Part shown: positions 1-64,000 of the stretch, piece by piece
Layout: every line of letters starts with the position of its first letter
How positions within the stretch are numbered: position 1 is the first letter of the stretch
Virus record (IMG/VR): IMGVR_UViG_3300047157_000186
DNA from: a virus
Lineage: Duplodnaviria > Caudoviricetes
Strand: one strand, 5' to 3'
DNA length: 64,000 bases
Made by a program: the position numbers and the translations under genes
The notes under the pieces: model-generated
Told to the model about the DNA's origin: nothing
The model's database searches: none
Seen by the model: the letters and a program-made list of their open reading frames with translations, nothing else

Positions 1-1593
1 GAAGGTGTTGATATTGCTAGAGTTGTAGAAGCACAATGTCCAGGAGAATTTGAATTCCACTTTGTAGGTAATCAAGCTGAAAACTTTCAGAAATATTGGG
101 GACCAATTATGGAAAATCTACCCAGTAATGTCAAAGTTTGGGGTGAACAATCAAACGTAGAAACATTTATGAGTGCATGTGACGCATTTATGTTTAACTC
201 AACATGGGAGTGTAGTCCATTAGCATTGCGTGAAGCAATTGGGAGTGGATTAATTACATTCTCTAGGGACTTAGAACAATATAAGGACATGTTTACACCT
301 TACATAGTTCCATTCTCTAACGACCTCCATGAAAATGTTGATCAATTAATCAAAACACTCAAATCATCAAAGGATCAAGGAAAAAATATCCCAGATGATG
401 ATCTAGAACGCTTCAAGCAACAACATATAGAGTGGTACCAAACCTGTTTAGAGACCCCGAGAGCCAAACCAATAGCCAAAGCTCCTCGATGGAGATTAGA
501 GTACATTGATGGCCCACGCATAACATGTGAAGAAGTAGGTGACGAGCCACTGAGAGCCGAATTCTGGGACGGAGAGGATCTGATCTACAGTGTAGATAAC
601 ATGAAACGCGGCCATTGGTATCAGCCATCAAGACACTGGTGGACAGAGTGGACTGTAAAGATTTTGAGTAACGATCGACTGATTTACGAAGAGACACTAA
701 CACTTGAAGACCAAGAGCTGACCATAGAAATGGCGAGCTCATCACTCGGAGACACCATATCGTTTATGGGACAGTTACACGCAGTGATGTATACACACAA
801 GCCAACACGATTATATGTGAAGACACACAAACCCTGGCTGTTTGATCATGCATGGTACTTGGAAAGAGGTGTTGAATTCTTAGACTGGTCAGAGCCTACA
901 AAGGGAGCGCTAATGACCGTTGGAGTCTTTTATACCATGGAAGAGCCTTGGAAAAGACACGAGCACAAATACGATTGGAGAACTATAAGTCTGGGTAAAA
1001 TCGCTGCTGATAGAATTGGAGTTGAGTATCAAGAACAGAGACCTAAGTTGGCATCTGAATTCTTGAAAAAGACCTCAAACAGCGCGCGAAATCCAAGTTT
1101 AGTTATAGCAACTCAATCAACAGCACAAGCCAAGTATTGGAATAATCCAACTGGTTGGCAAGAGGTTATAGATTGGGCAAATAAAAATAATATTTCCGTT
1201 TCCCATGCTTCGAGCGAAGGTAGTGAATTGACTGGCATCGAACAGTTGCCAGAATCTTTAGAAGAGGTTGCTAAAGCAATTAATAACGCGGACATGTTTA
1301 TTGGAATTTCCTCTGGCTTGTCTTGGTTCGCTTGGGCACTTGGAACTAAAACCTGCATTATAAGTGGTTTTACTGATCCTTATGTGGAATTTAAAGATGC
1401 TATCTATATTAACAATCATCAAGTATGTCATGGTTGCTGGGGATGGGATACATTTGATAAAGGTGATTGGAATTGGTGTCCAGCATGGAAAGGAACTAAA
1501 AGACAATTTGAATGTACAAAACAAATTGGATCAGATAGAGTAATAGATGTAATAAATAATCACCTTCACGGTGTATTAATAGAAAATAAATAG
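1..1593 (+). CDS. 5'-truncated fusion of a GT-B (GT4-like) domain and an autotransporter O-heptosyltransferase-like (Aah/TibC, BAHT) domain
   Basis: Frame is open from base 1. Contains AFMFNSTWECSPLALREA, SSLGDT, STAQAKYW, FIGISSGLSWFAWA and the Cys cluster CHGC...WCP...FEC typical of BAHT enzymes. Confidence 0.75.
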   Translation, partial: EGVDIARVVEAQCPGEFEFHFVGNQAENFQKYWGPIMENLPSNVKVWGEQSNVETFMSACDAFMFNSTWECSPLALREAIGSGLITFSRDLEQYKDMFTPYIVPFSNDLHENVDQLIKTLKSSKDQGKNIPDDDLERFKQQHIEWYQTCLETPRAKPIAKAPRWRLEYIDGPRITCEEVGDEPLRAEFWDGEDLIYSVDNMKRGHWYQPSRHWWTEWTVKILSNDRLIYEETLTLEDQELTIEMASSSLGDTISFMGQLHAVMYTHKPTRLYVKTHKPWLFDHAWYLERGVEFLDWSEPTKGALMTVGVFYTMEEPWKRHEHKYDWRTISLGKIAADRIGVEYQEQRPKLASEFLKKTSNSARNPSLVIATQSTAQAKYWNNPTGWQEVIDWANKNNISVSHASSEGSELTGIEQLPESLEEVAKAINNADMFIGISSGLSWFAWALGTKTCIISGFTDPYVEFKDAIYINNHQVCHGCWGWDTFDKGDWNWCPAWKGTKRQFECTKQIGSDRVIDVINNHLHGVLIENK

Positions 1594-1594
1594 A

Positions 1595-2485
1595 ATGAGT
1601 AAAAGAGCAATAGTAACAGGAGGTGCAGGTTTTATTGGCACACATTTAGTAAAAAGACTTTTAAATCTAGGATGGCAAGTAACTGTTATAGATAATTTTA
1701 GTACTGGATCTATAGACAACATTAAAGATTTAGGGTGTGACTTTATAGAAGAACACATACATAATCCAATTATTCAAACATGGGAAATACAACATGATGC
1801 ATTATTTCATCTTGCGGCTCCTGTTTCTGTTGAAGAAAGTTTGAGTAATCCTAGTAAATACTATGAAGAAATTGTTGGAGGTACAACTAATATGGTTGAG
1901 TGGTCTTTAAAACAAGGTAACAAAAATATTATTATCGCATCTACTGCTGCAATTTATGGAGACTCAGATAATTTACCATATAAAGAATCTGGTGCAATTA
2001 ATCCTATTAGTCCATACGCAAGAGCAAAAAGAATGACTGAATTACTATTAGAAGATGAATTTAAAACTAATCCCTTTAAAGGCACTGCATTAAGATTCTT
2101 TAATGTTTATGGAGAAGGTCAAAGAAATGAAGGTGGTTATTTAAGTGCTGTTCCTATTTTCTTAAATCAATTTGAATCTTTTAAACCAATTACTGTTACT
2201 GGTGATGGCCAACAAACCAGAGATTGGGTTTATGTTGGTGATGTGGTTTCTGCGTGTATTGATGCCTATAATAGTACTGATAATGACGGAATTAAAATAA
2301 TGAATGTTGCATCAGGTCAGGAAACTAGTGTTATGGATTTAGCCGAAGCTTTTGGTGGAATTATTACACATATAGAAGAAAGATTAGAACCTAAAAGATC
2401 AGTAGCAGATATTAGTAAAATAAAAGAGACATTAAATTGGAAACCCGAAACCAACCTACTATCATGGGTAAAACAAATAAAATAA
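1595..2485 (+). CDS. NAD-dependent sugar epimerase/dehydratase (extended SDR)
   Basis: GGAGFIG, YxxxK (YARAK), LRFFNVYG, GDGQQTRDWVYV. Confidence 0.9.
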   Translation: MSKRAIVTGGAGFIGTHLVKRLLNLGWQVTVIDNFSTGSIDNIKDLGCDFIEEHIHNPIIQTWEIQHDALFHLAAPVSVEESLSNPSKYYEEIVGGTTNMVEWSLKQGNKNIIIASTAAIYGDSDNLPYKESGAINPISPYARAKRMTELLLEDEFKTNPFKGTALRFFNVYGEGQRNEGGYLSAVPIFLNQFESFKPITVTGDGQQTRDWVYVGDVVSACIDAYNSTDNDGIKIMNVASGQETSVMDLAEAFGGIITHIEERLEPKRSVADISKIKETLNWKPETNLLSWVKQIK

Positions 2486-3129
2486 TGAACTACAAGATTT
2501 TTTTTATTGCAGCATTTGTTGCATTTAGCACATTAATTAGTGCACAAGAAGATGAATTAAATATCATAGATGTAAAAACAGATATCTACGAAATTACATA
2601 TTCACAAACATATCAACAACCATTAATGGTAAAATATACTGTTATTTGTGATGCAACTGCACCATCATATCCTAGACATGGCATAAGCTTTACAAAAGTA
2701 GAAGGTATTAAAACATCATCTTCTTCAGATTATAGTGATAATGTATGGGATAAAGGTCACATGGCGCCAGCAAATACATTCTCATGTAAAAAGGAATGGT
2801 TAGAAACTACATTTACTTATACTAATTGTGCATTACAACATCAGAATTTAAATAGAGGAGCGTGGGCTGCATTAGAAGGATTTGAAAGAGATTTAGCTGC
2901 AATATACGATGACATTGAAGTTGATATTACTATTTATTTTTCAGAAGAATGGACTACTAATTCAGATCCAGCAAGAATACCTTCTAATTTTATTAAGACT
3001 CTATCTTGGATAGAAGATGGTGGAAAACATAGATCAATCTCCTTTGATTTTCCAAATGAAAACACTAAAGGTAAATCCTTCTGGTCATTTAAATTAAAAG
3101 ATGGAGATTGGAACGGTAAAGAAGAATAA
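2485..3129 (+). CDS. Secreted DNA/RNA non-specific endonuclease (NucA-like)
   Basis: Signal peptide (ISA|QE) from the ATG at 2485; DKGHMAPA and NCALQHQNLNRGAW motifs. Confidence 0.85.
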   Translation: MNYKIFFIAAFVAFSTLISAQEDELNIIDVKTDIYEITYSQTYQQPLMVKYTVICDATAPSYPRHGISFTKVEGIKTSSSSDYSDNVWDKGHMAPANTFSCKKEWLETTFTYTNCALQHQNLNRGAWAALEGFERDLAAIYDDIEVDITIYFSEEWTTNSDPARIPSNFIKTLSWIEDGGKHRSISFDFPNENTKGKSFWSFKLKDGDWNGKEE

Positions 3130-3130
3130 T

Positions 3131-3367
3131 ATGAGAAAACTATTAATAGCATTTGGTAATCTATTCGACATAGGTTGGTGGGCAAATAAAATCAATACTA
3201 AATTAGGTCTATATAAATGGGCTAAAAAGTCTAGATTTCGTAAATGGCAAGAAGGTCTAACAGGATGGAAATTCTGGGCATGGCAAATAGTAGGTGGAAT
3301 TACATTTATAATCATTTTTGAATTTATATTTAATAAAATAGGCATAACAATGTTACCATGGAAATAA
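3131..3367 (+). CDS. Small membrane protein
   Basis: Trp/Lys-rich with a C-terminal hydrophobic helix; start moved to MRKLL. Confidence 0.6.
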   Translation: MRKLLIAFGNLFDIGWWANKINTKLGLYKWAKKSRFRKWQEGLTGWKFWAWQIVGGITFIIIFEFIFNKIGITMLPWK

Positions 3368-3765
3368 TGAAAAAAGGAGTAATTTGTGGAAATTTTGATG
3401 TAATACACCCAGGATATATTAAAATGTTTAAAGAGTGTGCTGCTAATTGTGATTGTTTAATAGTTTTATTACATACTGATCCATCAATTGAAAGACCCCA
3501 TAAACTGAAGCCAATATTATCTGTAGAAGAAAGAACAGAAATGTTACTAGAATTAAAATCAGTTTGTGGCGTACATATTTATACATACGAAGCACAGTTA
3601 TTAGATCTACTTAAAATGGGTGAATTTAATGTAAGATTTCTGGGAGATGATTATATTGATAAACCATTTACTGGTGATAATTTAAATATACCAATTCATT
3701 ATTTAAACAGAGATCACGGTTGGTCTACAACAAAATTCAAGAAACTTATAGCTAAAACAGTTTAG
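3367..3765 (+). CDS. Cytidylyltransferase-family nucleotidyltransferase (TagD/HldE-II-like)
   Basis: GNFDVIHPGY (HxGH variant), KPILSVEER, LGDDY, WSTT. Confidence 0.8.
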   Translation: MKKGVICGNFDVIHPGYIKMFKECAANCDCLIVLLHTDPSIERPHKLKPILSVEERTEMLLELKSVCGVHIYTYEAQLLDLLKMGEFNVRFLGDDYIDKPFTGDNLNIPIHYLNRDHGWSTTKFKKLIAKTV

Positions 3766-4121
3766 TTACACTCTCCGTAGTTTGATAAAAAGGTAAGCAG
3801 ATCCTCTGCTCCTACAATTCCATCTCCATCAAAATCACCTTCACATTCTGTTTGAACACACGAAGCATAATTAGGATGTTCTGTTAATAGAGGAAATACA
3901 TAACCATCTCCATTTAAAACGAAAGCAGTACCGATATCTGCACAGAAGATTATAGTATAACCTCCAGCTGGCAAGCCAAAATAATGTGCACCACCATCAC
4001 AATCTTGATATTGAAAGTTAGTCCATTTTTCAGCACCAACAGAGGTAAAGACATGTTGATTGCATTGTGCTACCGTATAAAAAGGTAGAAGAAATAGTAG
4101 GGAAATAATTAATGATTTCAT
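3762..4121 (-). CDS. Secreted Cys-rich protein with a C-terminal dockerin/EF-hand-like motif
   Basis: Signal peptide (TVA|QC); C-terminal CEGDFDGDGIVGAEDLLTFLSNYG. Confidence 0.7.
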   Translation of the reverse strand: MKSLIISLLFLLPFYTVAQCNQHVFTSVGAEKWTNFQYQDCDGGAHYFGLPAGGYTIIFCADIGTAFVLNGDGYVFPLLTEHPNYASCVQTECEGDFDGDGIVGAEDLLTFLSNYGECN

Positions 4122-4122
4122 G

Positions 4123-5401
4123 TTATCTAAATATTGTTATGTGTCCGTGTCTTTGGAATACTTCTGTAGATCCAAATTTCTTAGCGTAAAATGTATATGT
4201 GTAAACTCCATCAGATAGCATAGTGATCACCACCATTGACACTACCATCCCAATAAGGATATGAATCATAATAATCACCCTTACCAGAGTAGATCATGTC
4301 TCCCCATCTATTAAATATTTTAAATTCCACATCTACCCAACAATCTAAATCATAAACCATTTTCCATGTATCATTTAAGCCATCATTATTTGGTGTAAAT
4401 GTATTTGGAAGATAAACTGAAGTCCAATCTGGGCAAACTAAACCAGGATCATCAATACATTCTAATCCAGTTTCACAATCAATAGTAATATACTCATAAA
4501 TAGTATCTGTTAAGAATTCATATACAATCACTTCAACAGTATCGACAGTTGTGATAAAAAGAGTGTCAGTAACATATTCTGTAATGTACTCAATTTCAGT
4601 AACAGTATCAGTAATAAAGACTTCAACAAAAACCTCGACATCAACATATACAGTATCAATAGTTTCTACATAAAGAGTATCAGTAATAAAATTGTCTACA
4701 TATTCAATAATAGTATCAGTTACATAAAGAGTATCAATAGTTTCTATGTAAATCGTATCAGTAATGTATTCGATTATAGTGTCAGGTACACAAGGATCAT
4801 AGCAAACAGCTATTCTATTATCATCTATATTAATATCAGGATATGTCTGTGTCTGATTAAAACTATTACCAACAGTCCATCCGTTATCTGGAAAATCATC
4901 ATAACCTGCAGTTTGAGAAAGATTAATCTGCCATATTACTACTTCCCAACAATATCCCTCAAGGGGCGTGGCTAAAATACACTCCCAGGCAAATGGTGGA
5001 TTTATATTAATAGTAACGACATCTCCAGTTTCCCAACCACCCCAATTTGTAACATTAGTATATGACCAACCTGGATGAAATGTTGTAGAAGTACAATCTG
5101 TGTTTTCTCCTAAGTCTTCTCCAGTGATTTCATTTACATAATGAATACCAAAAACAAGATGAGATACATTTTCATTATTATTTACGGAACTAGATCCATT
5201 GCCATCGCAAGTATTTTCATCCCACTGAGTAAATTCATTACATCCACAGTTTTCTGCATTAACAAATTCAATTACAAAAGAATGGTCATCTTCTGTTGTG
5301 ACAGGTGGTGTTTGACTTATGAGTGTTAAATCACAGGTTTGCGCATATGCGCTAGTAACTAGAAAAAGCCCCAGAAAGGCTATCATTGAGTATTTCAGCA
5401 T
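4123..5401 (-). CDS. T9SS type B cargo (gliding-motility-associated CTD); one frameshift near 4218
   Basis: Likely start MLKYSMIA at 5401 with SAYA|QT; DT(I/L/V)Y repeats; YLPNTFTPNNDGLNDTW...IFNRWG...YWDG, continuing after a +1 indel as DGVYTYTFYAK...GHITIFR*. Confidence 0.85.
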
Positions 5402-5430
5402 TTGTAAAAAAAAAAAGTGTTTAAGAGTTC

Positions 5431-5469
5431 TAGGCCGAGAAGTTAAGTGTCGCCGTTGCGACTGGCCTA
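5431..5469 (-). promoter_or_regulatory. Structured 5' leader of the T9SS-B gene
   Basis: TAGGCC/GGCCTA outer stem enclosing a GTCGC-AACG-GCGAC hairpin; GC-rich in an AT-rich context. Confidence 0.45.
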
Positions 5470-5472
5470 ATG

Positions 5473-5502
5473 TTATATATCTTCTAGAATATAGATATAT
5501 AA
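5473..5502. promoter_or_regulatory. Back-to-back GATATATAA motifs (putative divergent late promoters)
   Basis: Minus copy at 5473-5481 and plus copy at 5494-5502, between divergent genes. Confidence 0.5.
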
Positions 5503-5573
5503 TATAATAATAAAAAAAATATGTTAGTCTAGCCTCTTCCGATAAATGTATTGTGCCTGACTTGATGTAGTAT

Positions 5574-6767
5574 ATGAGATACTTCAAATTATTGCTCTTA
5601 TGTTTTATCCTGGCGACACCTATCGTCCATGCACAAACTACTACAGTAAACTTAAGGTCACTTAAGACTCATTATGGTGGGAATCAATCAGGTCAATATT
5701 ATACAGGTAATGCTAACTCGCACTCAGAATTTGACGCTATGGTTAATCTTGCCGATGGCGGTACTACACTCTATACATGGGGACCTATAGATATAACAAG
5801 TTACCAAGGCCCAAGAGGTGGTAATCATACTCCTTATCAACTATGGAATCCACCAAGATGGGGCAGTCAAAGATATGCAATTATCTATTCCGGTTGGTTT
5901 AAACCTAACAAATCAGGTACATATCGATTTAGAACTTTCACAGATGACTCACATGAGTTTATGATTAAAGGTATTGGTAAGACTAATGATATAGTTACTA
6001 AACATTATGGTTGGAATACATGGGCTTATGGTACGGCAACCTTAGATAAAGATACATGGTATGAGTTTGAATATAGAATTCAAAATTTTGGTGGTATAGG
6101 TGCTGCAAATTTTCAATATGAAATACCTGCTAACTATAATACAGGTCAATTTAATCAACTCAGTCCCAGTCATCCATTTGCAGAATGGTCTACTACTGAA
6201 CCTATTGACCCTATCACAGCATCTGGTTATATTAAAGGAGCAGAAGAACAAGGTATTGCAGGACAAACAGTTTACCTAAAGACACAGAATAAAAACCAAG
6301 TAGGTTTCTCATATACAACACAAGAAACTACAACAACAGATTCAAATGGATATTATTCATTTAATACTACGTTAGATTACAACGATTACGATTTTACAAT
6401 AGACATCGCTCCGACAATAGGAACGCTTACAACTTCAGATATTAACTGGTTTCAAGACAGATTACTATCAGATACAGTTAGTTCTAAAGATTATTGGAGA
6501 CTTGATGTAAATAATACAGGTTCATTTTCTGCCTCTGACATTTATCTAATGCACCAGAAGAGACAAGGTAACATTTCCAGTTACCCTGGTGGAGGACAAG
6601 AAATATGGAACACAAATTCCTGGCAAAACCCGACCATTTGGCCGGCAGTTGCTGCGGATTCAGACGACAAATCACAACTCTCCGGATACGGAGCATGGTC
6701 CCTCTTTGATTTAGCCAATGGAAATCAAACAACTTTCTATGTAATAAGAGCGGGTCATAAAAACTAA
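5574..6767 (+). CDS. Secreted PA14-domain protein with a dockerin-like C-terminus
   Basis: IVHA|QT; YSGWFKPNKSGTYRFRTFTDD (PA14); LTTSD...LDVNNTGSFSASD repeat pair. Confidence 0.75.
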   Translation: MRYFKLLLLCFILATPIVHAQTTTVNLRSLKTHYGGNQSGQYYTGNANSHSEFDAMVNLADGGTTLYTWGPIDITSYQGPRGGNHTPYQLWNPPRWGSQRYAIIYSGWFKPNKSGTYRFRTFTDDSHEFMIKGIGKTNDIVTKHYGWNTWAYGTATLDKDTWYEFEYRIQNFGGIGAANFQYEIPANYNTGQFNQLSPSHPFAEWSTTEPIDPITASGYIKGAEEQGIAGQTVYLKTQNKNQVGFSYTTQETTTTDSNGYYSFNTTLDYNDYDFTIDIAPTIGTLTTSDINWFQDRLLSDTVSSKDYWRLDVNNTGSFSASDIYLMHQKRQGNISSYPGGGQEIWNTNSWQNPTIWPAVAADSDDKSQLSGYGAWSLFDLANGNQTTFYVIRAGHKN

Positions 6768-6783
6768 AAATAATTAAAAACAA

Positions 6784-7878
6784 ATGAAATTAAAAAACAT
6801 TCTTCTAACACTGGCTTTAGCTATCAGTACAATGACTGTCTTCGGGCAGACGACTGCGCCTGATGCAACAAAGCCCTATGTTATTTTTGATTCAACGTAC
6901 ACTTTAGAATCTACTGGTTCGAGCTCAAACACTGAGTTTGATATTTACTATGATAACACGTCTGGTAATGCAGTTAAAGGTATTCAGTTTTCGTTTAATT
7001 ATGATAACACAGTATTTGATGAACCAACAGTAGCATATAACAATACATCTGGCCCAGCTGGATATTTGTCGTATGATGTTGATTCAACAAACGGAGTAGT
7101 AAAAGTAGTATGGGTTTATACTGGAGCATCTACCACTTTCGATATGATTGCTGGTAATATGTTTACAGTAAACGCACCTTTTCTATCAAATTACACAAAC
7201 GGAGCAGTTGCTGACGTAGATTTTACTACTGATCTTACTGCTTATTATGTAAAGGCTGATGGAACAGATGGAGCTCTAGGTACACAAGATAATGGTGGTA
7301 ACTTTATAGAACCTGCATTTGATTATGTAGCAACTATCTTAAATAGTGGAACAAATCCAGCTGAATCTATTCCTGTGATTTTACAGAAATCATCAGATGG
7401 AAATACTTGGACAGATGTAACTACAGTAACAACGGCAGCAGACGGAACAGCAACATTCTCAGAAAGCTTAGACCAATCTTACTGGCAAATTAGACTTAAG
7501 ATTGCAAGTGGACTAGATGCAAGTACGGCACTATCAACTGCAGATGCTAATATGATCGCACAAATTGCTGCGGGAGTACAATCAGCCTCTGGTATTCAGT
7601 TCTATACTGCAAATCCAAATCAAGCTACTGGAATTACAGCATCGGATTCTTACTTAGTATTCTCTAGATTAGCACAAGGTAACTCAAGTTACGCTTCTAA
7701 TCCAGATGTATTATTCTTTACTGAAGCACAATATAATACTATTAATGCTTCAAGTTCAGATCAGTCAAGTTCAATTCCAGGACTATCAGTATTTTTATCT
7801 CCACAAATTAATGGAACTACCACTGGTAATTTCTACCTATTAATATTAGGTGATGCCAACGGTACAGGTTTAAATTAA
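6784..7878 (+). CDS. Secreted cohesin-like plus dockerin-like protein
   Basis: VFG|QT; VKGIQFSFNYDNTVF (cohesin-like); LSTADANMIAQ...GITASDSYLVF (degenerate dockerin pair). Confidence 0.65.
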   Translation: MKLKNILLTLALAISTMTVFGQTTAPDATKPYVIFDSTYTLESTGSSSNTEFDIYYDNTSGNAVKGIQFSFNYDNTVFDEPTVAYNNTSGPAGYLSYDVDSTNGVVKVVWVYTGASTTFDMIAGNMFTVNAPFLSNYTNGAVADVDFTTDLTAYYVKADGTDGALGTQDNGGNFIEPAFDYVATILNSGTNPAESIPVILQKSSDGNTWTDVTTVTTAADGTATFSESLDQSYWQIRLKIASGLDASTALSTADANMIAQIAAGVQSASGIQFYTANPNQATGITASDSYLVFSRLAQGNSSYASNPDVLFFTEAQYNTINASSSDQSSSIPGLSVFLSPQINGTTTGNFYLLILGDANGTGLN

Positions 7879-7879
7879 T

Positions 7880-8617
7880 ATGAGGAATATACTACTAACA
7901 ATATTAGTATTGTTCACCACATGTGCACAATCTCAGGTCGTATTTAACGTACCTGAGATTGATGTGCCTGTTAGTGAGTATATTAATCTGCCTGTAGAAA
8001 TTGAAACTTCAGGCGAAGATGTTGGTAGTTTAGAATTTGCATTGAAATATGATCCAGACTATTTAGAGTTTGTATCGATTACTGTGACACCTAAAGCTCA
8101 AGAGTGGTTAACATATACTATGGACTGGGAAGGTGAAACTGTTAGATGGGGCGGTTATGACGCTTCCTTCGGTAATTTTACTATAATTAATACAACAGAA
8201 TTATTTACGGTAAGATTTAGGGTTACTAATCAAGATTGGGACACAATTCCAATTACGATTGGTAGAAAAACAGCTGGCACAGAATTAGGATGGGACATTG
8301 ATGTTGAAAACACAGATGGTTACGTGAATAAACGATCAATGCCATTTGATACTAGGCCAACTGATGGTATTTATGGAATTGTTTATCCAGTTCCAACAAA
8401 AGGTCCAATTACATTTGACCTGACAGTACCAGACAATGGCGATTATATTGTCAGAGTATTAAACTATGGTGGTTCAGAATTTTTAAAAGAAAGTAAAAGA
8501 TTCTTTGCAGGATGGGTACAATTTCAAATGGATCTATCTTCATTACCACAAGGTGTTTATCTCTTACAAGTTACTAATGGCCAATTTGTTAAAACATTTA
8601 AAACCATAAAAAAATAA
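7880..8617 (+). CDS. Cohesin-like protein with a T9SS type A CTD
   Basis: AQS|QV; VGSLEFALKYDPDYLEF; C-terminal VYPVP...DLSSLPQGVYLLQV...KTFKTIKK. Confidence 0.8.
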   Translation: MRNILLTILVLFTTCAQSQVVFNVPEIDVPVSEYINLPVEIETSGEDVGSLEFALKYDPDYLEFVSITVTPKAQEWLTYTMDWEGETVRWGGYDASFGNFTIINTTELFTVRFRVTNQDWDTIPITIGRKTAGTELGWDIDVENTDGYVNKRSMPFDTRPTDGIYGIVYPVPTKGPITFDLTVPDNGDYIVRVLNYGGSEFLKESKRFFAGWVQFQMDLSSLPQGVYLLQVTNGQFVKTFKTIKK

Positions 8618-8624
8618 CTTAATA

Positions 8625-8816
8625 ATGAGAAAGAAGATGATTGCACTGTCGTTAAGTTCAATACTACTATTTGGATGTGGAGCTACAAAGCCTACTTCAG
8701 ATGGATGTTGCGAGAAAAAAGTACTAACACAAAAAGAAGCTGATGAGAAGATCATGAATGGTCTACTATTTACATTAGTAACTTATATAATACTTAGTAC
8801 ATTAAAAATAAACTAA
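8625..8816 (+). CDS. Small lipoprotein with a C-terminal hydrophobic helix
   Basis: Lipobox LFG-C; C-terminal TM-like segment. Confidence 0.6.
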   Translation: MRKKMIALSLSSILLFGCGATKPTSDGCCEKKVLTQKEADEKIMNGLLFTLVTYIILSTLKIN

Positions 8817-8821
8817 GAAGA

Positions 8822-9085
8822 ATGTCAGATAAAAAAGAAAACAAATTCTTTTCTGAAATTAAAAATCAAATCATTGCCGGCGTTGGCTTAGTCATCGCCG
8901 CTGGGTTTGGTATCTTTATTACTAACATGGAAGGTTGGTTATCTCCAAAAAAGGAACCTACTCCAGTTGTAGTACAAGATAGTATTCCGGCTCAACCACA
9001 AATTATTATTAATAATATAGTGGAAAAGAAGGAAGCACCAAAAGTGATTGTTAAAGAAAAGAAAGAAGACGAAATAACATGGTAA
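8822..9085 (+). CDS. Single-pass membrane protein
   Basis: One TM segment followed by a Pro/Val/Lys-rich tail. Confidence 0.65.
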   Translation: MSDKKENKFFSEIKNQIIAGVGLVIAAGFGIFITNMEGWLSPKKEPTPVVVQDSIPAQPQIIINNIVEKKEAPKVIVKEKKEDEITW

Positions 9086-9783
9086 GATTATTTACACTGG
9101 TCTTTTTGTTAGTTACCTTTACAGTTAATGCTCAAATAGGTAAAACTGAGACTGAAGACTATAAAGCTAGTTTTGAACAAAAAGCAGACATCGATGAGGT
9201 ATCTGACTATATGTTAGATTATCAATTGCCTATTCAAGTATTAAATATAGGCTTTACACCAGAACTATATGAATTCTATCCAGAATTGAGAGAGAATAGA
9301 GTTGGTTTAGGTGTTAGTAATATTACTCTGTCTTATTTAGAATGGACAGATAGATTTCTATTTACAGAAGATAAAGAAGAAATCAAACAGAGAATGGTTA
9401 AGCAACATAAAGCTGCAGCAAAAGGTATATCGGCAAATGATATTAAAGTTGTAGGTAATGTTGTGTTAGCAGAGTATTTTGTATATGTAGAAATATATGA
9501 CTATTCAGTATCTGAGGAAGAAGAAGTTACAGTTGATGGAGTAAAGACTGTACTAAAAACTATTATTGGTATGCAAGTAAGATTTGTTAATGCTGAAACT
9601 GGAACTATTTTCACAGGCAGTGGAAGTGGTGAAGCAGTCACGATTAAAAGATCAAAGATTGGTGAAGACAATGTTGTCAAATTCAATCAATCAACAATTG
9701 GTATTGCAACTAAGAAAGCCCTAGAATCTGGAACTGCTCGTATCGTAAAAAGAATGATAAAGCGTGGGATATTTGAAGAATAA
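9079..9783 (+). CDS. CsgG/HfaB-like secreted protein
   Basis: VNA|QI; GLGVSNITLSYL..TDRF...; IGMQVRFVNAETGTIFTGSGSG; C-terminal helix IGIATKKALE. Confidence 0.7.
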   Translation: MVRLFTLVFLLVTFTVNAQIGKTETEDYKASFEQKADIDEVSDYMLDYQLPIQVLNIGFTPELYEFYPELRENRVGLGVSNITLSYLEWTDRFLFTEDKEEIKQRMVKQHKAAAKGISANDIKVVGNVVLAEYFVYVEIYDYSVSEEEEVTVDGVKTVLKTIIGMQVRFVNAETGTIFTGSGSGEAVTIKRSKIGEDNVVKFNQSTIGIATKKALESGTARIVKRMIKRGIFEE

Positions 9784-11137
9784 AATAATAACAGTTCTGT
9801 TATTCTTAGCACCACTAGTCAGTTATGGCCAGTGGTCTTATACGTTTACAGATCCATGTACTCTGAATCAACAAACAATTCAAATGGGTTCAAGTGATGA
9901 GATTGCCTTAAATTATTTTGGCAATGTTCAGACATTTACACAACCAGATTTTACAGATGGTACTTTTGATGCATGGATGAATTTAGTTACTCAGGCTAAT
10001 TCTGCGAATCCATGTCAAGCGTGTAACTCAAGTTATTACAAATAATACAAATGCTATAATAGTTCAAAATACTATTACAGTAATTACAAATATAATGAAT
10101 GTGTTAGGTGGAGATATGTTACCACAAGCACTTTCATCATCAGGTGTTCCAGTAGCAGAGGCTATTGATAATGCAAACTAAAAAAGAAGAAAAAAAAGAA
10201 AAAGAAGAAATCAGACGAACAAAGTTCTAACTCTAATAAAGAATCTGAAGATTCTAATAGTGAATCTAATAGTTCTGATAATAAAAATAATGAGAATAGT
10301 AATTCAGAGACTAGTTCGGAACAATCCAATGGCTCTGGTTCTAATCAAACTAGTGGTGGACAAGGTAATACAGGTGGAAGTGGCACTTCAACAGGTAGCG
10401 CTGAAACAAAAACTGAAGATGAATCAAAAGAAGGCGCTTTATCTATGTCTTTAGCTAATTCTGTTTCAAATGCAGTAGATGGTGGAGAATCAGATAATAA
10501 AAACAGAGGTTCTTTAATTGCATCAGGTGATATTGTAGTTATTGACAACCAAGATAACTCAAATGGACGTCAAGTAAAAGTAGTAGGTTCTATTACTAGT
10601 GCTAATACAAAAAAGAGCAGAGTTCAAGGAGCACTATTTACATATACAACTGTAACTAATGATTTTAGTTTAACTTTCTATAAATCATGGATTAATCCGA
10701 ATAGAACATTTAATCTAGTAGGTGCAAATACTACAATGACAGATTTTAATCAAAATCATTTAAACACAACTACTGTTTTAGAATCATTTAAGTTTGGTAA
10801 GAAGAAATTCACTGGAATGGCTGGTTTAAATTTTACTATAGGTAAATTAGGTAAAAGAGAACTACAAAATCTATCAGCAGTTACTGGAGTTCATAGAAAC
10901 TTTAGAGTTAGTCCAAAGATTACAACATCGGCTTTAATTCTAGGAGTCTATTCTCCATTCACACAATACTATGAAGGTCAATGGTGGGATCCAGGTGTTC
11001 TTATAGTTCCATTTAGTTCTTGGGATATACAAATTACAAAAACATTTAAATACAATATCAGTTTTACTGGAGTTTGGCAATCAGGTGGAAATGCCCTCAA
11101 CTATCAAATACTAACTGGTGGTAAAATTAGATTCTAA
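9764..11137 (+). CDS. Secreted protein with a Ser/Asn/Gly linker and a probable C-terminal beta-barrel; two frameshifts (near 10020 and 10180)
   Basis: Fragments 9764-10045 and 10445-11137 are bridged by open frames (VTQVITNN..., SDEQSSNS...); alternating beta pattern ending GGKIRF. Confidence 0.6.
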
Positions 11138-11138
11138 T

Positions 11139-11579
11139 ATGAAAAAGCTATTAATACTCCTATTCTTAATTCCAACTATGTTATTCGCACAAGATTGTTA
11201 TACTGTTAAGAATGTAACAACAGAAGTTGAAATGGAAGAGATCAGCCAAAGAAGAATTACATTTGGTATTAAACAAATGATGGAAGATGTTATTTCAGAC
11301 AAGTATGATTTATGTTTAGATGGTAAGCCAGTTGAAGTTAAAGTAACTTCAATAGAAGCACCAACGACTGGAATATCGATAGGACCGTGGACTAAAGTGA
11401 GTAAAAAAACAATAGTCACTTTACTAATCTATATGGATGATAATGTAATTGAAGTTGAAGGAATGGCTAAATCTACAGTTAAAGCTACATTCATCGATTT
11501 ACAAGATGAGAACTTACCTTTTAATAAGACAGTATTTGCGTCTGCAATCAAGAAAGCTATCGAGAAATCTCTAAAATAG
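11139..11579 (+). CDS. Secreted protein, possibly a minimal CsgG-like paralogue
   Basis: LFA|QD; the C-terminal FNKTVFASAIKKAIE parallels FNQSTIGIATKKALE of the 9079 protein. Confidence 0.6.
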   Translation: MKKLLILLFLIPTMLFAQDCYTVKNVTTEVEMEEISQRRITFGIKQMMEDVISDKYDLCLDGKPVEVKVTSIEAPTTGISIGPWTKVSKKTIVTLLIYMDDNVIEVEGMAKSTVKATFIDLQDENLPFNKTVFASAIKKAIEKSLK

Positions 11580-11592
11580 GGTTTACCTGTTG

Positions 11593-11619
11593 AAACTATT
11601 TATATTTAATGTCGTATAA
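11593..11619 (+). promoter_or_regulatory. Putative AAAC-N17/18-TATAA promoter
   Basis: TGAAAC-N16-CGTATAA upstream of 11640. Confidence 0.5.
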
Positions 11620-11639
11620 GTATTATAAAAAATATAAAT

Positions 11640-11921
11640 ATGAAATTTACAGTTAAAGAAACACCTTACATTAGGTATCAAATGACAACTCATCAAGGTA
11701 CTGTTTTATTTGATGAAGAAGAAGTTACATTTAGATTTTCTGAAGATGATAATGGTTCTGAATTCTATATTTTAGGTGAAACAGGCTTTGAACAAAGTCC
11801 TTTAGAAGATCCAAAACATATTGCTATTTACGCGGCTATCATGGAATGGGGTAATCCTGAGGAATTAGAACAAGGTGAAGAAATCGAATTGGATCAAGAA
11901 ACACTTGATCTATATCAATAA
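11640..11921 (+). CDS. Acidic hypothetical protein
   Basis: ORF with a promoter motif and typical codon usage. Confidence 0.65.
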   Translation: MKFTVKETPYIRYQMTTHQGTVLFDEEEVTFRFSEDDNGSEFYILGETGFEQSPLEDPKHIAIYAAIMEWGNPEELEQGEEIELDQETLDLYQ

Positions 11922-11932
11922 ATTAACCCCAA

Positions 11933-12244
11933 ATGGCAAATCTTAAAAAGAAATACAATAGAACTAAATCTGAATTAGTTAGGGCTTTAAATAAGTCTGA
12001 TAGAAGAACAGTAGTACTTAGTATTAAAGTGGTAGAAACTTCTAAAATTAAAGAACATCTTATTTATGAATGTTTATATTTAGATAATGGTAAAGAAAAG
12101 AATGTTACTATTATAGCCCAAGATATTACTAATGCAATGTTAAAACTTGAGCCTTATCTTGGTGCAGGTATTCCTGACACAACAACTAATTTAATTCTGG
12201 GAAGTGAAAGATATCCTAATGTACCTTTAGATCCGCCAGTATAA
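11933..12244 (+). CDS. Hypothetical protein
   Basis: Operon-packed ORF. Confidence 0.65.
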   Translation: MANLKKKYNRTKSELVRALNKSDRRTVVLSIKVVETSKIKEHLIYECLYLDNGKEKNVTIIAQDITNAMLKLEPYLGAGIPDTTTNLILGSERYPNVPLDPPV

Positions 12245-12252
12245 AAAAAATT

Positions 12253-12543
12253 ATGAAAAAAGCAATATACTTTATATCTTTATTAATATTAACCTCATGT
12301 TCTGAAGATTCTATTACACAACAAGAAACTAAAGAAGAAAATGGTTACAAAGTCACAATAGTAGAATTTGATGGATGTGAATATGTAAGTTTTAAAAAGA
12401 ATTGGAGTACCAGTTCAAGTATTACCCATAAAGGTAATTGTAAAAATCACAATTATTTAGATGGAAGATCATTTAATGATAAAGTCGAAGCTCTTAGAGA
12501 AGAAAGTGGGCTTATCGACAATCTACTAAACAATATAAAATAG
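12253..12543 (+). CDS. Lipoprotein of unknown function
   Basis: Lipobox LTS-C; EFDGCEY motif. Confidence 0.65.
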   Translation: MKKAIYFISLLILTSCSEDSITQQETKEENGYKVTIVEFDGCEYVSFKKNWSTSSSITHKGNCKNHNYLDGRSFNDKVEALREESGLIDNLLNNIK

Positions 12544-12936
12544 ATGGAGTTAATAAGTACGCATCCGGTCAAGAAGTCCGACTTGGGATTTCATGGCAAT
12601 CTTTTTGGTGGAAAATTATTAGCATGGGTTGACGCAGCGGGAGCTGCATATGCTTCCCAAGTATGCGATACACCAAGAATGGTAACAGTTCTCATAGATA
12701 AATGTGTTTTTAAAAAACCAGCAAAAGAAGGACATCTCCTTAAAATATACGGTGAAGTAGAAACAATAGGAAACTCATCTGTCACCCTAAAAGTTGAAGC
12801 AAGATCACATAATGTATACAACGGTAAACAAGGCATTATACTTGCAACACATATTAAATTTGTAAGAGTAGACGAACAAGGTGAAGCAATTTCTGTCAGT
12901 AGTAGAGTTAGAGATAAATATATGGGTGATATATAA
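12544..12936 (+). CDS. Acyl-CoA thioesterase (HotDog fold)
   Basis: DLGFHGNLFGGKLLAWVD...IGNSSVTLKVEA...FVRVD. Confidence 0.9.
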   Translation: MELISTHPVKKSDLGFHGNLFGGKLLAWVDAAGAAYASQVCDTPRMVTVLIDKCVFKKPAKEGHLLKIYGEVETIGNSSVTLKVEARSHNVYNGKQGIILATHIKFVRVDEQGEAISVSSRVRDKYMGDI

Positions 12937-12969
12937 AATGGGTGTTTAATTAAAAAACATTAAAAAATC

Positions 12970-13263
12970 ATGAGCAATACAGAAAAGTTTCTACAACTAT
13001 TTTCAGATTTTGATATGGTAGTAGTAGAAAAAACAGTAAACAAGCCAAAAAAGACGATTAAGGCAACGTCCAGTATTAACGCTAATCAAACGAGAAGCGA
13101 ACTAAAAAAAGCTTTAAAAAGATTGACAGAGGAATATAGCAGAGCTAGAAAATCCTTTAAACAAAATAAATTAAGCCGTCAAGAATTATTTGATTTTGAA
13201 TGGAGATTATTTGAAATTCAAGAAGAAATCAATAGATTAGATGACGAGGCAACGACAGAATGA
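12970..13263 (+). CDS. Hypothetical coiled-coil protein
   Basis: Heptad-like charged helices. Confidence 0.6.
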   Translation: MSNTEKFLQLFSDFDMVVVEKTVNKPKKTIKATSSINANQTRSELKKALKRLTEEYSRARKSFKQNKLSRQELFDFEWRLFEIQEEINRLDDEATTE

Positions 13264-13922
13264 GATTAGAATCACTTAGTACATTTATTATAGATAGATT
13301 GGTTTTTAGAAAAGAACCAAAAGATAAACATGTAATAAGATTAAGTGCAACACAAGATAAAGAATGGTTTAAATCATATTCAGAAGATGCACCCATAGAA
13401 TTACCACCTTCAAATTCATCTGAATTAGTAAAACTAGAATTATTAGATATGGCAATAGAATGTGCCAGTACAAAAAAGCCAGCAAAATTAGAACATAAAT
13501 ATGACGATGATTTTATGTGGGCATTTAAAGAATTAGTTAAATCTAATGATTTACAATGGTCAAATAAATATTTTAAATATTTGATCAAAGCAGCTGGTGA
13601 TAGAATAATTAGATTAAAATATAAATACAATAGACCAAGACCATACCAATTAGCACCATATCATGGTGTAGATATAAAGGTATTCGGTTCTGATACAGCA
13701 AAAACTCCATCATTTCCATCAGGTCACACTGCCCAAAGTATATTAGTGGCAAAAATAATAGGTGATGTATACCCCCAATTAAAAGAAGATGCTATGAAAA
13801 TAGCGGATGATGTTTCTAAATCAAGAATAGTAGGAGGTCATCACTTTAAATCAGATATTGAATTTGGTGAAAAGATAGGAATGTGGTTGTATAATAACTT
13901 AGTTAAAGAATGGAAGAAATAG
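13260..13922 (+). CDS. PAP2-family phosphatase
   Basis: KYKYNRPRP, PSFPSGH, SRIVGGHHFKSD. Confidence 0.9.
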   Translation: MRLESLSTFIIDRLVFRKEPKDKHVIRLSATQDKEWFKSYSEDAPIELPPSNSSELVKLELLDMAIECASTKKPAKLEHKYDDDFMWAFKELVKSNDLQWSNKYFKYLIKAAGDRIIRLKYKYNRPRPYQLAPYHGVDIKVFGSDTAKTPSFPSGHTAQSILVAKIIGDVYPQLKEDAMKIADDVSKSRIVGGHHFKSDIEFGEKIGMWLYNNLVKEWKK

Positions 13923-14215
13923 TATCTAAATTTGTAGGAGAATGGGGATGGTTGACGGCTGTTGCGATAATAACATTTGCATTTAAAGATCTTGTTTCTA
14001 ATTTTGTAATAGGAGCACAGTTTTTATATGGCAATGATTACAATATAGATGATATAGTTTACATTAGAGGAGCTAAAAAGGCCAGAATAGTAAGACAAAA
14101 TATATGGAAAACTGTTTTTTATGTATATGGTCACGATAGAAAATTTATAGTTCCAAATAATATGTTATGGAGATTAGAAATAGAAAAAGACATACCAAAA
14201 AATGAAACACATTAA
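13910..14215 (+). CDS. Small MscS-like membrane protein
   Basis: TM helix followed by FKDLVSNFVIG...DDIVYIRG...FIVPN. Confidence 0.6.
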   Translation: MEEIVSKFVGEWGWLTAVAIITFAFKDLVSNFVIGAQFLYGNDYNIDDIVYIRGAKKARIVRQNIWKTVFYVYGHDRKFIVPNNMLWRLEIEKDIPKNETH

Positions 14216-14465
14216 AACACAAAAGATTTACGAAGATGCACAAAAAGTTGCTGACTTAAATCAAAAGATTAGAGATTTAGATAAAAAGAAAACCGATATC
14301 AAGATAAAGGCCGCTGATACTGCTAAAAAGCAAAGAGAAGAAGAGGATCCATTGAAATCCGAGTTACATGCGATCGCTGCACAAAAACTTTCTTTACAAG
14401 CACAAATAGTAAAATTAGATATTAAAACTGCTGCCATTAAAATAAGACAAGAAAATAATAAATAA
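14202..14465 (+). CDS. Coiled-coil protein with a partial CTS-like N-terminus
   Basis: MKHIKTQKIYED followed by heptad repeats. Confidence 0.6.
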   Translation: MKHIKTQKIYEDAQKVADLNQKIRDLDKKKTDIKIKAADTAKKQREEEDPLKSELHAIAAQKLSLQAQIVKLDIKTAAIKIRQENNK

Positions 14466-14489
14466 ACTTTTTTAAAAGGGTTTATATAA
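14464..14489 (+). promoter_or_regulatory. Putative AAAC-N17-TATAA promoter
   Basis: Exact spacing, directly before the ATG at 14496. Confidence 0.45.
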
Positions 14490-14495
14490 CTTAAG

Positions 14496-15095
14496 ATGAA
14501 ATACGTTAAAAGATATGAAGCTTATTTAAATGAAGCAAGAAGGCCAGGTAAACCATATCATGGGTCTAAAATTCTTGTATTTGATCTTGATGATACATTA
14601 GTTATATCTTCTGCAAAAATCAAGGTGTGTAATAAAAAAACAGGTGAATGTTATTCTCTAACACCTGAAGAATTCAATACATATGAAAAAGGTGAACATG
14701 AAGAATTAAACTTTGACGAGTTTAAATCTTTAGAGATTATGAAAGCCGGTAAATTAATAGAATATTATCTTAAAATATTCAAAGAAGCTTATAAGTCAAA
14801 ATTAGCAGTAGGAATTGTTACGGCAAGAGATGATCGTAAAATGATTCATAAATGGCTAAGAGAACACGTAGGATATAGAATTGATTATGAATTAATATTT
14901 GCAGTTAATGATCCTATTCACAAATTCAAAGGTAATATATCTGATCGTAAAAAAGCAGCATTCAAAGAACTTATAGAAATGGGTTACAATGATATGCAGT
15001 TTTATGATGATGACGATGCTAACCTAAAATTAGTAAAATCATTAGAAGACGAATACGATGGGATAAATATATCAACAATAAAAGCAATAAAATAA
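14496..15095 (+). CDS. HAD-superfamily phosphatase with a CTS-like N-terminus
   Basis: FDLDDT, VTAR, K, FYDDD motifs; MKYVKRYEAYLNE. Confidence 0.8.
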   Translation: MKYVKRYEAYLNEARRPGKPYHGSKILVFDLDDTLVISSAKIKVCNKKTGECYSLTPEEFNTYEKGEHEELNFDEFKSLEIMKAGKLIEYYLKIFKEAYKSKLAVGIVTARDDRKMIHKWLREHVGYRIDYELIFAVNDPIHKFKGNISDRKKAAFKELIEMGYNDMQFYDDDDANLKLVKSLEDEYDGINISTIKAIK

Positions 15096-15096
15096 T

Positions 15097-16710
15097 ATGA
15101 GTACATTCGGAGATATTAGAAATAACTTTCAGATTGCAATGAACAGAAAACAAGCTGAAATAAATGAGAAAGTCAAATATAATTACAAAAGAGAATTTTT
15201 TAACTCAGCATATACTGATTGGATGAAATCTGCTTCTTATCCAGGTGCGATCACTAAATTTGGTACAGGTGAACAATTAAGAGCAGATTTAGGGGTAGAA
15301 CCAACTGACAATACAACTCAAATGTTAATAGCATCTGGTTTACCTAAAGATTATTTTGAAATTGAAATACAATATCCTGGAGATGACAAATCACTTTCCG
15401 GAACATTTCCAACCGTAGTTGTTACGATACTAAAAGATATTAATATTGGAACTGAAACTTTTTTAAAAGGTGAAGAATATCTTATTGTAAGTAATGTGGC
15501 TAAAACAAAAACCGGAGAAAAAGCAATAATAGGAAGAGGTAAATTAACACCTAAGGCTCTAGGACTAGATGGAAAGGGAGCTACTTATGGAACAATAGAT
15601 ATTATATGTAAAGCAGCTATTGATGCAGTTGAAAAAAAATACGGTAACACCTTTCCTAAACCATACATAGACTATATTAAAGATCTAGTAGAGTATACTA
15701 GAAATCAAGATACATATAAAATTCCCGGGAATTTAAAAACATTTCTTAAAGAAGCAGGTCAAAGTTTTGAATTGGATTTTGGTAAAAATATACAAGAAGA
15801 ATATGGAATAGACTCGGTTTCATTAGCAAAAATAGCAAATGATTTTGGAGAAATATTAGGAGGTATATTTTTATTCAGTGCAGTTAGCGATCCTGGGACG
15901 GGCTTAAGTTTTCCACAAGGAGCAAATGCTGCGTTAGTAGATTTTCATTTTGATGGATGGGACATATCTTCAAAAGCTGGTAAAAAAGGAGGAACTCCAT
16001 CTATCGTCACGATGTGTGAAATAATACATAATAGAGTTTCTGATAAGAATTCCGAACAGAATTTTGTTTTAGACAAGTCTGAAAGAAAAACATATGATGA
16101 TATAATCAAAGTGATTGCTGATCCTAAAACAAATGGAGGATATACTAAAGAGCCTAATCAAGGAAGACAATCAAATGTATGGCTAACAAATATTGTTTTA
16201 GCAAATAGTCTTTTATATAACAATAAAACTTCCGGATATAGGTCTATTTTAGATAAATTAGGAATAAACAATATGGAAGTTTCTAGGCATATACTTCATG
16301 AAAAAGTAGATGAACTATTTAATAGAGATCAAGGAGAATGGTATAAAATAATGGATGAATTTTGGAGCAAAACAGGTTCCAGGCCTGATGGTTGTAAGAA
16401 TGAACAATCAGCAGTAACATATTATGCTAAAAGACTTAAGAAAAACGACCAATATAGGTTTGGTGTTATTTTTTATCCTATTTCTCAGGAACTAGTAAAA
16501 ACTATAAATAGCAATAAAGTATATGTTGACGGTTTATCTTCTATGGTAAACAGAGTCAGTTCAGTTCAACAGTTGTATTTATTAATAGGTGTAAAATCAA
16601 CAGGCATTCAATTTAAAATTAAAGATTTTGCAGCCGCAAGGTTTCAGTTTAGCGCAGGAACTGGGGCAAATGAGCCATTTAATAAAAACATAGGGCTTGA
16701 ATCTAGATAA
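15097..16710 (+). CDS. Large hypothetical protein, possibly PD-(D/E)XK fold
   Basis: DFGEILG...FP...N..LVDF...DISSK resembles the nuclease-fold motif order. Confidence 0.6.
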   Translation: MSTFGDIRNNFQIAMNRKQAEINEKVKYNYKREFFNSAYTDWMKSASYPGAITKFGTGEQLRADLGVEPTDNTTQMLIASGLPKDYFEIEIQYPGDDKSLSGTFPTVVVTILKDINIGTETFLKGEEYLIVSNVAKTKTGEKAIIGRGKLTPKALGLDGKGATYGTIDIICKAAIDAVEKKYGNTFPKPYIDYIKDLVEYTRNQDTYKIPGNLKTFLKEAGQSFELDFGKNIQEEYGIDSVSLAKIANDFGEILGGIFLFSAVSDPGTGLSFPQGANAALVDFHFDGWDISSKAGKKGGTPSIVTMCEIIHNRVSDKNSEQNFVLDKSERKTYDDIIKVIADPKTNGGYTKEPNQGRQSNVWLTNIVLANSLLYNNKTSGYRSILDKLGINNMEVSRHILHEKVDELFNRDQGEWYKIMDEFWSKTGSRPDGCKNEQSAVTYYAKRLKKNDQYRFGVIFYPISQELVKTINSNKVYVDGLSSMVNRVSSVQQLYLLIGVKSTGIQFKIKDFAAARFQFSAGTGANEPFNKNIGLESR

Positions 16711-16715
16711 AAAAT

Positions 16716-16741
16716 AAACCATTCTAAATTTATTCGTATAA
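16716..16741 (+). promoter_or_regulatory. Putative AAAC-N17-TATAA promoter
   Basis: Upstream of kdsA. Confidence 0.5.
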
Positions 16742-16762
16742 CATCTATAAACGAATATAAAA

Positions 16763-17509
16763 ATGCAAGATTACACATACATACTAGGTCCTTGTAGTAT
16801 TGAGAACGAGGACAACTTCATGTTAGTTGCTGAAACACTTTATCCATTAATGAATGGAAAAGATTGGTATCTTAAAGGCAGTTTCGATAAAGCTAATAGA
16901 ACTTCAATTCACTCTAATAGAGGTCCAGGTTTGGACGAAGGTATTAATATTATGAGAAATGTCAAAGATAGATTTCCTGATATTAAAATAGTTACTGACA
17001 TTCATGAAACAAGTCAAGCATTACCATTATCTGATGTGGTAGATGTAATTCAAATTCCAGCATTCTTATGTAGACAAACAGATCTATTAGTAGAGTGTGC
17101 AAAACATTTCAATACTATTAATGTTAAGAAAGGACAGTGGTTATCGGCAGATGCTATGAAACATGCTGTTACTAAAATTAAAGAAGTAAATCCTAATTGT
17201 CAAGTTTGGCTTACTGAAAGAGGTTCTAACTTTGGATATGATAGATTAATTGTAGATTTTAGAGGTGTTGATGTAATGAAAGAATTTGCAGACAAAGTTA
17301 TCTTTGATTGTACACACTCTACTCAAATGGCAGGTGACGGTATTACAGGAGGAAGTCGTAAATTGGCAAAGCAATATTCTCAAGCAGCTCGTATATTTGA
17401 ATATGATGGAGTGTTCGTTGAAACACACCCAGATCCTGAAAATGCCATCTCAGATTCAGGTAGTCAAGTAGAATTAGACTGGCTTGTAAATAATTTAAAA
17501 AATATTTAA
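16763..17509 (+). CDS. kdsA: Kdo-8-phosphate synthase
   Basis: GPCSIE, SFDKANRTS, QIPAFLCRQTDL, KKGQW, TERG, FDCTHS, ETHPDP. Confidence 0.93.
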   Translation: MQDYTYILGPCSIENEDNFMLVAETLYPLMNGKDWYLKGSFDKANRTSIHSNRGPGLDEGINIMRNVKDRFPDIKIVTDIHETSQALPLSDVVDVIQIPAFLCRQTDLLVECAKHFNTINVKKGQWLSADAMKHAVTKIKEVNPNCQVWLTERGSNFGYDRLIVDFRGVDVMKEFADKVIFDCTHSTQMAGDGITGGSRKLAKQYSQAARIFEYDGVFVETHPDPENAISDSGSQVELDWLVNNLKNI

Positions 17510-17605
17510 AAAAATAGTATTATATTAAGAAACTATATTATAAAACGTGATATATAATATAAGAGAACGATAAAGTTCTTGTCTCTAAAAATAACGTGTT
17601 TTATA

Positions 17606-17776
17606 ATGGCTGAATTAATTCCAGGAGCTGCGTCGGTTCCTGAGAGTGATTCAACAACCGTAGAAGTTACAAGTGTTAAGAATGATCAAGTATTCGAAGT
17701 AAACGTAGAAGATCTTCAAAACACTGCGGATGATTACGCAAATTGGGTCCATTTCGGGGTCGGTGGTCCAGCTTAA
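17606..17776 (+). CDS. 56-aa acidic peptide in its own transcription unit
   Basis: ATG at 17606 after GATATATA (17549) and a small hairpin; followed by a terminator. Confidence 0.65.
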   Translation: MAELIPGAASVPESDSTTVEVTSVKNDQVFEVNVEDLQNTADDYANWVHFGVGGPA

Positions 17777-17788
17777 ACAAACTCAATG

Positions 17789-17821
17789 AAAAAGCAGCCA
17801 AAAGGCTGCTTTCTTCTTTTA
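17789..17821 (+). terminator. Intrinsic terminator
   Basis: AAAGCAGCC-AAAA-GGCTGCTTT followed by a T-rich tail. Confidence 0.8.
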
Positions 17822-17823
17822 TG

Positions 17824-17849
17824 AAACAAAAGACGGATAAATAGTATAA
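17824..17849 (+). promoter_or_regulatory. Putative AAAC-N17-TATAA promoter
   Basis: TGAAAC-N17-TATAA upstream of 17885. Confidence 0.5.
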
Positions 17850-17884
17850 GTAATAAGAATTTAATTAAATAAAAAACAAAAATT

Positions 17885-18358
17885 ATGAGCACAACATTAA
17901 TTGTATTGGCATTATTAGCGGTAGCCGCTGGTGCCTATTTCCTTTTGATCAAAAAGGGTAAAATCGAAGATAAAGACGGTGACTTTATTGCAGACGTAGT
18001 AGAAGACAAAGTAGATTCTATTAAGAAAGAAGTAAAGCGTAGAGCTAAAAACGTTAAAGCTGAAATTGGTGATGTTAAAAAAGCATCTAAAGAATTATTG
18101 GATCAAGCATCTGATGTTGCAGAAGCAGCAGCAGGTAAAACTAGAAAAGGTAGAAAACCAGCTGCTAAAAAAGCGCCAGCTAAAAAGAAACCAGCTAAAA
18201 GAAAAGCTAAAACTGGAAAAAATGTATCTAGTGGATCAGGTTCTGGTGCAGGTGAAATTATAGGAGGATCAGGAAAGGGTAGTTCTAGTGGATCAGGTTC
18301 TGGAAAAGGTTCTGGAAAAGGTTCTGGAAAAGGAAAAGGTGGTTCTGGAAAGAAATAA
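17885..18358 (+). CDS. Membrane-anchored protein with a histone-like Lys/Ala segment and a Gly/Ser tail
   Basis: N-terminal TM, KPAAKKAPAKKKPAKRKAK, GSGKG repeats. Confidence 0.75.
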   Translation: MSTTLIVLALLAVAAGAYFLLIKKGKIEDKDGDFIADVVEDKVDSIKKEVKRRAKNVKAEIGDVKKASKELLDQASDVAEAAAGKTRKGRKPAAKKAPAKKKPAKRKAKTGKNVSSGSGSGAGEIIGGSGKGSSSGSGSGKGSGKGSGKGKGGSGKK

Positions 18359-18390
18359 GAATATATAAATAAAAATATACAATCAAAAAT

Positions 18391-20406
18391 ATGTCATCAT
18401 TTATAAATTTCAATAATAAAAATGACTCTGCAATAAATTTATATTCTGCAGAAGTAATTAAAGAAGCTTTATTGATATCTGAAACTAAAAGTCCTATTAA
18501 AGCTACTAAAATTGTAGAGGATATTAAAGAACCTGTTGTATTAAACGAGGCTTTAAATCTTTTTACAGATAAATTAACAGCGGTTAAATCACTATCTAGT
18601 GCTATAATTACAGTAAATGAAGGTAGAGTTAAGCAATTTGAAATGGATTTCAAAGATATGGTTAATGATATTAAAAAAGGTTATGGTTGGATAGATCCTG
18701 AATATGTTGCCCAAACTTGGGACAATTCTAGTGATTCTATTGACTTCAGTTTAGTAAGAGATGAAATATTTGATAGATTAATTGATGCTGGTTTATTAGC
18801 ACATCCAGATCCTAGTAATCCTGAAAAAGCAGGTAAGAAACTTAAATCAGCCAAAGAATTATATGCATTCGAAAATAATGAAACTAAGTTAGAAGAAGGC
18901 AAATCAATTACTAAAATTCAAAAAGAGTATGGCCAAGTTGTAAAAGACATGGTAACTACTGTTGAAGAATGGAAAGCAGCTGAAGGTGACAGAAAGACTG
19001 AACTATTAGAAAAACTAAGAGCATTAACTGCACAGAAAAAAGATTTACTATCTCAATTAGACGATGCTGTAGGTTTAAAAGATGTTCATGCAGAATTAGC
19101 TGAATCAGTAGTTATTACTGAAGGTTCTAGTAAAGAATTTGAAAAAGCTCTTGCACATTATGCGGAAATTGGTGGACATTCAGACAATGGTCGCGGAGAC
19201 TTAGTTGATGCTTATTGGAAATTGTTAAATAAAAAGCAACGTGATGAATATTTTATGCCATTGGCACATGCGCAATATGCTAAAAATCATAAAGTTGGTT
19301 GGGCAAAAGAAGTTACTGAACATCACAGCGAAAATCCAAATGACAAATATGAAGTAAGACATTGTGATAAACCAGAAACACCATATGGTGTTTGGGAAGG
19401 CGATACATTAGTTAAATGTTTTGAACTTGAAGAAGATGCATTTGCTTTTGCTAAAGAACAAAATAAAGAACAAGGCTTAAGTGAAAATAGAGAATTAATG
19501 GCAATAGATTCTTATTTAAATACAAAAGACGAAGAAGTTTTAATCGATTTCTTAGACGATGCATATGGAAATTCCGATGATAGAAAAACTAGAAAAGAAT
19601 GGGAAGATGCAAGAAAAGATCTTGGTTATAGTGAATTAGTTGATTATGCAGTAGCTCATGCTGAAAACTTTGGTATGGACTTACAAGATATAGAAGATGC
19701 TATAGAAGTTTATGAAGCAAAAACAATCAATGAAAAAGATGATGCTGGAACACACTTAGACAATTTAGCTGATTTAGTAGGAAATGCTAAATCATTTATG
19801 AATGTTGGTAAAGAATTAAAAGCTGGTAATTACAAATATGACTTTAGTACTGGTATGATGCCAATGTATATGATAAAAGCAGACGGTTTTAAATTCGCAA
19901 TACTAAACAAGAAGTATGTTGATGGTGGTGATAGAGAAGTTGGAGATATTGCAATTGGTTTAATGGAATCAGTGAATGAAAGAAGTTATGGTCAGAATTC
20001 AGATGATGCTTTAATACTTATTCAACAAGCACTTAAAGGAATGAAAAACATGAAGGCTGAAATCAAAGGCGATACTGTAATTATTTCTAATAAAGCTAAA
20101 GATGAATTTACATACTCATTAAATGACGGCGGTGATGTTCAAGAATTTATTGACGAATTAGAAGAATCAGTAGTTGAAGTAACATTAGATTCACTAGTTG
20201 AAAAATTTGCATTAGACACTGAAGTAAATGAAGATATTAGAGGTGATGTAAAAAAATTCATTAGAGATAATAAAGAAGTATTAAATGATTTAGCAGATCA
20301 AGATTTATGGGATGAAATGTATCAAAAACTATATGATGAGTTTGGTGTAGATGCAGATTCTATTAAAGCTAAAGATCTATTAAAGACTTTTCAATTCGTA
20401 TTTTAA
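18391..20406 (+). CDS. Putative multi-module internal head polyprotein
   Basis: Acidic, with short modules separated by recurrent [ILV]xE sites; GAATATATA upstream (18359). Confidence 0.6.
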   Translation: MSSFINFNNKNDSAINLYSAEVIKEALLISETKSPIKATKIVEDIKEPVVLNEALNLFTDKLTAVKSLSSAIITVNEGRVKQFEMDFKDMVNDIKKGYGWIDPEYVAQTWDNSSDSIDFSLVRDEIFDRLIDAGLLAHPDPSNPEKAGKKLKSAKELYAFENNETKLEEGKSITKIQKEYGQVVKDMVTTVEEWKAAEGDRKTELLEKLRALTAQKKDLLSQLDDAVGLKDVHAELAESVVITEGSSKEFEKALAHYAEIGGHSDNGRGDLVDAYWKLLNKKQRDEYFMPLAHAQYAKNHKVGWAKEVTEHHSENPNDKYEVRHCDKPETPYGVWEGDTLVKCFELEEDAFAFAKEQNKEQGLSENRELMAIDSYLNTKDEEVLIDFLDDAYGNSDDRKTRKEWEDARKDLGYSELVDYAVAHAENFGMDLQDIEDAIEVYEAKTINEKDDAGTHLDNLADLVGNAKSFMNVGKELKAGNYKYDFSTGMMPMYMIKADGFKFAILNKKYVDGGDREVGDIAIGLMESVNERSYGQNSDDALILIQQALKGMKNMKAEIKGDTVIISNKAKDEFTYSLNDGGDVQEFIDELEESVVEVTLDSLVEKFALDTEVNEDIRGDVKKFIRDNKEVLNDLADQDLWDEMYQKLYDEFGVDADSIKAKDLLKTFQFVF

Positions 20407-20407
20407 A

Positions 20408-20484
20408 TTGTTCGTAACTTTTTAAAAATAAAAAGCCAAATATTTTTTTATTTGGCTTTTTTTTGGTATATTAGTAGTATAATT
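20408..20484 (+). promoter_or_regulatory. Composite early promoter, copy 1
   Basis: TTGTTCGTAAC at 20408-20418; TATATTAGTAGTATA at 20467-20481. Confidence 0.75.
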
Positions 20485-20499
20485 AAAAAACAAATAGAG

Positions 20500-20874
20500 A
20501 TGGACACAATTTTAACATTCGTACTAAGAAATTCACTAGGTGATTGTACAAACAATGGTTTAACTTCTAGAGAAGATAGCATTATTCTTCACTATGGACA
20601 AAATTTACAAACTGACTTAATTCCAGATGATGAGTTGATACTCGTTGAAAGAACAATATTTGGAAAACAATCTAATTACGCAGTTCCTGCAGGATTATTT
20701 AAAAGTGGAAGACACTCTATGGCTGGTGGTAATTTTATCTACACATCAGATTCAAGATTCCCATCAGATGCTCCTATTTCAGTTCATGATAGAGTTGAAA
20801 CTAGTAAATGGGAAAAACAAGAAGAGAAAGAATTTAATGATAGTTTAAATATACAGAGTTTTAGTTTATCTTAA
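20500..20874 (+). CDS. Hypothetical early protein
   Basis: Start moved to MDTILTF because the track start lies inside the promoter; MAGGNFIYTSDSRF...VHDRVE motif. Confidence 0.7.
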   Translation: MDTILTFVLRNSLGDCTNNGLTSREDSIILHYGQNLQTDLIPDDELILVERTIFGKQSNYAVPAGLFKSGRHSMAGGNFIYTSDSRFPSDAPISVHDRVETSKWEKQEEKEFNDSLNIQSFSLS

Positions 20875-20883
20875 AAAAACATT

Positions 20884-21384
20884 ATGCGTAGTAATTTAAG
20901 AAATGCAGTGTTAATTACATTTTTACCTTTTATGATATCGCCTAGTTATAGAGCAGATCATTCTAGAAAAATTATTGAACATGTAGAGAGAATTGAACCT
21001 AAGCCTATAGAAGAAATAGTAATTGAGCCAAAAATTGATAAATTAATTATGGCATTAATTCAAGTAGAATCAATGGGCAATGATTCTGCAATAGGTGATA
21101 CACATCTAAAAGAGCCTTCAATTGGAGTTTTACAACTTAGACCCATTATGGTAAGAGAAGTTAATAGAATTCTAAAAAAACAGAAAATCAAAAAGAAGTT
21201 TAAATTAAAGGACAGATTTAGTAAAGATAAATCTATAGAAATGTTTTTGATTTGGAAAAACTATCATCATCCAGAAGGAGGTTTTGAAACTATTGCAAGA
21301 AACTGGAATGGTGGACCAAGAGGATATAAAAATCCAAGAACAGAACACTATTGGGCTAAAGTACAATTAGAGTTAAATAAATAG
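20884..21384 (+). CDS. Lysozyme-like/lytic transglycosylase with an N-terminal anchor
   Basis: IQVES, GVLQL, ARNWNGGPRGY...YW.KV. Confidence 0.75.
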   Translation: MRSNLRNAVLITFLPFMISPSYRADHSRKIIEHVERIEPKPIEEIVIEPKIDKLIMALIQVESMGNDSAIGDTHLKEPSIGVLQLRPIMVREVNRILKKQKIKKKFKLKDRFSKDKSIEMFLIWKNYHHPEGGFETIARNWNGGPRGYKNPRTEHYWAKVQLELNK

Positions 21385-21415
21385 GATATATAGATTATAA
21401 AAAATATATTTTATT

Positions 21416-21718
21416 ATGAAACACACAAAAATGTTTGAAGACTTTATAAACGAATGTGAATGCGGAGGTAATTGCTCATGTGAATCTTCTAAAAAACAAC
21501 CTATTGTAGAAGCGAACGCTGATGGTACTATTTCAGATGACGAAGATGAGAGAAGAGAAGAACTAGAAATGGAAGTATATAATGAAGCAAAATCATTTGC
21601 AGAATCTGTAAAAGAAAGAGCTTATGAAATAGGTGGAAGCTTTAGAGGACCAGGTATTCAATCTGACGTAACTAAGCAAATCAAAAAAGCGTTTAAGGAT
21701 GCTAAATTTAAATTATAA
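21416..21718 (+). CDS. CTS-motif protein
   Basis: MKHTKMFEDFINE; GATATATAGATTATAA upstream at 21385. Confidence 0.75.
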   Translation: MKHTKMFEDFINECECGGNCSCESSKKQPIVEANADGTISDDEDERREELEMEVYNEAKSFAESVKERAYEIGGSFRGPGIQSDVTKQIKKAFKDAKFKL

Positions 21719-21723
21719 TTATT

Positions 21724-22074
21724 ATGAAACACGTAAAACTATTCGAAGATTTTACTAATGAAACTTCTCATTTAACTAAAAAAAGCAGAGCTGGTCTTTC
21801 TAAAAAAGAAACTTTAAAGGTTGCACAGAAATTTGCAGATGCTCTTACAAAATTAGACGGTAAAGAATACACTGTTAGTGATGATTATGAAGAGGACTCA
21901 TTCGACCTAGATATTGACGGAGACGAATATGCAGGTGGTTCATATAACATTAATTCTGATGGTACTGTAGTTAATATGGCAGTTTGGAATAGTTCTAATG
22001 AATCTCCAGTATATGGTGATAAAGATGATGATGTTAAAACCATTATTAAAAAAATAAAAAAATTAAACTTTTAA
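21724..22074 (+). CDS. CTS-motif protein
   Basis: MKHVKLFEDFTNE. Confidence 0.75.
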   Translation: MKHVKLFEDFTNETSHLTKKSRAGLSKKETLKVAQKFADALTKLDGKEYTVSDDYEEDSFDLDIDGDEYAGGSYNINSDGTVVNMAVWNSSNESPVYGDKDDDVKTIIKKIKKLNF

Positions 22075-22076
22075 TT

Positions 22077-22385
22077 ATGAAAAAAGTAAAATTGTTTGAA
22101 GAGTACGTGAGCGAGTCAAGAGGTGATTTTCAAATATATCACAGAACATACTCTTCAACTATAGACGAAATTGAAAGATACGCAGCAGTAAAGGGTTATC
22201 ATCTTGATAGTGAGGAATATGGTAATGCATATGTTGATGCATTCTTTAAACCAAAAGAAGGTGCAACTAAAAAAGATACATTAAGTTTATATAAAAACGA
22301 CAAAGAACAAAAGAAAGCTTTACATGTTCAAATATACGGTAGAAGTGGAACAGCTGGATATGAATTAAATATGTACATTAATTAA
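22077..22385 (+). CDS. CTS-motif protein
   Basis: MKKVKLFEEYVSE. Confidence 0.75.
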   Translation: MKKVKLFEEYVSESRGDFQIYHRTYSSTIDEIERYAAVKGYHLDSEEYGNAYVDAFFKPKEGATKKDTLSLYKNDKEQKKALHVQIYGRSGTAGYELNMYIN

Positions 22386-22396
22386 ATTATAATAAC

Positions 22397-23425
22397 ATGG
22401 CAAAAGTATACACAGTATGGGGATCTAACCCAGAAAAAGGTAACCGTTTTGATAAAGCTGAAGAATGGATAGCAGCTTTATTTGAATCTGAAGAAGAAGC
22501 AAACGACTTTAAAGAAGCTGAAAGCAAAAATTACAAATTTATAGAACAGACTATTTATGATACTAATAAGGGTATACGTGTAGCTAGTGGTTTTCATAGT
22601 GCTAGAATTTTTTGTGAAGATATGACTAAAAACAAGGCTAAAAAAGAATTACTAAATTTAAACACTAGGTGTTCAGCATACTTTAATAATCCTATAGAAG
22701 CCGGAAGTTACGTTAAATTCGATAAAAATGGATTTGTTGATGGTAAAGGATATGATTTTTATTCCAATGAGGATAATAAAATCCAAGAATCTAAAAGGAC
22801 ATTAAAATCCTTTGTAGAGGTAAAGTTATTTGAAGAGTTTATAAACGAAGCAAGACAAGCACCTGCTAAGAAACTATTTAAAATGATAGTTAATGGTAGT
22901 ACTTCTGAAATTGAAGGAGTTAAAATATCTAAAGATATGGCTCAAGCGGCATTAGATTGGTTTGATAGATCTACTTACGCTAGAAAATATGAAAAGCAAG
23001 TTAAGACTGCTGGTATGGGCGCTGTAGCTCCACTAATCTTTGGAGATAATTGGGGTATTAAGAAAACTATTTCCTCTAAACTTAAAACTGAATTTAAAGA
23101 ATTACAAACACAGTATAAAAGAGCGGTAACTGAAAGTGTTAATGAATCAGCAACTGATTTATTAGCCGATGAAATTGATGATGCAAAAGTATATGATGCT
23201 TTTTCAGACGGTCAATCAGTAAATGCTAGATCAACTGCTAAAACATGGGACGATGGAGTTCCTGTATTAAAGTATATTGCTAGAGCTTCTAAAAAAAGTG
23301 TTAAATTACCCAAAGAATTTAAAGTAGTAGATGATACTAAATATGGATGGTGGTATTTTTTTAGTGCAGGAAAATGGCATGGCATCCAACAAAAAGATTA
23401 TGGAACACCTCCATTTGAATACTAA
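22397..23425 (+). CDS. Multi-module protein with an internal CTS-like motif
   Basis: Internal VKLFEEFINE and VTESVNES. Confidence 0.7.
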   Translation: MAKVYTVWGSNPEKGNRFDKAEEWIAALFESEEEANDFKEAESKNYKFIEQTIYDTNKGIRVASGFHSARIFCEDMTKNKAKKELLNLNTRCSAYFNNPIEAGSYVKFDKNGFVDGKGYDFYSNEDNKIQESKRTLKSFVEVKLFEEFINEARQAPAKKLFKMIVNGSTSEIEGVKISKDMAQAALDWFDRSTYARKYEKQVKTAGMGAVAPLIFGDNWGIKKTISSKLKTEFKELQTQYKRAVTESVNESATDLLADEIDDAKVYDAFSDGQSVNARSTAKTWDDGVPVLKYIARASKKSVKLPKEFKVVDDTKYGWWYFFSAGKWHGIQQKDYGTPPFEY

Positions 23426-23466
23426 TAATAGTAAATCGTATTTTAAAATAATGGAAGGAGACAGTA

Positions 23467-23703
23467 GTGGACATATCGAAAAACTTAACAAGCCGCCTAG
23501 CGAATTGGAGCATGATGATAGCTCTATTTTTCAACCCTCTTGGGTTCGACGTAATCCAATATTGGCTAACGACAATCACTGGAAGTCTTTGGTACGCCAA
23601 TTTAGTTATGTATGTTATGGCGGGATTATTCTTTGGATTGGCTATCTTATTTCGGTGGCGGTCTCGTAAAAAGATTGAAACTTCTAATACTTCAGACGTA
23701 TAA
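23467..23703 (+). CDS. Small two-TM membrane protein
   Basis: Hydrophobic hairpin with a basic C-terminal tail. Confidence 0.55.
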   Translation: MDISKNLTSRLANWSMMIALFFNPLGFDVIQYWLTTITGSLWYANLVMYVMAGLFFGLAILFRWRSRKKIETSNTSDV

Positions 23704-23715
23704 ATAATAAACATC

Positions 23716-24507
23716 ATGTTATTAATTTCTAACAGAGGTAATATTAATGGTCCTAATTCACTTTTAGAAAATACACCAGATTATATAGACTCAACGATAG
23801 ATCAAGGGTATAACGTAAAAATAGATTTATGGTATATTCATGATAAATGTTTTTTAGGACAAGATGGTCCTAAAAATGAAGTTTCATGGGAATGGATTAT
23901 TAAAAATGCAGATTATTTATGGGTAAATTGCATGAATACATCAACATTTTCATTTCTACTAGAAAATGCCAAACCACTAAATTTTTTTTATAATAAATTA
24001 GATTCAATAGCAATGACTTCTCAAGGATTTGCATGGTCTAATAACAATGATTTTTCAAAAGGCACAATAGTCTATAATACAGATGCAATTGAAGGTGTAT
24101 TAGGTGTATGTTCAGATACTGTATCTAAATGGTCAAAACAGATAGCCATATGTTTTTATGGTGAAGCTGGTCTGCCTAACAAGAAAACCATAAAGAATCA
24201 TAAGGATAATATGATAACTCCTCTAACAGAGTTGGGATATCATCTGGAATACTATGGCTCTAAACGATTAAATCACAAAGAGAATGATCTTAAATTTAAT
24301 AAGATATATAATTTTAAAGGATTACGTTCTCATTTAGCTGATAACGAGAAAGAATCTGATGACTTGGATAAAACTCACATTGCTTCAATATATGAAATGA
24401 TAGGTTCTCATCCATATGAAACAGCATTCTTTATACGTTGGGACCAAAAGTTAACAAGCACAGAGATAATTGATCATATAAAAACATACGATAAAAATGA
24501 AAATTAA
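23716..24507 (+). CDS. GDPD/PLC-like domain (degenerate) fused to a short GT-like domain
   Basis: ISNRGN, GYNVKIDLW; C-terminal IAICFYGE; TATAAATA at 23699-23706. Confidence 0.6.
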   Translation: MLLISNRGNINGPNSLLENTPDYIDSTIDQGYNVKIDLWYIHDKCFLGQDGPKNEVSWEWIIKNADYLWVNCMNTSTFSFLLENAKPLNFFYNKLDSIAMTSQGFAWSNNNDFSKGTIVYNTDAIEGVLGVCSDTVSKWSKQIAICFYGEAGLPNKKTIKNHKDNMITPLTELGYHLEYYGSKRLNHKENDLKFNKIYNFKGLRSHLADNEKESDDLDKTHIASIYEMIGSHPYETAFFIRWDQKLTSTEIIDHIKTYDKNEN

Positions 24508-25834
24508 AAAAACATTTAAACAATTTAATTTAGAATCAATCAATGAAGGTCAATTCTCATGGATTACTTATGATACTGATGTACAAATAGGTTCTGAAAG
24601 AGAAAACACTATTGATGTATACATGTTTGATAACGAAGGTAATCAATGGCATGAAAAGAAATATGAAGGTTATGGCGTATTTGGTAACATGGACTATTAT
24701 GAGTTATTAGCCAAAATGAATGGTTATACAGAAGAAGACTTAGAAAATAAAGCAGTACTTAAAGCTATTAGAGCAATGGGTAAAGCAGAAATGAGAGATA
24801 TTGGTATTACTTTAGCTTTCGAACCTAAGAAATTAAAAACTAAAGCAAAAGGTAATAAAGTCCTATTCCCTGCATTAGTTGAAAATCCAAAGTTTCCATG
24901 GAAAAGACATGACTTTACTGAAGAAGCAGAAACTGATCCAAATCAATCATGGTATCAAGAACCTGAGTATGATGATTATGAAGATGATGACGATTACGAA
25001 CAAGGTTGGTATGAATCTAATAATTTATTTCCTACATTTGATGATTATACAAATATCAACGAAAATAAATTTGACGGTATTGCAGATTTAGTAAAATCTT
25101 TACATTTCGAAATCGATCCTAAAACTGCTGAAGAAAAAAAGATTGAAATAGGTTACAGACAAGGAGAAGTTACAAAGCGTAAACAAATCGAAGGTGGTGA
25201 ATATTCTTTAAAAAGATTTAGAAAAGAAGTTAAATATGGTGATGGAACTTATTTAGGTGTATTTATACCTGGTTCTTATGATGCTGCAGTCTCTTCATTA
25301 GGAGATGGACCACATGCAAAAAAGGTTAAGAAAGTAAATTGGAACCAAAGAAAATATGACAAATGGATTTCTGATTTAGCATATGATAATGACGGTGGTG
25401 GACAAGATTCAAGTTATGGTTTTGAAATGGCACAAAATGCTAAATTTGAGCCAGGACTTATTGCTTTTGTTAAAAGAAGTAATAGAGGTGAAGATCCATT
25501 ACAAAGAATTCAATGGGACATTGAAGCTGCAATGGAATCAGTAGTCATTAATGTTAATGAAGCTAAAGTAAGTTTAGAAAAACTAAAAGAATTTGTATCT
25601 AAGCATTTGAGATTCGTAAGTACTTCAGATGAATTTGATGGAACAGAAGGCGGATTATGGGCTTCTGCTGAAGATGCTGATATGTATAAAGGAAGAAGAA
25701 TTTACGATTATTACTCTGAAGATCACAAAAATTACACATTCGGTGTACTCAATTCATGGGAAAAAGAACTAAACAAAAGAGGATATTATAGTGAATATTA
25801 TGACGCAGGTACAGTGATGATCTGGGAAGAATAA
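24497..25834 (+). CDS. Three-module putative head polyprotein
   Basis: MKIKKTFKQF..SINE; internal TFDDYTNINE; NVNE. Confidence 0.65.
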   Translation: MKIKKTFKQFNLESINEGQFSWITYDTDVQIGSERENTIDVYMFDNEGNQWHEKKYEGYGVFGNMDYYELLAKMNGYTEEDLENKAVLKAIRAMGKAEMRDIGITLAFEPKKLKTKAKGNKVLFPALVENPKFPWKRHDFTEEAETDPNQSWYQEPEYDDYEDDDDYEQGWYESNNLFPTFDDYTNINENKFDGIADLVKSLHFEIDPKTAEEKKIEIGYRQGEVTKRKQIEGGEYSLKRFRKEVKYGDGTYLGVFIPGSYDAAVSSLGDGPHAKKVKKVNWNQRKYDKWISDLAYDNDGGGQDSSYGFEMAQNAKFEPGLIAFVKRSNRGEDPLQRIQWDIEAAMESVVINVNEAKVSLEKLKEFVSKHLRFVSTSDEFDGTEGGLWASAEDADMYKGRRIYDYYSEDHKNYTFGVLNSWEKELNKRGYYSEYYDAGTVMIWEE

Positions 25835-25858
25835 TATTTTAGTAAAATTATTTAATCT

Positions 25859-25893
25859 AAAAAGAGGTACTTTTAAAGGTACCTCTTTTTTTT
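25859..25893 (+). terminator. Intrinsic terminator (possibly bidirectional)
   Basis: AAAAAGAGGTAC-8nt-GTACCTCTTTTT followed by TTT. Confidence 0.85.
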
Positions 25894-25927
25894 ATGATAT
25901 ATAGATTATAAATCACAGTTAACTATT

Positions 25928-26668
25928 ATGAAGAAAATAAAATTATTTGAACAATTTATTGATGAAGGTGTTCATGATCAAGGAATTCTTAAGGCATTCT
26001 TTATGGCAGGTGGACCAGGTTCTGGTAAATCATATGTTGCTACAGAACTTTTTAATTTTCCAAAAGGAGTAGTAAGTTCGGTGTCATATGCAACAGGATT
26101 GAAACTAGTCAATAATGATAATGCGTTTGAAGCAGGATTAAAAAAAGCAGGTTATAGCCCTGCTGATTTATCTAAATTAGCCAAAGATCCAGAAGAATGG
26201 GAAAAAGTAATGGTAATCAGAGATAAAGCTAAAGGACTTACTAAAAGAATGCAAAATAATTACTTAGGCGGAAAATTAGGTCAAGTAATTGACGGTACTG
26301 GTAAAAACTTTGATAAAATAAAAGGACATAGAAATTTATATCGTGATATGGGATATGATTGTTATATGGTATTTGTAAATACATCATTAGATATTGCATT
26401 AGAGAGAAACAGAATGAGAGAACGTAAACTTGAAGACAAGATGGTTGAAAAGATGTGGAAAGAGGTTCAAGATAACTTAGGTAAATTTCAAAAATTATTC
26501 GGAGCAGGTAATATGTTAATTGTAGATAATTCTGAATATGGAGGTGATATTTTAGCTCAAATAGAAAAACAAATTGCTAAACAAATTTCTAAACCAATTA
26601 AAAATCCACTAGGAAAACTTTGGATTAAAGGACAATTAGAAAATAAAGATAAAAATAAACCATTCTAA
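25928..26668 (+). CDS. Zeta-toxin-like P-loop kinase with a CTS-like N-terminus
   Basis: MKKIKLFEQFIDE; AGGPGSGKS; VIDGTG; FVNTSLDIALERNRMRER. Confidence 0.8.
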   Translation: MKKIKLFEQFIDEGVHDQGILKAFFMAGGPGSGKSYVATELFNFPKGVVSSVSYATGLKLVNNDNAFEAGLKKAGYSPADLSKLAKDPEEWEKVMVIRDKAKGLTKRMQNNYLGGKLGQVIDGTGKNFDKIKGHRNLYRDMGYDCYMVFVNTSLDIALERNRMRERKLEDKMVEKMWKEVQDNLGKFQKLFGAGNMLIVDNSEYGGDILAQIEKQIAKQISKPIKNPLGKLWIKGQLENKDKNKPF

Positions 26669-26669
26669 T

Positions 26670-27056
26670 ATGGCAAACGATAAATCAAACAGCGAATTAG
26701 TAAGAGAATTATTAGAAGCATTTACAAGTCTTAAGGCTAAAATGGAAGATCCTAATTATGTTCAATTGGAAGCTTCAATCAAACAAGTGATTGATAACCA
26801 AAGCGACATGAAAGAGGATGTATCAGAACTTAAGAAAAGGCTCCTTAATCCATATGACGGTGCAATTGTTGAAATTTCTAAAAATACACAATGGAGAAAA
26901 CAACAAGAAAAAGACGAAAGAGATTACGAAAGATTAGTTGATCAACACAAAGATCTAGTAAAATGGAAGTCTACTTTTACAAAAGTATTTTGGACACTAT
27001 TTACCACAACAGTTGGTGTAATAGCTTATATGATAACAAATTTAACTAGCCAATAA
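26670..27056 (+). CDS. Coiled-coil protein with a C-terminal TM helix
   Basis: Heptads followed by a hydrophobic C-terminus. Confidence 0.7.
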   Translation: MANDKSNSELVRELLEAFTSLKAKMEDPNYVQLEASIKQVIDNQSDMKEDVSELKKRLLNPYDGAIVEISKNTQWRKQQEKDERDYERLVDQHKDLVKWKSTFTKVFWTLFTTTVGVIAYMITNLTSQ

Positions 27057-27610
27057 TGATATTTGACAGAATTTCTTTAGTTAGTGCATATAGAGCACTT
27101 AGATTCGTAAATGATAATGACGGAACAGTTTCTGACATATTATTTAACAGAGATGCTTTTTATGGTACTAAAACTAATTTAAGATATAAAACTTTAGCAG
27201 ATCTTAAGAGACATATAGATGAAGATCTTGCATATTATCATTTTAATCCAGAATGTGATTGTGGAACTAATCAAGAAAGCATTCAAAGATTATTATCTTT
27301 TCAAATTAGAAAAAAAGATTTAAAAACACAGAAAGAAGCTAAATATGCTATATTTGTAAATAATATGCGTAAGATATTTGAATCTGGCCAAAAAGCTGAA
27401 TTAAATCAACTAAGTATTAAAAAAATTCAAGAAGTATTTACAGGAAATAAAAGATTAGAATTTCTTAAAGAAAACTATGAGTGTGAAGCATATATTCAAA
27501 AACAAGGTAATTATGTTAACCCATGTGACTATACAGAGATAGTTTCTAATGATTTTTACACAGAATTAATAACTAAACATTACTATCTAACTCAAAACTA
27601 CGATATTTAA
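27056..27610 (+). CDS. Hypothetical protein
   Basis: Overlapping stop/start junction. Confidence 0.7.
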   Translation: MIFDRISLVSAYRALRFVNDNDGTVSDILFNRDAFYGTKTNLRYKTLADLKRHIDEDLAYYHFNPECDCGTNQESIQRLLSFQIRKKDLKTQKEAKYAIFVNNMRKIFESGQKAELNQLSIKKIQEVFTGNKRLEFLKENYECEAYIQKQGNYVNPCDYTEIVSNDFYTELITKHYYLTQNYDI

Positions 27611-27659
27611 TTCGAGAAGATTAAAAAATTGAATATATAAAAAAAAGAAAAGTGTTAAC

Positions 27660-28886
27660 ATGCATAGCGGCAACATAGAAAATTACAATTTTATACACGG
27701 TCTTCATAGAAATTTAATTAATGGGAAATGGTTTCCATTACATCCACATACATTAGGTAGAGCACTCACACATGATGAGATGGATTATAATTTACTTTAT
27801 AATCAACAAACAGTTGCAGGGTGGAGAATCTTTGGACTTAACGAAGATCTTTCATTAAGTGATGATGAGATAGGAAAATCATTAATTTTTCACAAGATTA
27901 AAATTACAGATACTGATTATGACAGATATGTAGCTGCAGGTTATAGTGCAGGTCATTATATATGGATAACTCCTATATATGATTGTTCAGAGTTTTATGT
28001 AAGTGGTACAAGTAATACAAACTCTACAGTAAGAGACTGTAGTGCATTTATAATTACTTTATCAGAAACTAGCCCTAGTATTGATAGTTGTGATATATTT
28101 GGTGTAAATAGCACAGGAACATCGAATTCAAACACTGATGCGCCAAGTTCAGGTTCAGGTGGAGGTTCAGGACCATCTCCAACTACACCACCAAATAGTG
28201 GCTCAGGCTCAGGTTCAGGTTCAGGCGGAGGTTCAGGTCCAACTCCAACGGCAACACCAAATAGTGGCTCAGGATCAGGTTCAGGATCAGGTTCAGGATC
28301 AGGTTCAGGATCAGGTTCAGGATCAGGTTCAGGTGGAGGTTCAGGTCCAACTCCAACGGCAACACCAGTTCCAACTTCGGTTCCAACGGCAACACCAGTT
28401 CCAACTTCGGTTCCAACTGCAACGCCAGTTCCGACTGCAATACCAACTGCAACACCGTCTCCAGTAGCTTCAAGAATATATTATTTCCACTTAGGAACTA
28501 ATCAATATCCATGGGGAAGAGATTTAATTAACGATCAATTATTTAAAGCTGATGATTCAATTGCAGCTAATTATAGTGAATCATTTGAAGATATGTTAGC
28601 TAATCCTGCATCATATGAAACTGTTGGTGAATTGGCAGAATTAGTTGACGGAACAACTTTTACAATGCCAGCAAGTATTACAGCAAACTTCTACTGGATA
28701 GCTATTCCTATATCAGCAGGAATTCCTGATTTAACGGTTAATCCTAAAATAGAAATCAGTGGAGCACCAGCAGATATATGTTCAGATAAATTAAACTTCG
28801 TTAGAGACAATGGAGAAGAATATACATTATATAAATTAAATACAGTGCCAACTGCGGGATCAGTTGACATAAAATATGTAAATTAA
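27660..28886 (+). CDS. Putative fibre/adaptor protein: Gly-Ser and Pro-Thr linker plus C-terminal domain X
   Basis: GRALTHDEMDYN; (GS)n; PTATPVPT repeats; C-terminal domain shared with 32542. Confidence 0.75.
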   Translation: MHSGNIENYNFIHGLHRNLINGKWFPLHPHTLGRALTHDEMDYNLLYNQQTVAGWRIFGLNEDLSLSDDEIGKSLIFHKIKITDTDYDRYVAAGYSAGHYIWITPIYDCSEFYVSGTSNTNSTVRDCSAFIITLSETSPSIDSCDIFGVNSTGTSNSNTDAPSSGSGGGSGPSPTTPPNSGSGSGSGSGGGSGPTPTATPNSGSGSGSGSGSGSGSGSGSGSGSGGGSGPTPTATPVPTSVPTATPVPTSVPTATPVPTAIPTATPSPVASRIYYFHLGTNQYPWGRDLINDQLFKADDSIAANYSESFEDMLANPASYETVGELAELVDGTTFTMPASITANFYWIAIPISAGIPDLTVNPKIEISGAPADICSDKLNFVRDNGEEYTLYKLNTVPTAGSVDIKYVN

Positions 28887-28903
28887 AAATAGTTAATACA
28901 AGC

Positions 28904-31900
28904 ATGAGCCTATTACCACAAGGAATATCTAGATCGGGTTTTTTCTCACCAGCAGAAACTACTGATGGAATTTTACATTCTATTACATTAAAGGGTGGAT
29001 ATCAAGAAATGTTAACCAAGGAAGATAGAAATAATATTAAATCATTCTTAAATATAACCGGTGCCGTTTATGATGGATTTACACAATCTAATGATGTGTG
29101 GTCAACTGGTAGAAGAAGAGTAGGAATGATGATATATGTCGTTGAAGATAGAAAATTATACAACTTAATTCCTATTGGTTTCTTTGGAAATGAAGGTGAT
29201 TTAGGAAAAGAAGAATGGTTGGCATTACCAGAATGGGAAAGAGCATTAAGAATGGATCCTTCTGGAGCATTCACTTCAGAGTCTGCAAGTCCTTTAAATG
29301 GATTTACCGCTGTGATAAAAACAGCAGCTGATTTAGGAATTGCTCCGGATGCTAATTCTTCTTGGGTTGAATTGCCAGTAGGTGTTAATGGTTTAGATGG
29401 TTCACCAGGAGTAGATGGTCTTAATTCATATATACATATAGCATACGCAAATGATATAAATGGTTCTGGTTTTTCTAAAACAGAATCTAACGATAAATTG
29501 TATATCGGCCAATACACTGATTTTAATCCTAATGGATCTTTAGATCATACTAAATATACATGGTCACAGATAAAGGGTGAAAAAGGTGACACAGGTGATT
29601 CAGGTTTAGATGGTTTACAAGGTAATGATGGTGCTGATGGAATTCAAGGTCCAAAAGGTGATGATGGATTACCAACTTATTTTCATATAGCTTATGCTAA
29701 TGATTCATCAGGTGGAGGTTTTAGTCAAGATGCTGCCGGAAAAGAGTATATAGGTACTTATGTCGATGGTATAGAAGATGATGCTTTACCAAATTCATCT
29801 TTATGGAAATGGGCATTGATTAAAGGTATCGATGGAGCAGATGGCGAAAACGGTATACCAGGAATAGATGGTGAAAATGGACAAACTTCATACTTACACT
29901 TAGCATATGCAAACGATTCAAACGGCCAGAGCGGTTTTAGTGTAACTGATTCAGATAATAAATTATACATTGGACAATATACTGATTTTAATTTAGCAGA
30001 TTCTACAGATCCAAATGTATATTTATGGACAAAAATCAAGGGTGATAAAGGTGATAAAGGTGATCAAGGTCTTGCCGGTTTACAAGGTGATAAAGGTGAA
30101 GATGGTATTCCAGGTCCTAAAGGTCTTGATGGTGTACAAACTTATTTCCATATAGGTTACGCTGATGATGCATCAGGTGGAGGATTTAGCCAACAAGCTG
30201 CCGGAAAAGATTATATAGGTACTTATGTTGATGATGTGTCTGACGATGCAGGTTTCAATTCTCCATTATGGAAATGGCAATTAGTTAAAGGTGTAGACGG
30301 AGTAGATGGTGAAAACGGTATACCAGGAATAGATGGTGAAAATGGACAAACTACATACTTACACATAGCTTATGCTAATAATACAACAGGTTTAGACTTT
30401 GATATTAGCGATTCTGCAGGTAAAGATTATATTGGTCAATATACTGATTATGTTCTAGAAGATTCAAACAACCATACAAACTATACATGGTCATTAATTA
30501 AAGGAGCTGACGGTCAGGATGGTGCTGATGGATATATTCCTGTTAAGGGCGTAGATTATTTTGATGGTGTAGATGGTCAAGATGGTGCTGATGGAGATAG
30601 TGCATATAATGCATGGTTAGCCTCTGGAAATACAGGAACTACTACTGATTTCCTTAATTCATTAGTTGGACAAGATGGTGCCGATGGTGCTGATGGTATT
30701 AGAGGTGCAGATGGAGTAAACGGTGAACCAACATATACTTGGATTAGATATGCTGATTCTGGAGATGGTTCTACTGGCTTTAGTAATTCACCTACAAATA
30801 AAAAATATATTGGTTTTGCTTTTAACAAAACAACAAGTACAGAATCTAACAACCATTCTGATTATACATGGTCATTAATTAAGGGTGATCAAGGTGAAAA
30901 AGGTGATCAAGGTGAAAAAGGTAGTAATGGTGCACAAGGTTTACAAGGAATTCAAGGAGCAGGTGGAGCTCAGGGTATTGCTGGACCAACTGGTGGAAAA
31001 GGTGATGCCGGACCAAGAGGTTTAGAAGGTCTTAAAGGTGAAACTGGTGGTAAAGGTGATGCTGGAATAAGTTCATATTTCCATATAGCGTATGCTGATA
31101 ATGAAAATGGTGGTGGATTTAGCCAATCACCTGCTGGAAAAGATTATATAGGAACTTATGTTGACTATGATCCAAATGATGCTGGAGCTGGAGATTCAAA
31201 ATGGAAATGGGCACTAGTTAAAGGTGCAAATGGTGCAAATGGTGCAGATGGTATTGCAGGAACAAACGGTCAAAATGGTCTAACTTCATATTTACACATA
31301 GCTTATGCTAACAGTTCAAATGGAGCTTCAAATTTTAGTGTAGACGATTCTACAAATAGAGATTATATCGGTCAATATACTGATCAAACACTAGAAGATT
31401 CAAACGACCATACAAAATATACATGGTCACTTATAAAGGGTGCAACAGGTGCTCAAGGTAGTGCAGGTGCTAAAGGTGATGCTGGACCAAAAGGTGATAA
31501 AGGAGCAACTGGTCCTGCCCCAGATACTAGTCAATATTTAACTACATCTACTACTATTGATGGTAGTAAAATAACTACAGGTGTCCTAAAAAGTGGAGAC
31601 TTCAATTTAGCGGGTGCTGATTGGACAACATATTCGCCTAACGGAATGGCCATTAATTTAGATAATGATGCTATCAACGCTCCAACTTTTTATATCTCAC
31701 CTGCTGGTGATGCTAAATTTAAAGGTGATATTGATATTGCAGGTGATGCAAAGATTGGTGGAGTTTTAGCTAGTGGATTCTTTCAAACCAAAGTTGTAGA
31801 TGGTGTATCTAAACTTGCATTGTACGAGGATGTTATTATTGGTGAAGAAACATTTTCAAAATATAAAGAAGATGCAAGAACCGATAGTGAACTAAGTGAA

Positions 31901-32497
31901 GAAACCGATGAAGGCCGTGGAGGCCAATTGGCGACACTTTCTCACGCATACGTTAAAAGAAATGATGTTTCTATCGAAAGTGGAGATTTAGTTAAATTAG
32001 ATAATAATAATGAATTAGTAAAAGCAGATTCTGCAAAAGATACTGGTATAGTTGGTATTTTATGGCTAGAAGTTGATTATTCTTTAAAACCAAGTCCATT
32101 AGATAAACACTTTAGTGAACCTAGAGTATATGTAGAAAAAGATCATCATTATAGAGATTCATTTGGTGTTAAATTAGCAGAAGCTGATAGAGATACTAAA
32201 ACTATTTGGAGAGTTGCTTCATTAGGTGATTCAATTGAAGGATCGCTATTAGGTATGAAAGTATGTAATCAAAATGGTGAAGTAGCTATTGGAGACCTTT
32301 TATGTTCTTCAGATACACCAGGTTATCTTATGAAACAACCAGTTGAATATGCAGTTGTTAACATTGAAGATGGCACTCCACAATATGAAGAAAGACAAGT
32401 GATTAATTCATTTACAGTAGGTAAATGTATGTCATCTGTTAATTTTGATGGAAATGGCAAAGCAGAAGGCGTTTATGGATACCTTTATTGCGGATAA
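28904..32497 (+). CDS. Collagen-like tail fibre: N-terminal domain Y plus eight Y(I/F/L)H(I/L)AYA-type repeats
   Basis: GXY tracts alternate with HIAYA...YIG(Q/T)Y.D...W..IKG units; C-terminal GDLLCSSDTPGYLMK. Confidence 0.8.
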   Translation: MSLLPQGISRSGFFSPAETTDGILHSITLKGGYQEMLTKEDRNNIKSFLNITGAVYDGFTQSNDVWSTGRRRVGMMIYVVEDRKLYNLIPIGFFGNEGDLGKEEWLALPEWERALRMDPSGAFTSESASPLNGFTAVIKTAADLGIAPDANSSWVELPVGVNGLDGSPGVDGLNSYIHIAYANDINGSGFSKTESNDKLYIGQYTDFNPNGSLDHTKYTWSQIKGEKGDTGDSGLDGLQGNDGADGIQGPKGDDGLPTYFHIAYANDSSGGGFSQDAAGKEYIGTYVDGIEDDALPNSSLWKWALIKGIDGADGENGIPGIDGENGQTSYLHLAYANDSNGQSGFSVTDSDNKLYIGQYTDFNLADSTDPNVYLWTKIKGDKGDKGDQGLAGLQGDKGEDGIPGPKGLDGVQTYFHIGYADDASGGGFSQQAAGKDYIGTYVDDVSDDAGFNSPLWKWQLVKGVDGVDGENGIPGIDGENGQTTYLHIAYANNTTGLDFDISDSAGKDYIGQYTDYVLEDSNNHTNYTWSLIKGADGQDGADGYIPVKGVDYFDGVDGQDGADGDSAYNAWLASGNTGTTTDFLNSLVGQDGADGADGIRGADGVNGEPTYTWIRYADSGDGSTGFSNSPTNKKYIGFAFNKTTSTESNNHSDYTWSLIKGDQGEKGDQGEKGSNGAQGLQGIQGAGGAQGIAGPTGGKGDAGPRGLEGLKGETGGKGDAGISSYFHIAYADNENGGGFSQSPAGKDYIGTYVDYDPNDAGAGDSKWKWALVKGANGANGADGIAGTNGQNGLTSYLHIAYANSSNGASNFSVDDSTNRDYIGQYTDQTLEDSNDHTKYTWSLIKGATGAQGSAGAKGDAGPKGDKGATGPAPDTSQYLTTSTTIDGSKITTGVLKSGDFNLAGADWTTYSPNGMAINLDNDAINAPTFYISPAGDAKFKGDIDIAGDAKIGGVLASGFFQTKVVDGVSKLALYEDVIIGEETFSKYKEDARTDSELSEETDEGRGGQLATLSHAYVKRNDVSIESGDLVKLDNNNELVKADSAKDTGIVGILWLEVDYSLKPSPLDKHFSEPRVYVEKDHHYRDSFGVKLAEADRDTKTIWRVASLGDSIEGSLLGMKVCNQNGEVAIGDLLCSSDTPGYLMKQPVEYAVVNIEDGTPQYEERQVINSFTVGKCMSSVNFDGNGKAEGVYGYLYCG

Positions 32498-32541
32498 TAC
32501 TAAATAAATGAATATATAAATAAATAAAACAAAGATAAATA

Positions 32542-34176
32542 ATGGCAAACATTACAAATGGAACAGTATCAGTAACAGTATCTGGAGGAGTCGGACCTTA
32601 CCAGTATACTTTATTGAACGCAGGGAATAATTTACCTGTACCACAAAACGCATATCCGACGTTTCAAAATCCTGTAAATTCAGTTGTATCAAACTCATTT
32701 ACTTTTGGAAACGCTACAGATTATTCAGGTAACAGTGGAGTTGTTGCAGGTGATTATAAAATAAAAATAGTCGACGGAAATGGTTGTGAAACTTTTACTA
32801 ATGTTTTAACTGTTAATGCCAATACTCCTTCGCCAACTGCGACACCAGCTCCGACTGCAGTTCCAACTGCAACGCCAGTGCCAGATCCGACTGCAACGCC
32901 AGTGCCAGATCCGACTGCAACGCCAGTTCCAGATCCTACAGCAACAGCTATACCAGATCCGACTGCAACGCCAGTTCCAGATCCTACAGCAACAGCTATA
33001 CCAGATCCAACTGCAACGCCAGTTCCGACTGCAATACCAACTGCAACGCCAGTTCCGACTGCTGAACCATTATTATTACAACCACAGAGACATGTTGTTT
33101 CTGGATGGAATCTAATGGCAGGTGAACCTGAAGAATTCATAAATGGATTACTTGATAAGAATGAAGAAGAACATCGTGATTTCTTCTGTAATGCACAAGA
33201 TATTAGTGGTGTATCTCATCAAGCAGGAGACGAAGCTAGACCATATGTATTATGGACCGCTGAAGAAGAGGCGTTAACTATGCCTGAAGTTGGAAACGTA
33301 TTTTACGCAGATCAAAATGGAGATGAATTCTTTACAAATAGTGGATTCCTTTGGTGGAATTCTGAAACACCATCATCAGAACCTACAAATTACTTCTGGG
33401 TTACTATAGGATCTGAAGGTGTAGCTACTAAAGTTTTACAATGGACAGAATGTCCACCAGATCCAACTGCAACGCCAGTTCCACCAACTGCAACGCCAGT
33501 TCCAACAGCTGAACCAACTGCAACGCCAGTTCCAACAGCTGAACCAACTGCAACGCCAGTTCCAACAGCTGAACCGACTGCAACGCCAGTTCCACCAACT
33601 GCAACGCCAGTTCCAACAGCTGAACCGACTGCAACGCCAGTTCCACCAACTGCAACGCCAGTTCCAACAGCTGAACCAACTGCAACGCCAGTTCCAACAG
33701 CTGAACCAACTGCAACGCCAGTTCCACCAACTGCAACGCCAGAACCAGAACAAGCTGATGCATATTACTTCCACTTAGGATCAGGAGGATATCCTTACGC
33801 ACAAGATCTAATTGGAGGAACTTTATATAAAGCTGATAATAGTGTAGCTGCTAATTATGATGAATCATTCGCAGATATGTTAGCTAACCCTGGATCATAT
33901 GAACAAGTAAACTCACTATCTGAAATAGTTGATGGTACTAGTTTTACAATTCCGGCAAGTAGTTCAGCTAACTTCTATTGGCTAGCAATTCCAGTAGATA
34001 TGATAGGTGATGACTTAACAGTTCATAAAAGATTTGAAATCGATGGAGCACCAGCAGATAATTGTTCAGAAAAATTAGCATTTGTTGGACCAAATGGAAC
34101 TAATTATAATTTGTATAAATTAAACACTGTTCCAATGACTATTGAATTACCTATAGTTTACGTTGTAAATAGCTAA
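32542..34176 (+). CDS. Putative fibre/adaptor protein: SprB-like N-terminus, Pro-Thr repeats, C-terminal domain X
   Basis: GTVSVTVSGGVGPYQY; two PTATP tracts. Confidence 0.75.
   Translation: MANITNGTVSVTVSGGVGPYQYTLLNAGNNLPVPQNAYPTFQNPVNSVVSNSFTFGNATDYSGNSGVVAGDYKIKIVDGNGCETFTNVLTVNANTPSPTATPAPTAVPTATPVPDPTATPVPDPTATPVPDPTATAIPDPTATPVPDPTATAIPDPTATPVPTAIPTATPVPTAEPLLLQPQRHVVSGWNLMAGEPEEFINGLLDKNEEEHRDFFCNAQDISGVSHQAGDEARPYVLWTAEEEALTMPEVGNVFYADQNGDEFFTNSGFLWWNSETPSSEPTNYFWVTIGSEGVATKVLQWTECPPDPTATPVPPTATPVPTAEPTATPVPTAEPTATPVPTAEPTATPVPPTATPVPTAEPTATPVPPTATPVPTAEPTATPVPTAEPTATPVPPTATPEPEQADAYYFHLGSGGYPYAQDLIGGTLYKADNSVAANYDESFADMLANPGSYEQVNSLSEIVDGTSFTIPASSSANFYWLAIPVDMIGDDLTVHKRFEIDGAPADNCSEKLAFVGPNGTNYNLYKLNTVPMTIELPIVYVVNS
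33461..33745 (+). repeat. Intragenic tandem repeat of 30-nt (PTATPVPTAE) and 21-nt (PTATPVP) units
   Basis: CCAACTGCAACGCCAGTTCC recurs directly; similar tracts occur at about 28345-28460, 32820-33060 and 35165-35295. Confidence 0.9.
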
Positions 34177-34204
34177 AATAAATAATAAAAATAAATAATA
34201 AAAA

Positions 34205-36097
34205 ATGGCACTACCACAAGGAATACAAAGAGTTAACTTTTTATCAGCATCCGCTCCAAGTGATGGAATAATACATTCTATTGCACAAAAGGGTGGATAT
34301 CAAGAAATCTATCATCAGAATGATTTCCCTACAATTACATGTTTTGAAAACAGTGATTCAGCATATACTGGTTTCACTTTATCAGATGACATATGGTCTT
34401 CAGGTAGAAGAAGAGCCGGTATGTTGGTTTTTGTAATGAAAACAAAACAATTTTTTAATTTAATTCCAGTAGGTTTTGTTGGAAACGGAGGAGATTTACT
34501 TGAAGCTGATTGGATTAATATGCCTGAGTGGGAAAGAGCATTGAGAATTGATCCTTCAGGAACTTATTGTTCTGAAGGAGCAACTCCAGCAAATGGTTTT
34601 ACTGCTGTACAAAAAACAGCTGCAGATATAGGAATATCTGCAGATCCAATGGGATGTTGGATAGAAACAAGTATCGGAACTAATGGAGTTGATGGAGCAG
34701 ACGGAGCTGATGGAGCACCAGGAGCTGATGGAGCCGATGGAGCACCAGGAGCCAATGGAGTTGATGGAGCTGATGGAGCACCAGGAGCCGATGGAGCCGA
34801 TGGAGCTGATGGTCAAGATTATGAAAAAGTATTAGATTTCTGGTCTGAAGGAGCAGAATTCTATAAAGTAGGTCAAGATTCAGAATATGAAAATAGTGTT
34901 AACAATAGAAATCCTAACTTATATGTATGTAAAGGTGAAACTTATACATTTAGAAGATCTACTGGAGGGCATCCATTAAATATTTTTAGTCAAAACGGTA
35001 ATATCGCTGCAGGAATTGTTAGTGGTAGTTTACCAGTTGTTGAAAATGCAGATTTAGTGTGGAAAGTACCACAAGATGCGTTTGGAACATATACATATGT
35101 GTGTACTGCACATGCAGGTATGACAGGAACAATAACAGTATGTTGTGCTGACGGAACTCCGGCTCCAGATCCAACTGCAACACCAGTTCCTCAACCAGAT
35201 CCAACTGCAACGCCAGTTCCTCAACCGGATCCAACTGCAACGCCAGTTCCAGATCCAACTGCAACACCAGTTCCTGAGCCAACTGCAACACCAGAAGCAC
35301 CTAAAGATGTGTATACATTTGGTGTAAATGTAGCTGACGGTGCAGGAGATATTGAAAATAAAGAAGCATGTGAAGATTTAAAACATCCAATATATACTTC
35401 AGATAAAGCAGATCCAATGCAATTAACTATAGGTGATCGTTTATGGCAAGACGTTGAAACAAGTGTGCCATTTAATGGTAGCGACAGATGGTATGATATA
35501 GGAAATGAAGGAATTCCAAAATTAAAAGTTAAAGTTAGAGGCGGTGAAATAGTATCAGTTGCTGATTGTCCAGGAGATTCTCCGGATCCAACACCGCAAC
35601 CAGATCCAACTGCAACACCGCAACCAGATCCAACTGCAACACCGATTCCACCAACACCTCAACCAACTGATAGTTCAGGTGATGGAAACGGTCCAACACC
35701 AACTGCAACACCAGATAGACCTGAGGATAAATACACAACTACATGGACATTTGAAGAAGCTTCACAAGATCCAACTTATAAAATAGTTTCAGGTACAGGT
35801 AGTAGTAGAAATGAGGAAGAAGATCTAACATCATTTAGAACTCCTGCAGTAAGTAAAGAAACTTCTACTAACCATTACTTATGGATTGTTAGAAGAGACG
35901 GACAACCTATTACTAATTCGGCAGTTGCACGTCTAGAACTAGAAGGTTCTGCTCAACAACATATTGTTAATCAAAATGCTATAAGAGTACAAATACCAAT
36001 TACTCAAGCAGAAGGAGATAGAACATACACTGGAACATTAATTACAAATCCTGAAGGAGGCGAAGGAGGCGAAGGAGAAGGAGATGATCCAAGGTAA
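34205..36097 (+). CDS. Fibre protein: domain Y, collagen, cupredoxin-like domain, Pro-Thr repeats
   Basis: [12 protein letters not shown]; GADGAP repeats; GHPL...YVCTAHAGMTG. Confidence 0.75.
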   Translation: MALPQGIQRVNFLSASAPSDGIIHSIAQKGGYQEIYHQNDFPTITCFENSDSAYTGFTLSDDIWSSGRRRAGMLVFVMKTKQFFNLIPVGFVGNGGDLLEADWINMPEWERALRIDPSGTYCSEGATPANGFTAVQKTAADIGISADPMGCWIETSIGTNGVDGADGADGAPGADGADGAPGANGVDGADGAPGADGADGADGQDYEKVLDFWSEGAEFYKVGQDSEYENSVNNRNPNLYVCKGETYTFRRSTGGHPLNIFSQNGNIAAGIVSGSLPVVENADLVWKVPQDAFGTYTYVCTAHAGMTGTITVCCADGTPAPDPTATPVPQPDPTATPVPQPDPTATPVPDPTATPVPEPTATPEAPKDVYTFGVNVADGAGDIENKEACEDLKHPIYTSDKADPMQLTIGDRLWQDVETSVPFNGSDRWYDIGNEGIPKLKVKVRGGEIVSVADCPGDSPDPTPQPDPTATPQPDPTATPIPPTPQPTDSSGDGNGPTPTATPDRPEDKYTTTWTFEEASQDPTYKIVSGTGSSRNEEEDLTSFRTPAVSKETSTNHYLWIVRRDGQPITNSAVARLELEGSAQQHIVNQNAIRVQIPITQAEGDRTYTGTLITNPEGGEGGEGEGDDPR

Positions 36098-36121
36098 TTA
36101 ATTAATTAAATTAATTTTATT

Positions 36122-36151
36122 AAAAGAGAGGCTTTTTGCCTCTCTTTTTTT
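36122..36151 (+). terminator. Intrinsic terminator
   Basis: AAAAGAGAGGC-TTTTT-GCCTCTCTTTT followed by Ts. Confidence 0.85.
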
Positions 36152-36205
36152 GTTTCCACGTTTTTAATTTAGATATATAAAAAAAGAAAAATAATTTAAT
36201 TTATA

Positions 36206-39200
36206 ATGGCTTTACCACAAGGAATACAAAGAGTTAACTTTTTATCTCATTCAGCACCATCTGAAGGTTTAATACATTCTATCGCACAAAAGGGTGGTTA
36301 TCAAGAAATGATAACAGTTGGAGAAAGAAATAGTATACCTCTTTTTGAAAATGGAGTTTCAACATATACAGGTTTTACAATATCGGATGACATTTGGTCA
36401 TCAGGTAGAAGAAGAGTTGGTATGATGATTCATGTTGTAGAAGATAAAAAAATATTTAATTTAATTCCCGTTGGTTTCTTTGGAAACGGTGGTGATTTAG
36501 GAGAAGCTGATTGGTTAGCTTTACCAGAATGGGAAAGAGCATTAAGAATAGATCCTGCAGGAACTTACTGTGCTGCGGGTGCAACTCCAGCAAATGGTTT
36601 TACTGCTGAACAAAAAACGGCTGCAGATATAGGAATATCTAATGATCCTAATGGATGTTGGGTAGAATTATCATTATCTGGAGAAAGCGGAGCTGATGGA
36701 ACTTCAGGTGTAGATGGAGCTGATGGAGCACAAGGAGTAAATGGGAACGATGGAACTTCAGGTGTAGATGGATCCTCAGTAAATTTCATGACTACTTCAA
36801 CTGATATACACTCAAATAATGCAAACGGTACTTTAACAGTAGATCCTGGATTATCTTATATAGGTGGCGAATATATTTCGATTACACAACCATTAGATAT
36901 GACTAATGTACAAATTGCAATAGTAACTGCTTACAGTAATACGCAATTAACATTTTCACACGTATCAAATAACGGTAACTTATTAAATAGTAACGGTCCT
37001 TGGATTATTAATCTAAGTAGTGTACCTGGTCAAACAGGAGCAGATGGAACATCAGGAGTTGATGGAAACGATGGAACTTCTGGTAGTAATGGAACTTCTG
37101 GTATTAATGGACTCGCTGGAACTTCAGGAAATGACGGTGTTAATGGAACATCAGGAGTTGATGGAACATCAGGAAAAGATGGTTCTAATGGAGAAGATGG
37201 TGAAGATGGAGTTAATGGAACTTCTGGTATCAATGGAACTTCTGGTATCGATGGAACTTCTGGTATCGATGGAGTTAGTGGAACTTCTGGTATAGATGGA
37301 ACTTCTGGTATAGATGGAACTTCTGGTATTAATGGAACTTCAGGAGTTGATGGAAACGCTGGAACTTCTGGTGTAGATGGAACTTCTGGAACAGATGGAG
37401 ATTCAATAGAATTTGCAACTTCATTTAATGGTCCACATAGTCTCGGTGAAGACAGAAATCCAGGTAACCAAGATTTAGGTTCGGTAACAGTAGATACTGG
37501 TTTATCATATCAAGGTGGTGAATACGTTATAGTATCTTTAGATGCCAGTCCGGATGATTTTGATATAGTACAAGTAACTTCATATGATAGTTCTACTGGT
37601 GTAATGATGTGGAATAACGTTTATCAAAGTACAGAATCTTCATTTAGTTCTAATTGGAATATCAACTTAACTGGTATACCAGGTATTAAAGGTGATGATG
37701 GAGCTACAGGTGCCGATGGTGTTGATGGTAGAGGAATCTCTTCTATTACAATAGACGACGATGGTAACATGATAATTGTTTATACGAACGGTGATGGTGC
37801 TACTTTACCAAATGTTGGCGGTGAAGATGGAACATCTGGAGTAGATGGAACTTCTGGTGCAGATGGAACTTCAGGAGTTGATGGAACTTCAGGTATTAAA
37901 GGAGAAGATGGAACTTCAGGAATTAATGGTATAGATGGAACTTCAGGTGTAACACCAATAAAAGGTGAAGATTATACTGATGGAACTTCAGGAAAAGACG
38001 GTGCAGATGGAACTTCAGGAGTTGATGGAAACAATGGAACTTCTGGTGCAGATGGAACTTCAGGAGTTGATGGAACTTCAGGTATTAAAGGAGAAGATGG
38101 AACTTCAGGAGTTGATGGTCCACGAGGTGGAGTAGGACCAGGTGTTAATTTTAAAGGAGAAGTTGAAACAGAAGCAAATTTACCGGAAGAAGGCAATCAA
38201 CAAGGTGACGCATATATTGTACAAGCAGATGATAGTTTCTGGATGTGGAACGGAACAAATTGGATTAATGGTGGATCAATACAAGGTGCATCAGGAACTT
38301 CAGGTAAAGATGGAACCTCAGGAGTTGATGGAAACGATGGAACTTCAGGAGTAGATGGAACTTCAGGAAAAGACGGTGAAGATGGAACTTCAGGTAGAGA
38401 TGGCGCAGATGGTACATCTGGAGCTGATGGTGCTGATGGTGATCATGGAACATCAGGTATAAGCGGAACTTCAGGTACAACTCCAATAAAAGGTGAAGAT
38501 TATGTAGATGGAACTTCAGGAAAAGACGGTGAAGATGGAACTTCAGGAGTAAGCGGAACTTCAGGAGTTGATGGAACTTCAGGAGTTGATGGAACTTCAG
38601 GTAGAGATGGAACATCTGGAATTAATGGTACATCAGGTGCAACACCAATAAAAGGTGAAGATTATAACGATGGAACTTCAGGAATTAATGGAACATCAGG
38701 TGTAACACCAATAAAAGGTGAAGATTATGTAGATGGAACTTCAGGAAAAGACGGCGAAGATGGAACTTCAGGTAGAGATGGAACTTCAGGAATTAATGGT
38801 ACATCTGGAATTAACGGTACATCTGGAATTAACGGTGTAAACGGAACTTCAGGTGTAAACGGAACATCTGGAATTAATGGTACATCAGGTATAAGTGGAA
38901 CTTCAGGTGTAACACCAATAAAAGGTGAAGATTATACTGATGGAACTTCAGGAAAAGACGGTGAAAATGGAACTTCAGGTAGAGATGGAACAAGTGGATC
39001 TTCAGGAGTAACTGGTAATCCAGGAACATCAGGTGTAAGTGGAACTTCTGGTGTAAGTGGATCAAGTGGATCTTCAGGAACTGATGGATCGAGCGGATCT
39101 TCGGGAAGAAATGGAACTTCAGGTATAACGCCAATAAAGGGTGAAGATTATGTAGATGGAACTTCAGGAAAAGACGGTGAAGATGGAACTTCTGGTATAG

Positions 39201-40939
39201 ACGGAACATCTGGAACTAATGGTTCTTCTGGATCTTCAGGTGAAGATGGTGGTAGAGGAAATGATGGAAGTTCAGGAACTGATGGAACTTCAGGTAAAGA
39301 TGGATCAAGTGGAACTTCAGGATCAAGTGGTTCTTCAGGAACTAATGGATCAAGTGGAACTAATGGTACATCAGGTACAACACCAATAAAAGGTGAAGAT
39401 TATGTAGATGGTGAAAACGGCACATCAGGTAAAGATGGAACTTCAGGTAGAAATGGTGAAAATGGAACATCAGGATCAAGTGGAACTAACGGAACTTCTG
39501 GTACAGATGGTAGTTCAGGTTCGAGTGGAAGCTCAGGAACTAATGGAAGTTCAGGAACTAATGGTACAAGTGGAACTAATGGAACTAGCGGAAGCTCAGG
39601 TTCATCAGGAACTAACGGAACTTCAGGTATAACACCAATAAAAGGTGAAGATTACACTGATGGAACTTCTGGAAAAGATGGAACTTCTGGAACTTCTGGA
39701 ACTAACGGAACTTCTGGTACAGATGGTAGTTCAGGTTCGAGTGGAAGCTCAGGAACTGATGGAAGTTCAGGAACTGATGGAACTTCTGGTTTAGCTGGAA
39801 CTTCAGGTAAAGATGGAACTTCAGGTATAACACCAATAAAAGGTGAAGATTATACTGATGGAACTTCAGGTAAAGATGGAACTTCAGGTACAAATGGTAC
39901 TTCTGGAACAAATGGTACAAGTGGAACTGACGGTTCTTCTGGAACAAATGGTACAAGTGGAACTGACGGAACAAGTGGAACTGACGGAACTTCTGGTACT
40001 AATGGTAGTTCAGGTACAACTCCAATAAAAGATGAAGATTATACTGATGGAACTTCAGGTAAAGATGGAACTTCAGGAACTGATGGAACTTCAGGTAAAG
40101 ATGGAACTTCAGGAACTGATGGATCAAGTGGAACTGACGGGACTTCAGGAACTGATGGAACTTCAGGAACTGATGGAACTTCAGGAACTGATGGAACAAG
40201 TGGAACTGATGGAACTTCAGGTGTAACACCAATAAAAGGTGAAGATTATACTGATGGAACTTCAGGTAAAAACGGAGACCCTGGAACTTCAGGTACAAAT
40301 GGATCAAGTGGAACTGACGGAACTTCAGGAACTGACGGAACTTCAGGAACTGATGGAACAAGTGGAACTGACGGAACTTCAGGAACAAACGGTACATCAG
40401 GTAAAACACCAGTAAAAGGTGAAGATTATACAAATGGAACTTCAGGAACAAACGGAAGCTCAGGTACAAATGGAACTTCAGGAAGAGATGGTAGTGGAAC
40501 TAGTGGAACTTCAGGTAATTCTGGATCGCGTGGAACAGGATCATGTTGGGAACATATAGCTCTTAATCCAGTTGCAAGAGACGTAACAGTCACAAATAAT
40601 GGATTGCAAAAGGCATTCGTAAAGGTGCCATTTACATTTGAAAATGAAGGATATGAATTAAGATGGATAGAATCATCATATGGTACTGTTAATAACACAG
40701 CTAACGTAGTATATACTTTAAACGGTGTAAGTAGCAACGGTGCAGTAAGTAGCATTGCAACATGGACACATAGTGCTAATAATAAATTTGCAATTTCACC
40801 GGTAATGGAAAAAGTAAATACTGACTCTAAATATTTATATGTTACAGCTTCAAATCAAGACTTTTCAGCAAAAGGATTTACTGTAACCTTAGAGTTTGTG
40901 AACAATGATAGTGACTGTTATGATTACACAGATATGTAA
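36206..40939 (+). CDS. 1577-aa collagen-like fibre: domain Y plus GTS/GxD triplets with 12 TPIKGEDY-type interruptions
   Basis: Gly every third residue over long tracts; a duplicated TV(D/E)..LSY.GGEY domain; GAGATATATA upstream. Confidence 0.85.
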
Positions 40940-40962
40940 TAAAAATAGAATATATAATTAAC

Positions 40963-41280
40963 ATGGTAAAATTATTTGAAGATTTTTTAAATGAGAAGAA
41001 TTTACAAGTCCAAGTTAGAGATCACGTTATTAGATATAGGTTAACATATCAATATGGTAAAGGTGGATTTATAACAATGGCAAGTAATAGCAAAGAATTA
41101 GATAAACAAATAGAGATTGACAATCCAATGGAAATAGGCAAGGCTATTGAAAATTCTATTAATGCGGAGCTTAAAAAACTTAGACAATTATTTACTGTAG
41201 AAGAAGATCATGGTTATCAAGGAGCTGGATATGCTTTTTATATTGTATTTGATGATCTATTAAAATTATTAAATAAGTAA
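40963..41280 (+). CDS. CTS-motif protein
   Basis: MVKLFEDFLNE; GAATATATA at 40948. Confidence 0.75.
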   Translation: MVKLFEDFLNEKNLQVQVRDHVIRYRLTYQYGKGGFITMASNSKELDKQIEIDNPMEIGKAIENSINAELKKLRQLFTVEEDHGYQGAGYAFYIVFDDLLKLLNK

Positions 41281-41283
41281 ATT

Positions 41284-42825
41284 ATGATAACAGTATTTGG
41301 CGATTTTGAACCAACACCAACACCAACTGCGACATCAATTCCAACAGGTAATTGTCAGCATTCATGGTTTTCAATAGAAGTAGATCAAAATAAGTACGGC
41401 ATACGTTACAAATCAATAGAAACTGGAAATTATGTAACAACACGCCTTACTATGGCAATAAGTACTGCAAATGTATGGCGCTTTGGACAGGAAGGTTATG
41501 TTGTTTCTGTATGTTCACAAGAAGTAGTAAATGTATATGATTTTAATAATAACGCAATCGTCAGTGGTATTGATGGTTTTGAAAGATTAGCTTCAGGTGG
41601 TTCATGTTCTAATGATGGTCCATGTTCTTATGATGCTCCTAACCCAACTGCAACACCAGTACCAACTGCAACACCAGTTCCAACACCCTCACCTACTCAA
41701 ACACCAGATTGTCTATATTATACTTTAGTACCTAGTTCTGGTGAAACAACTGCAACTTATGCTTGGATAGCATGTGGAGGAGGAACTCAATTTAGTACTT
41801 GGACAGGTTTATCTGGAGATCAAAGAATTGTTTGTGCTAAATATGGTACAGTAAGAAAAACTAGTGGAAGCGGATCGATATTTGTTGGTAGTGAATGTGA
41901 ATTACCACCACCTTCTCCAACACCAACTGCAACACCAGTTCCAACATCGAGACCAACTGCAACACCATATCCAACTGCAACACCTAATCCAACTGCTGCA
42001 CCACCTACAGCAACACCTATACCATTTCCAACTGCAACACCAGTTCCAACACCAAACAAAGACTCAGGTGGAGGTTCAGGACCTGTAGAACCAACACCGT
42101 TGCCAACGCCGGTTCCACCAACTGCAACACCATCATATTATGTATATGAATTGAGTTCATGTAATTCTGAACAATCAAATGTTAAAGCTAGATCTAATAC
42201 TCAACTAGTAATAGGAGGCAAATATGAACTTACTGGTTCTAGTTACCAAAGTGGATCACCATGGACTATTTTAAGAACAAGAACTGGTTTTTACGAAACA
42301 TGGATTGGCAATGTAACGAGAGATGCATGTGACAGTGGAGGTGAATGTTTATTAGAAGGAACACAAATTAAATTACCTAATGGAACGTCTACACAAATAG
42401 AAACATTAAAAATAGGTGATACTTTAGCTTCTAATAACATAGGTAATATGCCAAATACTGATAATGTACTTGAATTATTAACATGGGAAGAAACTGATCC
42501 ATCAGTTTCAAGTACAACTACAACTATTGTAGGTATAGAATTAAATACTGTTACTAGAGTTTTAAACTTTAATCAAGGATTATTAACATCAACAGTAGCA
42601 CATTTACATATTATTAAAAGAGATAATTTATGGATGGTTACCCAAGCAATAAATATCAAAGAAGGTGATATCTTTATAGATGATAGTGGTACAGAACATA
42701 TTATCAATTCAATCGAAGATATGTCTGGAACTTTCAATACTTATAAAATAGATGTTGAAGAGAATGATACATATATCGCTAATAATATTATTACACATAA
42801 TAGGAAATTACAGGATCCAGTCTAA
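41284..42825 (+). CDS. Pro-Thr-rich, Cys-rich protein with a C-terminal Hint domain
   Basis: GGE-CLLEGTQI at 42346; H in block B (TVAH); ends YIANNIITHN-RKLQDPV. Confidence 0.85.
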   Translation: MITVFGDFEPTPTPTATSIPTGNCQHSWFSIEVDQNKYGIRYKSIETGNYVTTRLTMAISTANVWRFGQEGYVVSVCSQEVVNVYDFNNNAIVSGIDGFERLASGGSCSNDGPCSYDAPNPTATPVPTATPVPTPSPTQTPDCLYYTLVPSSGETTATYAWIACGGGTQFSTWTGLSGDQRIVCAKYGTVRKTSGSGSIFVGSECELPPPSPTPTATPVPTSRPTATPYPTATPNPTAAPPTATPIPFPTATPVPTPNKDSGGGSGPVEPTPLPTPVPPTATPSYYVYELSSCNSEQSNVKARSNTQLVIGGKYELTGSSYQSGSPWTILRTRTGFYETWIGNVTRDACDSGGECLLEGTQIKLPNGTSTQIETLKIGDTLASNNIGNMPNTDNVLELLTWEETDPSVSSTTTTIVGIELNTVTRVLNFNQGLLTSTVAHLHIIKRDNLWMVTQAINIKEGDIFIDDSGTEHIINSIEDMSGTFNTYKIDVEENDTYIANNIITHNRKLQDPV

Positions 42826-42840
42826 TCTCATTGGACATGT

Positions 42841-42866
42841 AAACAAAACGTTGATATATAATATAA
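42841..42866 (+). promoter_or_regulatory. Overlapping AAAC-N17-TATAA and GATATATA motifs
   Basis: Upstream of the glycosyltransferase cluster. Confidence 0.5.
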
Positions 42867-42889
42867 CTACTAATTAACGTTATAATTAC

Positions 42890-44137
42890 ATGGAAGAAAC
42901 CATTTTTATTCAGATAGCTAGCTATAGAGATCCTGAATTATTAAATACTCTAAAAGATTGTATAGAAAATGCTGAACATCCTGATCGACTTAGATTTGGA
43001 ATATGTTGGCAACATTCACCAGAAGATGAATGGGATACAATGGATCTATATAAAGATGATGATAGATTTAGAATTTTAGATGTAAATTACAAAGACTCTA
43101 CTGGAGCATGTTGGGCTAGAAATAGCATACAACAATTATATAAAGGAGAAACATACACCTTTCAATTAGATTCACATCATCGATTTATTAAAAACTGGGA
43201 TACAGTATTAATTACTATGTTGAAAGACTTACAAGCTAAGGGTCATGAAAAACCATTACTTACAAGTTATATTTCCTCATATCAACCTGATAATGATCCT
43301 GAAGGCAGACAAAAGCAACCATGGTTAATGAATTTTGATAGATTTACACCAGAAGGTGTTATATTCTTTTTGCCTGCTAGTATACCTAATTGGCAAAATC
43401 TAAAAGAACCAGTATCCTCTAGATTTTACTCTGCTCATTTTGCATTTACTTTAGGTAAGTTTGCAGTTGAGGTTCAACACGATCCTGAATTCTACTTTCA
43501 TGGTGAAGAGATAACTATTGCTATTAGAGCATTTACGCATGGATATGATTTATTTCACCCACATAGAATAATTGCTTGGCATGAATATACTCGTAAAGGT
43601 AGAACTAAACAATGGGACGATGATCCAGAATGGCATAAAAGAAATCATAGAACTCATGAGAAAACTCGCAAATTATTAGGTATCGATGGAGAATCCTTTG
43701 ATTCAGAAGAGGAAACATTTAATAAATATGGTTTAGGAAGAGTTAGAACTATTGCAGATTGGGAAAAACACTCTGGTATTAGATTAAAAGATAGACGAGT
43801 ACAACAACATACATTAGATAATTTACTATCACCTAATCCAATACCATTAGATTACGACAATAGTTTTCTACCAAAGTTTAAAACATTTATAGATATACCA
43901 AAATCCAAATTAACAGAAAAAGATTATGAATTCGTCGCTGTTATATGTGAAAAGGAAGATGGAACATCTGTATATAGAAATGATTTAAATGCTGGTGAAA
44001 TTAAAAGTAAACTTGATTCTGGAGATGAATGGGTCAATGTTATTGTAGATTATCAAGGTGAAAAACCATATAAATGGGTATTTTGGCCATATAGTACAGC
44101 TAAAGGTTGGTGTGAAAAAATAGAAAGAGTTATATAA
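42890..44137 (+). CDS. GT60-like (GlcNAc family) polypeptide/Hyp alpha-GlcNAc transferase
   Basis: IFIQIASYRD.E, GACWAR, QLDSHHRF..NWD, F.GEE, RAFTHGYDLFHP. Confidence 0.8.
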   Translation: MEETIFIQIASYRDPELLNTLKDCIENAEHPDRLRFGICWQHSPEDEWDTMDLYKDDDRFRILDVNYKDSTGACWARNSIQQLYKGETYTFQLDSHHRFIKNWDTVLITMLKDLQAKGHEKPLLTSYISSYQPDNDPEGRQKQPWLMNFDRFTPEGVIFFLPASIPNWQNLKEPVSSRFYSAHFAFTLGKFAVEVQHDPEFYFHGEEITIAIRAFTHGYDLFHPHRIIAWHEYTRKGRTKQWDDDPEWHKRNHRTHEKTRKLLGIDGESFDSEEETFNKYGLGRVRTIADWEKHSGIRLKDRRVQQHTLDNLLSPNPIPLDYDNSFLPKFKTFIDIPKSKLTEKDYEFVAVICEKEDGTSVYRNDLNAGEIKSKLDSGDEWVNVIVDYQGEKPYKWVFWPYSTAKGWCEKIERVI

Positions 44138-44955
44138 TGAGGAAGGCACTTACTGGTGTTAGTAACAATGTTGCTAAAAATATCGATAAAATAAAAGTTT
44201 GGGCTCATAGTTTTGAAGAACAAACTGATGGAGATGCGGTCCTTATAGCGGCAGATATGTCTGAAGATGACAAAGTGTCATTAGAAACTAATAATATTAA
44301 GTATTTTGAGGTAAAAACTGATCAAAACTTAACAATTAATGATAGTAGGCTAAATCATACAGCAAATTGGATAGAAAATAGTGATTATGATGTTTTTATG
44401 GTCACTGATGTTTTTGATGTTTGCTTTCAAGGTGATCCATTTGAATTAATGGATTTTAATTCTTATGATTTCTTTGCAGCATCTGAAGGTATATTCCACA
44501 GAGAAGAGCCATGGAACATGGATGTTATGACTAAGGCATTTCCAGAAGAACATGACTTTATAAAACCATTTGAAGTTGTATGTAGTGGAGTAATGGGAGG
44601 TAAAAAAGATTCTCTAGTAAAAACACTAAGAATGCAACAAAAATTAGTTGATGGAGCATTACATGGTCATGATATTAGAGATCAAGCTGCATTTAATATT
44701 TTAATTTACAAGAATCAAATAGAAAAATGTAAGATTTTTAAACCAAATGATGGTTGGGTAATACATTGTTCATTATCAGGTCCAACATTTCAACACATAG
44801 AATGGGGATTAGGTAAATTAATTGAAAGTAGATATGGATTGCCTGTTCTTAAAGGTAATCATTTAGTAGATTCTAATGATAGATTATACAAAATAGCTCA
44901 CCAATATAATAGAATTCCTGAATGGGATGTAAAAATTATAGAAAAATATGTCTAA
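44137..44955 (+). CDS. GT-A fold glycosyltransferase-like protein
   Basis: VTDVFDVCFQGDPF; DQAAFN; HQYNR. Confidence 0.7.
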   Translation: MRKALTGVSNNVAKNIDKIKVWAHSFEEQTDGDAVLIAADMSEDDKVSLETNNIKYFEVKTDQNLTINDSRLNHTANWIENSDYDVFMVTDVFDVCFQGDPFELMDFNSYDFFAASEGIFHREEPWNMDVMTKAFPEEHDFIKPFEVVCSGVMGGKKDSLVKTLRMQQKLVDGALHGHDIRDQAAFNILIYKNQIEKCKIFKPNDGWVIHCSLSGPTFQHIEWGLGKLIESRYGLPVLKGNHLVDSNDRLYKIAHQYNRIPEWDVKIIEKYV

Positions 44956-45673
44956 AAAGATAGTTTGTACATGTGATAACACTTTTAGGTCTTATGATTC
45001 TTATTGGAAAACAGTAGATTTTGACTTTGAATATTTGTCTGATAGATATCCTATTGGAATTGAATATGATGAGCAAAAAGTAAGAGATATTTTTAATTTT
45101 AAAGGTGATGTTAGTAAAAAACACTTTTGGAACTCACAAGGAAATAAAAATATTATTTGGTTTTATGCACATTTCAGAATGGCTTACTATTTTATACTCA
45201 ATCCAAATGAAGAATGGTATTGGTTTATGGATGATGACGTAATTTGTGATAATTGGTCAGAATTCTTTAAGGCATTTGAAAATAACGATGCAGATTTTAT
45301 TTCTTATTATGTTTTTAAGAATAAAGGTGTTAAAAACCAATCAAATATACCTGAAATAGACGATAATACACATAGTAACATCGCATGGTTTGATAGATTT
45401 CCTGGAGATGGCGATCATATTGATAAAAAAGATGAATTATTTGGATCATTCTTTCCAATAGTTAGATTTTCAAATAAAAGTCTAAGACATTTAACTAATT
45501 TATTGATAAATAAAGAGCATGGTTATTCAGAAGGATTTGTGCCTACTATATTGAATAGAGATGGATTTAAATTAGACACTATTTTTAATAATCAAAGTAA
45601 ATCAGATCATTTCGATATAAATAAGATAAATATTAAACATAAGAATATTCAAGTAAATTGGTCTTGGATTTAA
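44948..45673 (+). CDS. GT-A fold glycosyltransferase-like protein
   Basis: WYWFMDDDV; FFPIVRFS; SEGFVPT. Confidence 0.65.
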   Translation: MSKKIVCTCDNTFRSYDSYWKTVDFDFEYLSDRYPIGIEYDEQKVRDIFNFKGDVSKKHFWNSQGNKNIIWFYAHFRMAYYFILNPNEEWYWFMDDDVICDNWSEFFKAFENNDADFISYYVFKNKGVKNQSNIPEIDDNTHSNIAWFDRFPGDGDHIDKKDELFGSFFPIVRFSNKSLRHLTNLLINKEHGYSEGFVPTILNRDGFKLDTIFNNQSKSDHFDINKINIKHKNIQVNWSWI

Positions 45674-45684
45674 ACAATTATAAA

Positions 45685-46452
45685 ATGAAACCACTAATAA
45701 TTACAGCATTATATGATATTGGTCGTTCCGAATGGAAGGATTATTCAATGTCATATCATACATATTTAACATGGATGGCAAACACATTGAAGTTAAAATG
45801 TGAGATGGTAATTTTTACACAACCTAAATTTGAAGAACGTGTTAGAGAAATGAGATCTCTTGTGGATCCTGATAACAAAATAACTAAATATGTTATAAAT
45901 GAAATAGAAGATTTAGAAGCATATAAAAAATGGAATGAGCCATTAACAGAATTAATGATCAGTGAATCATTTAAAGAGAAAAGACACTGGGATCATGTTC
46001 CTGAAATGAACTATCCATTATACAATATCATAATGTTCAATAAAGTGTTCTTTTTAAAGGAAGCTTTGAATTTATGTCCAGATGCTACACATTTATTATG
46101 GTTAGATGCAGGTGGTATAAGAGAAGATGTAGATGTCAATGATAATTGGCCAAATATTGAAAGATTAGAAGACAAAATAATTAAGTTTAGTCATAATGTA
46201 CCCTTTGAAGTTCCTGATCCTCAGTGGCATAGTTTTTCACAAGTTAGGAATATACAAGGTACTGCATTTGTGTGCCCATCTAAAACAATAGATTGGTATA
46301 TAAGTGAGATTGAAAAAACAGTAGCATTATGCTTAGAAGACGGATTTATGGGTAGTGATGAAAAAATATTTGATTTAACCTACGTAAAAAATCCAAACAA
46401 ATTCACCTTGATTAAACAAGGATGGAGGGAATATTACGAGTGGTTGTCATAA
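45685..46452 (+). CDS. WlaTC/HtrL-family glycosyltransferase
   Basis: ITALYDIGR; YNIIMFNKVFFL; LWLDAG; GSDE. Confidence 0.75.
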   Translation: MKPLIITALYDIGRSEWKDYSMSYHTYLTWMANTLKLKCEMVIFTQPKFEERVREMRSLVDPDNKITKYVINEIEDLEAYKKWNEPLTELMISESFKEKRHWDHVPEMNYPLYNIIMFNKVFFLKEALNLCPDATHLLWLDAGGIREDVDVNDNWPNIERLEDKIIKFSHNVPFEVPDPQWHSFSQVRNIQGTAFVCPSKTIDWYISEIEKTVALCLEDGFMGSDEKIFDLTYVKNPNKFTLIKQGWREYYEWLS

Positions 46453-46453
46453 T

Positions 46454-47338
46454 ATGTATACATTAGTAACTGGAGGTGCAGGGTTTGTAGGAACACATTT
46501 AATTAAAAGTATTTTAAATAATACACCACATGCAAAAATCGTTTCATTAGACGATTATTCTACTGGTCAAAAATCAAATCATATAGAAGGAGTACAGTAT
46601 GTTGAAGGACAAACTCAATGTGCTATGCGTACATTATCAAGATTTAAATTTGATGTTATCTACCATTTTGGAGAGTATTCTCGAGTATACCAATCATATG
46701 AAGATTTCGACAAAGTACAGTCATCATGTATGGAAGGTACAAGCCAAATAATAAGATTGGCAATTAAAAACAAGGCAGTATTAATATACTCAGCATCATC
46801 ATCTCACTTAGGACAAAAAGATCATGATCTCTCACCATATAGTTGGCTTAAGAAACAAAATGTACAACTGATCAAAAAACACCAAACTTGGAATGATCTA
46901 AAAACACACATATTTTATTTCTTTAATGCATATGGACCAGGACAAATAACTGATGGACCATACGCAACAGTTTTAGGTATATGGGAAAGACAAATCAAGA
47001 ATGAAGAAGCAATTACAGTTGTAGAACCAGGAACTCAAGCAAGAATATTTACAAGAGTAGAAGCCATTGCATTAGCATGCGCTCGCCACGAATTACTACC
47101 AATTAATCTGGAATGGGCACTATATTCAGAAGATAAAACAACACTATTAAAAGTGGTTCAAAAACTAAAAAGGAAAACAAAGTGGGTAGAAGCCAGAGAT
47201 GGTGATAGATTAAGAGTACCAAGAATTAGAATACCTCAACCTCCACATTGGGAACATCCATATAGATTAGAAGATTGGGTTGGAGATCTTAGAAGATGGA
47301 CAAAACCCACAACACCAGAAGATTACAATATCCAGTAA
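46454..47338 (+). CDS. NAD-dependent epimerase/dehydratase
   Basis: VTGGAGFVG; SPYSWLK; FFNAYGPGQ; GTQARIFT. Confidence 0.85.
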   Translation: MYTLVTGGAGFVGTHLIKSILNNTPHAKIVSLDDYSTGQKSNHIEGVQYVEGQTQCAMRTLSRFKFDVIYHFGEYSRVYQSYEDFDKVQSSCMEGTSQIIRLAIKNKAVLIYSASSSHLGQKDHDLSPYSWLKKQNVQLIKKHQTWNDLKTHIFYFFNAYGPGQITDGPYATVLGIWERQIKNEEAITVVEPGTQARIFTRVEAIALACARHELLPINLEWALYSEDKTTLLKVVQKLKRKTKWVEARDGDRLRVPRIRIPQPPHWEHPYRLEDWVGDLRRWTKPTTPEDYNIQ

Positions 47339-47339
47339 G

Positions 47340-47477
47340 ATGTTACTAATTAAGATGATTGCAATCATGGTTTTAGGATACCTAATTATGAATAGAATCT
47401 TAAAACGAATGGATGATGGGGTCTGGTGGGATTGGCGCTCAGAATTCTGGAAAAAGCATAAGAAAAGACCTAAATAA
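47340..47477 (+). CDS. Small membrane peptide
   Basis: TM helix plus a Trp/Lys-rich tail; ATG at 47340. Confidence 0.55.
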   Translation: MLLIKMIAIMVLGYLIMNRILKRMDDGVWWDWRSEFWKKHKKRPK

Positions 47478-47498
47478 AATAACATCTATATATAAAAT

Positions 47499-47954
47499 AT
47501 GGAGCACTTGATTAGAGTAATAACAGTTTGTATTGGCATATGGTTTAGTCAACCAAACCAGTCTCTTGAACCTCAACCTTTCACGCTCCACCCAACACAT
47601 ATTCAATACATACAAGACAGTATACAAAGACCAATTCCAAGGAGACAGGTTAAGATCTTATTTCATTTTGGATTCTCACACCCAAATCTAAAAGGACTCA
47701 CATATCAAGTAGATCAAGACAGGTATATAATTCACCTAAATAGATTCCATAAACGAGACTGGTGGAAGGTTACCCATCATGAATTGGTCCATGTAAAACA
47801 GTTGGTTAGTCAACATCTACAAACGCACGCAACCCACTGGCAATGGCATCAAACTCAATACTCTTTTGAAACACCATATCATAAAAGACCATGGGAACTG
47901 GAAGCATTTAAACAAGCCAATCAAATTGAAACTCGCACGCTCCATGGACAATAA
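47499..47954 (+). CDS. Putative zincin metallopeptidase
   Basis: HELVHVKQ...YHKRPWELEA. Confidence 0.7.
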   Translation: MEHLIRVITVCIGIWFSQPNQSLEPQPFTLHPTHIQYIQDSIQRPIPRRQVKILFHFGFSHPNLKGLTYQVDQDRYIIHLNRFHKRDWWKVTHHELVHVKQLVSQHLQTHATHWQWHQTQYSFETPYHKRPWELEAFKQANQIETRTLHGQ

Positions 47955-48036
47955 CTTCTACCCAATAATAATATCCTAGTAATGATAGTAATACACCTAT
48001 ATAAGGACTATAAAGATAACAAATCAAACCTATAAT

Positions 48037-48123
48037 ATGGAACCAGTATACCTCATCATCCCTACAGTCATATACCTATACATCTCTATAAGGGCAAGAC
48101 AGAAATCAAGACACAATTGGTAA
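48037..48123 (+). CDS. 28-aa single-TM peptide (not in the ORF track)
   Basis: MEPVYLIIPTVIYLYISIRARQKSRHNW*. Confidence 0.45.
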   Translation: MEPVYLIIPTVIYLYISIRARQKSRHNW

Positions 48124-48160
48124 ACCACCAATCCAACGCTCCAAGGGCATCCGACCCTCA

Positions 48161-48200
48161 AGGGTGGTAGAAAGTGGTAAAAAGTGGTAAAAAGTGGTAA
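48161..48200. repeat. Tandem decamer AAAGTGGTAA (three perfect copies, one degenerate)
   Basis: Read directly from the sequence. Confidence 0.9.
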
Positions 48201-48480
48201 ACTTTATCAATCCCATACTCTAAAGCCAACCCAGAGCCCAGTCAGTCCCCAGGGGATCAGATATATACTGGTTATTAGATCGTTCATTGAGTATGAGGAG
48301 CTCCCAGAGATGAGTTAAACGTGGGGCGCGAACATACACACACCACATGACTCCGAATTACCCCTAAGCATCCCAGAACACCAGACTAGTCAGGTCTGGC
48401 GTTGGGTGGAGGTATACTAAGTCTCCAATGTATAATTAAAAGACCCGGACTTCAGATACCCGCCGGGCAGGGTTTAGGTT

Positions 48481-49591
48481 TTATGCTAATGGGCTGCCCA
48501 GGTTAGCTTCATCCGCCGGGTCGAGCTCAGATTCATTAGGAACCGCAGCAAATAAGCGGTCAAACGCATCCTCTTCATGCTTTAGTTTCTCTTTTTCTTC
48601 AGCTATCAGCTCCTGGTTAAGTAGATCTCTCTTATACCTAGTGGTATCAAAGGTGACTCCGTTGGTAAAGTCAAAGAATAACTTGTTACCCTACTCCTCC
48701 TAGACGGTTCTTGCTGAATTCCATATACCTTTCAGCTGAGTTCTCAGAGCCTTTCCATTGTAATTCTAACATGGCAGTGGTCATGTGTTTTAGTTTGTTT
48801 GAGCCGACAAATGTACCTCCTTTAGATAACTGTAGGATGGTGATAAAGGTAGTGTATACCTTACGCTTGTTTTTACCTTGGTTATTGGCGATCATCATGT
48901 CTAGGAACCACTTTTCAGTCTTACCTCGAGTCATGTTACAAGCCTCTTTAATAGTGTCATTTACCTCAGTGTAGGAGTCAGTTAAGACTAAGTCCCAACC
49001 TTGTGCCAAGGTCTGCTCGATTACTGCTTGTGGATTCTCATCTACATAGTCAGAAAGGAATAGGATTGGCAGCTGTCCCCAGTGTGGGAAACGTTTTAGA
49101 TAACGAGCCATGTCAAGCTGATTCATTTCAGCCGAGATGAAGAGCACCTTTTTAGTAGGATCAGATTTTTGAACTGAGTATAGTGTCTCTAAAAGGACAG
49201 TAGTTTTACCAACACCTGGTGCTCCTGCTGCCATGATGTTAGAACCAGGCATGTAACCTCCATCATTACTTAGGAATGAATCAATTGAAGTATTAGTTTT
49301 AAGAGGGACGAACAGGTCATCAGAGAATTTAAGATTGTCCAACTTAGTTAGATTGATCTTAAGCTTGGCTGCCTTTTTGGTTGGCACTGATTTGTAAAGA
49401 CCATAGTAATCCTTAGCTGAGGTCATCTTACCATCTGTATAGACATTGATAACTCTACCTGCGTCTTGTGATTCTAACCAACCATATTTAGGGTGATCAG
49501 CGCGGGCAATTATAGTTTCTTTAGTTGAAGGTGCATAGAGCTCGAATGCTCCACCTTTTTGCTTTTTGAATGTAAATTGTGTTTTTGACAT
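48481..49591 (-). CDS. RadA/Sms-like RecA-family ATPase; frameshift near 48690
   Basis: GAPGVGKTT, FISAEM, LTDS, SNKLKHM, KNR. Removing one G from GGG extends the frame (GNKLFFDF...GSPLA*) to 48481. Confidence 0.8.
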
Positions 49592-49610
49592 ATTTTGACT
49601 TTTGACTTTT

Positions 49611-49677
49611 AATTATACTACTAATATACGTGAAATAATTGACAACCCAAAATCTGGGCTGACAAAGTTACGAACAA
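49611..49677 (-). promoter_or_regulatory. Composite early promoter, copy 2
   Basis: TTGTTCGTAAC box; TTTG-N19-TATATTAG-TAGTATAAT. Confidence 0.8.
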
Positions 49678-49872
49678 TTAACTCTTAACTTTTTCAAATG
49701 AACATACACCACAGATGATACCTAAGAACATGCTCATAAAAAAGAAACCTGCAGCATTGGCCTCACCCGCAAAATGGATATACTTATCAATACTTGAAGT
49801 AATGGTCATATAAGCCACTACAAAGGCTAAGATAGCAGGGATAAAGAATTTAAGATCTAATGTAACTTTCAT
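49678..49872 (-). CDS. Small two-TM early protein
   Basis: Hydrophobic ORF with its own promoter. Confidence 0.7.
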   Translation of the reverse strand: MKVTLDLKFFIPAILAFVVAYMTITSSIDKYIHFAGEANAAGFFFMSMFLGIICGVCSFEKVKS

Positions 49873-49887
49873 AATTTTAATTTAAGA

Positions 49888-49948
49888 GGAGGAGTATTAA
49901 CCTCCATTAGTATACTACTAATATACCACAAATAATTGACAATAAAAA
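49888..49948 (-). promoter_or_regulatory. Composite early promoter, copy 3, with leader hairpin
   Basis: Core at 49911-49925; GGAGG-8nt-CCTCC. Confidence 0.8.
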
Positions 49949-49980
49949 ATATTTAAGCGTTTATTTTCAATTTATTTTCA

Positions 49981-50016
49981 CCAAAGGCAGCCAATGGACC
50001 AAAGGCAGCCGTTGGA
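49981..50016. repeat. Two tandem 18-mers, CCAAAGGCAGCC(AA/GT)TGGA
   Basis: Read directly from the sequence. Confidence 0.8.
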
Positions 50017-50018
50017 CA

Positions 50019-50049
50019 TAAAAAAGCCAGCCTCTAAGAGAGACTGGCT
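50019..50049 (-). terminator. Intrinsic terminator
   Basis: AGCCAGTCTCT-CTT-AGAGGCTGGCT followed by TTTTT. Confidence 0.75.
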
Positions 50050-50077
50050 GGGAAGGGACTTAGATCTTGAGTCTTAT

Positions 50078-50140
50078 TCAGTGGTTTACTGCAGTTAACT
50101 TGATGCTCTGATCATACTCCCTGTAAATTAGCTTTTTCAT
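50078..50140 (-). CDS. Possible 20-aa peptide
   Basis: MKKLIYREYDQSIKLTAVNH*, between a long hairpin and a terminator. Confidence 0.35.
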   Translation of the reverse strand: MKKLIYREYDQSIKLTAVNH

Positions 50141-50146
50141 AAGCAA

Positions 50147-50214
50147 TTGGCAAGGAACCTCAACGGCACTTAATGGAGTTTCGATTGTCCGTGATCTTGG
50201 TTCCTTGTTCCCAA
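50147..50214 (-). promoter_or_regulatory. Long imperfect RNA hairpin
   Basis: TTGG..CAAGGAACC / GGTTCCTTG-CCAA outer stem and ACGG-AC / GT-G-CCGT inner stem. Confidence 0.55.
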
Positions 50215-51369
50215 TTAGTTTAACAATGCACCAACTTGAGCTTTAGCATCTAAGTGTGCATTTTCTGCAAAAGGTGAAGCCATTTGGTTACCTAAATCAA
50301 ATTGCTTGCCTAAAATATTACCGGCTTGAACCATCATCTCCGTAGATTCTCTGTCTGTCATATTGAAGACTAAGTTTTCAGGAGCGTGGGTAGCACAGTG
50401 TGTTACACCATTTACAAGTGACCAAATTGATTGGTCAGTACGTGCATTCTTTTTCTGAGCTGAAGAGAAATCCGTTGGATTCATATTCATCTTAGTGTAT
50501 GCTGCACGATTATCATTCAATGGGATCCAAGAGTCAGCTGCATCACCTGCGGCTCTCTTTACAATGTTGTGTGCTCGTTCCATTTCCCATAGAGAAGCTG
50601 GAGTTTCCGCAGCCAACTTAACTGTATTAGCAAAATCAGTAGGCACAAATCCATTCTTACGTAATTGACTCATATGTTGGTGAAAGTTCTCCATAGACTC
50701 AGGGTTGAGGTTCTTAAGAGAGTAAGTTTCTTGAGCCAAACCAGTAGTAAGACCATTAGTACACCACATACGATTCACATAAGGCATAACTTGAATACCA
50801 CCAAAAGGTGAGTTCTTCATAGTAAGACCTGCAGTAAAGACCTCATCAGAGAGACCAAGACCACCAAGATCAAATTGAGCCTTAGGATTAAATACATTCA
50901 TAGTAACAGATCCAGTGTTGGCATCTATACCCCAATTGGTAACTTCAAAGCCATGTTGATCAATTATCTGATCAGCAAGCCCGATAAACCTTTCATGAGA
51001 GATGAGGTCAGTTGCTTGTTTACTAAATCCAACCACTTTCTTAGTAGTAGGTGATAGGATAATAGTAATCTCATTTAATTGAGCTGCCATAGCATTCTTC
51101 ATCTGATTGACAAATTTAGCTTTGGTCTCTGCATTAAATAGAGATTCGAATTTTTTAGCAAAAGTGGCAGACATACCAATCAATTTCATAAGAGACTTAA
51201 AAGCATCTTTAGTAATTTCAAGACGTTTACCATTATATTCAATAGTGGTGTCATCAATTAGATTGATTTCACGAACCGCAATAGTCTTACGAATAGACTG
51301 TGAGTTAAGCGTTTCAGCTTTACGGTTTTGAATTGCTGTTGAGGATAGTGTTGTTATTGACATAGACAT
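50215..51369 (-). CDS. DUF932-like protein
   Basis: RMWCTNG motif after the beta-rich core; AAAC-N17-TATAA at 51383-51408. Confidence 0.65.
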   Translation of the reverse strand: MSMSITTLSSTAIQNRKAETLNSQSIRKTIAVREINLIDDTTIEYNGKRLEITKDAFKSLMKLIGMSATFAKKFESLFNAETKAKFVNQMKNAMAAQLNEITIILSPTTKKVVGFSKQATDLISHERFIGLADQIIDQHGFEVTNWGIDANTGSVTMNVFNPKAQFDLGGLGLSDEVFTAGLTMKNSPFGGIQVMPYVNRMWCTNGLTTGLAQETYSLKNLNPESMENFHQHMSQLRKNGFVPTDFANTVKLAAETPASLWEMERAHNIVKRAAGDAADSWIPLNDNRAAYTKMNMNPTDFSSAQKKNARTDQSIWSLVNGVTHCATHAPENLVFNMTDRESTEMMVQAGNILGKQFDLGNQMASPFAENAHLDAKAQVGALLN

Positions 51370-51416
51370 TCTGTGTTTATTATTATATATTTAAATTTAA
51401 AAAAGTTTCACGCAAA

Positions 51417-51713
51417 TTATGCTAATTCTGGATTTAATTCCGAATTAGTTTTTATATAGTCAGCTTGTGTTCCAAGAACAGTAGGCGTGTGGAACTGGAT
51501 CTCATGATCAACATATTTGAAACGTTCAAGATCAGAGTTCTGAGACTCTACCATCTTACCGAAAACCTCAGCAGGATCAGTATATAAAAGAAGATCGGCA
51601 TCCATCTCGATCTGAAAGGTATGACCTCCCTTTGGCTTCCAGTGTTCACCACCTTCATAGTGTGCGTAATTCTCATAATACTGTGTGTGGACTAAAATTT
51701 TGTTGATGCTCAT
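51417..51713 (-). CDS. Hypothetical early protein
   Basis: Start moved to MSINKIL because the track start lies in the promoter. Confidence 0.7.
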   Translation of the reverse strand: MSINKILVHTQYYENYAHYEGGEHWKPKGGHTFQIEMDADLLLYTDPAEVFGKMVESQNSDLERFKYVDHEIQFHTPTVLGTQADYIKTNSELNPELA

Positions 51714-51729
51714 AATTATCGTTTTAAGA

Positions 51730-51813
51730 GGAGGAGTAACCTCCATTAGTATACTACTAATATACCACAAATAGTTGACAATAAAAAATTGTGGGCGTAA
51801 AAGTTACGAACAA
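51730..51813 (-). promoter_or_regulatory. Composite early promoter, copy 4
   Basis: Box at 51803-51813; core at 51750-51764; GGAGG-5nt-CCTCC. Confidence 0.8.
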
Positions 51814-52251
51814 TTACGCAAATATAGTTAAATTATCTAATTGATCAAGGGATTCACTAAAGTCTACACCTGCAATTTGAGTACAGACATAAGGTTTATC
51901 CCATTTACCAATATGGACCCAAGTATAATAATCAGGTACATGACCATAGTCAGAGTCTTCAAAGCCTTCACCTATACCATCATTTAATATAGGCATAATA
52001 ACTTCCATTAGATCAGCAATCTCAGGGTAAGATACATGATCTTCAAGATCTCTGTCCCATCTCTCTTCTCTATAATCTATATAAGGATTCAGTTGCTCAT
52101 AAGTAGATCCATGGAGCATACTCGGACCTCTCATGATCGCTACTTTAATACCACTATAGTGTTCAGTAGTAATAGATAATTTATACTCAGGAAGAGCTTC
52201 TTTAAGAGCTTTCCTTTTGGCTTTAACTTGTTCTTTTGTAATATAAGGCAT
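51814..52251 (-). CDS. Hypothetical early protein (weak resemblance to LPD29)
   Basis: YKLSIT...YSGIKVAIMRGP. Confidence 0.7.
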   Translation of the reverse strand: MPYITKEQVKAKRKALKEALPEYKLSITTEHYSGIKVAIMRGPSMLHGSTYEQLNPYIDYREERWDRDLEDHVSYPEIADLMEVIMPILNDGIGEGFEDSDYGHVPDYYTWVHIGKWDKPYVCTQIAGVDFSESLDQLDNLTIFA

Positions 52252-52275
52252 AATTTTTATTTTTAAGATTAATAA

Positions 52276-52734
52276 TTAGGCGGCAACTGCAGCCTTAGGT
52301 TCATTCTGAGTAAAGGCTTTAGAAGCCCAAGATGATGCTCCAACCAATTTATATTGAGACATATCCATAAGGTTGGTATTATCATACATACCGTTAATAG
52401 TACCAACAGTTAAGTTAGCCAAGATAGATTCATCGATCAGCTTAACCTTCTTACCAGTTCTTGAGAAGACAGTCAACCAAAAGCTTGAACCTTCAGGTTT
52501 GAACTGAACAGTCTGTAAGGCACCTCTCTTATAACCACTAATGGCCATTTCAGGATTCTCTTTTATTCTTGGATTATCAAAATCTCTGGCATCACAGACA
52601 GTCATACCTAATTTGGTTTTAACTACCATTCTAAATTCACCTGGATTGAAATACTCTGAAAGTATATCAGTGACTATAAGTTCTGATTGAAGACCGTAGG
52701 TCATCTGGATTGATTTGTTTTTGAATTCTTTCAT
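52276..52734 (-). CDS. Hypothetical early protein
   Basis: ORF with its own promoter copy. Confidence 0.75.
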   Translation of the reverse strand: MKEFKNKSIQMTYGLQSELIVTDILSEYFNPGEFRMVVKTKLGMTVCDARDFDNPRIKENPEMAISGYKRGALQTVQFKPEGSSFWLTVFSRTGKKVKLIDESILANLTVGTINGMYDNTNLMDMSQYKLVGASSWASKAFTQNEPKAAVAA

Positions 52735-52752
52735 AATTTGCTTTTAATTAGT

Positions 52753-52847
52753 GAGGTATTAACCTCCATTAGTATACTACTAATATACCACAAATAGTTG
52801 ACAATAAAAAGCCTTTTAGCGTTTATTTTAAAAAAAGTTACGAACAA
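52753..52847 (-). promoter_or_regulatory. Composite early promoter, copy 5
   Basis: Box at 52837-52847; core at 52773-52787; GAGGT-TAAT-ACCTC. Confidence 0.8.
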
Positions 52848-52850
52848 TAC

Positions 52851-52943
52851 ACTAAACGCGGGGTGGGTAACACACAGGGCGGAGTCTACTCTTCCAGCTC
52901 CGAAAAAAAGCTACGCCCCTAAGGAAGGTCTCTGCCTTCAACC
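52851..52943 (-). ncRNA. Candidate structured small RNA
   Basis: GC-rich, no ORF, directly downstream of promoter copy 6; several stems can be drawn. Confidence 0.4.
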
Positions 52944-53055
52944 TATACTACTAATATACACGAAAAGAATGACAACCCAAAATCTGGGCTGCCATACTTA
53001 CGAGTTAGTTGCGAACAAAGTTATTAACAATGCGTTGCGAACAGGTTTGCGAACA
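52944..53055 (-). promoter_or_regulatory. Composite early promoter, copy 6 (orphan), with three TGTTCGCAA boxes
   Basis: Core at 52944-52958; boxes at 53009, 53035 and 53047. Confidence 0.75.
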
Positions 53056-53056
53056 A

Positions 53057-53449
53057 TTAAAGAGCCGATTGCACCATGCTCACTGACACTTTATAAGTAG
53101 AGCCATTGCTTACTTTAGTCACCAACACAGGAGACTTCTTAGAACGCGGCTTATAACCAGCGATGGTATACTCATTACCTTGGATAGTAATAGTATCGCC
53201 TACATTAAGCTCACCAAGACCAACCAAGCTCTTGTAGCGATCAAAGTCTTTGGCCTCTTTAGTAACAGTAACTCCGCTCGCGTTAATCACACCAGCATTA
53301 AGTTTAATAGTAGCAGTCTCAGAGGTAAACGAAATGTTACCAGCTGAAATAGAAATACCGTGCTCAGCAGCAACCTTAGCCAATGCAGAGTCAAGAGATA
53401 CACGAAGAGCTTTAAGGGCAGGACGGTCAAAAGATTTAATTTTACTCAT
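53057..53449 (-). CDS. Hypothetical basic early protein
   Basis: ORF with its own promoter copy. Confidence 0.75.
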   Translation of the reverse strand: MSKIKSFDRPALKALRVSLDSALAKVAAEHGISISAGNISFTSETATIKLNAGVINASGVTVTKEAKDFDRYKSLVGLGELNVGDTITIQGNEYTIAGYKPRSKKSPVLVTKVSNGSTYKVSVSMVQSAL

Positions 53450-53464
53450 TTGTTTTAGTTTAGT

Positions 53465-53522
53465 GAGGTATTAACCTCCATTAGTATACTACTAATATAC
53501 CACAAATAATCGACATAAAAAA
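53465..53522 (-). promoter_or_regulatory. Composite early promoter, copy 7
   Basis: Core at 53485-53499; GAGGT-TAAT-ACCTC. Confidence 0.8.
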
Positions 53523-53584
53523 ATTATTGAGCGTTTATTTTCAATTTATTTTCGCGCAAAGGCCCCTCACTGACTAAACTAATA

Positions 53585-53815
53585 CCAGAGACTTGAAACA
53601 AAAGGGGACCAGGAGCATATAAAACATGTCTTTAAGCCAAAAGTAAGATAGGGTCCCCAGAGTAAGCCAGAGGTAAAAGTATCCCCAGAGCATATATTAG
53701 TCCCAGAGCGTTCCCCAGAAGCTTCCCAGGAGAAGTCCCCAGAAGAGCTCCCCAGAAGCTTTGCCAGAGTAAGTCCCCAGAAGCTTCCAGGAGCGCTAAA
53801 TAGCTTCCCAGGAGC
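53585..53815. repeat. Periodic CCAG(A/G)(A/G) array
   Basis: 14 copies; CCAG at 53703, 53715, 53726, 53739, 53752, 53764, 53777, 53787 and 53808. Confidence 0.8.
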
Positions 53816-54894
53816 GCTCAGGGAGCTACTTCCGGCGGATCACTACCAGCGAGCTCTGCATAGACTACTATGGCATCAACTCGCCTATGCGCACCAAGAG
53901 CACCAACGTACTGGTGAGCTGAGCACGCAACCAACACACCATCATCATATTACACAATAGAGACTATAGAGACTCAAGACACATAGAGAGCATAGTGAGT
54001 CAGAGCTCTACAGCCTTAGGCGCCTAAGCTTAGGGAGCTAATGGTACCTTAAACACCATAGGGACCAGAGGGACAAGGGATCACCAAACACATATGACTC
54101 ATTAACACATATGGTACACCACCACACCGAGGCTTCAATGAGTCCGAGCTCAGAGACTGAGAGCGTCAGAGTCATTCAGAGCTCATGCCCACCCAGAAGT
54201 CAAAACGCGTTAGTATGCGCACGCCCGGATGAAGCGCCGAATTATATAGGTATACCTTAAGTAAGTATATTAGCTATAGCTTAATTTTTGTGTCGCTTTT
54301 GTGAACACACTATCTCACCCCGGGGAATGGACTGCCCAAGCCCTCAAACTCGTCAGAGTAATCTATTCATTCCCAATCACTTACACACCGAATAAAGATG
54401 ACTCATGGGTGGAGAGAGGCCCTAATAGAATCGCGACCATTTTTAATGTCGTCGGTTCCCCAAATATTGGGTCCCCGGGGGACAGACTTACCAGGGCCCG
54501 TTTCGCGCCACTATCACTCGCACGCGCATGTAGACGTTTAGAGCCCTCAGAGTATACACCAAATAAATTAAATCTAATTACTCAGAGGGCTACATCTGGC
54601 CACGGATCACGTGAATGGTATTTTAGATAATTAGTGACTTAGAGTAACTCAGGTCAGAGCTCAGAGCCCAGAGACTCCATGTGGAATTGATCTCACGCGC
54701 GAACTCTGCAGTATCTGCAGTCTATTTAAAGAATCGCGCGCCCCCCGGGGGAGATGAGCCCGGGTCCAGACCGGGTCTGCGGTTAGGGCCTTAGCGGTAT
54801 TAAGAGTATATAGAGTGTGGGGGTTTTCCTTTAGTCGCTGAAAATTTTCCCAAAGTGGAATTTTCCCAAGGACCTTTAATTACTATGAGCGATG

Positions 54895-54921
54895 AAACAA
54901 ATCAACAAGTGGATTATATAA
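54895..54921 (+). promoter_or_regulatory. Putative AAAC-N18-TATAA promoter
   Basis: Upstream of the rightward operon. Confidence 0.45.
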
Positions 54922-54944
54922 GGATTATAAAAGACGATTAAGAA

Positions 54945-55145
54945 ATGAACAAACAAGAAAGACCAGGCAACAAACGATTAAAGTGCATGAATCACGATCC
55001 AGAAAATTCAAAATGGGGTGAGTTTGCCCCTTTAGGTGGATGTGATGAAGTAGTTAGCGTTGATCAAAAGACTGACAAAGTTTTATGTTGGCGTTGCACC
55101 TCACAAAGCGTGTCTAATATCGGAGGCATCAGAAATCAAGAATAA
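54945..55145 (+). CDS. Small Cys-rich (possible zinc-ribbon) protein
   Basis: C...GC...LCWRC. Confidence 0.65.
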   Translation: MNKQERPGNKRLKCMNHDPENSKWGEFAPLGGCDEVVSVDQKTDKVLCWRCTSQSVSNIGGIRNQE

Positions 55146-55170
55146 TTACTAACGTTCAAATAAGATACAA

Positions 55171-55404
55171 ATGGACAAGTTTAATGAAGAGCACATGCGT
55201 GCGTTAGAACAGAGATATAGTGAACTAGTTAATCCTAGAAAATTAATTGAGTATTTGTCTACTCCCGAGGAATTCGAAGATTGGGCAAGATTGGGAACAC
55301 CAAGCGATATTAGATCAGCCCTCATCGCATTTGAAAAAGAGGAATTATATGATCACTGTGCAATACTAAAGAAAGTATTGATTAGTATAGAATCAAATGA
55401 GTAG
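55171..55404 (+). CDS. Small protein with a UVR-like C-terminal helix pair
   Basis: FEKEELYDHCAILKK. Confidence 0.65.
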   Translation: MDKFNEEHMRALEQRYSELVNPRKLIEYLSTPEEFEDWARLGTPSDIRSALIAFEKEELYDHCAILKKVLISIESNE

Positions 55405-56315
55405 TATAGAAGAACAATATCGTGGACTATTGGGTTCACTCTTACATAATTCAGTAAAAAAATCAGATCGCACTGGCACTGGAACACATTCTATTTTTGG
55501 AAGACAGATTAGACATGACATGAAACAAGGATTTCCTTTGTTAACTACTAAGCGTATGGCAGTCAAGACGATGATGACTGAATTAAAGTGGTTTCTTAAA
55601 GGTGATACTAATATTAAGTACCTTGTTGATAATGGGTGTAGCATTTGGAATGGTGATGCTTATAAAGCATTTAAGAGTACATTTTCGCCAATGCCCGGAA
55701 TTCAATCATCTTTACCCAGTCAAGATGAATTTATCAACAAAATCAAAACCGATAATGAGTTTGCTCAGAAGTGGGGTGAGTTAGGTCCTATTTATGGAAA
55801 GCAATGGAGAGGTTGGTTTGGTTATGATAAAAATGTAGATCCTGTTTTTGTAGATCAAATCGCAAACCTCATCGAAGAACTAAAAACAAATCCAGATTCT
55901 CGTAGACTTGATGGTTAATGCATGGAATGTTGGAGATTTACCAACTATGGCCCTTCCACCATGTCATTATGGATTTCAGTGTTACGTAAGAGATGGTAAA
56001 TATCTTTCATTAATGTGGAATCAAAGATCTGTAGATACTTTCTTAGGTCTTCCATTTAATATTGCTAGTTATGCGGCATTATTGTGTTTGATCGCAGAAG
56101 AAGTTAACATGATTCCAGATCAATTAATTGGAAACTTAGGTGATGTGCACTTATATTCTAATCATGTAGATCAAGCAATGGAACAGATTTCTAGAGAGAT
56201 TTATGATTTGCCTACTGTTTCATTTAAGAATGTAAATATATTAGATGGTGAATTTGATTACGAGGTACATGATTATAAATATCATCCAAGTATTAAAGCG
56301 CCATTAAGTAATTAA
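55397..56315 (+). CDS. thyA: Thymidylate synthase; frameshift near 55908
   Basis: DRTGTGT, FPLLTTK, LGPIYGKQWR, PDSRR, ALPPCH, QRSVDTFLGLPFNIASY, HLYSNH. Confidence 0.92.
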
Positions 56316-56326
56316 ACTATAAAATT

Positions 56327-56425
56327 ATGAAAACTATTAAAAAAATATGGAACTATCTAATATGGTTAGAAGAGCAACGAATGAAAGCTGCAATCAAATC
56401 AGGAAGCGCTGGTCCATTAATGTAA
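56327..56425 (+). CDS. 32-aa peptide (not in the ORF track)
   Basis: MKTIKKIWNYLIWLEEQRMKAAIKSGSAGPLM*; fills the gap between two genes. Confidence 0.5.
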   Translation: MKTIKKIWNYLIWLEEQRMKAAIKSGSAGPLM

Positions 56426-56434
56426 TTTAAATTT

Positions 56435-56809
56435 ATGAAGATAGCATTAATAGCACACGATAATAAAAAAGCTGATATGGTCGCTTTTGTTTCTAAACGA
56501 TTACCATTCTTTAATAGAGAAGATGTTACGATTGTTACGACTGGTACAACTGGTAAACATTGTAAACATGCTGGCATCAAGAATTTAGAAACTGTATTAA
56601 GTGGACCATTAGGTGGTGACGCGCAGATTGCTGCAATGACAGTTGAAGGTAAAATAGATCTAGTTATTTTTATGAGAGATCCTTTAGATAAACATCCACA
56701 TGATGTAGATATTTCTATGTTGATGAGATTGTGTGATGTGCATAATATACCATTGGCTACAAATTACAAAACCGCAAGTTACTTAATTAAATACTTAAAA
56801 CAATCATGA
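56435..56809 (+). CDS. mgsA: Methylglyoxal synthase
   Basis: ALIAHDNKK, TGTTG, SGPLGGD, PHDVD, LATN. Confidence 0.92.
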   Translation: MKIALIAHDNKKADMVAFVSKRLPFFNREDVTIVTTGTTGKHCKHAGIKNLETVLSGPLGGDAQIAAMTVEGKIDLVIFMRDPLDKHPHDVDISMLMRLCDVHNIPLATNYKTASYLIKYLKQS

Positions 56810-57408
56810 AAAATAGTATCAAAGAACTTCTTAGGCTAGAAGTTGAAGCAATACAAAATATTCCAGTAAATGACTCGTTTGAGAACGCAGTGGATATAAT
56901 TAAGAATCATGTCCATTCGTCTGAAAAGAATGGGAAAGTAGTATTATCGGGAATGGGTAAAGCTGGTCAGATCGCATTGAATATCTCGACAACGCTTAGC
57001 TCTACAGGAACTCCATCGGTTTATTTACACCCAAGTGAAGCACAACATGGTGATTTAGGTATTTTATGCAAAGATGATGTATTAATATTATTGTCAAACT
57101 CTGGAAAAACTAGAGAAATATTAGAATTAATAATGTTATCTAGGATTTTGCACCCTGATGTTAAAGTCATTTCTATTACAGGAAAAACAAATAGTCCACT
57201 TGCAGAAAATTCAGATGTTGTATTACATACTGGAGATTCTGAAGAAATTTGCCCACTTGGATTAACGCCTACAATTTCAACAACACTGATGACAGTAATT
57301 GGTGATATGATTGTGGTTGAGCTTATGAAAAAAATCGGCTTCACTAAAAAAGAATATTCTAAAAGACATCATAGTGGGTATTTAGGTCAAAAAAGCAAAG
57401 AGCAATGA
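56806..57408 (+). CDS. kdsD: Arabinose-5-phosphate isomerase (SIS domain only)
   Basis: GMGKAG, STGTPS..LHPSEAQHGDLG, SNSGKT, E.CPLGLTPT; no CBS domains. Confidence 0.88.
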   Translation: MKNSIKELLRLEVEAIQNIPVNDSFENAVDIIKNHVHSSEKNGKVVLSGMGKAGQIALNISTTLSSTGTPSVYLHPSEAQHGDLGILCKDDVLILLSNSGKTREILELIMLSRILHPDVKVISITGKTNSPLAENSDVVLHTGDSEEICPLGLTPTISTTLMTVIGDMIVVELMKKIGFTKKEYSKRHHSGYLGQKSKEQ

Positions 57409-57698
57409 AAGAGCAATATCCTAAATTAAATAAATTATTAAAGATATTTACGGTAGATAAAAAACTATCTCCATTAGAAAGACTTGCAAATAGATTAGCA
57501 TACGCTGGAACAACGCTTATTATAATTTCACCATATCTATTGAAGTATGACGATATTGGAGCATACACATATATCTTAGGTGGAATACTATCAATTCCAC
57601 AAGTATGGATTGCAAAACAATGGAACGTAGTTATTATTCACTCTAATTTAGTTTTTGGATATGGACTTTATATTTTAAGAAATACAATATGGCTATAG
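57405..57698 (+). CDS. Small three-TM membrane protein
   Basis: Hydrophobic helices; PnuC/SemiSWEET-like pattern, weak. Confidence 0.6.
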   Translation: MKEQYPKLNKLLKIFTVDKKLSPLERLANRLAYAGTTLIIISPYLLKYDDIGAYTYILGGILSIPQVWIAKQWNVVIIHSNLVFGYGLYILRNTIWL

Positions 57699-58030
57699 AA
57701 GAAAGACCGTGGGGAGAGTATGAAGTTATTTTAGATGCACCTGATGTAAAAATAAAACTAATAGAAGTTGCACCTAAACAAAGAATGTCATATCAATATC
57801 ATGAAAAACGGGCCGAAGTATGGACAATAATTCATGGAACATTAACCATTATACTAAATGATGAAACATTATACAGAGGTCCTGGACAATCAATCAAAAT
57901 TCCATTAGGTGCAAAACACAGAGCATGGAATAATACTGATTTGCCAGTTCATTTTGTTGAAGTTCAAACGGGAACTTATTTTGGTGAAGATGACATAATT
58001 AGAATTGAAGACGATTATAAAAGAATATAA
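57689..58030 (+). CDS. Mannose-6-phosphate isomerase-like cupin
   Basis: ERPWGEY, MSYQYH..RAEVW, HRAWN, VEVQTG.YFGEDDI.RIEDDY. Confidence 0.9.
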   Translation: MAIEERPWGEYEVILDAPDVKIKLIEVAPKQRMSYQYHEKRAEVWTIIHGTLTIILNDETLYRGPGQSIKIPLGAKHRAWNNTDLPVHFVEVQTGTYFGEDDIIRIEDDYKRI

Positions 58031-58735
58031 ATGAAATCACTTGTAATAATTCCAGCGAGATGGAACTCGACCAGATTTCCAGGAAAACCATTAGAATTAA
58101 TAGGTGAAAAACCTATGATTCAACATGTTTGGGAAAAAGCATCAAGATCAAATGCTGATGAGGTGTGGATTGCAACAGATGATCAAAGAATATTTGACTG
58201 TGCTAAATCATTTGGAGCCGAAGTTATGATGACTACTAATTGTGATACCGGGACTGACAGAGTTATTGAAGTTCAACAAACATTAGGTAGTGATATAGTG
58301 GTAAATGTACAAGGTGATGAGCCATTTATAAATCCAAAAGATATTGATCACGTTATTAGTTTGATAAAATCAAATCCTACAAATACTGTAGCCACATTAA
58401 AATCAGATCTAATAGAAAACGAAGCAAACGATAAAAACACAGTTAAGATTATGTCAAATCATGATTCAGGTTCAGTGATAGAGTTTACAAGAAATAATGT
58501 AAATGGAAAATCATGGTTTAAACATATAGGAATTTATGGATATTCCTCCAATGTATTAGATAAAATTGCAATATTGTACCCTACAGAAAACGCGATAAAT
58601 AAATCATTAGAGCAATTGACGTGGATGGAGAATGAAATAGAAATGGTTGCAGGATATACAACATATAAATCATTTGGTATTGACACGCCATCAGATCTAA
58701 AACGAGCAAATAATTTTTTAAAATCAAATAAATGA
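58031..58735 (+). CDS. kdsB: CMP-Kdo synthetase
   Basis: IPAR..STRFPGKPL, ATDD, GTDR, NVQGDEP, HIGIY, LEQL, GIDTP.DL. Confidence 0.92.
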   Translation: MKSLVIIPARWNSTRFPGKPLELIGEKPMIQHVWEKASRSNADEVWIATDDQRIFDCAKSFGAEVMMTTNCDTGTDRVIEVQQTLGSDIVVNVQGDEPFINPKDIDHVISLIKSNPTNTVATLKSDLIENEANDKNTVKIMSNHDSGSVIEFTRNNVNGKSWFKHIGIYGYSSNVLDKIAILYPTENAINKSLEQLTWMENEIEMVAGYTTYKSFGIDTPSDLKRANNFLKSNK

Positions 58736-59298
58736 TATTACCAACTATTGAACACACTTCGCCATCTTTTATTATGGCATATCAAATGGATGAAAAAATA
58801 TGTGACATGATTGTCGATAATTTTGACGATCTTCCTAAACTTACTAACTTTGATGATTTACGAGGATATCACAGGTTATCAAATGGTAACTTAGATCCAG
58901 ATATTTTAGAAGAATATATGTCTAAAGTTAATGAAGCATTTAAGGCATATATAAAAGAATATGAATGGTGTAATATCATGACAACTCAATGGAGTTTCTT
59001 TCCTCCATTCAATATACAGAAATATGAACCTGGGCAAGCATATAATCCAACACACATAGAATGCGGTGGCCCAAGAAAGGGTAAAATACAAAGAAAACTA
59101 GCATTCACAACATATCTCAATGATGTTGAAGAAGGTGGAGAAACTGAATTTGTATTACAAGGAATAAAAGTAAAACCAAAAAAAGGACTTACAATTATTT
59201 GGCCAGCAGGTTGGACACATCCTCATCATGGACTTCCAGCACCTAATGAAATCAAGTATATCGCTACTGGTTGGGCAGGATATCACCATAGAGACTAA
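58732..59298 (+). CDS. 2OG-Fe(II) oxygenase (prolyl-hydroxylase-like)
   Basis: IQKY.PG..Y..HIE, YLND..EGGETEF, WP..WTH.H.G. Confidence 0.85.
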   Translation: MILPTIEHTSPSFIMAYQMDEKICDMIVDNFDDLPKLTNFDDLRGYHRLSNGNLDPDILEEYMSKVNEAFKAYIKEYEWCNIMTTQWSFFPPFNIQKYEPGQAYNPTHIECGGPRKGKIQRKLAFTTYLNDVEEGGETEFVLQGIKVKPKKGLTIIWPAGWTHPHHGLPAPNEIKYIATGWAGYHHRD

Positions 59299-59304
59299 TA
59301 CTTT

Positions 59305-59760
59305 ATGAAGTTCAAAAAATTAACAGGACCACCTAAATTTGAACTTGCACCTTACGTTAAAGAATTTATTGAAAACAACAAAGGATTCGATATGAAAATA
59401 TATTTAGGGTGTGATAGTCAAAATAAGGCTATTAAAACAGTGTATGCAACTACATTAGTTTTTCATGTTGCGTCAGCAGGATGCCACGTGATATATAAAA
59501 AGGAGGAGGTTCCAATTATAAAAGATATGTGGACTAGATTGTGGAAAGAAACTGAAAAATCATGTGAAGTAGCTCTTTATTTAAGAGAACATGGCATAGA
59601 AGTTTCTACTATAGATTTAGATTATAATACAGATCCACAGAAAAAATCAAATAAATTAGTTAAAGCTGCAGTTGGATATGTTGAGTCGATGGGATTCAAA
59701 GCTAGATGTAAGCCCGATCTTTTACCTGGAGTTTATGCTGCAGATAATATCGTAAACTAA
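59305..59760 (+). CDS. RNase H-like YkuK-family protein
   Basis: [26 protein letters not shown]. Confidence 0.75.
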
Positions 59761-59779
59761 TTTTAATAAATACATATAA
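59754..59779 (+). promoter_or_regulatory. Putative AAAC-N17-TATAA promoter
   Basis: Upstream of clpC. Confidence 0.5.
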
Positions 59780-59804
59780 GAATAGTAAAACAAATATACA
59801 ATAT

Positions 59805-61848
59805 ATGTCATTAGCAGACGGATACGAAAACGAGAAAAATAGAAAAGGAAGTTCAAAGAAAAAAACTACTCCATTCTTAGATGAATTTGGGGAAGATTTA
59901 ACTTTGGCAGCATCTGAAGGTAAATTAGACCCGATTATCGGGAGAGATAAAGAGATTTATAGAATTTGCCAGATATTAGCTCGTAGAAAGAAAAATAATC
60001 CTATTATATTAGGTGACCCAGGAGTTGGTAAAACTGCAATTGTTGAAGCAATTGCTCAACGAATTATTGATAAGAAAGTTGCAAGAGTTTTGATAAACAA
60101 ACGACTTATCTCTATCAACATGACAACTATTGTTGCAGGAACCAAATATCGTGGAGAATTTGAAGAGAGAATGAAAAACATTGTCGAAGAACTTAAAAAC
60201 AATGACAATATTATTGTATTCATCGATGAATTACACACTATTGTTGGTGCAGGTGGAGTGAGTGGTGCATTAGATGCATCAAACATTCTTAAACCAGCTT
60301 TAGCAAGAGGACAAGTTCAATGTATCGGTGCAACAACATTAGATGAATATAGAGAAAACGTTGAAGATGATGGAGCACTTACTCGTAGATTCCAAGAAGT
60401 GTTTGTAGACGCACCATCAGTAGATGATACTATTAATATATTAATGCGTATCAAACATAACTACGAAGAATATCACTCTGTAGAATACACAGATGAAGCA
60501 ATTGACGCATGTGTTAGAATGAGTGATCGTTACATTAAACAACGTGAATTACCTGATAAAGCTATTGATTTATTAGATGAGGCTGGAGCAAGAACACATT
60601 TATTAGAAGTTAAAGTTCCTTCAAGAATCAAAACACTTGAGAAGCAAGCTGAAGAAATAAAATCAGAAAAGAAAGCTGCAGTTGAAAAACAAGATTATGA
60701 AGTTGCAGCGAGACTTAGAGATGATCAAATTTCTATAGAAAGCAGAATATTAAGTGAGACTAAAGATTGGGAAGAATCTCTTAAGAAATCAAAAAGACAA
60801 ATTAATATTTCAGACATAGCTGAAACTATTTCAACACAAACAGGAATTCCTGTTAATAAATTAGGAACTGATGATCTTAAGATGATTAAAGCAATGTCTT
60901 CAGAAATCAAGAATATGATTATCGGCCAAGACAGAGCAGTAGATGCATTATGTAAAGTAATTAAAAGATCTAGAACTGGAGTTGCAAGTCACAAAAAACC
61001 AAGTGGTTCATTTATGTTTTTAGGTCCAACTGGTGTTGGTAAAACTGAAACAGTCAAAGCCCTAGCAGAATATATGTTCGGAGATACTGATGCAATGATT
61101 AGAATTGATATGTCAGAGTATCAAGAAAAGTTTAATGTATCTAGATTGATTGGAGCTCCTCCGGGATATGTAGGTCATGAAGATGGTGGTCAATTAACTG
61201 AAGCAGTAAGACGTAAACCTTATTCTGTAGTCTTATTCGATGAGGTTGAAAAAGCACACCCAGATATTTTCAATACTTGCTTCAAGTCTTAGATGAAGGT
61301 AGATTAACAGATTCTAATGGTAGAGTTGTAGACTTTACAATACACTATCATTGTAATGACATCTAATGTTGGTGCAAGAAAGGTTGCAGACTTTGGAACT
61401 GGTATTGGATTCTCAACCTCAAATCTAATGTTGCAGAAGACAAGCAAAAAGATGGATGGTATTATTAAGAAAGAATTAAAGAATAAATTTAGTCCTGAAT
61501 TTTTAAATAGATTAGATGATATTATTTTATTTGACCAATTACAATCTGAGACATTTTAAAAATTGTAGATATTGAACTTAATAATTTTATTGAAAGAATG
61601 TCAATAGAAGATTATACATTTAAGTTTCTAAACCAGCAAAAGATTTTTAGCTAAAAGAAGGTTACGATCAAGCATATGGTGCAAGACCCATTAAAAGAGC
61701 TATTCAAAGATATGTTGAAGATATAGTTGCTGATGCAATACTAGATGCTTTGACAAAAGGTAAAGAATATACTATTACAAAAAACAAAGACGAAGATAAA
61801 CTAACTTTAGTAAATTATCATATAATAACTACTATAAACACAAGGTAA
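59805..61848 (+). CDS. clpC: ClpC-like AAA+ unfoldase lacking the Clp-N domain; several indels at 61275-61660; 3' end approximate (61813-61848)
   Basis: [34 protein letters not shown] motif, [23 protein letters not shown]; later LDEGRLTD and YGARPIKR occur in other frames. Confidence 0.85.
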
Positions 61849-62703
61849 ATGACAGACTTTTCAAAAACATTCAAAGAACTAATAACACAAATTGATATAC
61901 ACGGCGATGTATCGAAACCAAGAGATTTAGAAGTTAAAGAACTTCTTCTAAATAGAGTTGATATAAATCCAACAAAACCTATTGCTCATTTTGAAGCAAG
62001 ATCTTTTAATTGGAAATACTTTGCAGGTGAAATGGCATGGTATTTACACAGAGATACAGATGTAGATTATATAGGTCAATACTCTGGAATGTGGTCTACA
62101 TTAACAAATCCAGGTACTAATGAAATCAATTCAAATTATGGTGCATTAGTTCTTAATACAGAACAAATAGGTTGGGTTGTAGATTCACTTTTAGCCGATG
62201 ACAATAGTCGTCAAGCTATTATGTTTTTTAATCAACCTAAGTTTCAATTTAAAGGCAATAAAGATTTCGTATGTACAATGTATGCAAACTTTTTTATTAG
62301 AAATAATAAATTAAACATGAAAATACAAATGAGATCTAATGATATATTTTATGGTCTTACTTTTGATGCACCGTTCTTTTCATTTTTAATGCAATCAGTT
62401 TATTTGATTCTTAAAAAACATGACAAATACAAAGATTTAGAGTTAGGTACATATCATCACTTTGCAGATAACATTCATTTTTATGAAAGACATTTTGAAT
62501 TAGCAAAGAAAATTAAATCTGAAGATGATGCACTAGAATCTAATATTAATACATTAATTTTAGAAAAACCATTAGTAGATTATAATGGCACAGATGTGTT
62601 CTTAACCGATGAAGGTCTCGAGTTTACACAAAGATTAGATCAAGCACAAGGATCAAAAGAAGTTAATTACAAAAACATTTTAAAAGATTATTTTACAATA
62701 TAA
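61849..62703 (+). CDS. Thymidylate-synthase-fold protein, dCMP hydroxymethylase-like
   Basis: SNYG, SRQA, KDFVCT, MRSNDIFYGLTFD, HFYERH. Confidence 0.8.
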   Translation: MTDFSKTFKELITQIDIHGDVSKPRDLEVKELLLNRVDINPTKPIAHFEARSFNWKYFAGEMAWYLHRDTDVDYIGQYSGMWSTLTNPGTNEINSNYGALVLNTEQIGWVVDSLLADDNSRQAIMFFNQPKFQFKGNKDFVCTMYANFFIRNNKLNMKIQMRSNDIFYGLTFDAPFFSFLMQSVYLILKKHDKYKDLELGTYHHFADNIHFYERHFELAKKIKSEDDALESNINTLILEKPLVDYNGTDVFLTDEGLEFTQRLDQAQGSKEVNYKNILKDYFTI

Positions 62704-62704
62704 T

Positions 62705-63010
62705 ATGGAACCACCTAAAATATACATAGATCCTCAGAGAATTCTGGCAGAAGATTTTGAAAAGGTTTTGATTTCTAAATATGATATATTTTACAGGCGT
62801 ATTGTCGAATATATACTAAACATAATAGAAAACAAAGAAGAATCTAATATACTAGCAATTCTTGTAGATGATGAAGGTAGAGAATATGATATGACATTAC
62901 CAAGAGATGGTTACGAGAAATCATTATTCAAAGCTAAAGAATACTTTACAATGATAGAAGAATATGAGACGTGTGATCTAATTAAACAAATACAAAAACA
63001 AATAGCTTAA
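62705..63010 (+). CDS. Small protein with a UVR-like C-terminal motif
   Basis: YFTMIEEYETCDLIKQI. Confidence 0.7.
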   Translation: MEPPKIYIDPQRILAEDFEKVLISKYDIFYRRIVEYILNIIENKEESNILAILVDDEGREYDMTLPRDGYEKSLFKAKEYFTMIEEYETCDLIKQIQKQIA

Positions 63011-63699
63011 TGAATTACTACCCAAATGATAAAGAATTTCAAAGATTTGCAAAATCTGAGTTTAATATAAGTGGATCTCACATAGATCGGTTTTCTAAAC
63101 ATGTTGAAAAACAAAACTCAATGACGCCATATATTCTTGAAGAAAGAGAAATGAGAGTTACTCAAATGGATATATTTTCTAGATTGATGGCCGATAGATT
63201 ATTGTGGGTTGCAGGTCCAGTTAATGATGCTATGAGTACTGTTGTTCAAGCACAATTAATGTTTCTATCTAATAATGCAGCAGATGATATCACAATGCAT
63301 ATTGATTCTCCAGGTGGATCAGTTAAATCAGGATTATCTATGGTGGACGTGATGGAATATATACCTTGTGATATACGTACAGTTAACACTGGAATGGCAG
63401 CTTCAATGGGATCAGTATTATTAGGAGCTGGAACAAAGGGTAAAAGAGCGTCACTTAGACACTCAACTACAATGTTACATCAATCTTCAGGAGGATTCAG
63501 TGGAAATATTCAAGACGCTGAGGTTGATTGGGCAGAGTGGAAAAAAGTAAATGTAGAATTATTTAATTTACTAGGAGAGTATTGCGGAAAGAAACCAGAA
63601 AGAGTAATGAAAGATGCAACACGTGATTTTTGGTTAAATGCAGAAGAAGCAGTTAAGTATGGAATCATAGACGAAATCATAAAACCAAAACAAAGTTAA
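63010..63699 (+). CDS. clpP: ClpP protease subunit
   Basis: IDSPGG, GMAASMG, MLHQSSGG, RDFW..AEEAVKYG.ID. Confidence 0.93.
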   Translation: MNYYPNDKEFQRFAKSEFNISGSHIDRFSKHVEKQNSMTPYILEEREMRVTQMDIFSRLMADRLLWVAGPVNDAMSTVVQAQLMFLSNNAADDITMHIDSPGGSVKSGLSMVDVMEYIPCDIRTVNTGMAASMGSVLLGAGTKGKRASLRHSTTMLHQSSGGFSGNIQDAEVDWAEWKKVNVELFNLLGEYCGKKPERVMKDATRDFWLNAEEAVKYGIIDEIIKPKQS

Positions 63700-63709
63700 T
63701 ATATAGATT

Positions 63710-64000
63710 ATGGCGAGTAGACAAAAAACTAAAGAAGTGTTTATTGAGTTGATTAATTTACAACTAAAACCACATGGTAAAACATATAAAGATGTTGTTA
63801 AAGAAAACGACTGGTATATGAAGTATAATACTACTAGAGAAAAGGAAGCATTGTTTATTAAAGAAGCAACTAAAATACTTAAAACAAAATTAAGAATGAG
63901 TAAAGCAGTTGCTGAAAAAGAAATCAGTTGGTTTATTTTACAGTGGGGATTAACTACAAATGCTGAAAATTATTCTGAAGAAACAACATTAGTAAAATCA
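63710..64000 (+). CDS. 3'-truncated hypothetical protein
   Basis: MASRQKTKEVF...ISWFILQWGL, open to the window end. Confidence 0.6.
   Translation, partial: MASRQKTKEVFIELINLQLKPHGKTYKDVVKENDWYMKYNTTREKEALFIKEATKILKTKLRMSKAVAEKEISWFILQWGLTTNAENYSEETTLVKS

Follow-up and report, generated by a model that had tools for sequence, protein, structure and literature searches.

Phage proteins such as T5 Llp and lambda Lom and Bor reside in the host outer membrane and alter the cell surface, with superinfection exclusion or receptor masking as the outcome. Curli-like csgG and csgF genes are known in pelagimyophages (HTVC008M group) and in the methylophage Melnitz, and the roles guessed for phage csgGF are uptake, 'sibling capture' or control of lysis (PMC9004378). 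The window analysed here, a 64,000-nt stretch of viral DNA, belongs to a large marine phage of Flavobacteria, an Immutovirus-like myophage with a Bacteroidota host. It carries a widely conserved gene block whose most likely role is to remodel the infected cell's surface. Its combination of a T9SS-targeted cohesin protein, dockerin-like lectins, a CsgG-family pair and a barrel protein appears not to have been described previously in Bacteroidota.

The genes for exported proteins are contiguous across 3762-11579 (window translations) and, together with one intergenic element, are as follows:

3762-4121, minus strand: g1, accessory gene for a 119-aa exported protein with one canonical, Cys-flanked Ca-loop/helix (dockerin- or EF-hand-like) at its end
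4123-5320, minus strand: g2, gene for an exported protein in which a strand-like repeat region rich in T/D/I/Y precedes a T9SS type B (CHU_C) sorting domain
5473-5502, no strand assigned: inverted GATATATAA pair between the divergent g2 and g3, candidate phage promoter element
5574-6767, plus strand: g3, variable lectin subunit in which the signal peptide is followed by a PA14-like N-domain, an Ig/CarboxypepD_reg-like domain, a dockerin-like loop and a C-terminal tail
6784-7878, plus strand: g4, core adaptor with, after the signal peptide, a cohesin-like N-domain, a domain resembling transthyretin and a degenerate dockerin-like module; its conserved tail ends in GDANGTG
7880-8617, plus strand: g5, core scaffold, predicted to be surface-exported, in which a cohesin domain follows the signal peptide and a T9SS type A sorting domain forms the C-terminus
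8625-8816, plus strand: g6, 63-aa ORF of uncertain gene status with a lipobox (LFGC) and hydrophobic C-terminus
8822-9085, plus strand: g7, core bitopic membrane protein of 87 aa whose tail is rich in Pro/Lys and closes with Trp, the end of the gene overlapping the start of g8
9079-9783, plus strand: g8, divergent CsgG-family protein with a signal-peptidase-I type leader, the most conserved gene of the module
9764-11137, plus strand: g9-10, core autotransporter-like gene whose product has a signal peptide and a domain of ~90 aa carrying two invariant Cys, joined through a linker (poly-Lys and Ser/Gly/Asn-rich) to an outer-membrane barrel of 12 strands with terminal Phe
11139-11579, plus strand: g11, core exported protein of 146 aa, a short paralogue of g8 carrying two invariant Cys

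An earlier note on this DNA had described about ten contiguous genes; their contiguity held, but not a single ten-gene unit, since g1, g2 and g6 are private or rare additions. The conserved core spans 6784-11579 and is syntenic in 39 IMG/VR loci and six MAG contigs, where the gene order g4-g5-(g7)-g8-g9/10-g11 recurs, as it does in the cultured phage immuto. The co-conservation check came out positive: wherever a related locus was long enough, the core genes were found together, and the genes of the two arms proposed below (display and outer-membrane) were adjacent, co-oriented and tightly spaced, at ~30-99% protein identity. Membership of g1 and g2 in the conserved set was ruled out by the relatives, one of which has the divergent pair and a second a fragment. 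The lipobox of g6, earlier called a lipoprotein, is present, but the ORF is not a conserved member: it falls within an insertion of ~180 bp that all relatives lack (alignment to the related locus L002 skips 8626-8803), and tblastn gave no match to it among 40 loci. Of the 40 loci, 20 (L002-L021) have a g7 orthologue, at 41-90% identity, and gp16 of phage immuto is its counterpart in position and architecture.

In the translations, eight N-termini (g1, g2, g3, g4, g5, g8, g9 and g11) look like Sec signal peptides whose predicted +1 residue is Gln, the number noticed originally and consistent with the Bacteroidota Q-rule. The sequences support a set of exported envelope proteins that would rely on the Sec and T9SS pathways of a Bacteroidota host. 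In HMM searches the T9SS type A and type B domains and the g5 cohesin exceeded their cut-offs; PA14 and dockerin did not.

The reading of g5 as a type A cargo with a cohesin-like domain was borne out on all profiles (PF00963, 2.8e-9, 37.8 bits, cut-off 24.1; TIGR04183, 8.1e-8, 32.1 bits, cut-off 23; PF18962, 2.5e-7, above its cut-off), and no locus of sufficient length lacked g5. The sorting domain is absent from g3 and g4. For g4, proposed as a second cohesin-like protein, the family likeness stood but the Pfam cut-off was not reached: Cohesin matched the orthologues in L027 and L029 at 1.9e-4 (22.1 bits, under 24.1), and the g4 profile retrieved from the PDB two scaffoldin cohesins (E ~0.05) along with transthyretin-like proteins (0.014). 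In the L030-L039 clade, g4 and g5 form one fused ORF of 633-643 aa. Three dockerin-like C-termini had been proposed; the dockerin calls, in g1, g3 and g4, all lie under Pfam thresholds, with one good Ca-loop rather than two and a degenerate loop in g4 of this genome. When every six-frame ORF of the window was scanned for the strict dockerin-loop pattern, only g1 and g3 matched. Dockerin_1 matched the g4 orthologue in L031 at 1.6e-3, and g1 matched Pfam EF-hand families only at E 0.1-0.25. We regard the cohesin and dockerin-like modules as supported at the level of family likeness.

Complex prediction for the g5 cohesin with residues 235-364 of g4 gave a median of 0.59 (0.59, 0.62, 0.58) against 0.00 for the best control, in a range (<=0.60) where the mark was reached by only 7 of the 80 solved complexes used for calibration and by both of the mismatched pairs that reached it at all (overall, 58/80 solved complexes and 2/110 mismatched pairs). 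At least 95% of contacts were shared between runs and the partner pLDDT was at least 77. Because solved cohesin-dockerin complexes exist, the score may reflect likeness rather than binding, and the model hints only weakly that g5 and g4 may bind each other.

The label PA14 protein for g3 found favour with language-model neighbours (nearest Atlas clusters PA14, 0.94) but not with Pfam, where PA14 had no match at E<=1; the Pfam matches were SdrD_B (3.7e-5), CarboxypepD_reg (1.5e-4) and Dockerin_1 (0.2). Full-length g3 orthologues are confined to closer relatives, and the C-terminal half of g3 is 29% identical to a C-type-lectin protein of phage immuto. Across loci, varied N-terminal domains sit on a common C-terminal module, as swappable lectin heads (PA14 here, C-type lectin in immuto).

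Two of the reported proteins are interrupted in this record. The type B sorting domain of g2 is recognisable (PF13585, 1.4e-11; TIGR04131, 38.6 bits, cut-off 35), in agreement with its description as a type B T9SS cargo, but the frame is not intact: a 1-nt frameshift near 4213-4217 cuts the domain, leaving the main frame at 4211-5320 and the last 30 residues at 4123-4215, whereas the L002 orthologue holds both pieces in a single 557-aa ORF. L002 is also the only locus with a g1 orthologue. Similarly, g9-10 occupies three frames here (9764-10045, about 10026-10181 and 10178-11137), with breaks relative to L002 of +1 near 10021 and -4 in an A/G run near 10183. We rejected ORF 9764-10045 and the barrel ORF 10445-11137 as separate genes; 39 of 40 related loci have one ORF of 385-566 aa, and the fortieth contig stops before the barrel. 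At the two of the window's three frameshift sites that could be compared, near-identical seawater contigs lack the break: one base fewer is present at the g2 site in four seawater metagenomes, and contigs differ from the window at 10016-10025 by a net -1. The frameshifts in g2 and g9-10 are either private mutations or record errors.

The back-to-back motifs noticed between the divergent genes were confirmed as GATATATAA at 5473 (minus) and 5494 (plus), each ~70-80 nt upstream of the g2 or g3 start codon. The window contains eight copies against 2.1 expected (one of 100 shuffles reached eight), including copies 25-50 nt upstream of four further plus-strand ORF starts, and the copy upstream of g3 is retained in L002, L006, L007 and L015. 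The pair is a candidate phage promoter element.

Turning to the downstream genes, g8 (mean alignment identity 75%; 99% identity to L002) is by profile comparison a member of the CsgG family, as had been suggested. Pfam CsgG did not match g8 itself directly, the protein being too divergent, but distant homologues recruited by the g8 profile exceed the Pfam cut-off and a bridging profile matches E. coli CsgG at 4e-6 over ~180 residues. More than 6,600 relatives occur in metagenomes, some named CsgG by JGI. The structure model is poor (pLDDT 59), and it is from this model that the fold matches to CsgG, FlgT and LpoB come. Since g8 in the clade of this phage has no lipid-anchor Cys (a lipobox is present in the L031/L035/L039 clade), and the segments aligned with the CsgG membrane hairpins are shorter and acidic, a pore function is doubtful. 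No csgA/B/E/F-like genes were recognised alongside the module.

The suspected paralogy of g11 also held up: hhalign matched it to g8 at E 1.6e-4 across 62 C-terminal columns, and bacterial proteins encoded near g8-like genes matched both profiles, L048_3 scoring 1.4e-15 with that of g11 and 4.7e-12 with that of g8. Atlas leads for g11 were clusters named DUF4410/LptE/CsgG. In each of the five bacterial contigs with DNA, a pair of CsgG-like paralogues is adjacent, and two of these contigs have an exported protein between or after the pair that is beta-rich or barrel-like by eye, with no profile match. Cohesin genes were never found beside g8-like genes in these bacterial relatives; the display and outer-membrane arms may therefore be functionally independent. 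The CsgG pair with its neighbouring exported beta-rich protein looks like a cassette inherited from bacteria. The predicted beta-barrel ending in Phe was recovered in the model as a 12-strand outer-membrane barrel (pLDDT about 70-80), though as part of g9-10 rather than as a standalone gene. Its Foldseek matches were the NalP translocator (top, 3.4e-5), NanC/KdgM, intimin, EspP and EstA, and its AFDB matches were autotransporter and DUF481 barrels.

On balance we lean towards a phage-encoded host-envelope module with two arms that alters binding by the infected cell. The products would leave the cytoplasm via host Sec during infection of a Bacteroidota cell, probably late. In the display arm, the host T9SS would pass the cohesin protein g5 to the cell surface through its type A sorting domain, and the dockerin-like modules of g4 and of the swappable lectin subunit g3 would plug into cohesin-type sockets, placing glycan-binding proteins on the infected cell or its debris. 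The outer-membrane arm would comprise the small inner-membrane protein g7, the CsgG pair g8/g11 and the barrel g9-10; the pair may form an outer-membrane complex that anchors subunits lacking a sorting domain or helps them across. The most likely purpose would be to change what the infected cell binds: host-type surface glycans could be bound or masked, giving superinfection exclusion or protecting progeny from debris, or the infected cell could be attached to particles or neighbouring cells.

Several other explanations were weighed against this two-armed module. The T9SS cohesin/dockerin/lectin set and the CsgG-pair and barrel cassette (for example a channel or envelope-stress device) could be unrelated modules that travel together and form no single scaffold. 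The bacterial relatives of g8 fit this idea, since they adjoin a g11-like paralogue, in some cases also an exported beta-rich protein, and in no case cohesin genes, and no computed link joins the arms; we nevertheless consider it unlikely, given the constant adjacency, orientation and tight spacing of the arms in related loci. A lysis or permeability device is distinctly less probable. Under that explanation g7, the CsgG pair and the barrel would together span the envelope as a complex that sets the timing of lysis, assists it or lets molecules pass, in keeping with the overlap of g7 and g8, which resembles that of coupled envelope partners, and with documented phage csgGF genes that lack csgA/B and for which lysis regulation has been proposed (PMC9004378). 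Against it, no lysin or holin adjoins the block within the window, g8 has short, acidic segments at the positions equivalent to the hairpins, and the cohesin, lectin and T9SS parts are left unexplained.

We give a little less credence again to decay of the module in this phage, with accessory genes being lost. Three frame-breaking indels in g2 and g9-10, two of them missing from near-identical environmental contigs, would suit such decay; yet they may be record errors, the remaining core genes are intact and highly conserved (as in the 99% identity of g8), and all other related loci that cover the two broken genes have them intact. It is very improbable that the products are virion parts, such as Ig-like or cohesin-like decoration or fibre proteins. 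Although virions often bear Ig-like and lectin domains, the cleavable Q-rule signal peptides, T9SS sorting domain, outer-membrane barrel and CsgG homology argue otherwise, and no block protein resembles the fibre genes of the window.

Set beside known systems, the favoured host-envelope module shares with pelagimyophages and Melnitz its setting in a large marine myophage and a CsgG-family outer-membrane gene without curli subunit genes. It differs in that the host phylum is Bacteroidota, g8 is beyond direct Pfam CsgG detection, CsgF is absent and the partners are a short CsgG paralogue and a 12-strand barrel protein, and a T9SS cohesin and dockerin-like lectin proteins are invariably encoded alongside. 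As in cellulosomes, there are a surface-targeted cohesin protein, an adaptor with cohesin-like and dockerin-like modules, and varied heads on a common dockerin-like tail; unlike in cellulosomes, the heads are lectin-like rather than enzymes, the anchor is a T9SS sorting domain rather than SLH or sortase, only one Ca-loop is good in the dockerin-like modules, which score below family thresholds, and the genes are encoded by a lytic phage. With E. coli CsgG (PDB 3x2r, 4uv3, 6lqh), g8 shares homology over ~180 residues and the order of secondary structure, and its bacterial relatives are likewise lipoproteins; g8 is, however, ~45 residues shorter, has in this clade no lipobox and shorter, acidic hairpin-equivalent segments, and is paired with a short paralogue, with no recognised csgA/B/E/F genes. 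The order of g9-10 (signal peptide, passenger, linker, 12-strand barrel, terminal aromatic residue) is that of type Va autotransporters (NalP, EspP, EstA), but its passenger has only ~90 residues plus a disordered linker, a pore-filling helix is not confidently predicted, Pfam Autotransporter gave no match in g9-10, and the 12-strand porins NanC and KdgM match the barrel about as well as NalP-type autotransporters. Finally, like T5 Llp and lambda Lom/Bor, the module consists of phage-encoded proteins predicted to act in the host envelope and to change the cell surface; each of those is one small protein, whereas at least six genes make up the conserved block here, which brings together T9SS export and modular binding domains.

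At the DNA level, the block of exported-protein genes at 3762–11579 matched only four records (three isolates) of Flavobacterium phage vB_FspM_immuto (genus Immutovirus, ~160 kb, host Flavobacterium sp. LMO8, Baltic Sea), with ~67% identity. Its counterparts in phage immuto are gp13–gp19 (45–60% protein identity), annotated as a C-type-lectin protein, a hypothetical protein, a "cohesin domain-containing protein" and four further hypotheticals. Large plus-strand ORFs elsewhere in the window encode, among others, a phage-type glycosyltransferase and fibre-like proteins that gave many matches to tail-fibre PHROGs; the fibre region gave no megablast match in the phage collection. Searches of the block proteins against PHROGs returned a single marginal match (g8 only), and comparison with all other ORFs of the window revealed neither paralogues nor a link to the fibre genes. 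The gene models of the block are as follows.

3762–4121, minus strand: g1, ORF
4211–5320, minus strand: g2, ORF, main frame
5574–6767, plus strand: g3, ORF
6784–7878, plus strand: g4, ORF
7880–8617, plus strand: g5, ORF
8625–8816, plus strand: g6, ORF
8822–9085, plus strand: g7, ORF
9079–9783, plus strand: g8, ORF
9764–10045, plus strand: g9, ORF, first piece of the gene g9-10
about 10026–10181, plus strand: middle piece of g9-10, in another frame than g9
10445–11137, plus strand: barrel ORF, last piece of g9-10
11139–11579, plus strand: g11, ORF

At the N-terminus, eight of these proteins (g1, g2, g3, g4, g5, g8, g9 and g11) carry a hydrophobic leader and then (A/G/S)↓Q, as is usual for signal-peptidase-I substrates in Bacteroidota. 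The exported block described in the earlier note was largely correct, although its gene models needed revision: g9 and the barrel ORF belong to one gene, and g2 is frameshifted. The three pieces of g9-10 jointly matched a single phage immuto protein (gp18, 474 aa) and form one frame, in an ORF of 385–566 aa, in 39 of 40 related loci, the 40th contig stopping before the barrel. Relative to the closest related IMG/VR locus (L002), the window carries a 1-nt insertion near 10021 and a 4-nt deletion near 10183, within an A/G run. In g2, the type B sorting domain halts at 4211 and its last 30 residues are read in another frame; both parts lie within a single 557-aa ORF in L002.

To check these breaks, we used near-identical contigs from four seawater metagenomes, one of which differs by 1 letter in ~900 bases. 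All four had one base fewer than the window at 4213–4217, leaving the g2 domain intact there, and a net −1 at 10016–10025. Because they differ from the window at both sites, two of the three frame breaks are private to the window record; the comparison covers these two sites, as the seawater contigs end at the A/G run of the third (10176–10212). Either mutation or sequencing error could account for the breaks, and this copy of the module is partly broken. The A/G-rich run itself (10181–10210, AAAAAGAAG × 3.3), the second frameshift site of g9-10, encodes a poly-Lys tract that opens the linker of the protein. Its length varies among relatives and metagenome assemblies break there, with slippage and phase variation being possible at this site.

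To assess conservation, IMG/VR was searched with g8, which returned 39 loci, and then by tblastn with every gene of the block. Genes g4, g5, g8, g9-10 and g11 kept their order wherever the contig was long enough, with identities of ~25–99%, and the same synteny was seen in six MAG contigs (Flavobacteriaceae, Flavobacterium, Sediminibacterium, Bacteroidetes). Gene g7 could be detected in the half of the loci closer to the window, and g4 and g5 form a single ORF of 633–643 aa in one clade (L030–L039). Full-length g3 was restricted to closer relatives; elsewhere, a different N-terminal head sits on the same C-terminal part, and the divergent clade has a g3-like protein of 556–767 aa after g11. 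Co-conservation holds for this syntenic core, but not for the rare or private genes g1, g2 and g6: the first two were found only in L002, with a g2 fragment in L015, and g6, the putative lipoprotein that had been counted as a module member, occurs nowhere else among the related loci and sits in a ~180-bp insertion. Genes past 11579 are not conserved together with the block.

Protein g5 gave two domain matches above the curated cut-offs. Its type A sorting domain (Por_Secre_tail) scored 32.1 bits against TIGR04183 (cut-off 23) and 31.3 bits against PF18962 at the extreme C-terminus (cut-off 27), and its cohesin domain scored 37.8 bits against PF00963 (gathering score 24.1). With an N-terminal Sec signal peptide read from the sequence, g5 is a predicted T9SS type A cargo, and the cohesin-like domain and type A sorting signal of the earlier note are borne out. 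The type B cargo, g2, was recognised above the cut-off (CHU_C/Bac_Flav_CTERM, TIGR04131, 38.6 bits versus 35), but the match spans profile positions 3–57 of 85; a 1-nt frameshift leaves the C-terminal domain incomplete in the window, with the remainder in the other frame. A Pfam search for a PorP_SprF partner found no match at E ≤ 1 among the module proteins, and the host may supply a PorP/SprF-like partner. Ahead of the sorting domain (4400–4700, minus strand), g2 contains approximately ten short, strand-like repeats rich in T/D/I/Y/E/V (TDT-x-Y-x-E-type), which may form a beta-solenoid or ribbon stalk.

Protein g4 consists of a cohesin-like N-domain, a transthyretin/Ig-like middle part and a dockerin-like module. 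The window copy had no Pfam Cohesin (PF00963) match; its orthologues in L027 and L029 scored 22.1 bits over profile positions 11–121, just under the gathering score of 24.1. Two scaffoldin cohesins were among the top matches in a PDB profile search (E ~0.05), and alignment of g4 with g5 by hhalign was weak (E 0.075). In the divergent clade its dockerin-like module has the canonical form (Dockerin_1, 1.6e-3), whereas the window copy is degenerate; the best g4 orthologue for Dockerin type I was L031 (PF00404, 19.1 bits versus a cut-off of 22.9). Against the same profile and cut-off g3 reached 12.3 bits, and g1 showed weak EF-hand matches only. Dockerin type I comprises two tandem ~22-residue Ca-binding loop/helix repeats; g1 and g3 have one canonical Ca-loop each, and these are the two occurrences of the strict loop pattern among all six-frame ORFs of the window. 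Of the three dockerin-like C-termini reported earlier, loop likeness was recovered in g1 and g3, while the g4 loop is degenerate. Since all three modules fall below the cut-off and have a single or degenerate loop, we refer to them as dockerin-like rather than as members of PF00404.

The C-terminal half of g3 (Ig-like and dockerin-like) is shared with the lectin protein of phage immuto. For g3, Pfam PA14 (PF07691) gave no match at E ≤ 1 and a PDB profile search none at all. Among the language-model neighbours of its N-terminal part in the Atlas, the ten nearest clusters that have a family assignment are all PA14 clusters (score 0.94, 195 shared features). Complex prediction for the cohesin–dockerin pairing that the earlier note had envisaged gave a median of 0.59 for the g5 cohesin with g4 residues 235–364, compared with 0.00 for the best control; the runs shared at least 95% of contacts, and partner pLDDT was at least 77. 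In calibration, the mark was reached by 58 of 80 solved complexes and 2 of 110 mismatched pairs, and the passing scores at 0.60 or under comprised 7 of the 80 solved complexes and both mismatches. The modelling tentatively suggests that the g5 cohesin could bind the dockerin-like part of g4, but because solved cohesin–dockerin complexes exist, the prediction may reflect likeness to them only.

In the outer-membrane arm, g8 is the most conserved gene of the block (75% mean column identity), with relatives in >6,600 clusters at 90% identity in public metagenomes, some of them named CsgG by JGI. A direct scan with Pfam CsgG (PF03783) gave no match to g8 and none in two related phage records, and a PDB search with a narrow g8 profile gave no relevant match. 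The structural model was poor (pLDDT 59), without a Foldseek match in the PDB at E ≤ 0.001. RAD52 and ribosomal S5/dsRBD-type folds tied with CsgG in fold matching (Z ~7–8), which we read as a common beta-beta-beta-alpha arrangement. Profile searches were more informative. A profile of g8 orthologues retrieved 278 representatives among 1.84 billion proteins, and distant full-length homologues (E 1e-11 to 1e-24) scored 24–44 bits against Pfam CsgG, above its cut-off, several also matching LpoB. In the PDB, the joint, widened profile aligned with E. coli CsgG over 184 positions (4e-6), and no other family was significant. By these profile comparisons, g8 is placed in the CsgG family, and g11, which aligns to its C-terminal third (hhalign E 1.6e-4), is a paralogue; the earlier note had suggested both.

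In the window g8 and its close relatives, the signal-peptidase-I site is of the VNA↓Q type and a lipobox Cys is missing, whereas a lipobox is present in the L031/L035/L039 clade and in all bacterial g8 homologues. Compared with the membrane hairpins of E. coli CsgG, the aligned segments of g8 are shorter and partly acidic, one being rich in Glu, so a g8 pore is doubtful. The block's Pfam, NCBIfam and PHROG matches included no csgA/B or csgE/F, divergent versions of which could be missed. In all five bacterial contigs with DNA, a g8-like lipoprotein of ~230–240 aa lies near a shorter paralogue matching both the g8 and g11 profiles, directly adjoining in four and one gene further in L047. These contigs are GC-rich, and the pairs are located as follows.

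L047, 1336–3832: bacterial CsgG-like pair
L048, 3–1296: bacterial CsgG-like pair
L049, 2587–3944: bacterial CsgG-like pair
L050, 5474–6684: bacterial CsgG-like pair
L051, 148–2036: bacterial CsgG-like pair

The recurrence of the paralogue pair in bacterial contigs makes it look like an old cellular cassette, apparently one that is unstudied and related to g8 and g11. A Ser/Thr kinase precedes the pair in L047. By eye, the exported proteins encoded between the two genes in L047 and after them in L051 look beta-rich or barrel-like. Neither matched the barrel profile, and although such a neighbour recurs beside the pair, its kinship with g9-10 is at most putative.

In the g9-10 model, a small N-domain (residues 24–114) containing two invariant Cys is followed by a disordered linker and then by 12 long strands (residues 272–477; pLDDT about 70–80). 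By structure, its first PDB match was the NalP translocator (3.4e-5), followed by EspP, EstA, BrkA and Hbp; the searches also returned 12-strand porins, intimin/invasin and DUF481 barrels, and autotransporter barrels in AFDB. Its parts are arranged as in classical type Va autotransporters (signal peptide, N-terminal passenger, C-terminal 12-strand barrel). No Pfam (Autotransporter, PF03797) or NCBIfam match was found, the N-terminal domain had no PDB relative by profile and none in the Atlas, and a pore-spanning linker helix was not confidently predicted, the one helix ahead of the barrel (254–260) being short and modelled with low confidence. We therefore describe g9-10 as resembling autotransporters in its modelled architecture, and do not file it as a family member. 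The probable beta-barrel of the earlier note is retained as a 12-strand outer-membrane-type fold, but as part of one gene with the upstream signal-peptide ORF.

Approximately 2 kb from an autotransporter-like gene with a Ser-rich linker lies a heptosyltransferase-like ORF (1–1593, plus strand, running off the window start), which matched TIGR04414 (Aah/TibC O-heptosyltransferase; 3.1e-57, 194 bits versus a cut-off of 200) and has a GT4-like N-part. It is followed by an SDR epimerase and an RfaE-domain-II-like nucleotidyltransferase (1595–2485, 3358–3765). When this Aah/TibC-like enzyme was tested as a conserved partner of the autotransporter-like gene, nine related records, mostly fragments, proved to lack it, and no link is claimed. 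A DNA/RNA non-specific endonuclease (2437–3129, plus strand; PF01223, 2e-23) has a signal peptide ending AQ↓E and is probably exported. In phage immuto (gp12) and in L036 its homologue immediately precedes the lectin gene, so the endonuclease may be part of the envelope module. Downstream of the block are a 96-aa ORF with the lipobox LTSC (12253–12543, plus strand), not conserved with the block, a 4HBT thioesterase (12544–12936), which recurs elsewhere in L031, L032 and L034, and a PAP2 phosphatase (13260–13922).

The back-to-back motifs reported between the divergent genes correspond to an inverted GATATATAA pair at 5473/5494, ~70–80 nt ahead of the start codons of g2 and g3. The window holds eight copies of GATATATAA (2.1 expected), seven on the plus strand. 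Those at 12928, 17549, 36172 and 42853 (plus strand), often preceded by GT, lie 25–50 nt upstream of ORF starts, including that of a 1577-aa fibre-like gene, and four close relatives retain the copy ahead of g3. The motif may be a promoter, possibly a late one, and is a candidate for the phage promoter consensus of the genome. A sigma-70 promoter and terminator scan was uninformative, with fewer promoter-like sites than in shuffles.

Read from its sequence, the block is a conserved exported host-envelope module with a predicted T9SS-exported cohesin scaffold, candidate dockerin-like lectin subunits and a putative CsgG-family/barrel complex. To that extent the scaffold interpretation of the earlier note stands in part, whereas the module's physical assembly, location and purpose are matters that we infer. 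A bolder reading, which we consider rather unlikely, would treat the whole block as a single machine. The 12-strand barrel and the CsgG-family pair would serve as a phage-borne outer-membrane export or anchoring device derived from the unstudied bacterial cassette, which together with the host T9SS would mount a cohesin–dockerin array of swappable lectins on the infected cell. Through such an array the phage would control the adhesion of the dying cell and its debris, e.g. for rival-phage exclusion or capture of neighbouring hosts.

Phages of this kind commonly prey on marine and freshwater Flavobacteriia, key degraders of algal polysaccharides, and near-identical copies of this stretch of DNA occur in seawater metagenomes that are assigned by the run list to at least 14 studies. 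If a phage does use the host T9SS and cohesin–dockerin binding to redecorate the infected cell with lectins, this would be a new kind of host takeover, one that could affect particle attachment, aggregation and phage–phage competition. The bacterial contigs also indicate a cassette of two CsgG-like lipoproteins, in some contigs beside an exported beta-rich protein, and a cultured phage–host pair exists in vB_FspM_immuto and Flavobacterium sp. LMO8. For flavobacterial phages, full-text literature searches returned no paper on T9SS cargo, cohesin or dockerin. Genes csgG and csgF without curli subunit genes have been described in pelagimyophages and in methylophage Melnitz, with proposed roles in uptake, sibling capture and control of lysis (PMC9004378). 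Phage csgG modules and cohesin–dockerin assemblies are known kinds of system, of which we regard the module in the window as a variant.

Follow-up and report, generated by a model that had tools for sequence, protein, structure and literature searches.

In bacteriophage T4, the prohead protease gp21 cleaves off the capsid-targeting sequence (CTS) of the internal proteins IPI, IPII and IPIII and also the Alt propeptides (Mullaney & Black 1996, reviewed in PMC9026906 and PMC3012670). Mutational work in T4 assigns CTS residues 4 and 7 to targeting and residues 8 and 10 to processing, and the targeting determinants are aromatic or hydrophobic (PMC9026906). The gp21 site is I/L-x-E, with an aliphatic residue at CTS position 8 and Glu at 10 (PMC9026906; PMC12991175). 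On the T4 record NC_000866, IPII and IPIII begin MKTYQEFIAE/A (a slash marks the junction), as the original prediction had stated for IPIII, while the IPI leader begins MKTFKEF and ends ITE/A. T-even phages (T2, T6 and others) have polymorphic loci for internal proteins, which encode diverse products sharing only a CTS-like start (PMC3012670; PMC9026906).

Other phages also load proteins into their heads. In the phiKZ-like giant phages (201phi2-1, phiKZ, SPN3US), ejection and inner-body proteins are processed from propeptides by a gp21-related protease that cuts after Glu (PMC9026906; PMC5694885). The Dar proteins of phage P1 are capsid-loaded anti-restriction proteins (PMC9024508; PMC12810830), and their loading is tied to DarA, Hdf and head morphogenesis (PMC12810830). 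Polyvalent proteins, which are large and multidomain, are likewise injected by phages (Iyer et al. 2017, as cited in PMC7824862).

The window analysed here, a 64-kb stretch of DNA, comes from an uncultured marine T4-type jumbo phage, and several of its genes open with a leader resembling the T4 CTS (Table 1; genes are named by their start coordinate). Like its T4 counterpart, the leader is an N-terminal peptide of about ten residues in which positions 4 and 7 are aromatic, position 8 is aliphatic and position 10 is Glu; a small residue comes next. Both are found on unrelated cargo, in a phage lineage that has a portal, an S77 protease and a gp23 capsid protein of the T4 type. The tag differs from that of T4 in usually having three additional residues (MKx) in front. 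It is also more numerous: T4 has three or four tagged genes, whereas the tag marks 6-7 genes in the window, 13 of 347 ORFs in one complete relative and 19 of 208 ORFs in another. The cargo includes enzymes and acidic proteins and not solely small basic ones, and in multi-module chains the putative tag occurs together with internal linkers. With the T-even loci it shares one conserved leader and changing cargo, a pattern taken to reflect an arms race with host defences; those loci encode a few small basic proteins in close T4 relatives, whereas this family covers dozens of cargo clusters in uncultured marine and freshwater jumbo phages. As in the phiKZ-like phages, many head-internal proteins would be matured by cuts after Glu at short motifs and much protein delivered with the DNA, but the phiKZ-like propeptides are long and varied, belong to another phage lineage, and are described in PMC9026906 and PMC5694885 without a single short shared N-terminal tag. 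As with the polyvalent and Dar proteins, counter-defence and host-takeover enzymes would be pre-loaded in the virion with several activities per chain; the description of polyvalent proteins in PMC7824862 features no short portable leader, whereas here a short tag and standard linkers would address the cargo.

It is fairly likely that the leader is a cleavable head-loading tag, combining T4-type capsid targeting with a propeptide. The tagged proteins, including two putative RNA-repair enzymes, are probably packed in the virion and delivered with the DNA. This putative head-loading tag would be a scaled-up variant of the known T4 trick.

The leader motif and its relation to the T4 signal

The consensus MK..K[LMR][FY]E.[FY][ILVT].E opens six ORFs in the window (14496, 21416, 21724, 22077, 25928 and 40963), giving leaders of 11-13 residues that begin at the first Met. 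The N-termini quoted in the original prediction were all located at their coordinates on the + strand. A six-frame scan of the window with [FY][EK][DEQA][FY][ILVT][NSDT]E returns exactly seven matches, every one in a + strand coding frame. Six lie in ORFs opening 6-17 codons past a stop, each 4-6 residues after the first Met; the seventh, an internal copy that had also been predicted, spans residues 145-153 in the 22397 product. Against the seven copies seen, shuffling residues within each of the 85 ORFs called in the window (1000 rounds) gives expected counts of 0.014 anywhere and 0.002 at the N-terminus, with a maximum of 1. The recurrence is non-random, and the motif family of the original prediction is confirmed. 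Its downstream sequences had been called unrelated, and with the tags stripped no pair of window cargos matches at blastp E<=1e-3.

Membership is less clear at three further genes. The gene at 24497, predicted as a member, does have a leader, but a longer and looser one. The partial copy predicted at 14202 is unconvincing, since it offers only MKHIK and a possible IYE site and passes neither the strict nor the loose motif scan. The motif scan adds 12970 as a loose candidate.

The last ten residues of the tag align without gaps to the CTS of T4 IPII and IPIII, with the four functional positions kept. Position 4 and position 7 are F or Y in all seven window copies, in register with Y4 and F7 of T4; Glu stands at position 10 in all seven, and I, L or V at position 8 in six. 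The exception is the 21724 tag, where Thr takes this place (P3 of the cut), an observation that counts against head loading. The internal copy, read as VKLFEEFINE-AR, aligns ungapped from position 1 with MKTYQEFIAE-AR of IPII (7/12 identical, 10/12 positive). These alignments support the tag as a position-for-position relative of the T4 signal. The similarity to IPII ends with the leader, the BLASTP match being limited to the first 12 residues. The cargos were rejected as homologues of T4 IPI, IPII or IPIII, given that the IPII match stops at residue 12 and the match to phrog_2667 reaches only E 0.016. A Sec or lipoprotein signal was also rejected, the leader being too short and too polar.

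Synonymous codons vary between tag copies (TTT/TTC, CTA/TTG/TTA, GAA/GAG), which suggests selection on the peptide. A nucleic-acid feature, either an enhancer of translation initiation or a recombination handle for cassette swapping, is therefore hard to reconcile with synonymous positions that are freely variable among the window copies. The AT-rich coding start would favour initiation, and cargo swapping does happen at the tag boundary, but internal copies cannot serve initiation, and in relatives the motif is preserved as a peptide where the cargo is only 45-66% identical. Cassette exchange is perhaps a side benefit that leaves the conserved aromatic and Glu positions unexplained. A signal at the nucleic-acid level is thus very improbable.

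The common box ATATAGAyTATAAA lies 13-16 nt upstream of three tagged genes. The T4 late promoter TATAAATA, at <=1 mismatch, is found upstream of 25% of tagged and 27% of other genes; this lack of enrichment is a point against head loading.

Tagged genes and multi-module proteins

Table 1. Tagged genes, multi-module proteins and doubtful members in the window (nt positions; a slash marks the junction)
Coordinates	Strand	Feature	Leader, tag or junction sites	Cargo
14202..14465	+	doubtful member, left out of count	start MKHIKTQKIYE, aromatic pair missing	87-aa basic coiled-coil-like ORF
14496..15095	+	tagged gene	tag 14496-14534, MKYVKRYEAYLNE/A	186 aa
18391..20406	+	671-aa candidate cargo polyprotein, no canonical tag	junction-like sites IITVNE/G 18604-18621; ESVVITE/G 19102-19122; GLSE/N 19474-19485; ESVNE/R 19966-19980; EVNE/D 20221-20232
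21416..21718	+	tagged gene	tag 21416-21454, MKHTKMFEDFINE/C	87 aa, Cys-rich start
21724..22074	+	tagged gene	tag 21724-21762, MKHVKLFEDFTNE/T	103-aa alpha/beta module
22077..22385	+	tagged gene	tag 22077-22115, MKKVKLFEEYVSE/S	89 aa
22397..23425	+	342-aa multi-module protein	internal tag VKLFEEFINE/AR 22820-22849; linker ESVNE/S 23132-23146	
24497..25834	+	445-aa multi-module protein	17-residue looser leader ending ESINE/G 24497-24547; linker ESVVINVNE/A 25535-25561	
25928..26668	+	tagged gene	tag 25928-25966, MKKIKLFEQFIDE/G	233-aa P-loop kinase
40963..41280	+	tagged gene	11-residue tag 40963-40995, MVKLFEDFLNE/K	94 aa

14496 encodes a HAD-type phosphatase that resembles the phosphatase portion of polynucleotide kinase; its residues 22-182 match phrog_415 (polynucleotide kinase) at 1.9e-11. 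A homologue in one locus (L186) has an 11-residue leader of T4 length, MFLRFQQYLTE/, and that in a complete relative (G002) lacks the leader.

25928 encodes the kinase (AAA_33, 2.4e-8; phrog_12810, 2.4e-38), and a terminator-like hairpin and the box ATATAGATTATAAA lie upstream. The x-x-E/G junction directly before the kinase is kept in 13 of 13 viral-contig homologues and in the annotated Melnitz and HTVC008M genes, while the leaders are variable and some homologues have an extra module between tag and kinase. Kinase and phosphatase alike are enzymes of an ordinary cytoplasmic kind, and this, like the untagged phosphatase of G002, speaks against head loading.

21416 is the first in a run of tagged genes and is also preceded by the box ATATAGATTATAAA. 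40963 starts 24 nt past the gene for a 1577-aa collagen-like fibre. Several window cargos are acidic (pI 4.8), unlike the basic internal proteins of T-even phages (PMC9026906), another observation against head loading.

21724 encodes a module that is also present in 34 metagenome loci, either as a stand-alone protein behind the tag or inside polyproteins right after hydrophobic-x-Glu junctions; many of the junctions before the polyprotein copies are E[ST].V.E/A linkers. AF2 modelling of this protein gives a pLDDT of about 50 for residues 1-20 and above 90 for residues 21-116, placing the tag outside the predicted fold.

22397 and 24497 encode multi-module proteins whose last modules have tagged stand-alone counterparts in other loci, with 44% identity (L067:13863-14204) and 39% identity (L036:2054-2377), respectively. 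Residues 143-224 of the 22397 protein, which include the internal tag, weakly match phrog_2667, annotated 'internal head protein' (E 0.016).

18391 has the sequence TATAAATA at 18364, 27 nt upstream of its ATG. In two relatives (L160 and L161), a 21724-type module is inserted after the homologues of its first and third modules, and in G002 the second module of 18391 follows a canonical tag and an EAVVTE/A linker. Two polyprotein modules, the kinase and the module of 21724 occur behind the tag, behind hydrophobic-x-Glu linkers or with intervening modules. The tag had been predicted to be portable, and the same cargo does indeed occur in tagged form, after an internal linker or with no tag. [IL]xE sites inside the cargo domains are not depleted (O/E 1.03, against 1.08 in other proteins), which counts against head loading.

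Head genes of the relatives and the proposed route of delivery

The 64-kb window itself contains no head genes, and the protease is seen in relatives only, whose kinases are 51-66% identical. A T4-type prohead protease (Peptidase_S77, in a frame of 600-650 aa) is encoded in 6 of 6 large tag-bearing viral records tested; in one of these (G006) the frame ends at the contig end. In G001 the frame matches the head-maturation-protease family phrog_207 (519 positions) over residues 8-536. The S77 protease gene of the large relatives adjoins T4-type portal and gp23 genes. In all six, a gene of 114-134 aa between portal and protease, the position of gp67/gp68 in T4, opens with a tag-like leader such as MRYVKLFEQFIKE. 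The capsid protein of the tagged uncultured jumbo phages stands nearest to those of the Lak and Tenacibaculum PTm1 phages.

This gene bears on two other explanations. The leader could be a prohead-directed propeptide on assembly-core components or zymogens, which would be cut and then degraded or expelled, or merely activated, with nothing delivered. The best-anchored tagged protein, encoded by this small acidic gene in six relatives, is scaffold-core-like by position, and several window cargos are acidic, as is T4 gp67. However, folded enzymes and anti-defence domains (kinase, phosphatase, Tad3, GNAT) are numerous among the cargos; they have no evident use in the prohead and are useful only in the host cell, and in T4 the same class of tag serves to deliver IPI*, which inhibits host restriction (PMC3012670). 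An assembly-core or zymogen role for the tagged proteins is therefore unlikely.

The leader could also dock on, or regulate, a non-capsid partner, such as a chaperone or a phage Clp-type ATPase, or act as a degradation signal or a localisation signal in the infected cell. Short amphipathic N-terminal helices have many uses, a ClpB-like AAA+ protein is encoded in the window (59805-61292), and the late-promoter test was negative. This would leave unexplained why the tag matches that of T4 residue by residue, why it heads the gene between portal and protease in 6 of 6 relatives, and why it is interchangeable with internal hydrophobic-x-Glu linkers. A partner outside the capsid appears improbable to a similar degree.

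For the head-loading tag, we infer a route of docking, cleavage, retention and injection. The aromatic pair (T4 CTS positions 4 and 7) would dock the precursor on the scaffolding core during prohead assembly, and the T4-type (S77) prohead protease would cleave after the last Glu, with the aliphatic residue at P3. The released cargo would be kept in the head until infection and then exit along with the DNA. Further cuts at the internal ES..E linkers and at internal copies of the tag may yield several small proteins per chain. The predicted cargo of the window comprises a polynucleotide kinase and phosphatase split into a pair, for RNA end-healing, together with four small proteins and modules from two to three polyproteins.

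Cargo in relatives and distribution of the tag

Among the matches listed, 93 complete tagged ORFs from viral contigs form 48 blastp clusters together with the window set. In one locus (L094) a Tad3 anti-Thoeris domain (75 bits) lies behind a tag, a spacer and SINE/G. Other tagged cargos have weak, sub-threshold matches to Acb1 and to the 2H (2'-5' RNA ligase) superfamily (21.9 bits each, cut-off 27), to GNAT and to RNA-repair enzymes. Such cargo would fit a delivered arsenal. There is about an even chance that in a lineage of uncultured T4-type jumbo phages that is widespread, the T4 tag, as a single leader of 10-13 residues, and standard protease-site linkers form a plug-and-play addressing system, by which any gene or module can be added to a virion-delivered arsenal that includes an RNA-repair kit (kinase, phosphatase, ligase-like protein, nucleotidyltransferase) and immunity inhibitors (Tad3, possibly Acb1/2H-like), acting before phage gene expression.

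The T4 capsid-targeting principle has, to our knowledge, been demonstrated so far in T-even coliphages only. If the proposal is true, it would extend to a distant, environmentally abundant lineage, and the cargo set, with its enzymes, anti-defence proteins and multi-module chains, would be far larger and more modular. Provided that the tag functions as it does in T4, the proteins carried in the head of an uncultured phage could be read from its genome sequence alone, and this cargo would reveal the host defences to be beaten in the first seconds of infection. Tag, Glu junction and linker together could serve as a rule for annotating hundreds of 'hypothetical' proteins, and the tag may provide a second, naturally diverged signal for protein-packaging vectors.

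T4-form tags are absent from the cultured phages tested (Melnitz, HTVC008M and PTm1), which counts against head loading and leaves no model system at hand. Virus specificity of the tag is supported: the strict DNA pattern is present in at least 120 stretches of IMG/VR viral contigs, against one stretch in the bacterial and archaeal genomes scanned (596 Gb). For the exact 21724 protein, 408 sample blocks are listed.

Tag copies in the window and their T4 counterpart

The window probably carries a cleavable T4-type head-loading tag, and the cargo that it would mark for the virion is a split kinase/phosphatase pair, four small proteins and the modules of two or three polyproteins. The tagged precursor would dock in the assembling head, the leader would then be cut off, and the freed cargo would be retained in the head and injected. 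The tag is an N-terminal leader of 11-13 residues that ends in Glu, and the N-termini quoted in the original prediction were all confirmed in place on the + strand (genes are named by their start coordinate). A six-frame scan of the window with the core pattern [FY][EK][DEQA][FY][ILVT][NSDT]E gave exactly seven matches, all in + strand coding frames. Six of the seven lie 4-6 residues after the first Met, in ORFs that open just 6-17 codons past a stop, and the seventh, at nt 22820-22849, is the internal copy that had been reported in the 22397 protein. In 1000 within-protein residue shuffles of the 85 called ORFs, the core motif was expected 0.014 times over whole proteins and 0.002 times at N-termini, and never occurred more than once. 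The 24497 protein has a looser 17-residue leader ending in ESINE/G, where the slash marks the putative cut point. The supposed partial copy at 14202 did not hold up, having only MKHIK in common and lacking the aromatic pair, and was left out of the count.

The sequences downstream of the tag had been described as unrelated, and the tag-stripped cargos of the window indeed lack mutual blastp similarity at E<=1e-3. Codon choice at synonymous sites differs freely among the window copies, so it is the peptide that is conserved and not the DNA. An RNA-level reading of the leader was rejected on the variable synonymous sites, and a signal-peptide reading on its polar and acidic character.

T4 IPII and IPIII, two of the internal proteins with a capsid targeting sequence (CTS), begin with MKTYQEFIAE/A, and IPI begins with MKTFKEF and ends its leader with ITE/A (record NC_000866). 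The window tag corresponds to the ten-residue T4 tag but has three extra residues (MKx) in front, whereas that of 40963 adds Met alone. In BLASTP the internal copy of 22397 pairs with IPII from position 1 without gaps (VKLFEEFINEAR with MKTYQEFIAEAR), with 7/12 residues identical, 10/12 positive and a pair E of 0.008. In the T4 CTS, targeting depends mainly on residues 4 and 7 and processing on residues 8 and 10 (PMC9026906), and the prohead protease gp21 prefers I/L-x-E (PMC12991175). The seven window copies have F/Y, F/Y, I/L/V (Thr once) and Glu at these four positions. In T-even phages it is known that a conserved CTS heads internal proteins of diverse kinds (PMC3012670), and a review has suggested that T4-like phages in general use this mechanism (PMC9026906). 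None of three cultured phages (Melnitz, HTVC008M and PTm1) matched the T4-form tag pattern, and in PTm1 the gene that separates portal and protease lacks a tag-like leader.

Coordinates of tagged genes, multi-module neighbours and other matched proteins
Feature	Location	Strand	Detail
Tagged ORF start	14496	+	core-pattern scan
Tagged ORF start	21416	+	core-pattern scan
Tagged ORF start	21724	+	core-pattern scan
Tagged ORF start	22077	+	core-pattern scan
Tagged ORF start	25928	+	core-pattern scan
Tagged ORF start	40963	+	core-pattern scan
Multi-module neighbour	18391	+	671 aa
Multi-module neighbour	22397	+	342 aa
Multi-module neighbour	24497	+	445 aa
KaiC/DnaB-like P-loop ATPase	48686-49591		within 47950-54950
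phrog_1362 protein	50215-51369		within 47950-54950
Tad3 protein	L094:6015-6770 (another viral contig)		tag, 26-residue spacer ending SINE/G, then domain at 75 bits

Cargo proteins and the Glu junction

Family searches identify the cargo of 14496 as a polynucleotide-kinase-type HAD phosphatase (phrog_415, 1.9e-11) and that of 25928 as a P-loop kinase (AAA_33, 2.4e-8; phrog_12810, 2.4e-38). Judged from these family matches, the two together look like the two halves of an RNA end-healing enzyme. The other four tagged proteins, 21416, 21724, 22077 and 40963, have no family match in Pfam or PHROGs. In an AlphaFold2 model of 21724, made with 24 homologues, residues 21-116 are predicted with confidence (pLDDT above 90), and since the first 20 residues score only about 50, the tag lies outside the fold. 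The model of the module has no match in the PDB at E<=0.001. Several cargos are acidic, and [IL]xE sites within the cargo are not depleted. The multi-module neighbours have internal junctions such as ESVVITE/G, ESVNE/S and ESVVINVNE/A.

The tag had been proposed to be portable, and this is borne out by cargo modules that occur with the tag, with a linker or without a tag. An x-x-E/G directly before the kinase is kept in 13/13 kinase homologues from viral contigs and in the annotated Melnitz and HTVC008M genes. Their leaders vary between the canonical tag and short, T4-like forms (MKTFAELQE/ in Melnitz, for example), and some homologues have an extra module of ~70 residues between the tag and a second INE/G junction. 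Among 34 metagenome loci, the 21724 module is in some cases stand-alone behind a tag, and in others part of a long polyprotein, right after a hydrophobic-x-Glu junction; many of these junctions are E[ST].V.E, and Ala comes next in most. The last modules of 22397 and 24497 are stand-alone tagged proteins elsewhere. Module 2 of the 671-aa protein (18391) is preceded in G002, a large tag-bearing relative, by a canonical tag and an EAVVTE/A linker. The phosphatase homologue of G002 has no tag, and a phosphatase on another contig has an 11-residue leader, the T4 length. Tag, linker or nothing may thus stand before the same fold, and they are therefore interchangeable. On the sequence comparisons, such interchange is what would be expected of an address label and cutting site rather than of an element that contributes to the protein's function.

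Distribution in viruses and link to head assembly

When the strict 13-residue tag was searched as a degenerate DNA pattern, the viral contigs of IMG/VR had at least 120 matching stretches, and 596 Gb of genomes from bacteria and archaea had 1. Nearly all of the 103 IMG/VR tag matches that were read have an upstream stop within a few codons (median about four). The 93 complete tagged ORFs and the window proteins form 48 cargo clusters. Most of 42 cargo representatives have no Pfam match, the exceptions being Tad3 (anti-Thoeris), DUF5824, DUF5661 and GNAT; matches to Acb1 and the 2H superfamily are weak and sub-threshold (21.9 bits, cut-off 27). The strict tag is found on 13/347 ORFs of G002, mostly in one island at 193-200 kb, and the strict or loose tag on 19/208 ORFs of G001, another such relative. 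Window positions 14000-27000 had no megablast match in the phage collection, and a 537-aa neighbour protein had no tblastn match. A 100%-identical JGI contig spans 30 kb, and samples with this phage include the sources of ENA ERZ23499365 and JGI Ga0209666. The literature searched on capsid targeting in metagenome, cyanophage, jumbo, mega or huge phages yielded no description of this tag family, of its scale or of its enzyme and anti-defence cargo.

Head genes are absent from the window, and the head module was read in relatives instead. Kinship to the window was measured for two of these records. The kinase of G001 (166.6 kb) is 66% identical to that of the window. G002 is a complete genome of 256,444 bp with terminal repeats; its phosphatase matches that of the window at 57% and its kinase at 61%, and the two have further genes in common. 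Peptidase_S77, the family of gp21, was found in 6/6 large tag-bearing IMG/VR records tested, inside a frame of 600-650 aa (in one, G006, the frame ends at the contig end). The S77 protease gene is at L141:7483-9411 in G001, and that of G002 is in L189. In G001, residues 8-536 of this frame match the 519-position head-maturation-protease family phrog_207. There a 134-aa acidic protein is encoded between the T4-type portal gene (PF07230) and the protease-scaffold gene, and the latter is followed by gp23 (PF07068). The nearest relatives of the capsid protein suggest a host among the Bacteroidota. The 134-aa protein begins with MRYVKLFEQFIKE, and its place corresponds to that of T4 gp67 and gp68. 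The other five records have a homologous gene of 114-130 aa at that place, also with a tag-like leader. Since the leader is present in all six records, the tag is attached to a conserved head-module member directly adjoining the protease. The window and its relatives give new support for head loading: this head-module anchor, the near absence of the tag pattern from prokaryote genomes as a negative control, the interchange of tag, linker and no tag, and the Tad3 cargo.

Directly after gp23 in G001, L141:4258-5799 encodes a protein of 513 aa that is rich in Lys, Glu and Ala, has a single hydrophobic segment, starts in a tag-like way (LMLFEEFTQ) and has no match in Pfam or PHROGs. It may be a further head-internal protein of the lineage.

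Upstream signals and other features of the window

The T4 late promoter TATAAATA is no commoner upstream of tagged genes than of other genes. A box, ATATAGAyTATAAA, precedes 21416, 25928 and one tagged gene of G002 by 13-16 nt. On the + strand of the window the 14-nt box ATATAGATTATAAA occurs only at 21388-21401 and 25899-25912 (17 nt identical counting the flanks), each time 13-16 nt ahead of the ATG that opens a tagged run, and the G002 copy has one mismatch. The shared box is a candidate promoter.

The window has no tRNA and no Rfam families. A region of ~7 kb (47950-54950) has a G+C of about 0.40 vs 0.31 and gene-poor gaps at its flanks; its genes on the opposite strand include the KaiC/DnaB-like P-loop ATPase and the phrog_1362 protein. 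It looks like an inserted element in the phage genome.

Judged from N-terminal sequences, a thymidylate synthase appears to have its N- and C-terminal parts on two ORFs (55397-55918 and 55911-56315) that overlap in different frames; a frameshift, a gene split in two or an assembly error could explain this. A second, ThyA-like gene is at 61849-62703. A ClpB/Hsp104-like double-AAA+ gene (59805-61559 region) stops within the second ATPase domain at 61292 and is followed by a 67-aa ORF; this gene may be split or interrupted.

Also judged from N-terminal sequences, 16763-17509 and 58031-58735 are KDO-pathway-like (kdsA-like and kdsB-like). The genome also has one confirmed glycosyltransferase and several genes that appear to belong to sugar-nucleotide metabolism (1-3765 and 42890-47338), which suggests that the phage remodels a glycan of the host or of the virion. 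At 27660-42825 lies a block of very large proteins that resemble fibres, with collagen-like G-x-y repeats and Pro/Thr-rich linkers of the PTATPVP type; three of the proteins (28904, 34205 and 36206) have a common N-terminal domain, and the 41284-42825 protein has, by appearance, a C-terminal Hint/intein-like domain.

Follow-up and report, generated by a model that had tools for sequence, protein, structure and literature searches.

The characterised members of glycosyltransferase family GT60 are polypeptide alpha-GlcNAc-transferases (PMC8724618), and their acceptors are all polypeptides. Among the protist enzymes, Gnt1 of Dictyostelium acts on the hydroxyproline of Skp1, and pp-alphaGlcNAcT of Dictyostelium and Trypanosoma cruzi acts on Thr of mucin-like repeats. 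Virion glycosylation has been described for the mycobacteriophages Che8 (gp110), Corndog (gp38) and Myrna (Freeman et al. 2023, as related in PMC12363180 and PMC12619734). Mimivirus encodes a lysyl hydroxylase/glucosyltransferase, L230, and a collagen Gal-Hyl glucosyltransferase, R699 (PMC9546862, PMC12279948). In DNA hypermodification clusters, GT-A or GT-B enzymes and epimerases are found beside 5mC dioxygenase or thymidylate-synthase-like genes (bioRxiv 10.1101/2023.12.21.572611; PMC13326640). The cyanomyoviruses P-SSM2, S-SCSM1 and S-SCSM2R carry 'cell-wall / LPS' gene clusters (PMC12801897), whose role at the host surface is putative.

We analysed a 64,000-nucleotide stretch of DNA (the window) from a large, uncultured, marine phage. 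Five genes, all on the + strand, occupy 42890-47338, where the initial annotation had placed them, directly 3' of fibre genes. They encode, in order, a GT60-family enzyme, two GT-A enzymes of 272 and 241 aa, an HtrL/YibB protein and an SDR epimerase. Judged from gene content, the phage probably sugar-coats its own appendages. Its host is probably a member of the Bacteroidota because T9SS-tagged phage proteins are encoded in the window.

Like the protist GT60 enzymes, the phage enzyme falls in PF11397 well above threshold and has a DxH metal motif. It has no ricin-type lectin domain, is soluble as Gnt1 is, and its gene adjoins Thr/Pro-rich candidate acceptors. It differs in being phage-encoded, in its C-terminal extension and in heading an operon-like row of further transferases. 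In the mycobacteriophages, as is proposed here, structural proteins of the phage are O-glycosylated in the host cytoplasm by glycosyltransferases that the phage itself encodes. In the accounts cited above, however, their glycans were measured and are carried by the C-termini of capsid and tail-tube subunits, whereas here Pro/Thr fibre linkers are proposed from gene content. As in Mimivirus, collagen-like fibre proteins and candidate decorating enzymes occur in one virus, and the 272-aa protein has a GT-A fold as R699 does, but the likeness is at fold level only (TM about 0.5), the Mimivirus chemistry is on hydroxylysine, and the lead enzyme here is of family GT60. Several phage glycosyltransferases and a nucleotide-sugar enzyme in one row recall the DNA hypermodification clusters; unlike in those clusters, there is no adjacent base-modifying enzyme, the family of the lead enzyme acts on polypeptides and the neighbours are fibre genes. 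The cyanomyoviruses resemble this phage in being large, marine, T4-like and rich in genes for glycosyltransferases, epimerases and the Kdo pathway, but their hosts differ from the probable Bacteroidota host here. When the GT60 protein was compared by tblastn with 50,697 phage records, only four Xanthomonas/Stenotrophomonas jumbo phages were matched. The mycobacteriophage enzymes are thus unrelated to GT60, and P-SSM2, S-SCSM1 and S-SCSM2R have no GT60 homologue by tblastn of GenBank phages. A literature search for a phage GT60 system found no paper.

Enzymes of the cluster

The cluster and the genes that follow it are:
42890..44137, + strand: GT60-family (PF11397) glycosyltransferase, 415 aa (Pfam and PHROG)
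44137..44955, + strand: GT-A fold enzyme, 272 aa, of retaining GT6/GT8/PLOD-GT-like type (AlphaFold model)
44948..45673, + strand: GT-A fold enzyme, GT31-like, 241 aa (structure model)
45658..46452, + strand: HtrL/YibB-family protein (PF09612, E 3.4e-21)
46454..47338, + strand: SDR nucleotide-sugar epimerase/dehydratase (PF01370, E 3e-22)
47340..47477, + strand: 45-aa peptide with one hydrophobic segment
47499..47954, + strand: 151-aa protein with a HELVH (HExxH) motif, last gene of the + strand block
58732..59295, + strand: 188-aa 2OG-Fe(II) oxygenase; every solved relative is a prolyl 4-hydroxylase

The initial annotation had called a GT60-like gene and suggested a Pfam assignment as a check. 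The 415-aa protein is a true GT60/PF11397 member, matching the Pfam family 'GlcNAc' with E 1.2e-75 and 255.6 bits (cut-off 21), and it also matches phrog_24687 glycosyltransferase (E 5e-175). The D94-S95-H96 motif and H223, H225 and H231 are invariant across 22 sequences, down to 43% identity. The C-terminal extension of about 115 residues is conserved and lies outside the Pfam profile. The protein is predicted to be the initiating polypeptide HexNAc-transferase.

By sequence, the 272-aa protein gave only a weak match to PF03407, and a search for sequence-level kinship with solved structures found none. Its AlphaFold model (pLDDT 94.8) has a GT-A fold, best matched by alpha-1,3-galactosyltransferase (E 1e-9, TM 0.58) and by the viral collagen Gal-Hyl glucosyltransferase R699, the latter a generic match; PLOD-type GT domains are also similar. 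The 241-aa protein matched no family by sequence. Its model (pLDDT 91.5) shows a GT-A fold, the DDD at 95-97 is invariant, and GT31 enzymes give the best VIA-align scores (Z 10.7-9.8), one of them being core-1 synthase in complex with a GalNAc-Thr peptide. Judged from these models, each of the two enzymes may extend the glycan. The HtrL/YibB-family protein, for which ATG 45685 is the likelier start, is presumed to be a fourth transferase. The best solved relatives of the SDR protein have epimerase/dehydratase names, among them WbgU and WbpP. The two GT-A-like genes, the WlaTC/HtrL-like gene and the epimerase of the initial annotation were thus all borne out, and glycosyltransferase folds next to a nucleotide-sugar enzyme support its suggestion of extending enzymes.

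In L046 and L048 a gene of the same size stands at the place of the 45-aa peptide gene, and the close relatives L046 and L049 keep the 151-aa HELVH protein. The 188-aa oxygenase is unlinked to the cluster and could possibly supply hydroxyproline acceptors.

Pro/Thr-rich and collagen-like genes upstream

Seven + strand ORFs fill the 15.2 kb 5' of the GT60 gene (27660-42825), among them:
27660..28886, + strand: 408-aa protein, candidate acceptor; linker tracts of Ser-Gly and PTATP at residues 166-273
28904..32497, + strand: 1197-aa collagen-like fibre protein (Pfam Collagen, E 1e-26)
32542..34176, + strand: 544-aa protein with 18 PTATP units, candidate acceptor
34205..36097, + strand: 630-aa protein with an N-terminal domain shared with fibres, a short collagen stretch, a plastocyanin-like domain and two PT tracts
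36206..40939, + strand: 1577-aa collagen-like fibre (Pfam Collagen, E 1e-118)
41284..42825, + strand: 513-aa protein with small domains, PT linkers (8 PTATP units) and a C-terminal Hint-like domain

The 408-, 544-, 630- and 513-aa proteins contain 5, 18, 8 and 8 PTATP units, respectively (39 in total), which agrees with the block of about 15 kb with PTATP units and Ser/Thr-rich collagen reported earlier. The fibres had also been termed mucin-like. Pro/Thr-rich tracts are indeed present, but the term overstates them, as they are linkers of 17-104 residues. In the 544-aa protein the units form two tracts, at residues 91-178 and at 300-403, and this protein shares its C-terminal domain with the 408-aa protein. 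The 513-aa Hint-domain protein gene is the immediate 5' neighbour of the GT60 gene. Three proteins match Pfam Collagen (E 1e-118, 1e-26 and 7e-8). The 1577-aa fibre has 297 G-X-Y triplets, of which 196 contain Ser or Thr (GTS-type), and the 1197-aa protein has 77, 12 of them with Lys at Y. The label 'fibre' is based on matches to PHROG tail-fibre and adsorption families, which the repeats themselves partly drive: the 1197-aa protein matches phrog_10693 host range/adsorption (E 1e-114) and the 630-aa protein matches phrog_677 baseplate wedge tail fibre connector (E 5e-19). We infer that the PT-rich proteins belong to the virion. A separate system may modify the collagen-like proteins.

Conservation and pairing with Pro/Thr-rich genes

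L046, L049 and L051, the closest relatives, have the five genes in the same order, and a 302-kb contig keeps the module except that UDP-galactopyranose mutase replaces the epimerase. Among the four genes after GT60 in 37 dereplicated loci, HtrL_YibB is the most frequent partner (17), followed by FkbM methyltransferase (10), a second GT60 (9), GT25 (6), and carbamoyltransferase, epimerase and GT34 (5 each); GT2, GT11 and GT10 are also among the main families.

The initial annotation had proposed to examine whether the cluster co-occurs with PT-repeat genes across phages, and it does. The gene at -1 of GT60 is Pro/Thr-rich in 20 of 49 phage loci and, after dereplication, in 14 of 38, the latter compared to 20 of 668 other nearby genes (3%; odds ratio 18.9, p 9e-11). 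In 19 of 37 loci a gene of this kind is found no more than six genes away. Roughly half of the related loci lack a Pro/Thr-rich neighbour, including L052/L053, the closest module-sharing locus outside the clade. The paired loci are spread over at least six GT60 clades, with well-supported branches forcing at least four changes, and the non-repeat domains of the partner proteins have unrelated architectures. Among bacterial species representatives, which gave 339 GT60 matches, a PT/PS-rich gene lies at ±1 for 8 of 146 neighbours vs. 12 of 735 elsewhere (odds ratio 3.5, p 0.01; examples L058, L060, L064, L093, L118 and L128), a weaker pairing than in phages. In the cultured Xanthomonas phage XacN1, the GT60 cluster and the tail-side block converge, about 2.8 kb apart; the tail-side block includes two genes for baseplate wedge proteins and one for a 3313-aa protein that has PT tracts at its C-terminal end.

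Proposed function and alternative readings

We consider it somewhat better than an even bet, on comparative support, that the five genes serve the phage as a module for O-glycosylating proteins in the cytoplasm. The GT60-family enzyme would move the first HexNAc from a UDP-sugar to Thr, or less likely to Ser or to Pro once hydroxylated, in the Pro/Thr-rich linker tracts of the 408-, 544-, 630- and 513-aa proteins; the Ser/Thr-rich collagen of the 1577-aa fibre is a possible extra target. The 241-aa GT31-like, 272-aa retaining-type GT-A and HtrL/YibB proteins would then attach more sugars, with the SDR epimerase making a donor sugar absent from the host pool. Modification would occur in the cytoplasm, ahead of particle assembly. 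The linkers would likely become stiff, extended and protease-resistant, perhaps with a masked or adhesive surface. The tests run here that were capable of refutation all favour O-glycosylation, and enzyme family, linkage and extender folds give comparative support to the earlier proposal of appendages glycosylated by initiating and extending enzymes.

Remodelling of the host envelope during infection, be it of LPS core, O-antigen-like or capsular glycan, might for instance prevent superinfection, but is an unlikely role for the cluster. HtrL/YibB family members occur in enterobacterial LPS loci, and the match to this family, together with the weak likeness of the epimerase to heptose and UDP-sugar epimerases, would suit this role. 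The window also contains KdsA-like, KdsB-like, SIS and GT9/GT1 genes, Kdo and GT9-like functions being typical of LPS core synthesis, and in large cyanophages the usual interpretation of glycosyltransferase clusters is host-surface modification (PMC12801897). However, no flippase, polymerase, ligase or priming (phospho)glycosyltransferase was found among the 25 commonest of 56 GT60-neighbour families, and no membrane-spanning segment in any cluster enzyme or fibre (maximum Kyte-Doolittle 19-mer at most 1.3). The polypeptide acceptors of characterised GT60 enzymes also argue against an envelope target, and an envelope role would leave unexplained why, in phages and bacteria alike, Pro/Thr-rich genes occur at a particular position next to GT60. 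We regard glycosylation of phage DNA as very unlikely. Its acceptor would be hydroxymethylcytosine or a similar base, by analogy with T-even phages and with the hypermodification clusters of GT-A enzymes and epimerases. GT-A enzymes and adjoining epimerases do build phage DNA glycans (bioRxiv 10.1101/2023.12.21.572611), TS-family genes lie within the window at 55397-56312 and 61849-62700, and the other flank of the XacN1 cluster holds DNA polymerase and RNase H. Yet the TS-family genes are 8 kb and 14.5 kb from the cluster, across a strand switch, the cluster is located in the fibre block, and the bacterial chromosomal homologues adjoin genes for exported PT/PS-rich proteins. Literature searches for a DNA-acting GT60-family member found none, and we know of no such enzyme.

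Modification of proteins other than virion fibres is improbable as well. The targets would be phage proteins that are secreted or non-structural, host proteins, or the hydroxylysine of the collagen-like proteins. Candidates among secreted proteins are the PT proteins with a vWA or Hint domain and the phage proteins with T9SS tags. The PT-rich immediate neighbour is a Hint-domain protein here and a vWA-domain protein in relatives, the bacterial partners are exported (Tat-like signals and T9SS tails), and the 272-aa fold matches R699 and PLOD-type GT domains. The fold matches to R699 are generic, however, and PT tracts also occur in proteins that share domains with the collagen-like fibres and lie in the same + strand run.

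Promoter-like boxes and transcripts

One promoter-like box stands immediately before the cluster:
42854..42874, + strand: ATATATAATATAACTACTAAT, upstream of the GT60 gene

This box is kept in the four closest relatives and differs from the boxes before fibre genes; ATATATAAATA, for example, lies 30 nt 5' of the gene for the 544-aa protein. In three relatives, hairpins precede the GT60 box, i.e. they fall between the last PT gene and GT60. Seawater metatranscriptome contigs from four libraries cover the fibres and the cluster.

Gene row and upstream fibre genes

The window is AT-rich (G+C about 29-42%). From 27660 to 47954 every long ORF lies on the plus strand with very short gaps, and minus-strand genes begin at about 48.6 kb. 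The initial annotation had placed a GT60-like gene, two GT-A-like genes, an HtrL-like gene and an epimerase gene at 42890-47338, directly after about 15 kb of fibre genes with PTATP units and Ser/Thr-rich collagen. ORFs, profiles and structure models confirmed all five genes in full, and the fibre genes were found as described over 27660-42825 (15.2 kb). The phage collection contained no megablast match to the cluster. The row and the two small genes that end the block are as follows.

42890-44137, +, GT60-family transferase, 415 aa (Pfam PF11397; phrog_24687, E 5e-175)
44137-44955, +, 272-aa GT-A-fold protein (predicted structure)
44948-45673, +, 241-aa GT-A-fold protein (predicted structure)
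45658-46452, +, HtrL/YibB-family protein (family match, E 3e-21)
46454-47338, +, SDR nucleotide-sugar epimerase/dehydratase (profile match and solved relatives)
47340-47477, +, 45-aa hydrophobic peptide near the end of the glycosyltransferase row, kept in close relatives
47499-47954, +, 151-aa protein with an HELVH (HExxH) motif and a hydrophobic N-terminus, last of the block, kept in close relatives

Four upstream proteins of 408, 544, 630 and 513 aa carry Pro/Thr linker tracts 17-104 residues long, with 5, 18, 8 and 8 PTATP units, respectively. Three upstream proteins are collagen-like and have an N-terminal domain in common; in the 1577-aa protein, Ser or Thr occurs in 196 of the 297 G-X-Y triplets. 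The PHROG families that the collagen-like proteins match are tail-fibre, adsorption and baseplate-connector ones, and the repeats account for part of the matching. The 513-aa protein (41284-42825), which directly precedes the GT60 gene, ends in a Hint-like domain (about 42346-42825) whose first residue is Cys and whose last residues are His-Asn plus seven more. The Pfam Intein_splicing match of this part is weak (E 8e-4). The domain suggests that this PT-rich protein may undergo self-cleavage or ligation.

The GT60 enzyme

The family assignment of the GT60-like gene was upheld by Pfam, with PF11397 ("GlcNAc") matched at E 1.2e-75; the score is 255.6 bits where the curated threshold is 21, and the strongest part of the match spans positions 97-348 of the 352 in the profile. 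In an alignment of 22 sequences of 43-82% identity, D94, S95 and H96 of the QLDSHHRF segment are invariant, and H223, H225 and H231 downstream are invariant or nearly so. We take D94-S95-H96 to be the DxH metal-binding site seen in GT27/GT60 enzymes. The C-terminal part, from about residue 300 to residue 415, is a conserved extension that matches no family, and PDB searches by sequence or by profile returned nothing usable. GT27 enzymes are marked by a C-terminal ricin-like lectin domain (PMC8724618); no ricin or lectin family is among the Pfam matches of the GT60 protein. The characterised GT60 enzymes are polypeptide alpha-GlcNAc-transferases and are related to the animal enzymes that initiate mucin-type chains by transferring GalNAc (PMC8724618).

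Relatives of the GT60 protein number more than 7,000 at 90% clustering. At 50% clustering, metagenomes hold 4,706 cluster representatives, 964 of them at E 1e-30 or below. Multi-domain architecture is common among the representatives: lengths reach 2461 residues, and a single protein may hold up to four GT60-like stretches (five in one case). Some of the homologues (see P0053, P0071 and P0089) have a Cys-rich, zinc-ribbon-like N-terminal extension of about 90 residues.

Accessory enzymes

Almost no sequence-level annotation was obtained for the 272-aa and 241-aa proteins, and PDB sequence and profile searches with either of them, or with the HtrL protein, yielded no usable match. Structure models were built from 36 and 33 homologues, respectively, and reached pLDDT 94.8 and 91.5. 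According to its model, the 272-aa protein has a GT-A fold of the retaining type, with matches to alpha-1,3-galactosyltransferase (E 1e-9, TM 0.58), Mimivirus R699 and the UGGT catalytic domain. The protein matches PLOD-type GT domains of giant viruses as well. The 241-aa protein is, as modelled, a GT-A-fold protein nearest to GT31 but level with other GT-A families: VIA-align Z scores of 10.7-9.8 were obtained for AfGfsA (a galactofuranosyltransferase), Fringe, C1GalT1 (core-1 synthase), B3GalT5 and B3GalT6, and other GT-A families tie with these. B3GNT2 is likewise among its GT31 matches, and DDD 95-97 is invariant in its alignment.

The ESM Atlas confirmed the HtrL family membership, the members being mainly viral, and hhalign found no relation between the HtrL and 272-aa families. 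The best solved relatives of the SDR protein are named epimerase/dehydratase and include WbgU and WbpP, which are UDP-HexNAc 4-epimerases. A hydrophobicity scan found no membrane-spanning segment in any of the enzymes or fibres.

Conservation of the module

The gene order PT-rich protein, GT60, 272, 241, HtrL, epimerase, 151-aa protein is retained in the nearest relatives (76-82% identity), with an FkbM methyltransferase inserted in one locus (L046) and a DUF3431 protein in another (L051). A 302-kb contig carries GT60-275-253-HtrL/DUF3431 followed by UDP-galactopyranose mutase in the place of the epimerase. Because the order is kept in these relatives and in the 302-kb contig, we define the core as four putative transferases and one nucleotide-sugar enzyme. 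Among 37 dereplicated loci, the four genes 3' of GT60 are mainly HtrL_YibB (17), FkbM methyltransferase (10), a second GT60 (9), GT25 (6), carbamoyltransferase (5), epimerase (5) and GT34 (5), as well as GT2, GT11 and GT10. From these family assignments, the genes after GT60 look like a variable glycan-building set.

A NodU/CmcH-type carbamoyltransferase lies directly 3' of GT60 in Xanthomonas phage XacN1 (ORF333; L054:10421-12718) and in five IMG/VR loci, which suggests that the glycans of these phages may contain carbamoylated sugars.

Pairing of GT60 with Pro/Thr-rich genes

The proposal of virion O-glycosylation in the initial annotation called for co-occurrence of the cluster with PT-repeat genes across phages, and this was borne out in a set of 45 viral loci plus assemblies. 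The gene immediately 5' of GT60 is strongly Pro/Thr-rich at 20 of 49 loci (14 of 38 after dereplication), compared with 20 of 668 other neighbours (odds ratio 18.9, Fisher p 9e-11). A Pro/Thr-rich gene lies at most six genes from GT60 in 19/37 loci. Paired loci fall in at least six clades of the GT60 tree, and well-supported branches force at least four changes; counted as lineages, 6 of about 22 are paired against a background of 3% (p about 4e-5). The PT-rich partners resemble each other in the tracts alone. Some in the window's clade have vWA domains; other partners feature Cys-rich mini-domains, fibronectin-like modules or, in three lineages, a conserved N-terminal domain. Since the partners differ outside the tracts, the pairing is not one inherited gene pair.

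Two other counts were made around these loci. The PHROG tally of upstream neighbours is mixed (an unnamed family in 10 members, collagen-type tail fibre families in 4, ribonucleotide reductase in 4). In contigs with no adjacent PT gene, a (PT)3 DNA pattern, which is too strict, matched 23 times in the contig of L010 and never in those of L013 and L006. In the cultured phage XacN1 a distance of about 2.8 kb separates the GT60 cluster from a tail-side block that is convergent with it; the block comprises two baseplate wedge genes and a gene whose 3313-aa product has PT tracts towards the C-terminus.

The GT60 family also occurs in 339 bacterial species representatives from many phyla. There, 8 of 146 genes adjoining GT60 are PT/PS-rich, compared with 12 of 735 others (odds ratio 3.5, p 0.01), and the partners in Saprospiraceae and Lewinellaceae include exported proteins that bear Tat-like signals and T9SS tails. 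In two such loci, the gene divergent from the GT60 homologue (L060:6513-7655 (-) and L064:6000-7751 (-)) encodes a protein that combines a Tat-like signal and a T9SS-type C-terminal domain with a long PS/PT tract. These proteins are candidate bacterial substrates of a cytoplasmic glycosyltransferase.

Expression

The window has no excess of the T4 late box TATAAATA (12 occurrences vs 12.3 expected), and a sigma-70 and terminator scan of 40800-48700 stayed at chance level. A AAACAAAA-N5-ATATATAATATAAC box before GT60 is conserved in the clade and preceded by hairpins in relatives; neither the box nor the GT60 upstream region matches the candidate early-promoter 15-mer. ATATATAA boxes stand before GT60 as well as before the fibre genes; those of the fibre genes, ATATATAA(A/T), are similar to the GT60 box but not identical, and because the flanks differ they give no call on timing.

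In six seawater metatranscriptome runs, 56-82% of the words sampled from 40900-47400 are present. Contigs from 4 of the 6 runs cover both the fibres and the cluster, which denotes presence in RNA libraries and not timing; contig depth in these libraries cannot rank genes. Two contigs (X15 and X18) bridge the boundary between the 513-aa gene and GT60, which is no proof of a single transcript. The interval 47582-48215 is uncovered in X15 and X17; this hints, short of a finding, that the libraries are not mostly DNA.

Proposed function and alternatives

We somewhat favour the interpretation that the five-gene row serves the phage to O-glycosylate its own Pro/Thr tracts before virion assembly, a scheme in which we infer every step. 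It is based on the action of characterised GT60 enzymes on polypeptides and on the linkage to PT genes. The soluble GT60 enzyme would act in the cytoplasm, attaching a first HexNAc to Thr within the PT tracts; extension of the glycan would fall to the GT31-like, retaining GT-A and HtrL-like proteins, and the epimerase would produce a donor sugar. The glycosylated proteins would then be assembled into the particle. Virion self-glycosylation is established in mycobacteriophages only, by unrelated enzymes; tblastn with the GT60 protein, the only query used, met no homology to Che8 gp110 or Corndog gp38 and retrieved only Xanthomonas phages XacN1 and Xoo-sp13 and Stenotrophomonas phages CM1 and RAS14 from the phage collection.

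Further sugar-pathway genes are scattered over the window, together with an oxygenase gene.

1-1590, GT9/GT1-like protein, cut by the window start
1595-2482, second SDR epimerase/dehydratase (E 3e-50)
3358-3762, small cytidylyltransferase-like protein
16763-17506, KdsA-like DAHP_synth_1 (E 3e-52)
56806-57405, SIS-domain protein
58031-58732, KdsB-like cytidylyltransferase (E 2e-43)
58732-59295, 188-aa 2OG-Fe(II) oxygenase (PF13640), its start overlapping the stop of the KdsB-like gene

Jointly, the sugar-pathway genes could provide a Kdo-type sugar, destined for a glycan or for DNA. The KdsA-like, KdsB-like, SIS and GT9/GT1 genes, like the HtrL family match, are what might be expected if the cluster remodelled the host envelope, which is the customary interpretation of such clusters (PMC12801897). 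We consider this unlikely: it leaves unexplained the pairing with PT genes, the soluble enzymes and the lack of lipid-carrier machinery among the five genes and the commonest neighbour families. No priming phosphoglycosyltransferase, flippase, polymerase or ligase, as an Und-P dependent LPS/capsule cluster would have, is among the five genes, and no flippase, polymerase, ligase or priming transferase is found in the 25 commonest of 56 families among 127 downstream neighbours of GT60. Targets among proteins outside the virion, or hydroxylysine of the collagen, are similarly improbable; the Hint-like domain of the 513-aa neighbour and the resemblance of the 272-aa fold to the collagen glucosyltransferase R699 speak for this reading.

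Glycosylation of the phage DNA seems very unlikely to us. GT-A/epimerase clusters build DNA glycans in other phages, and this phage has TS-family genes. However, no base-modifying enzyme stands beside the transferases, the nearest TS-family genes being 8 kb (55397) and 14.5 kb (61849) off, past the strand switch and the minus-strand block, and the bacterial homologues adjoin exported proteins. The thymidylate synthase is apparently split into overlapping ORFs at 55397-55915 and 55911-56312, the first corresponding to profile positions 1-128 of 266; the further TS-family gene (61849-62700) lies 6 kb downstream of it.

Hydroxyproline and wider significance

In a variant of the O-glycosylation reading, the acceptor would be hydroxyproline. 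The presence in the window of the 188-aa prolyl-4-hydroxylase-like oxygenase counts for this variant; its solved relatives are prolyl 4-hydroxylases only (B. anthracis, E 3e-6; PBCV-1, E 2e-5; human; Chlamydomonas). Against it, 11 kb separate the oxygenase gene from the row, and among the other loci only L009 has a homologue close to GT60, with no general link found. To our knowledge, hydroxyproline-linked glycans come so far only from the protist Skp1 pathway and plant cell-wall proteins.

A broader reading, which we put forward as speculation and doubt as a whole, is that phages and bacteria widely share a cytoplasmic, GT60-based, mucin-type O-glycosylation of Pro/Thr linker tracts. As parts of it, the oxygenase may help to make hydroxyproline-linked glycans here, and the fibres might bear a hydroxyproline code alongside a hydroxylysine code. 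If this were true, the eukaryotic GT60/GT27 initiating enzymes would be rooted in prokaryotes or their viruses.

We found no paper on GT60 or PF11397 in a phage, nor on glycosylated Pro/Thr tracts in the fibres of phages. Self-glycosylation by phages and the initiation of mucin-type chains are each known; they would appear here in a new form. If the Pro/Thr tracts are glycosylated, mucin-type initiation would no longer be purely eukaryotic, and thousands of unannotated GT60-like genes of aquatic phages and bacteria would be explained. Sugar-coated fibres would then belong to a marine phage that is abundant and turns up in many seawater metagenomes and metatranscriptomes; the coat could alter resistance to proteases, adhesion to mucus or organic matter, the recognition of hosts and how particles behave at sea. 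As to the host, two phage proteins (4214-5401 (-) and 7880-8614 (+)) have type IX secretion C-terminal sorting domains (matches: CHU_C, E 2e-11; cohesin and Por_Secre_tail, E 3e-7), which points to a Bacteroidota host whose T9SS exports the phage proteins.
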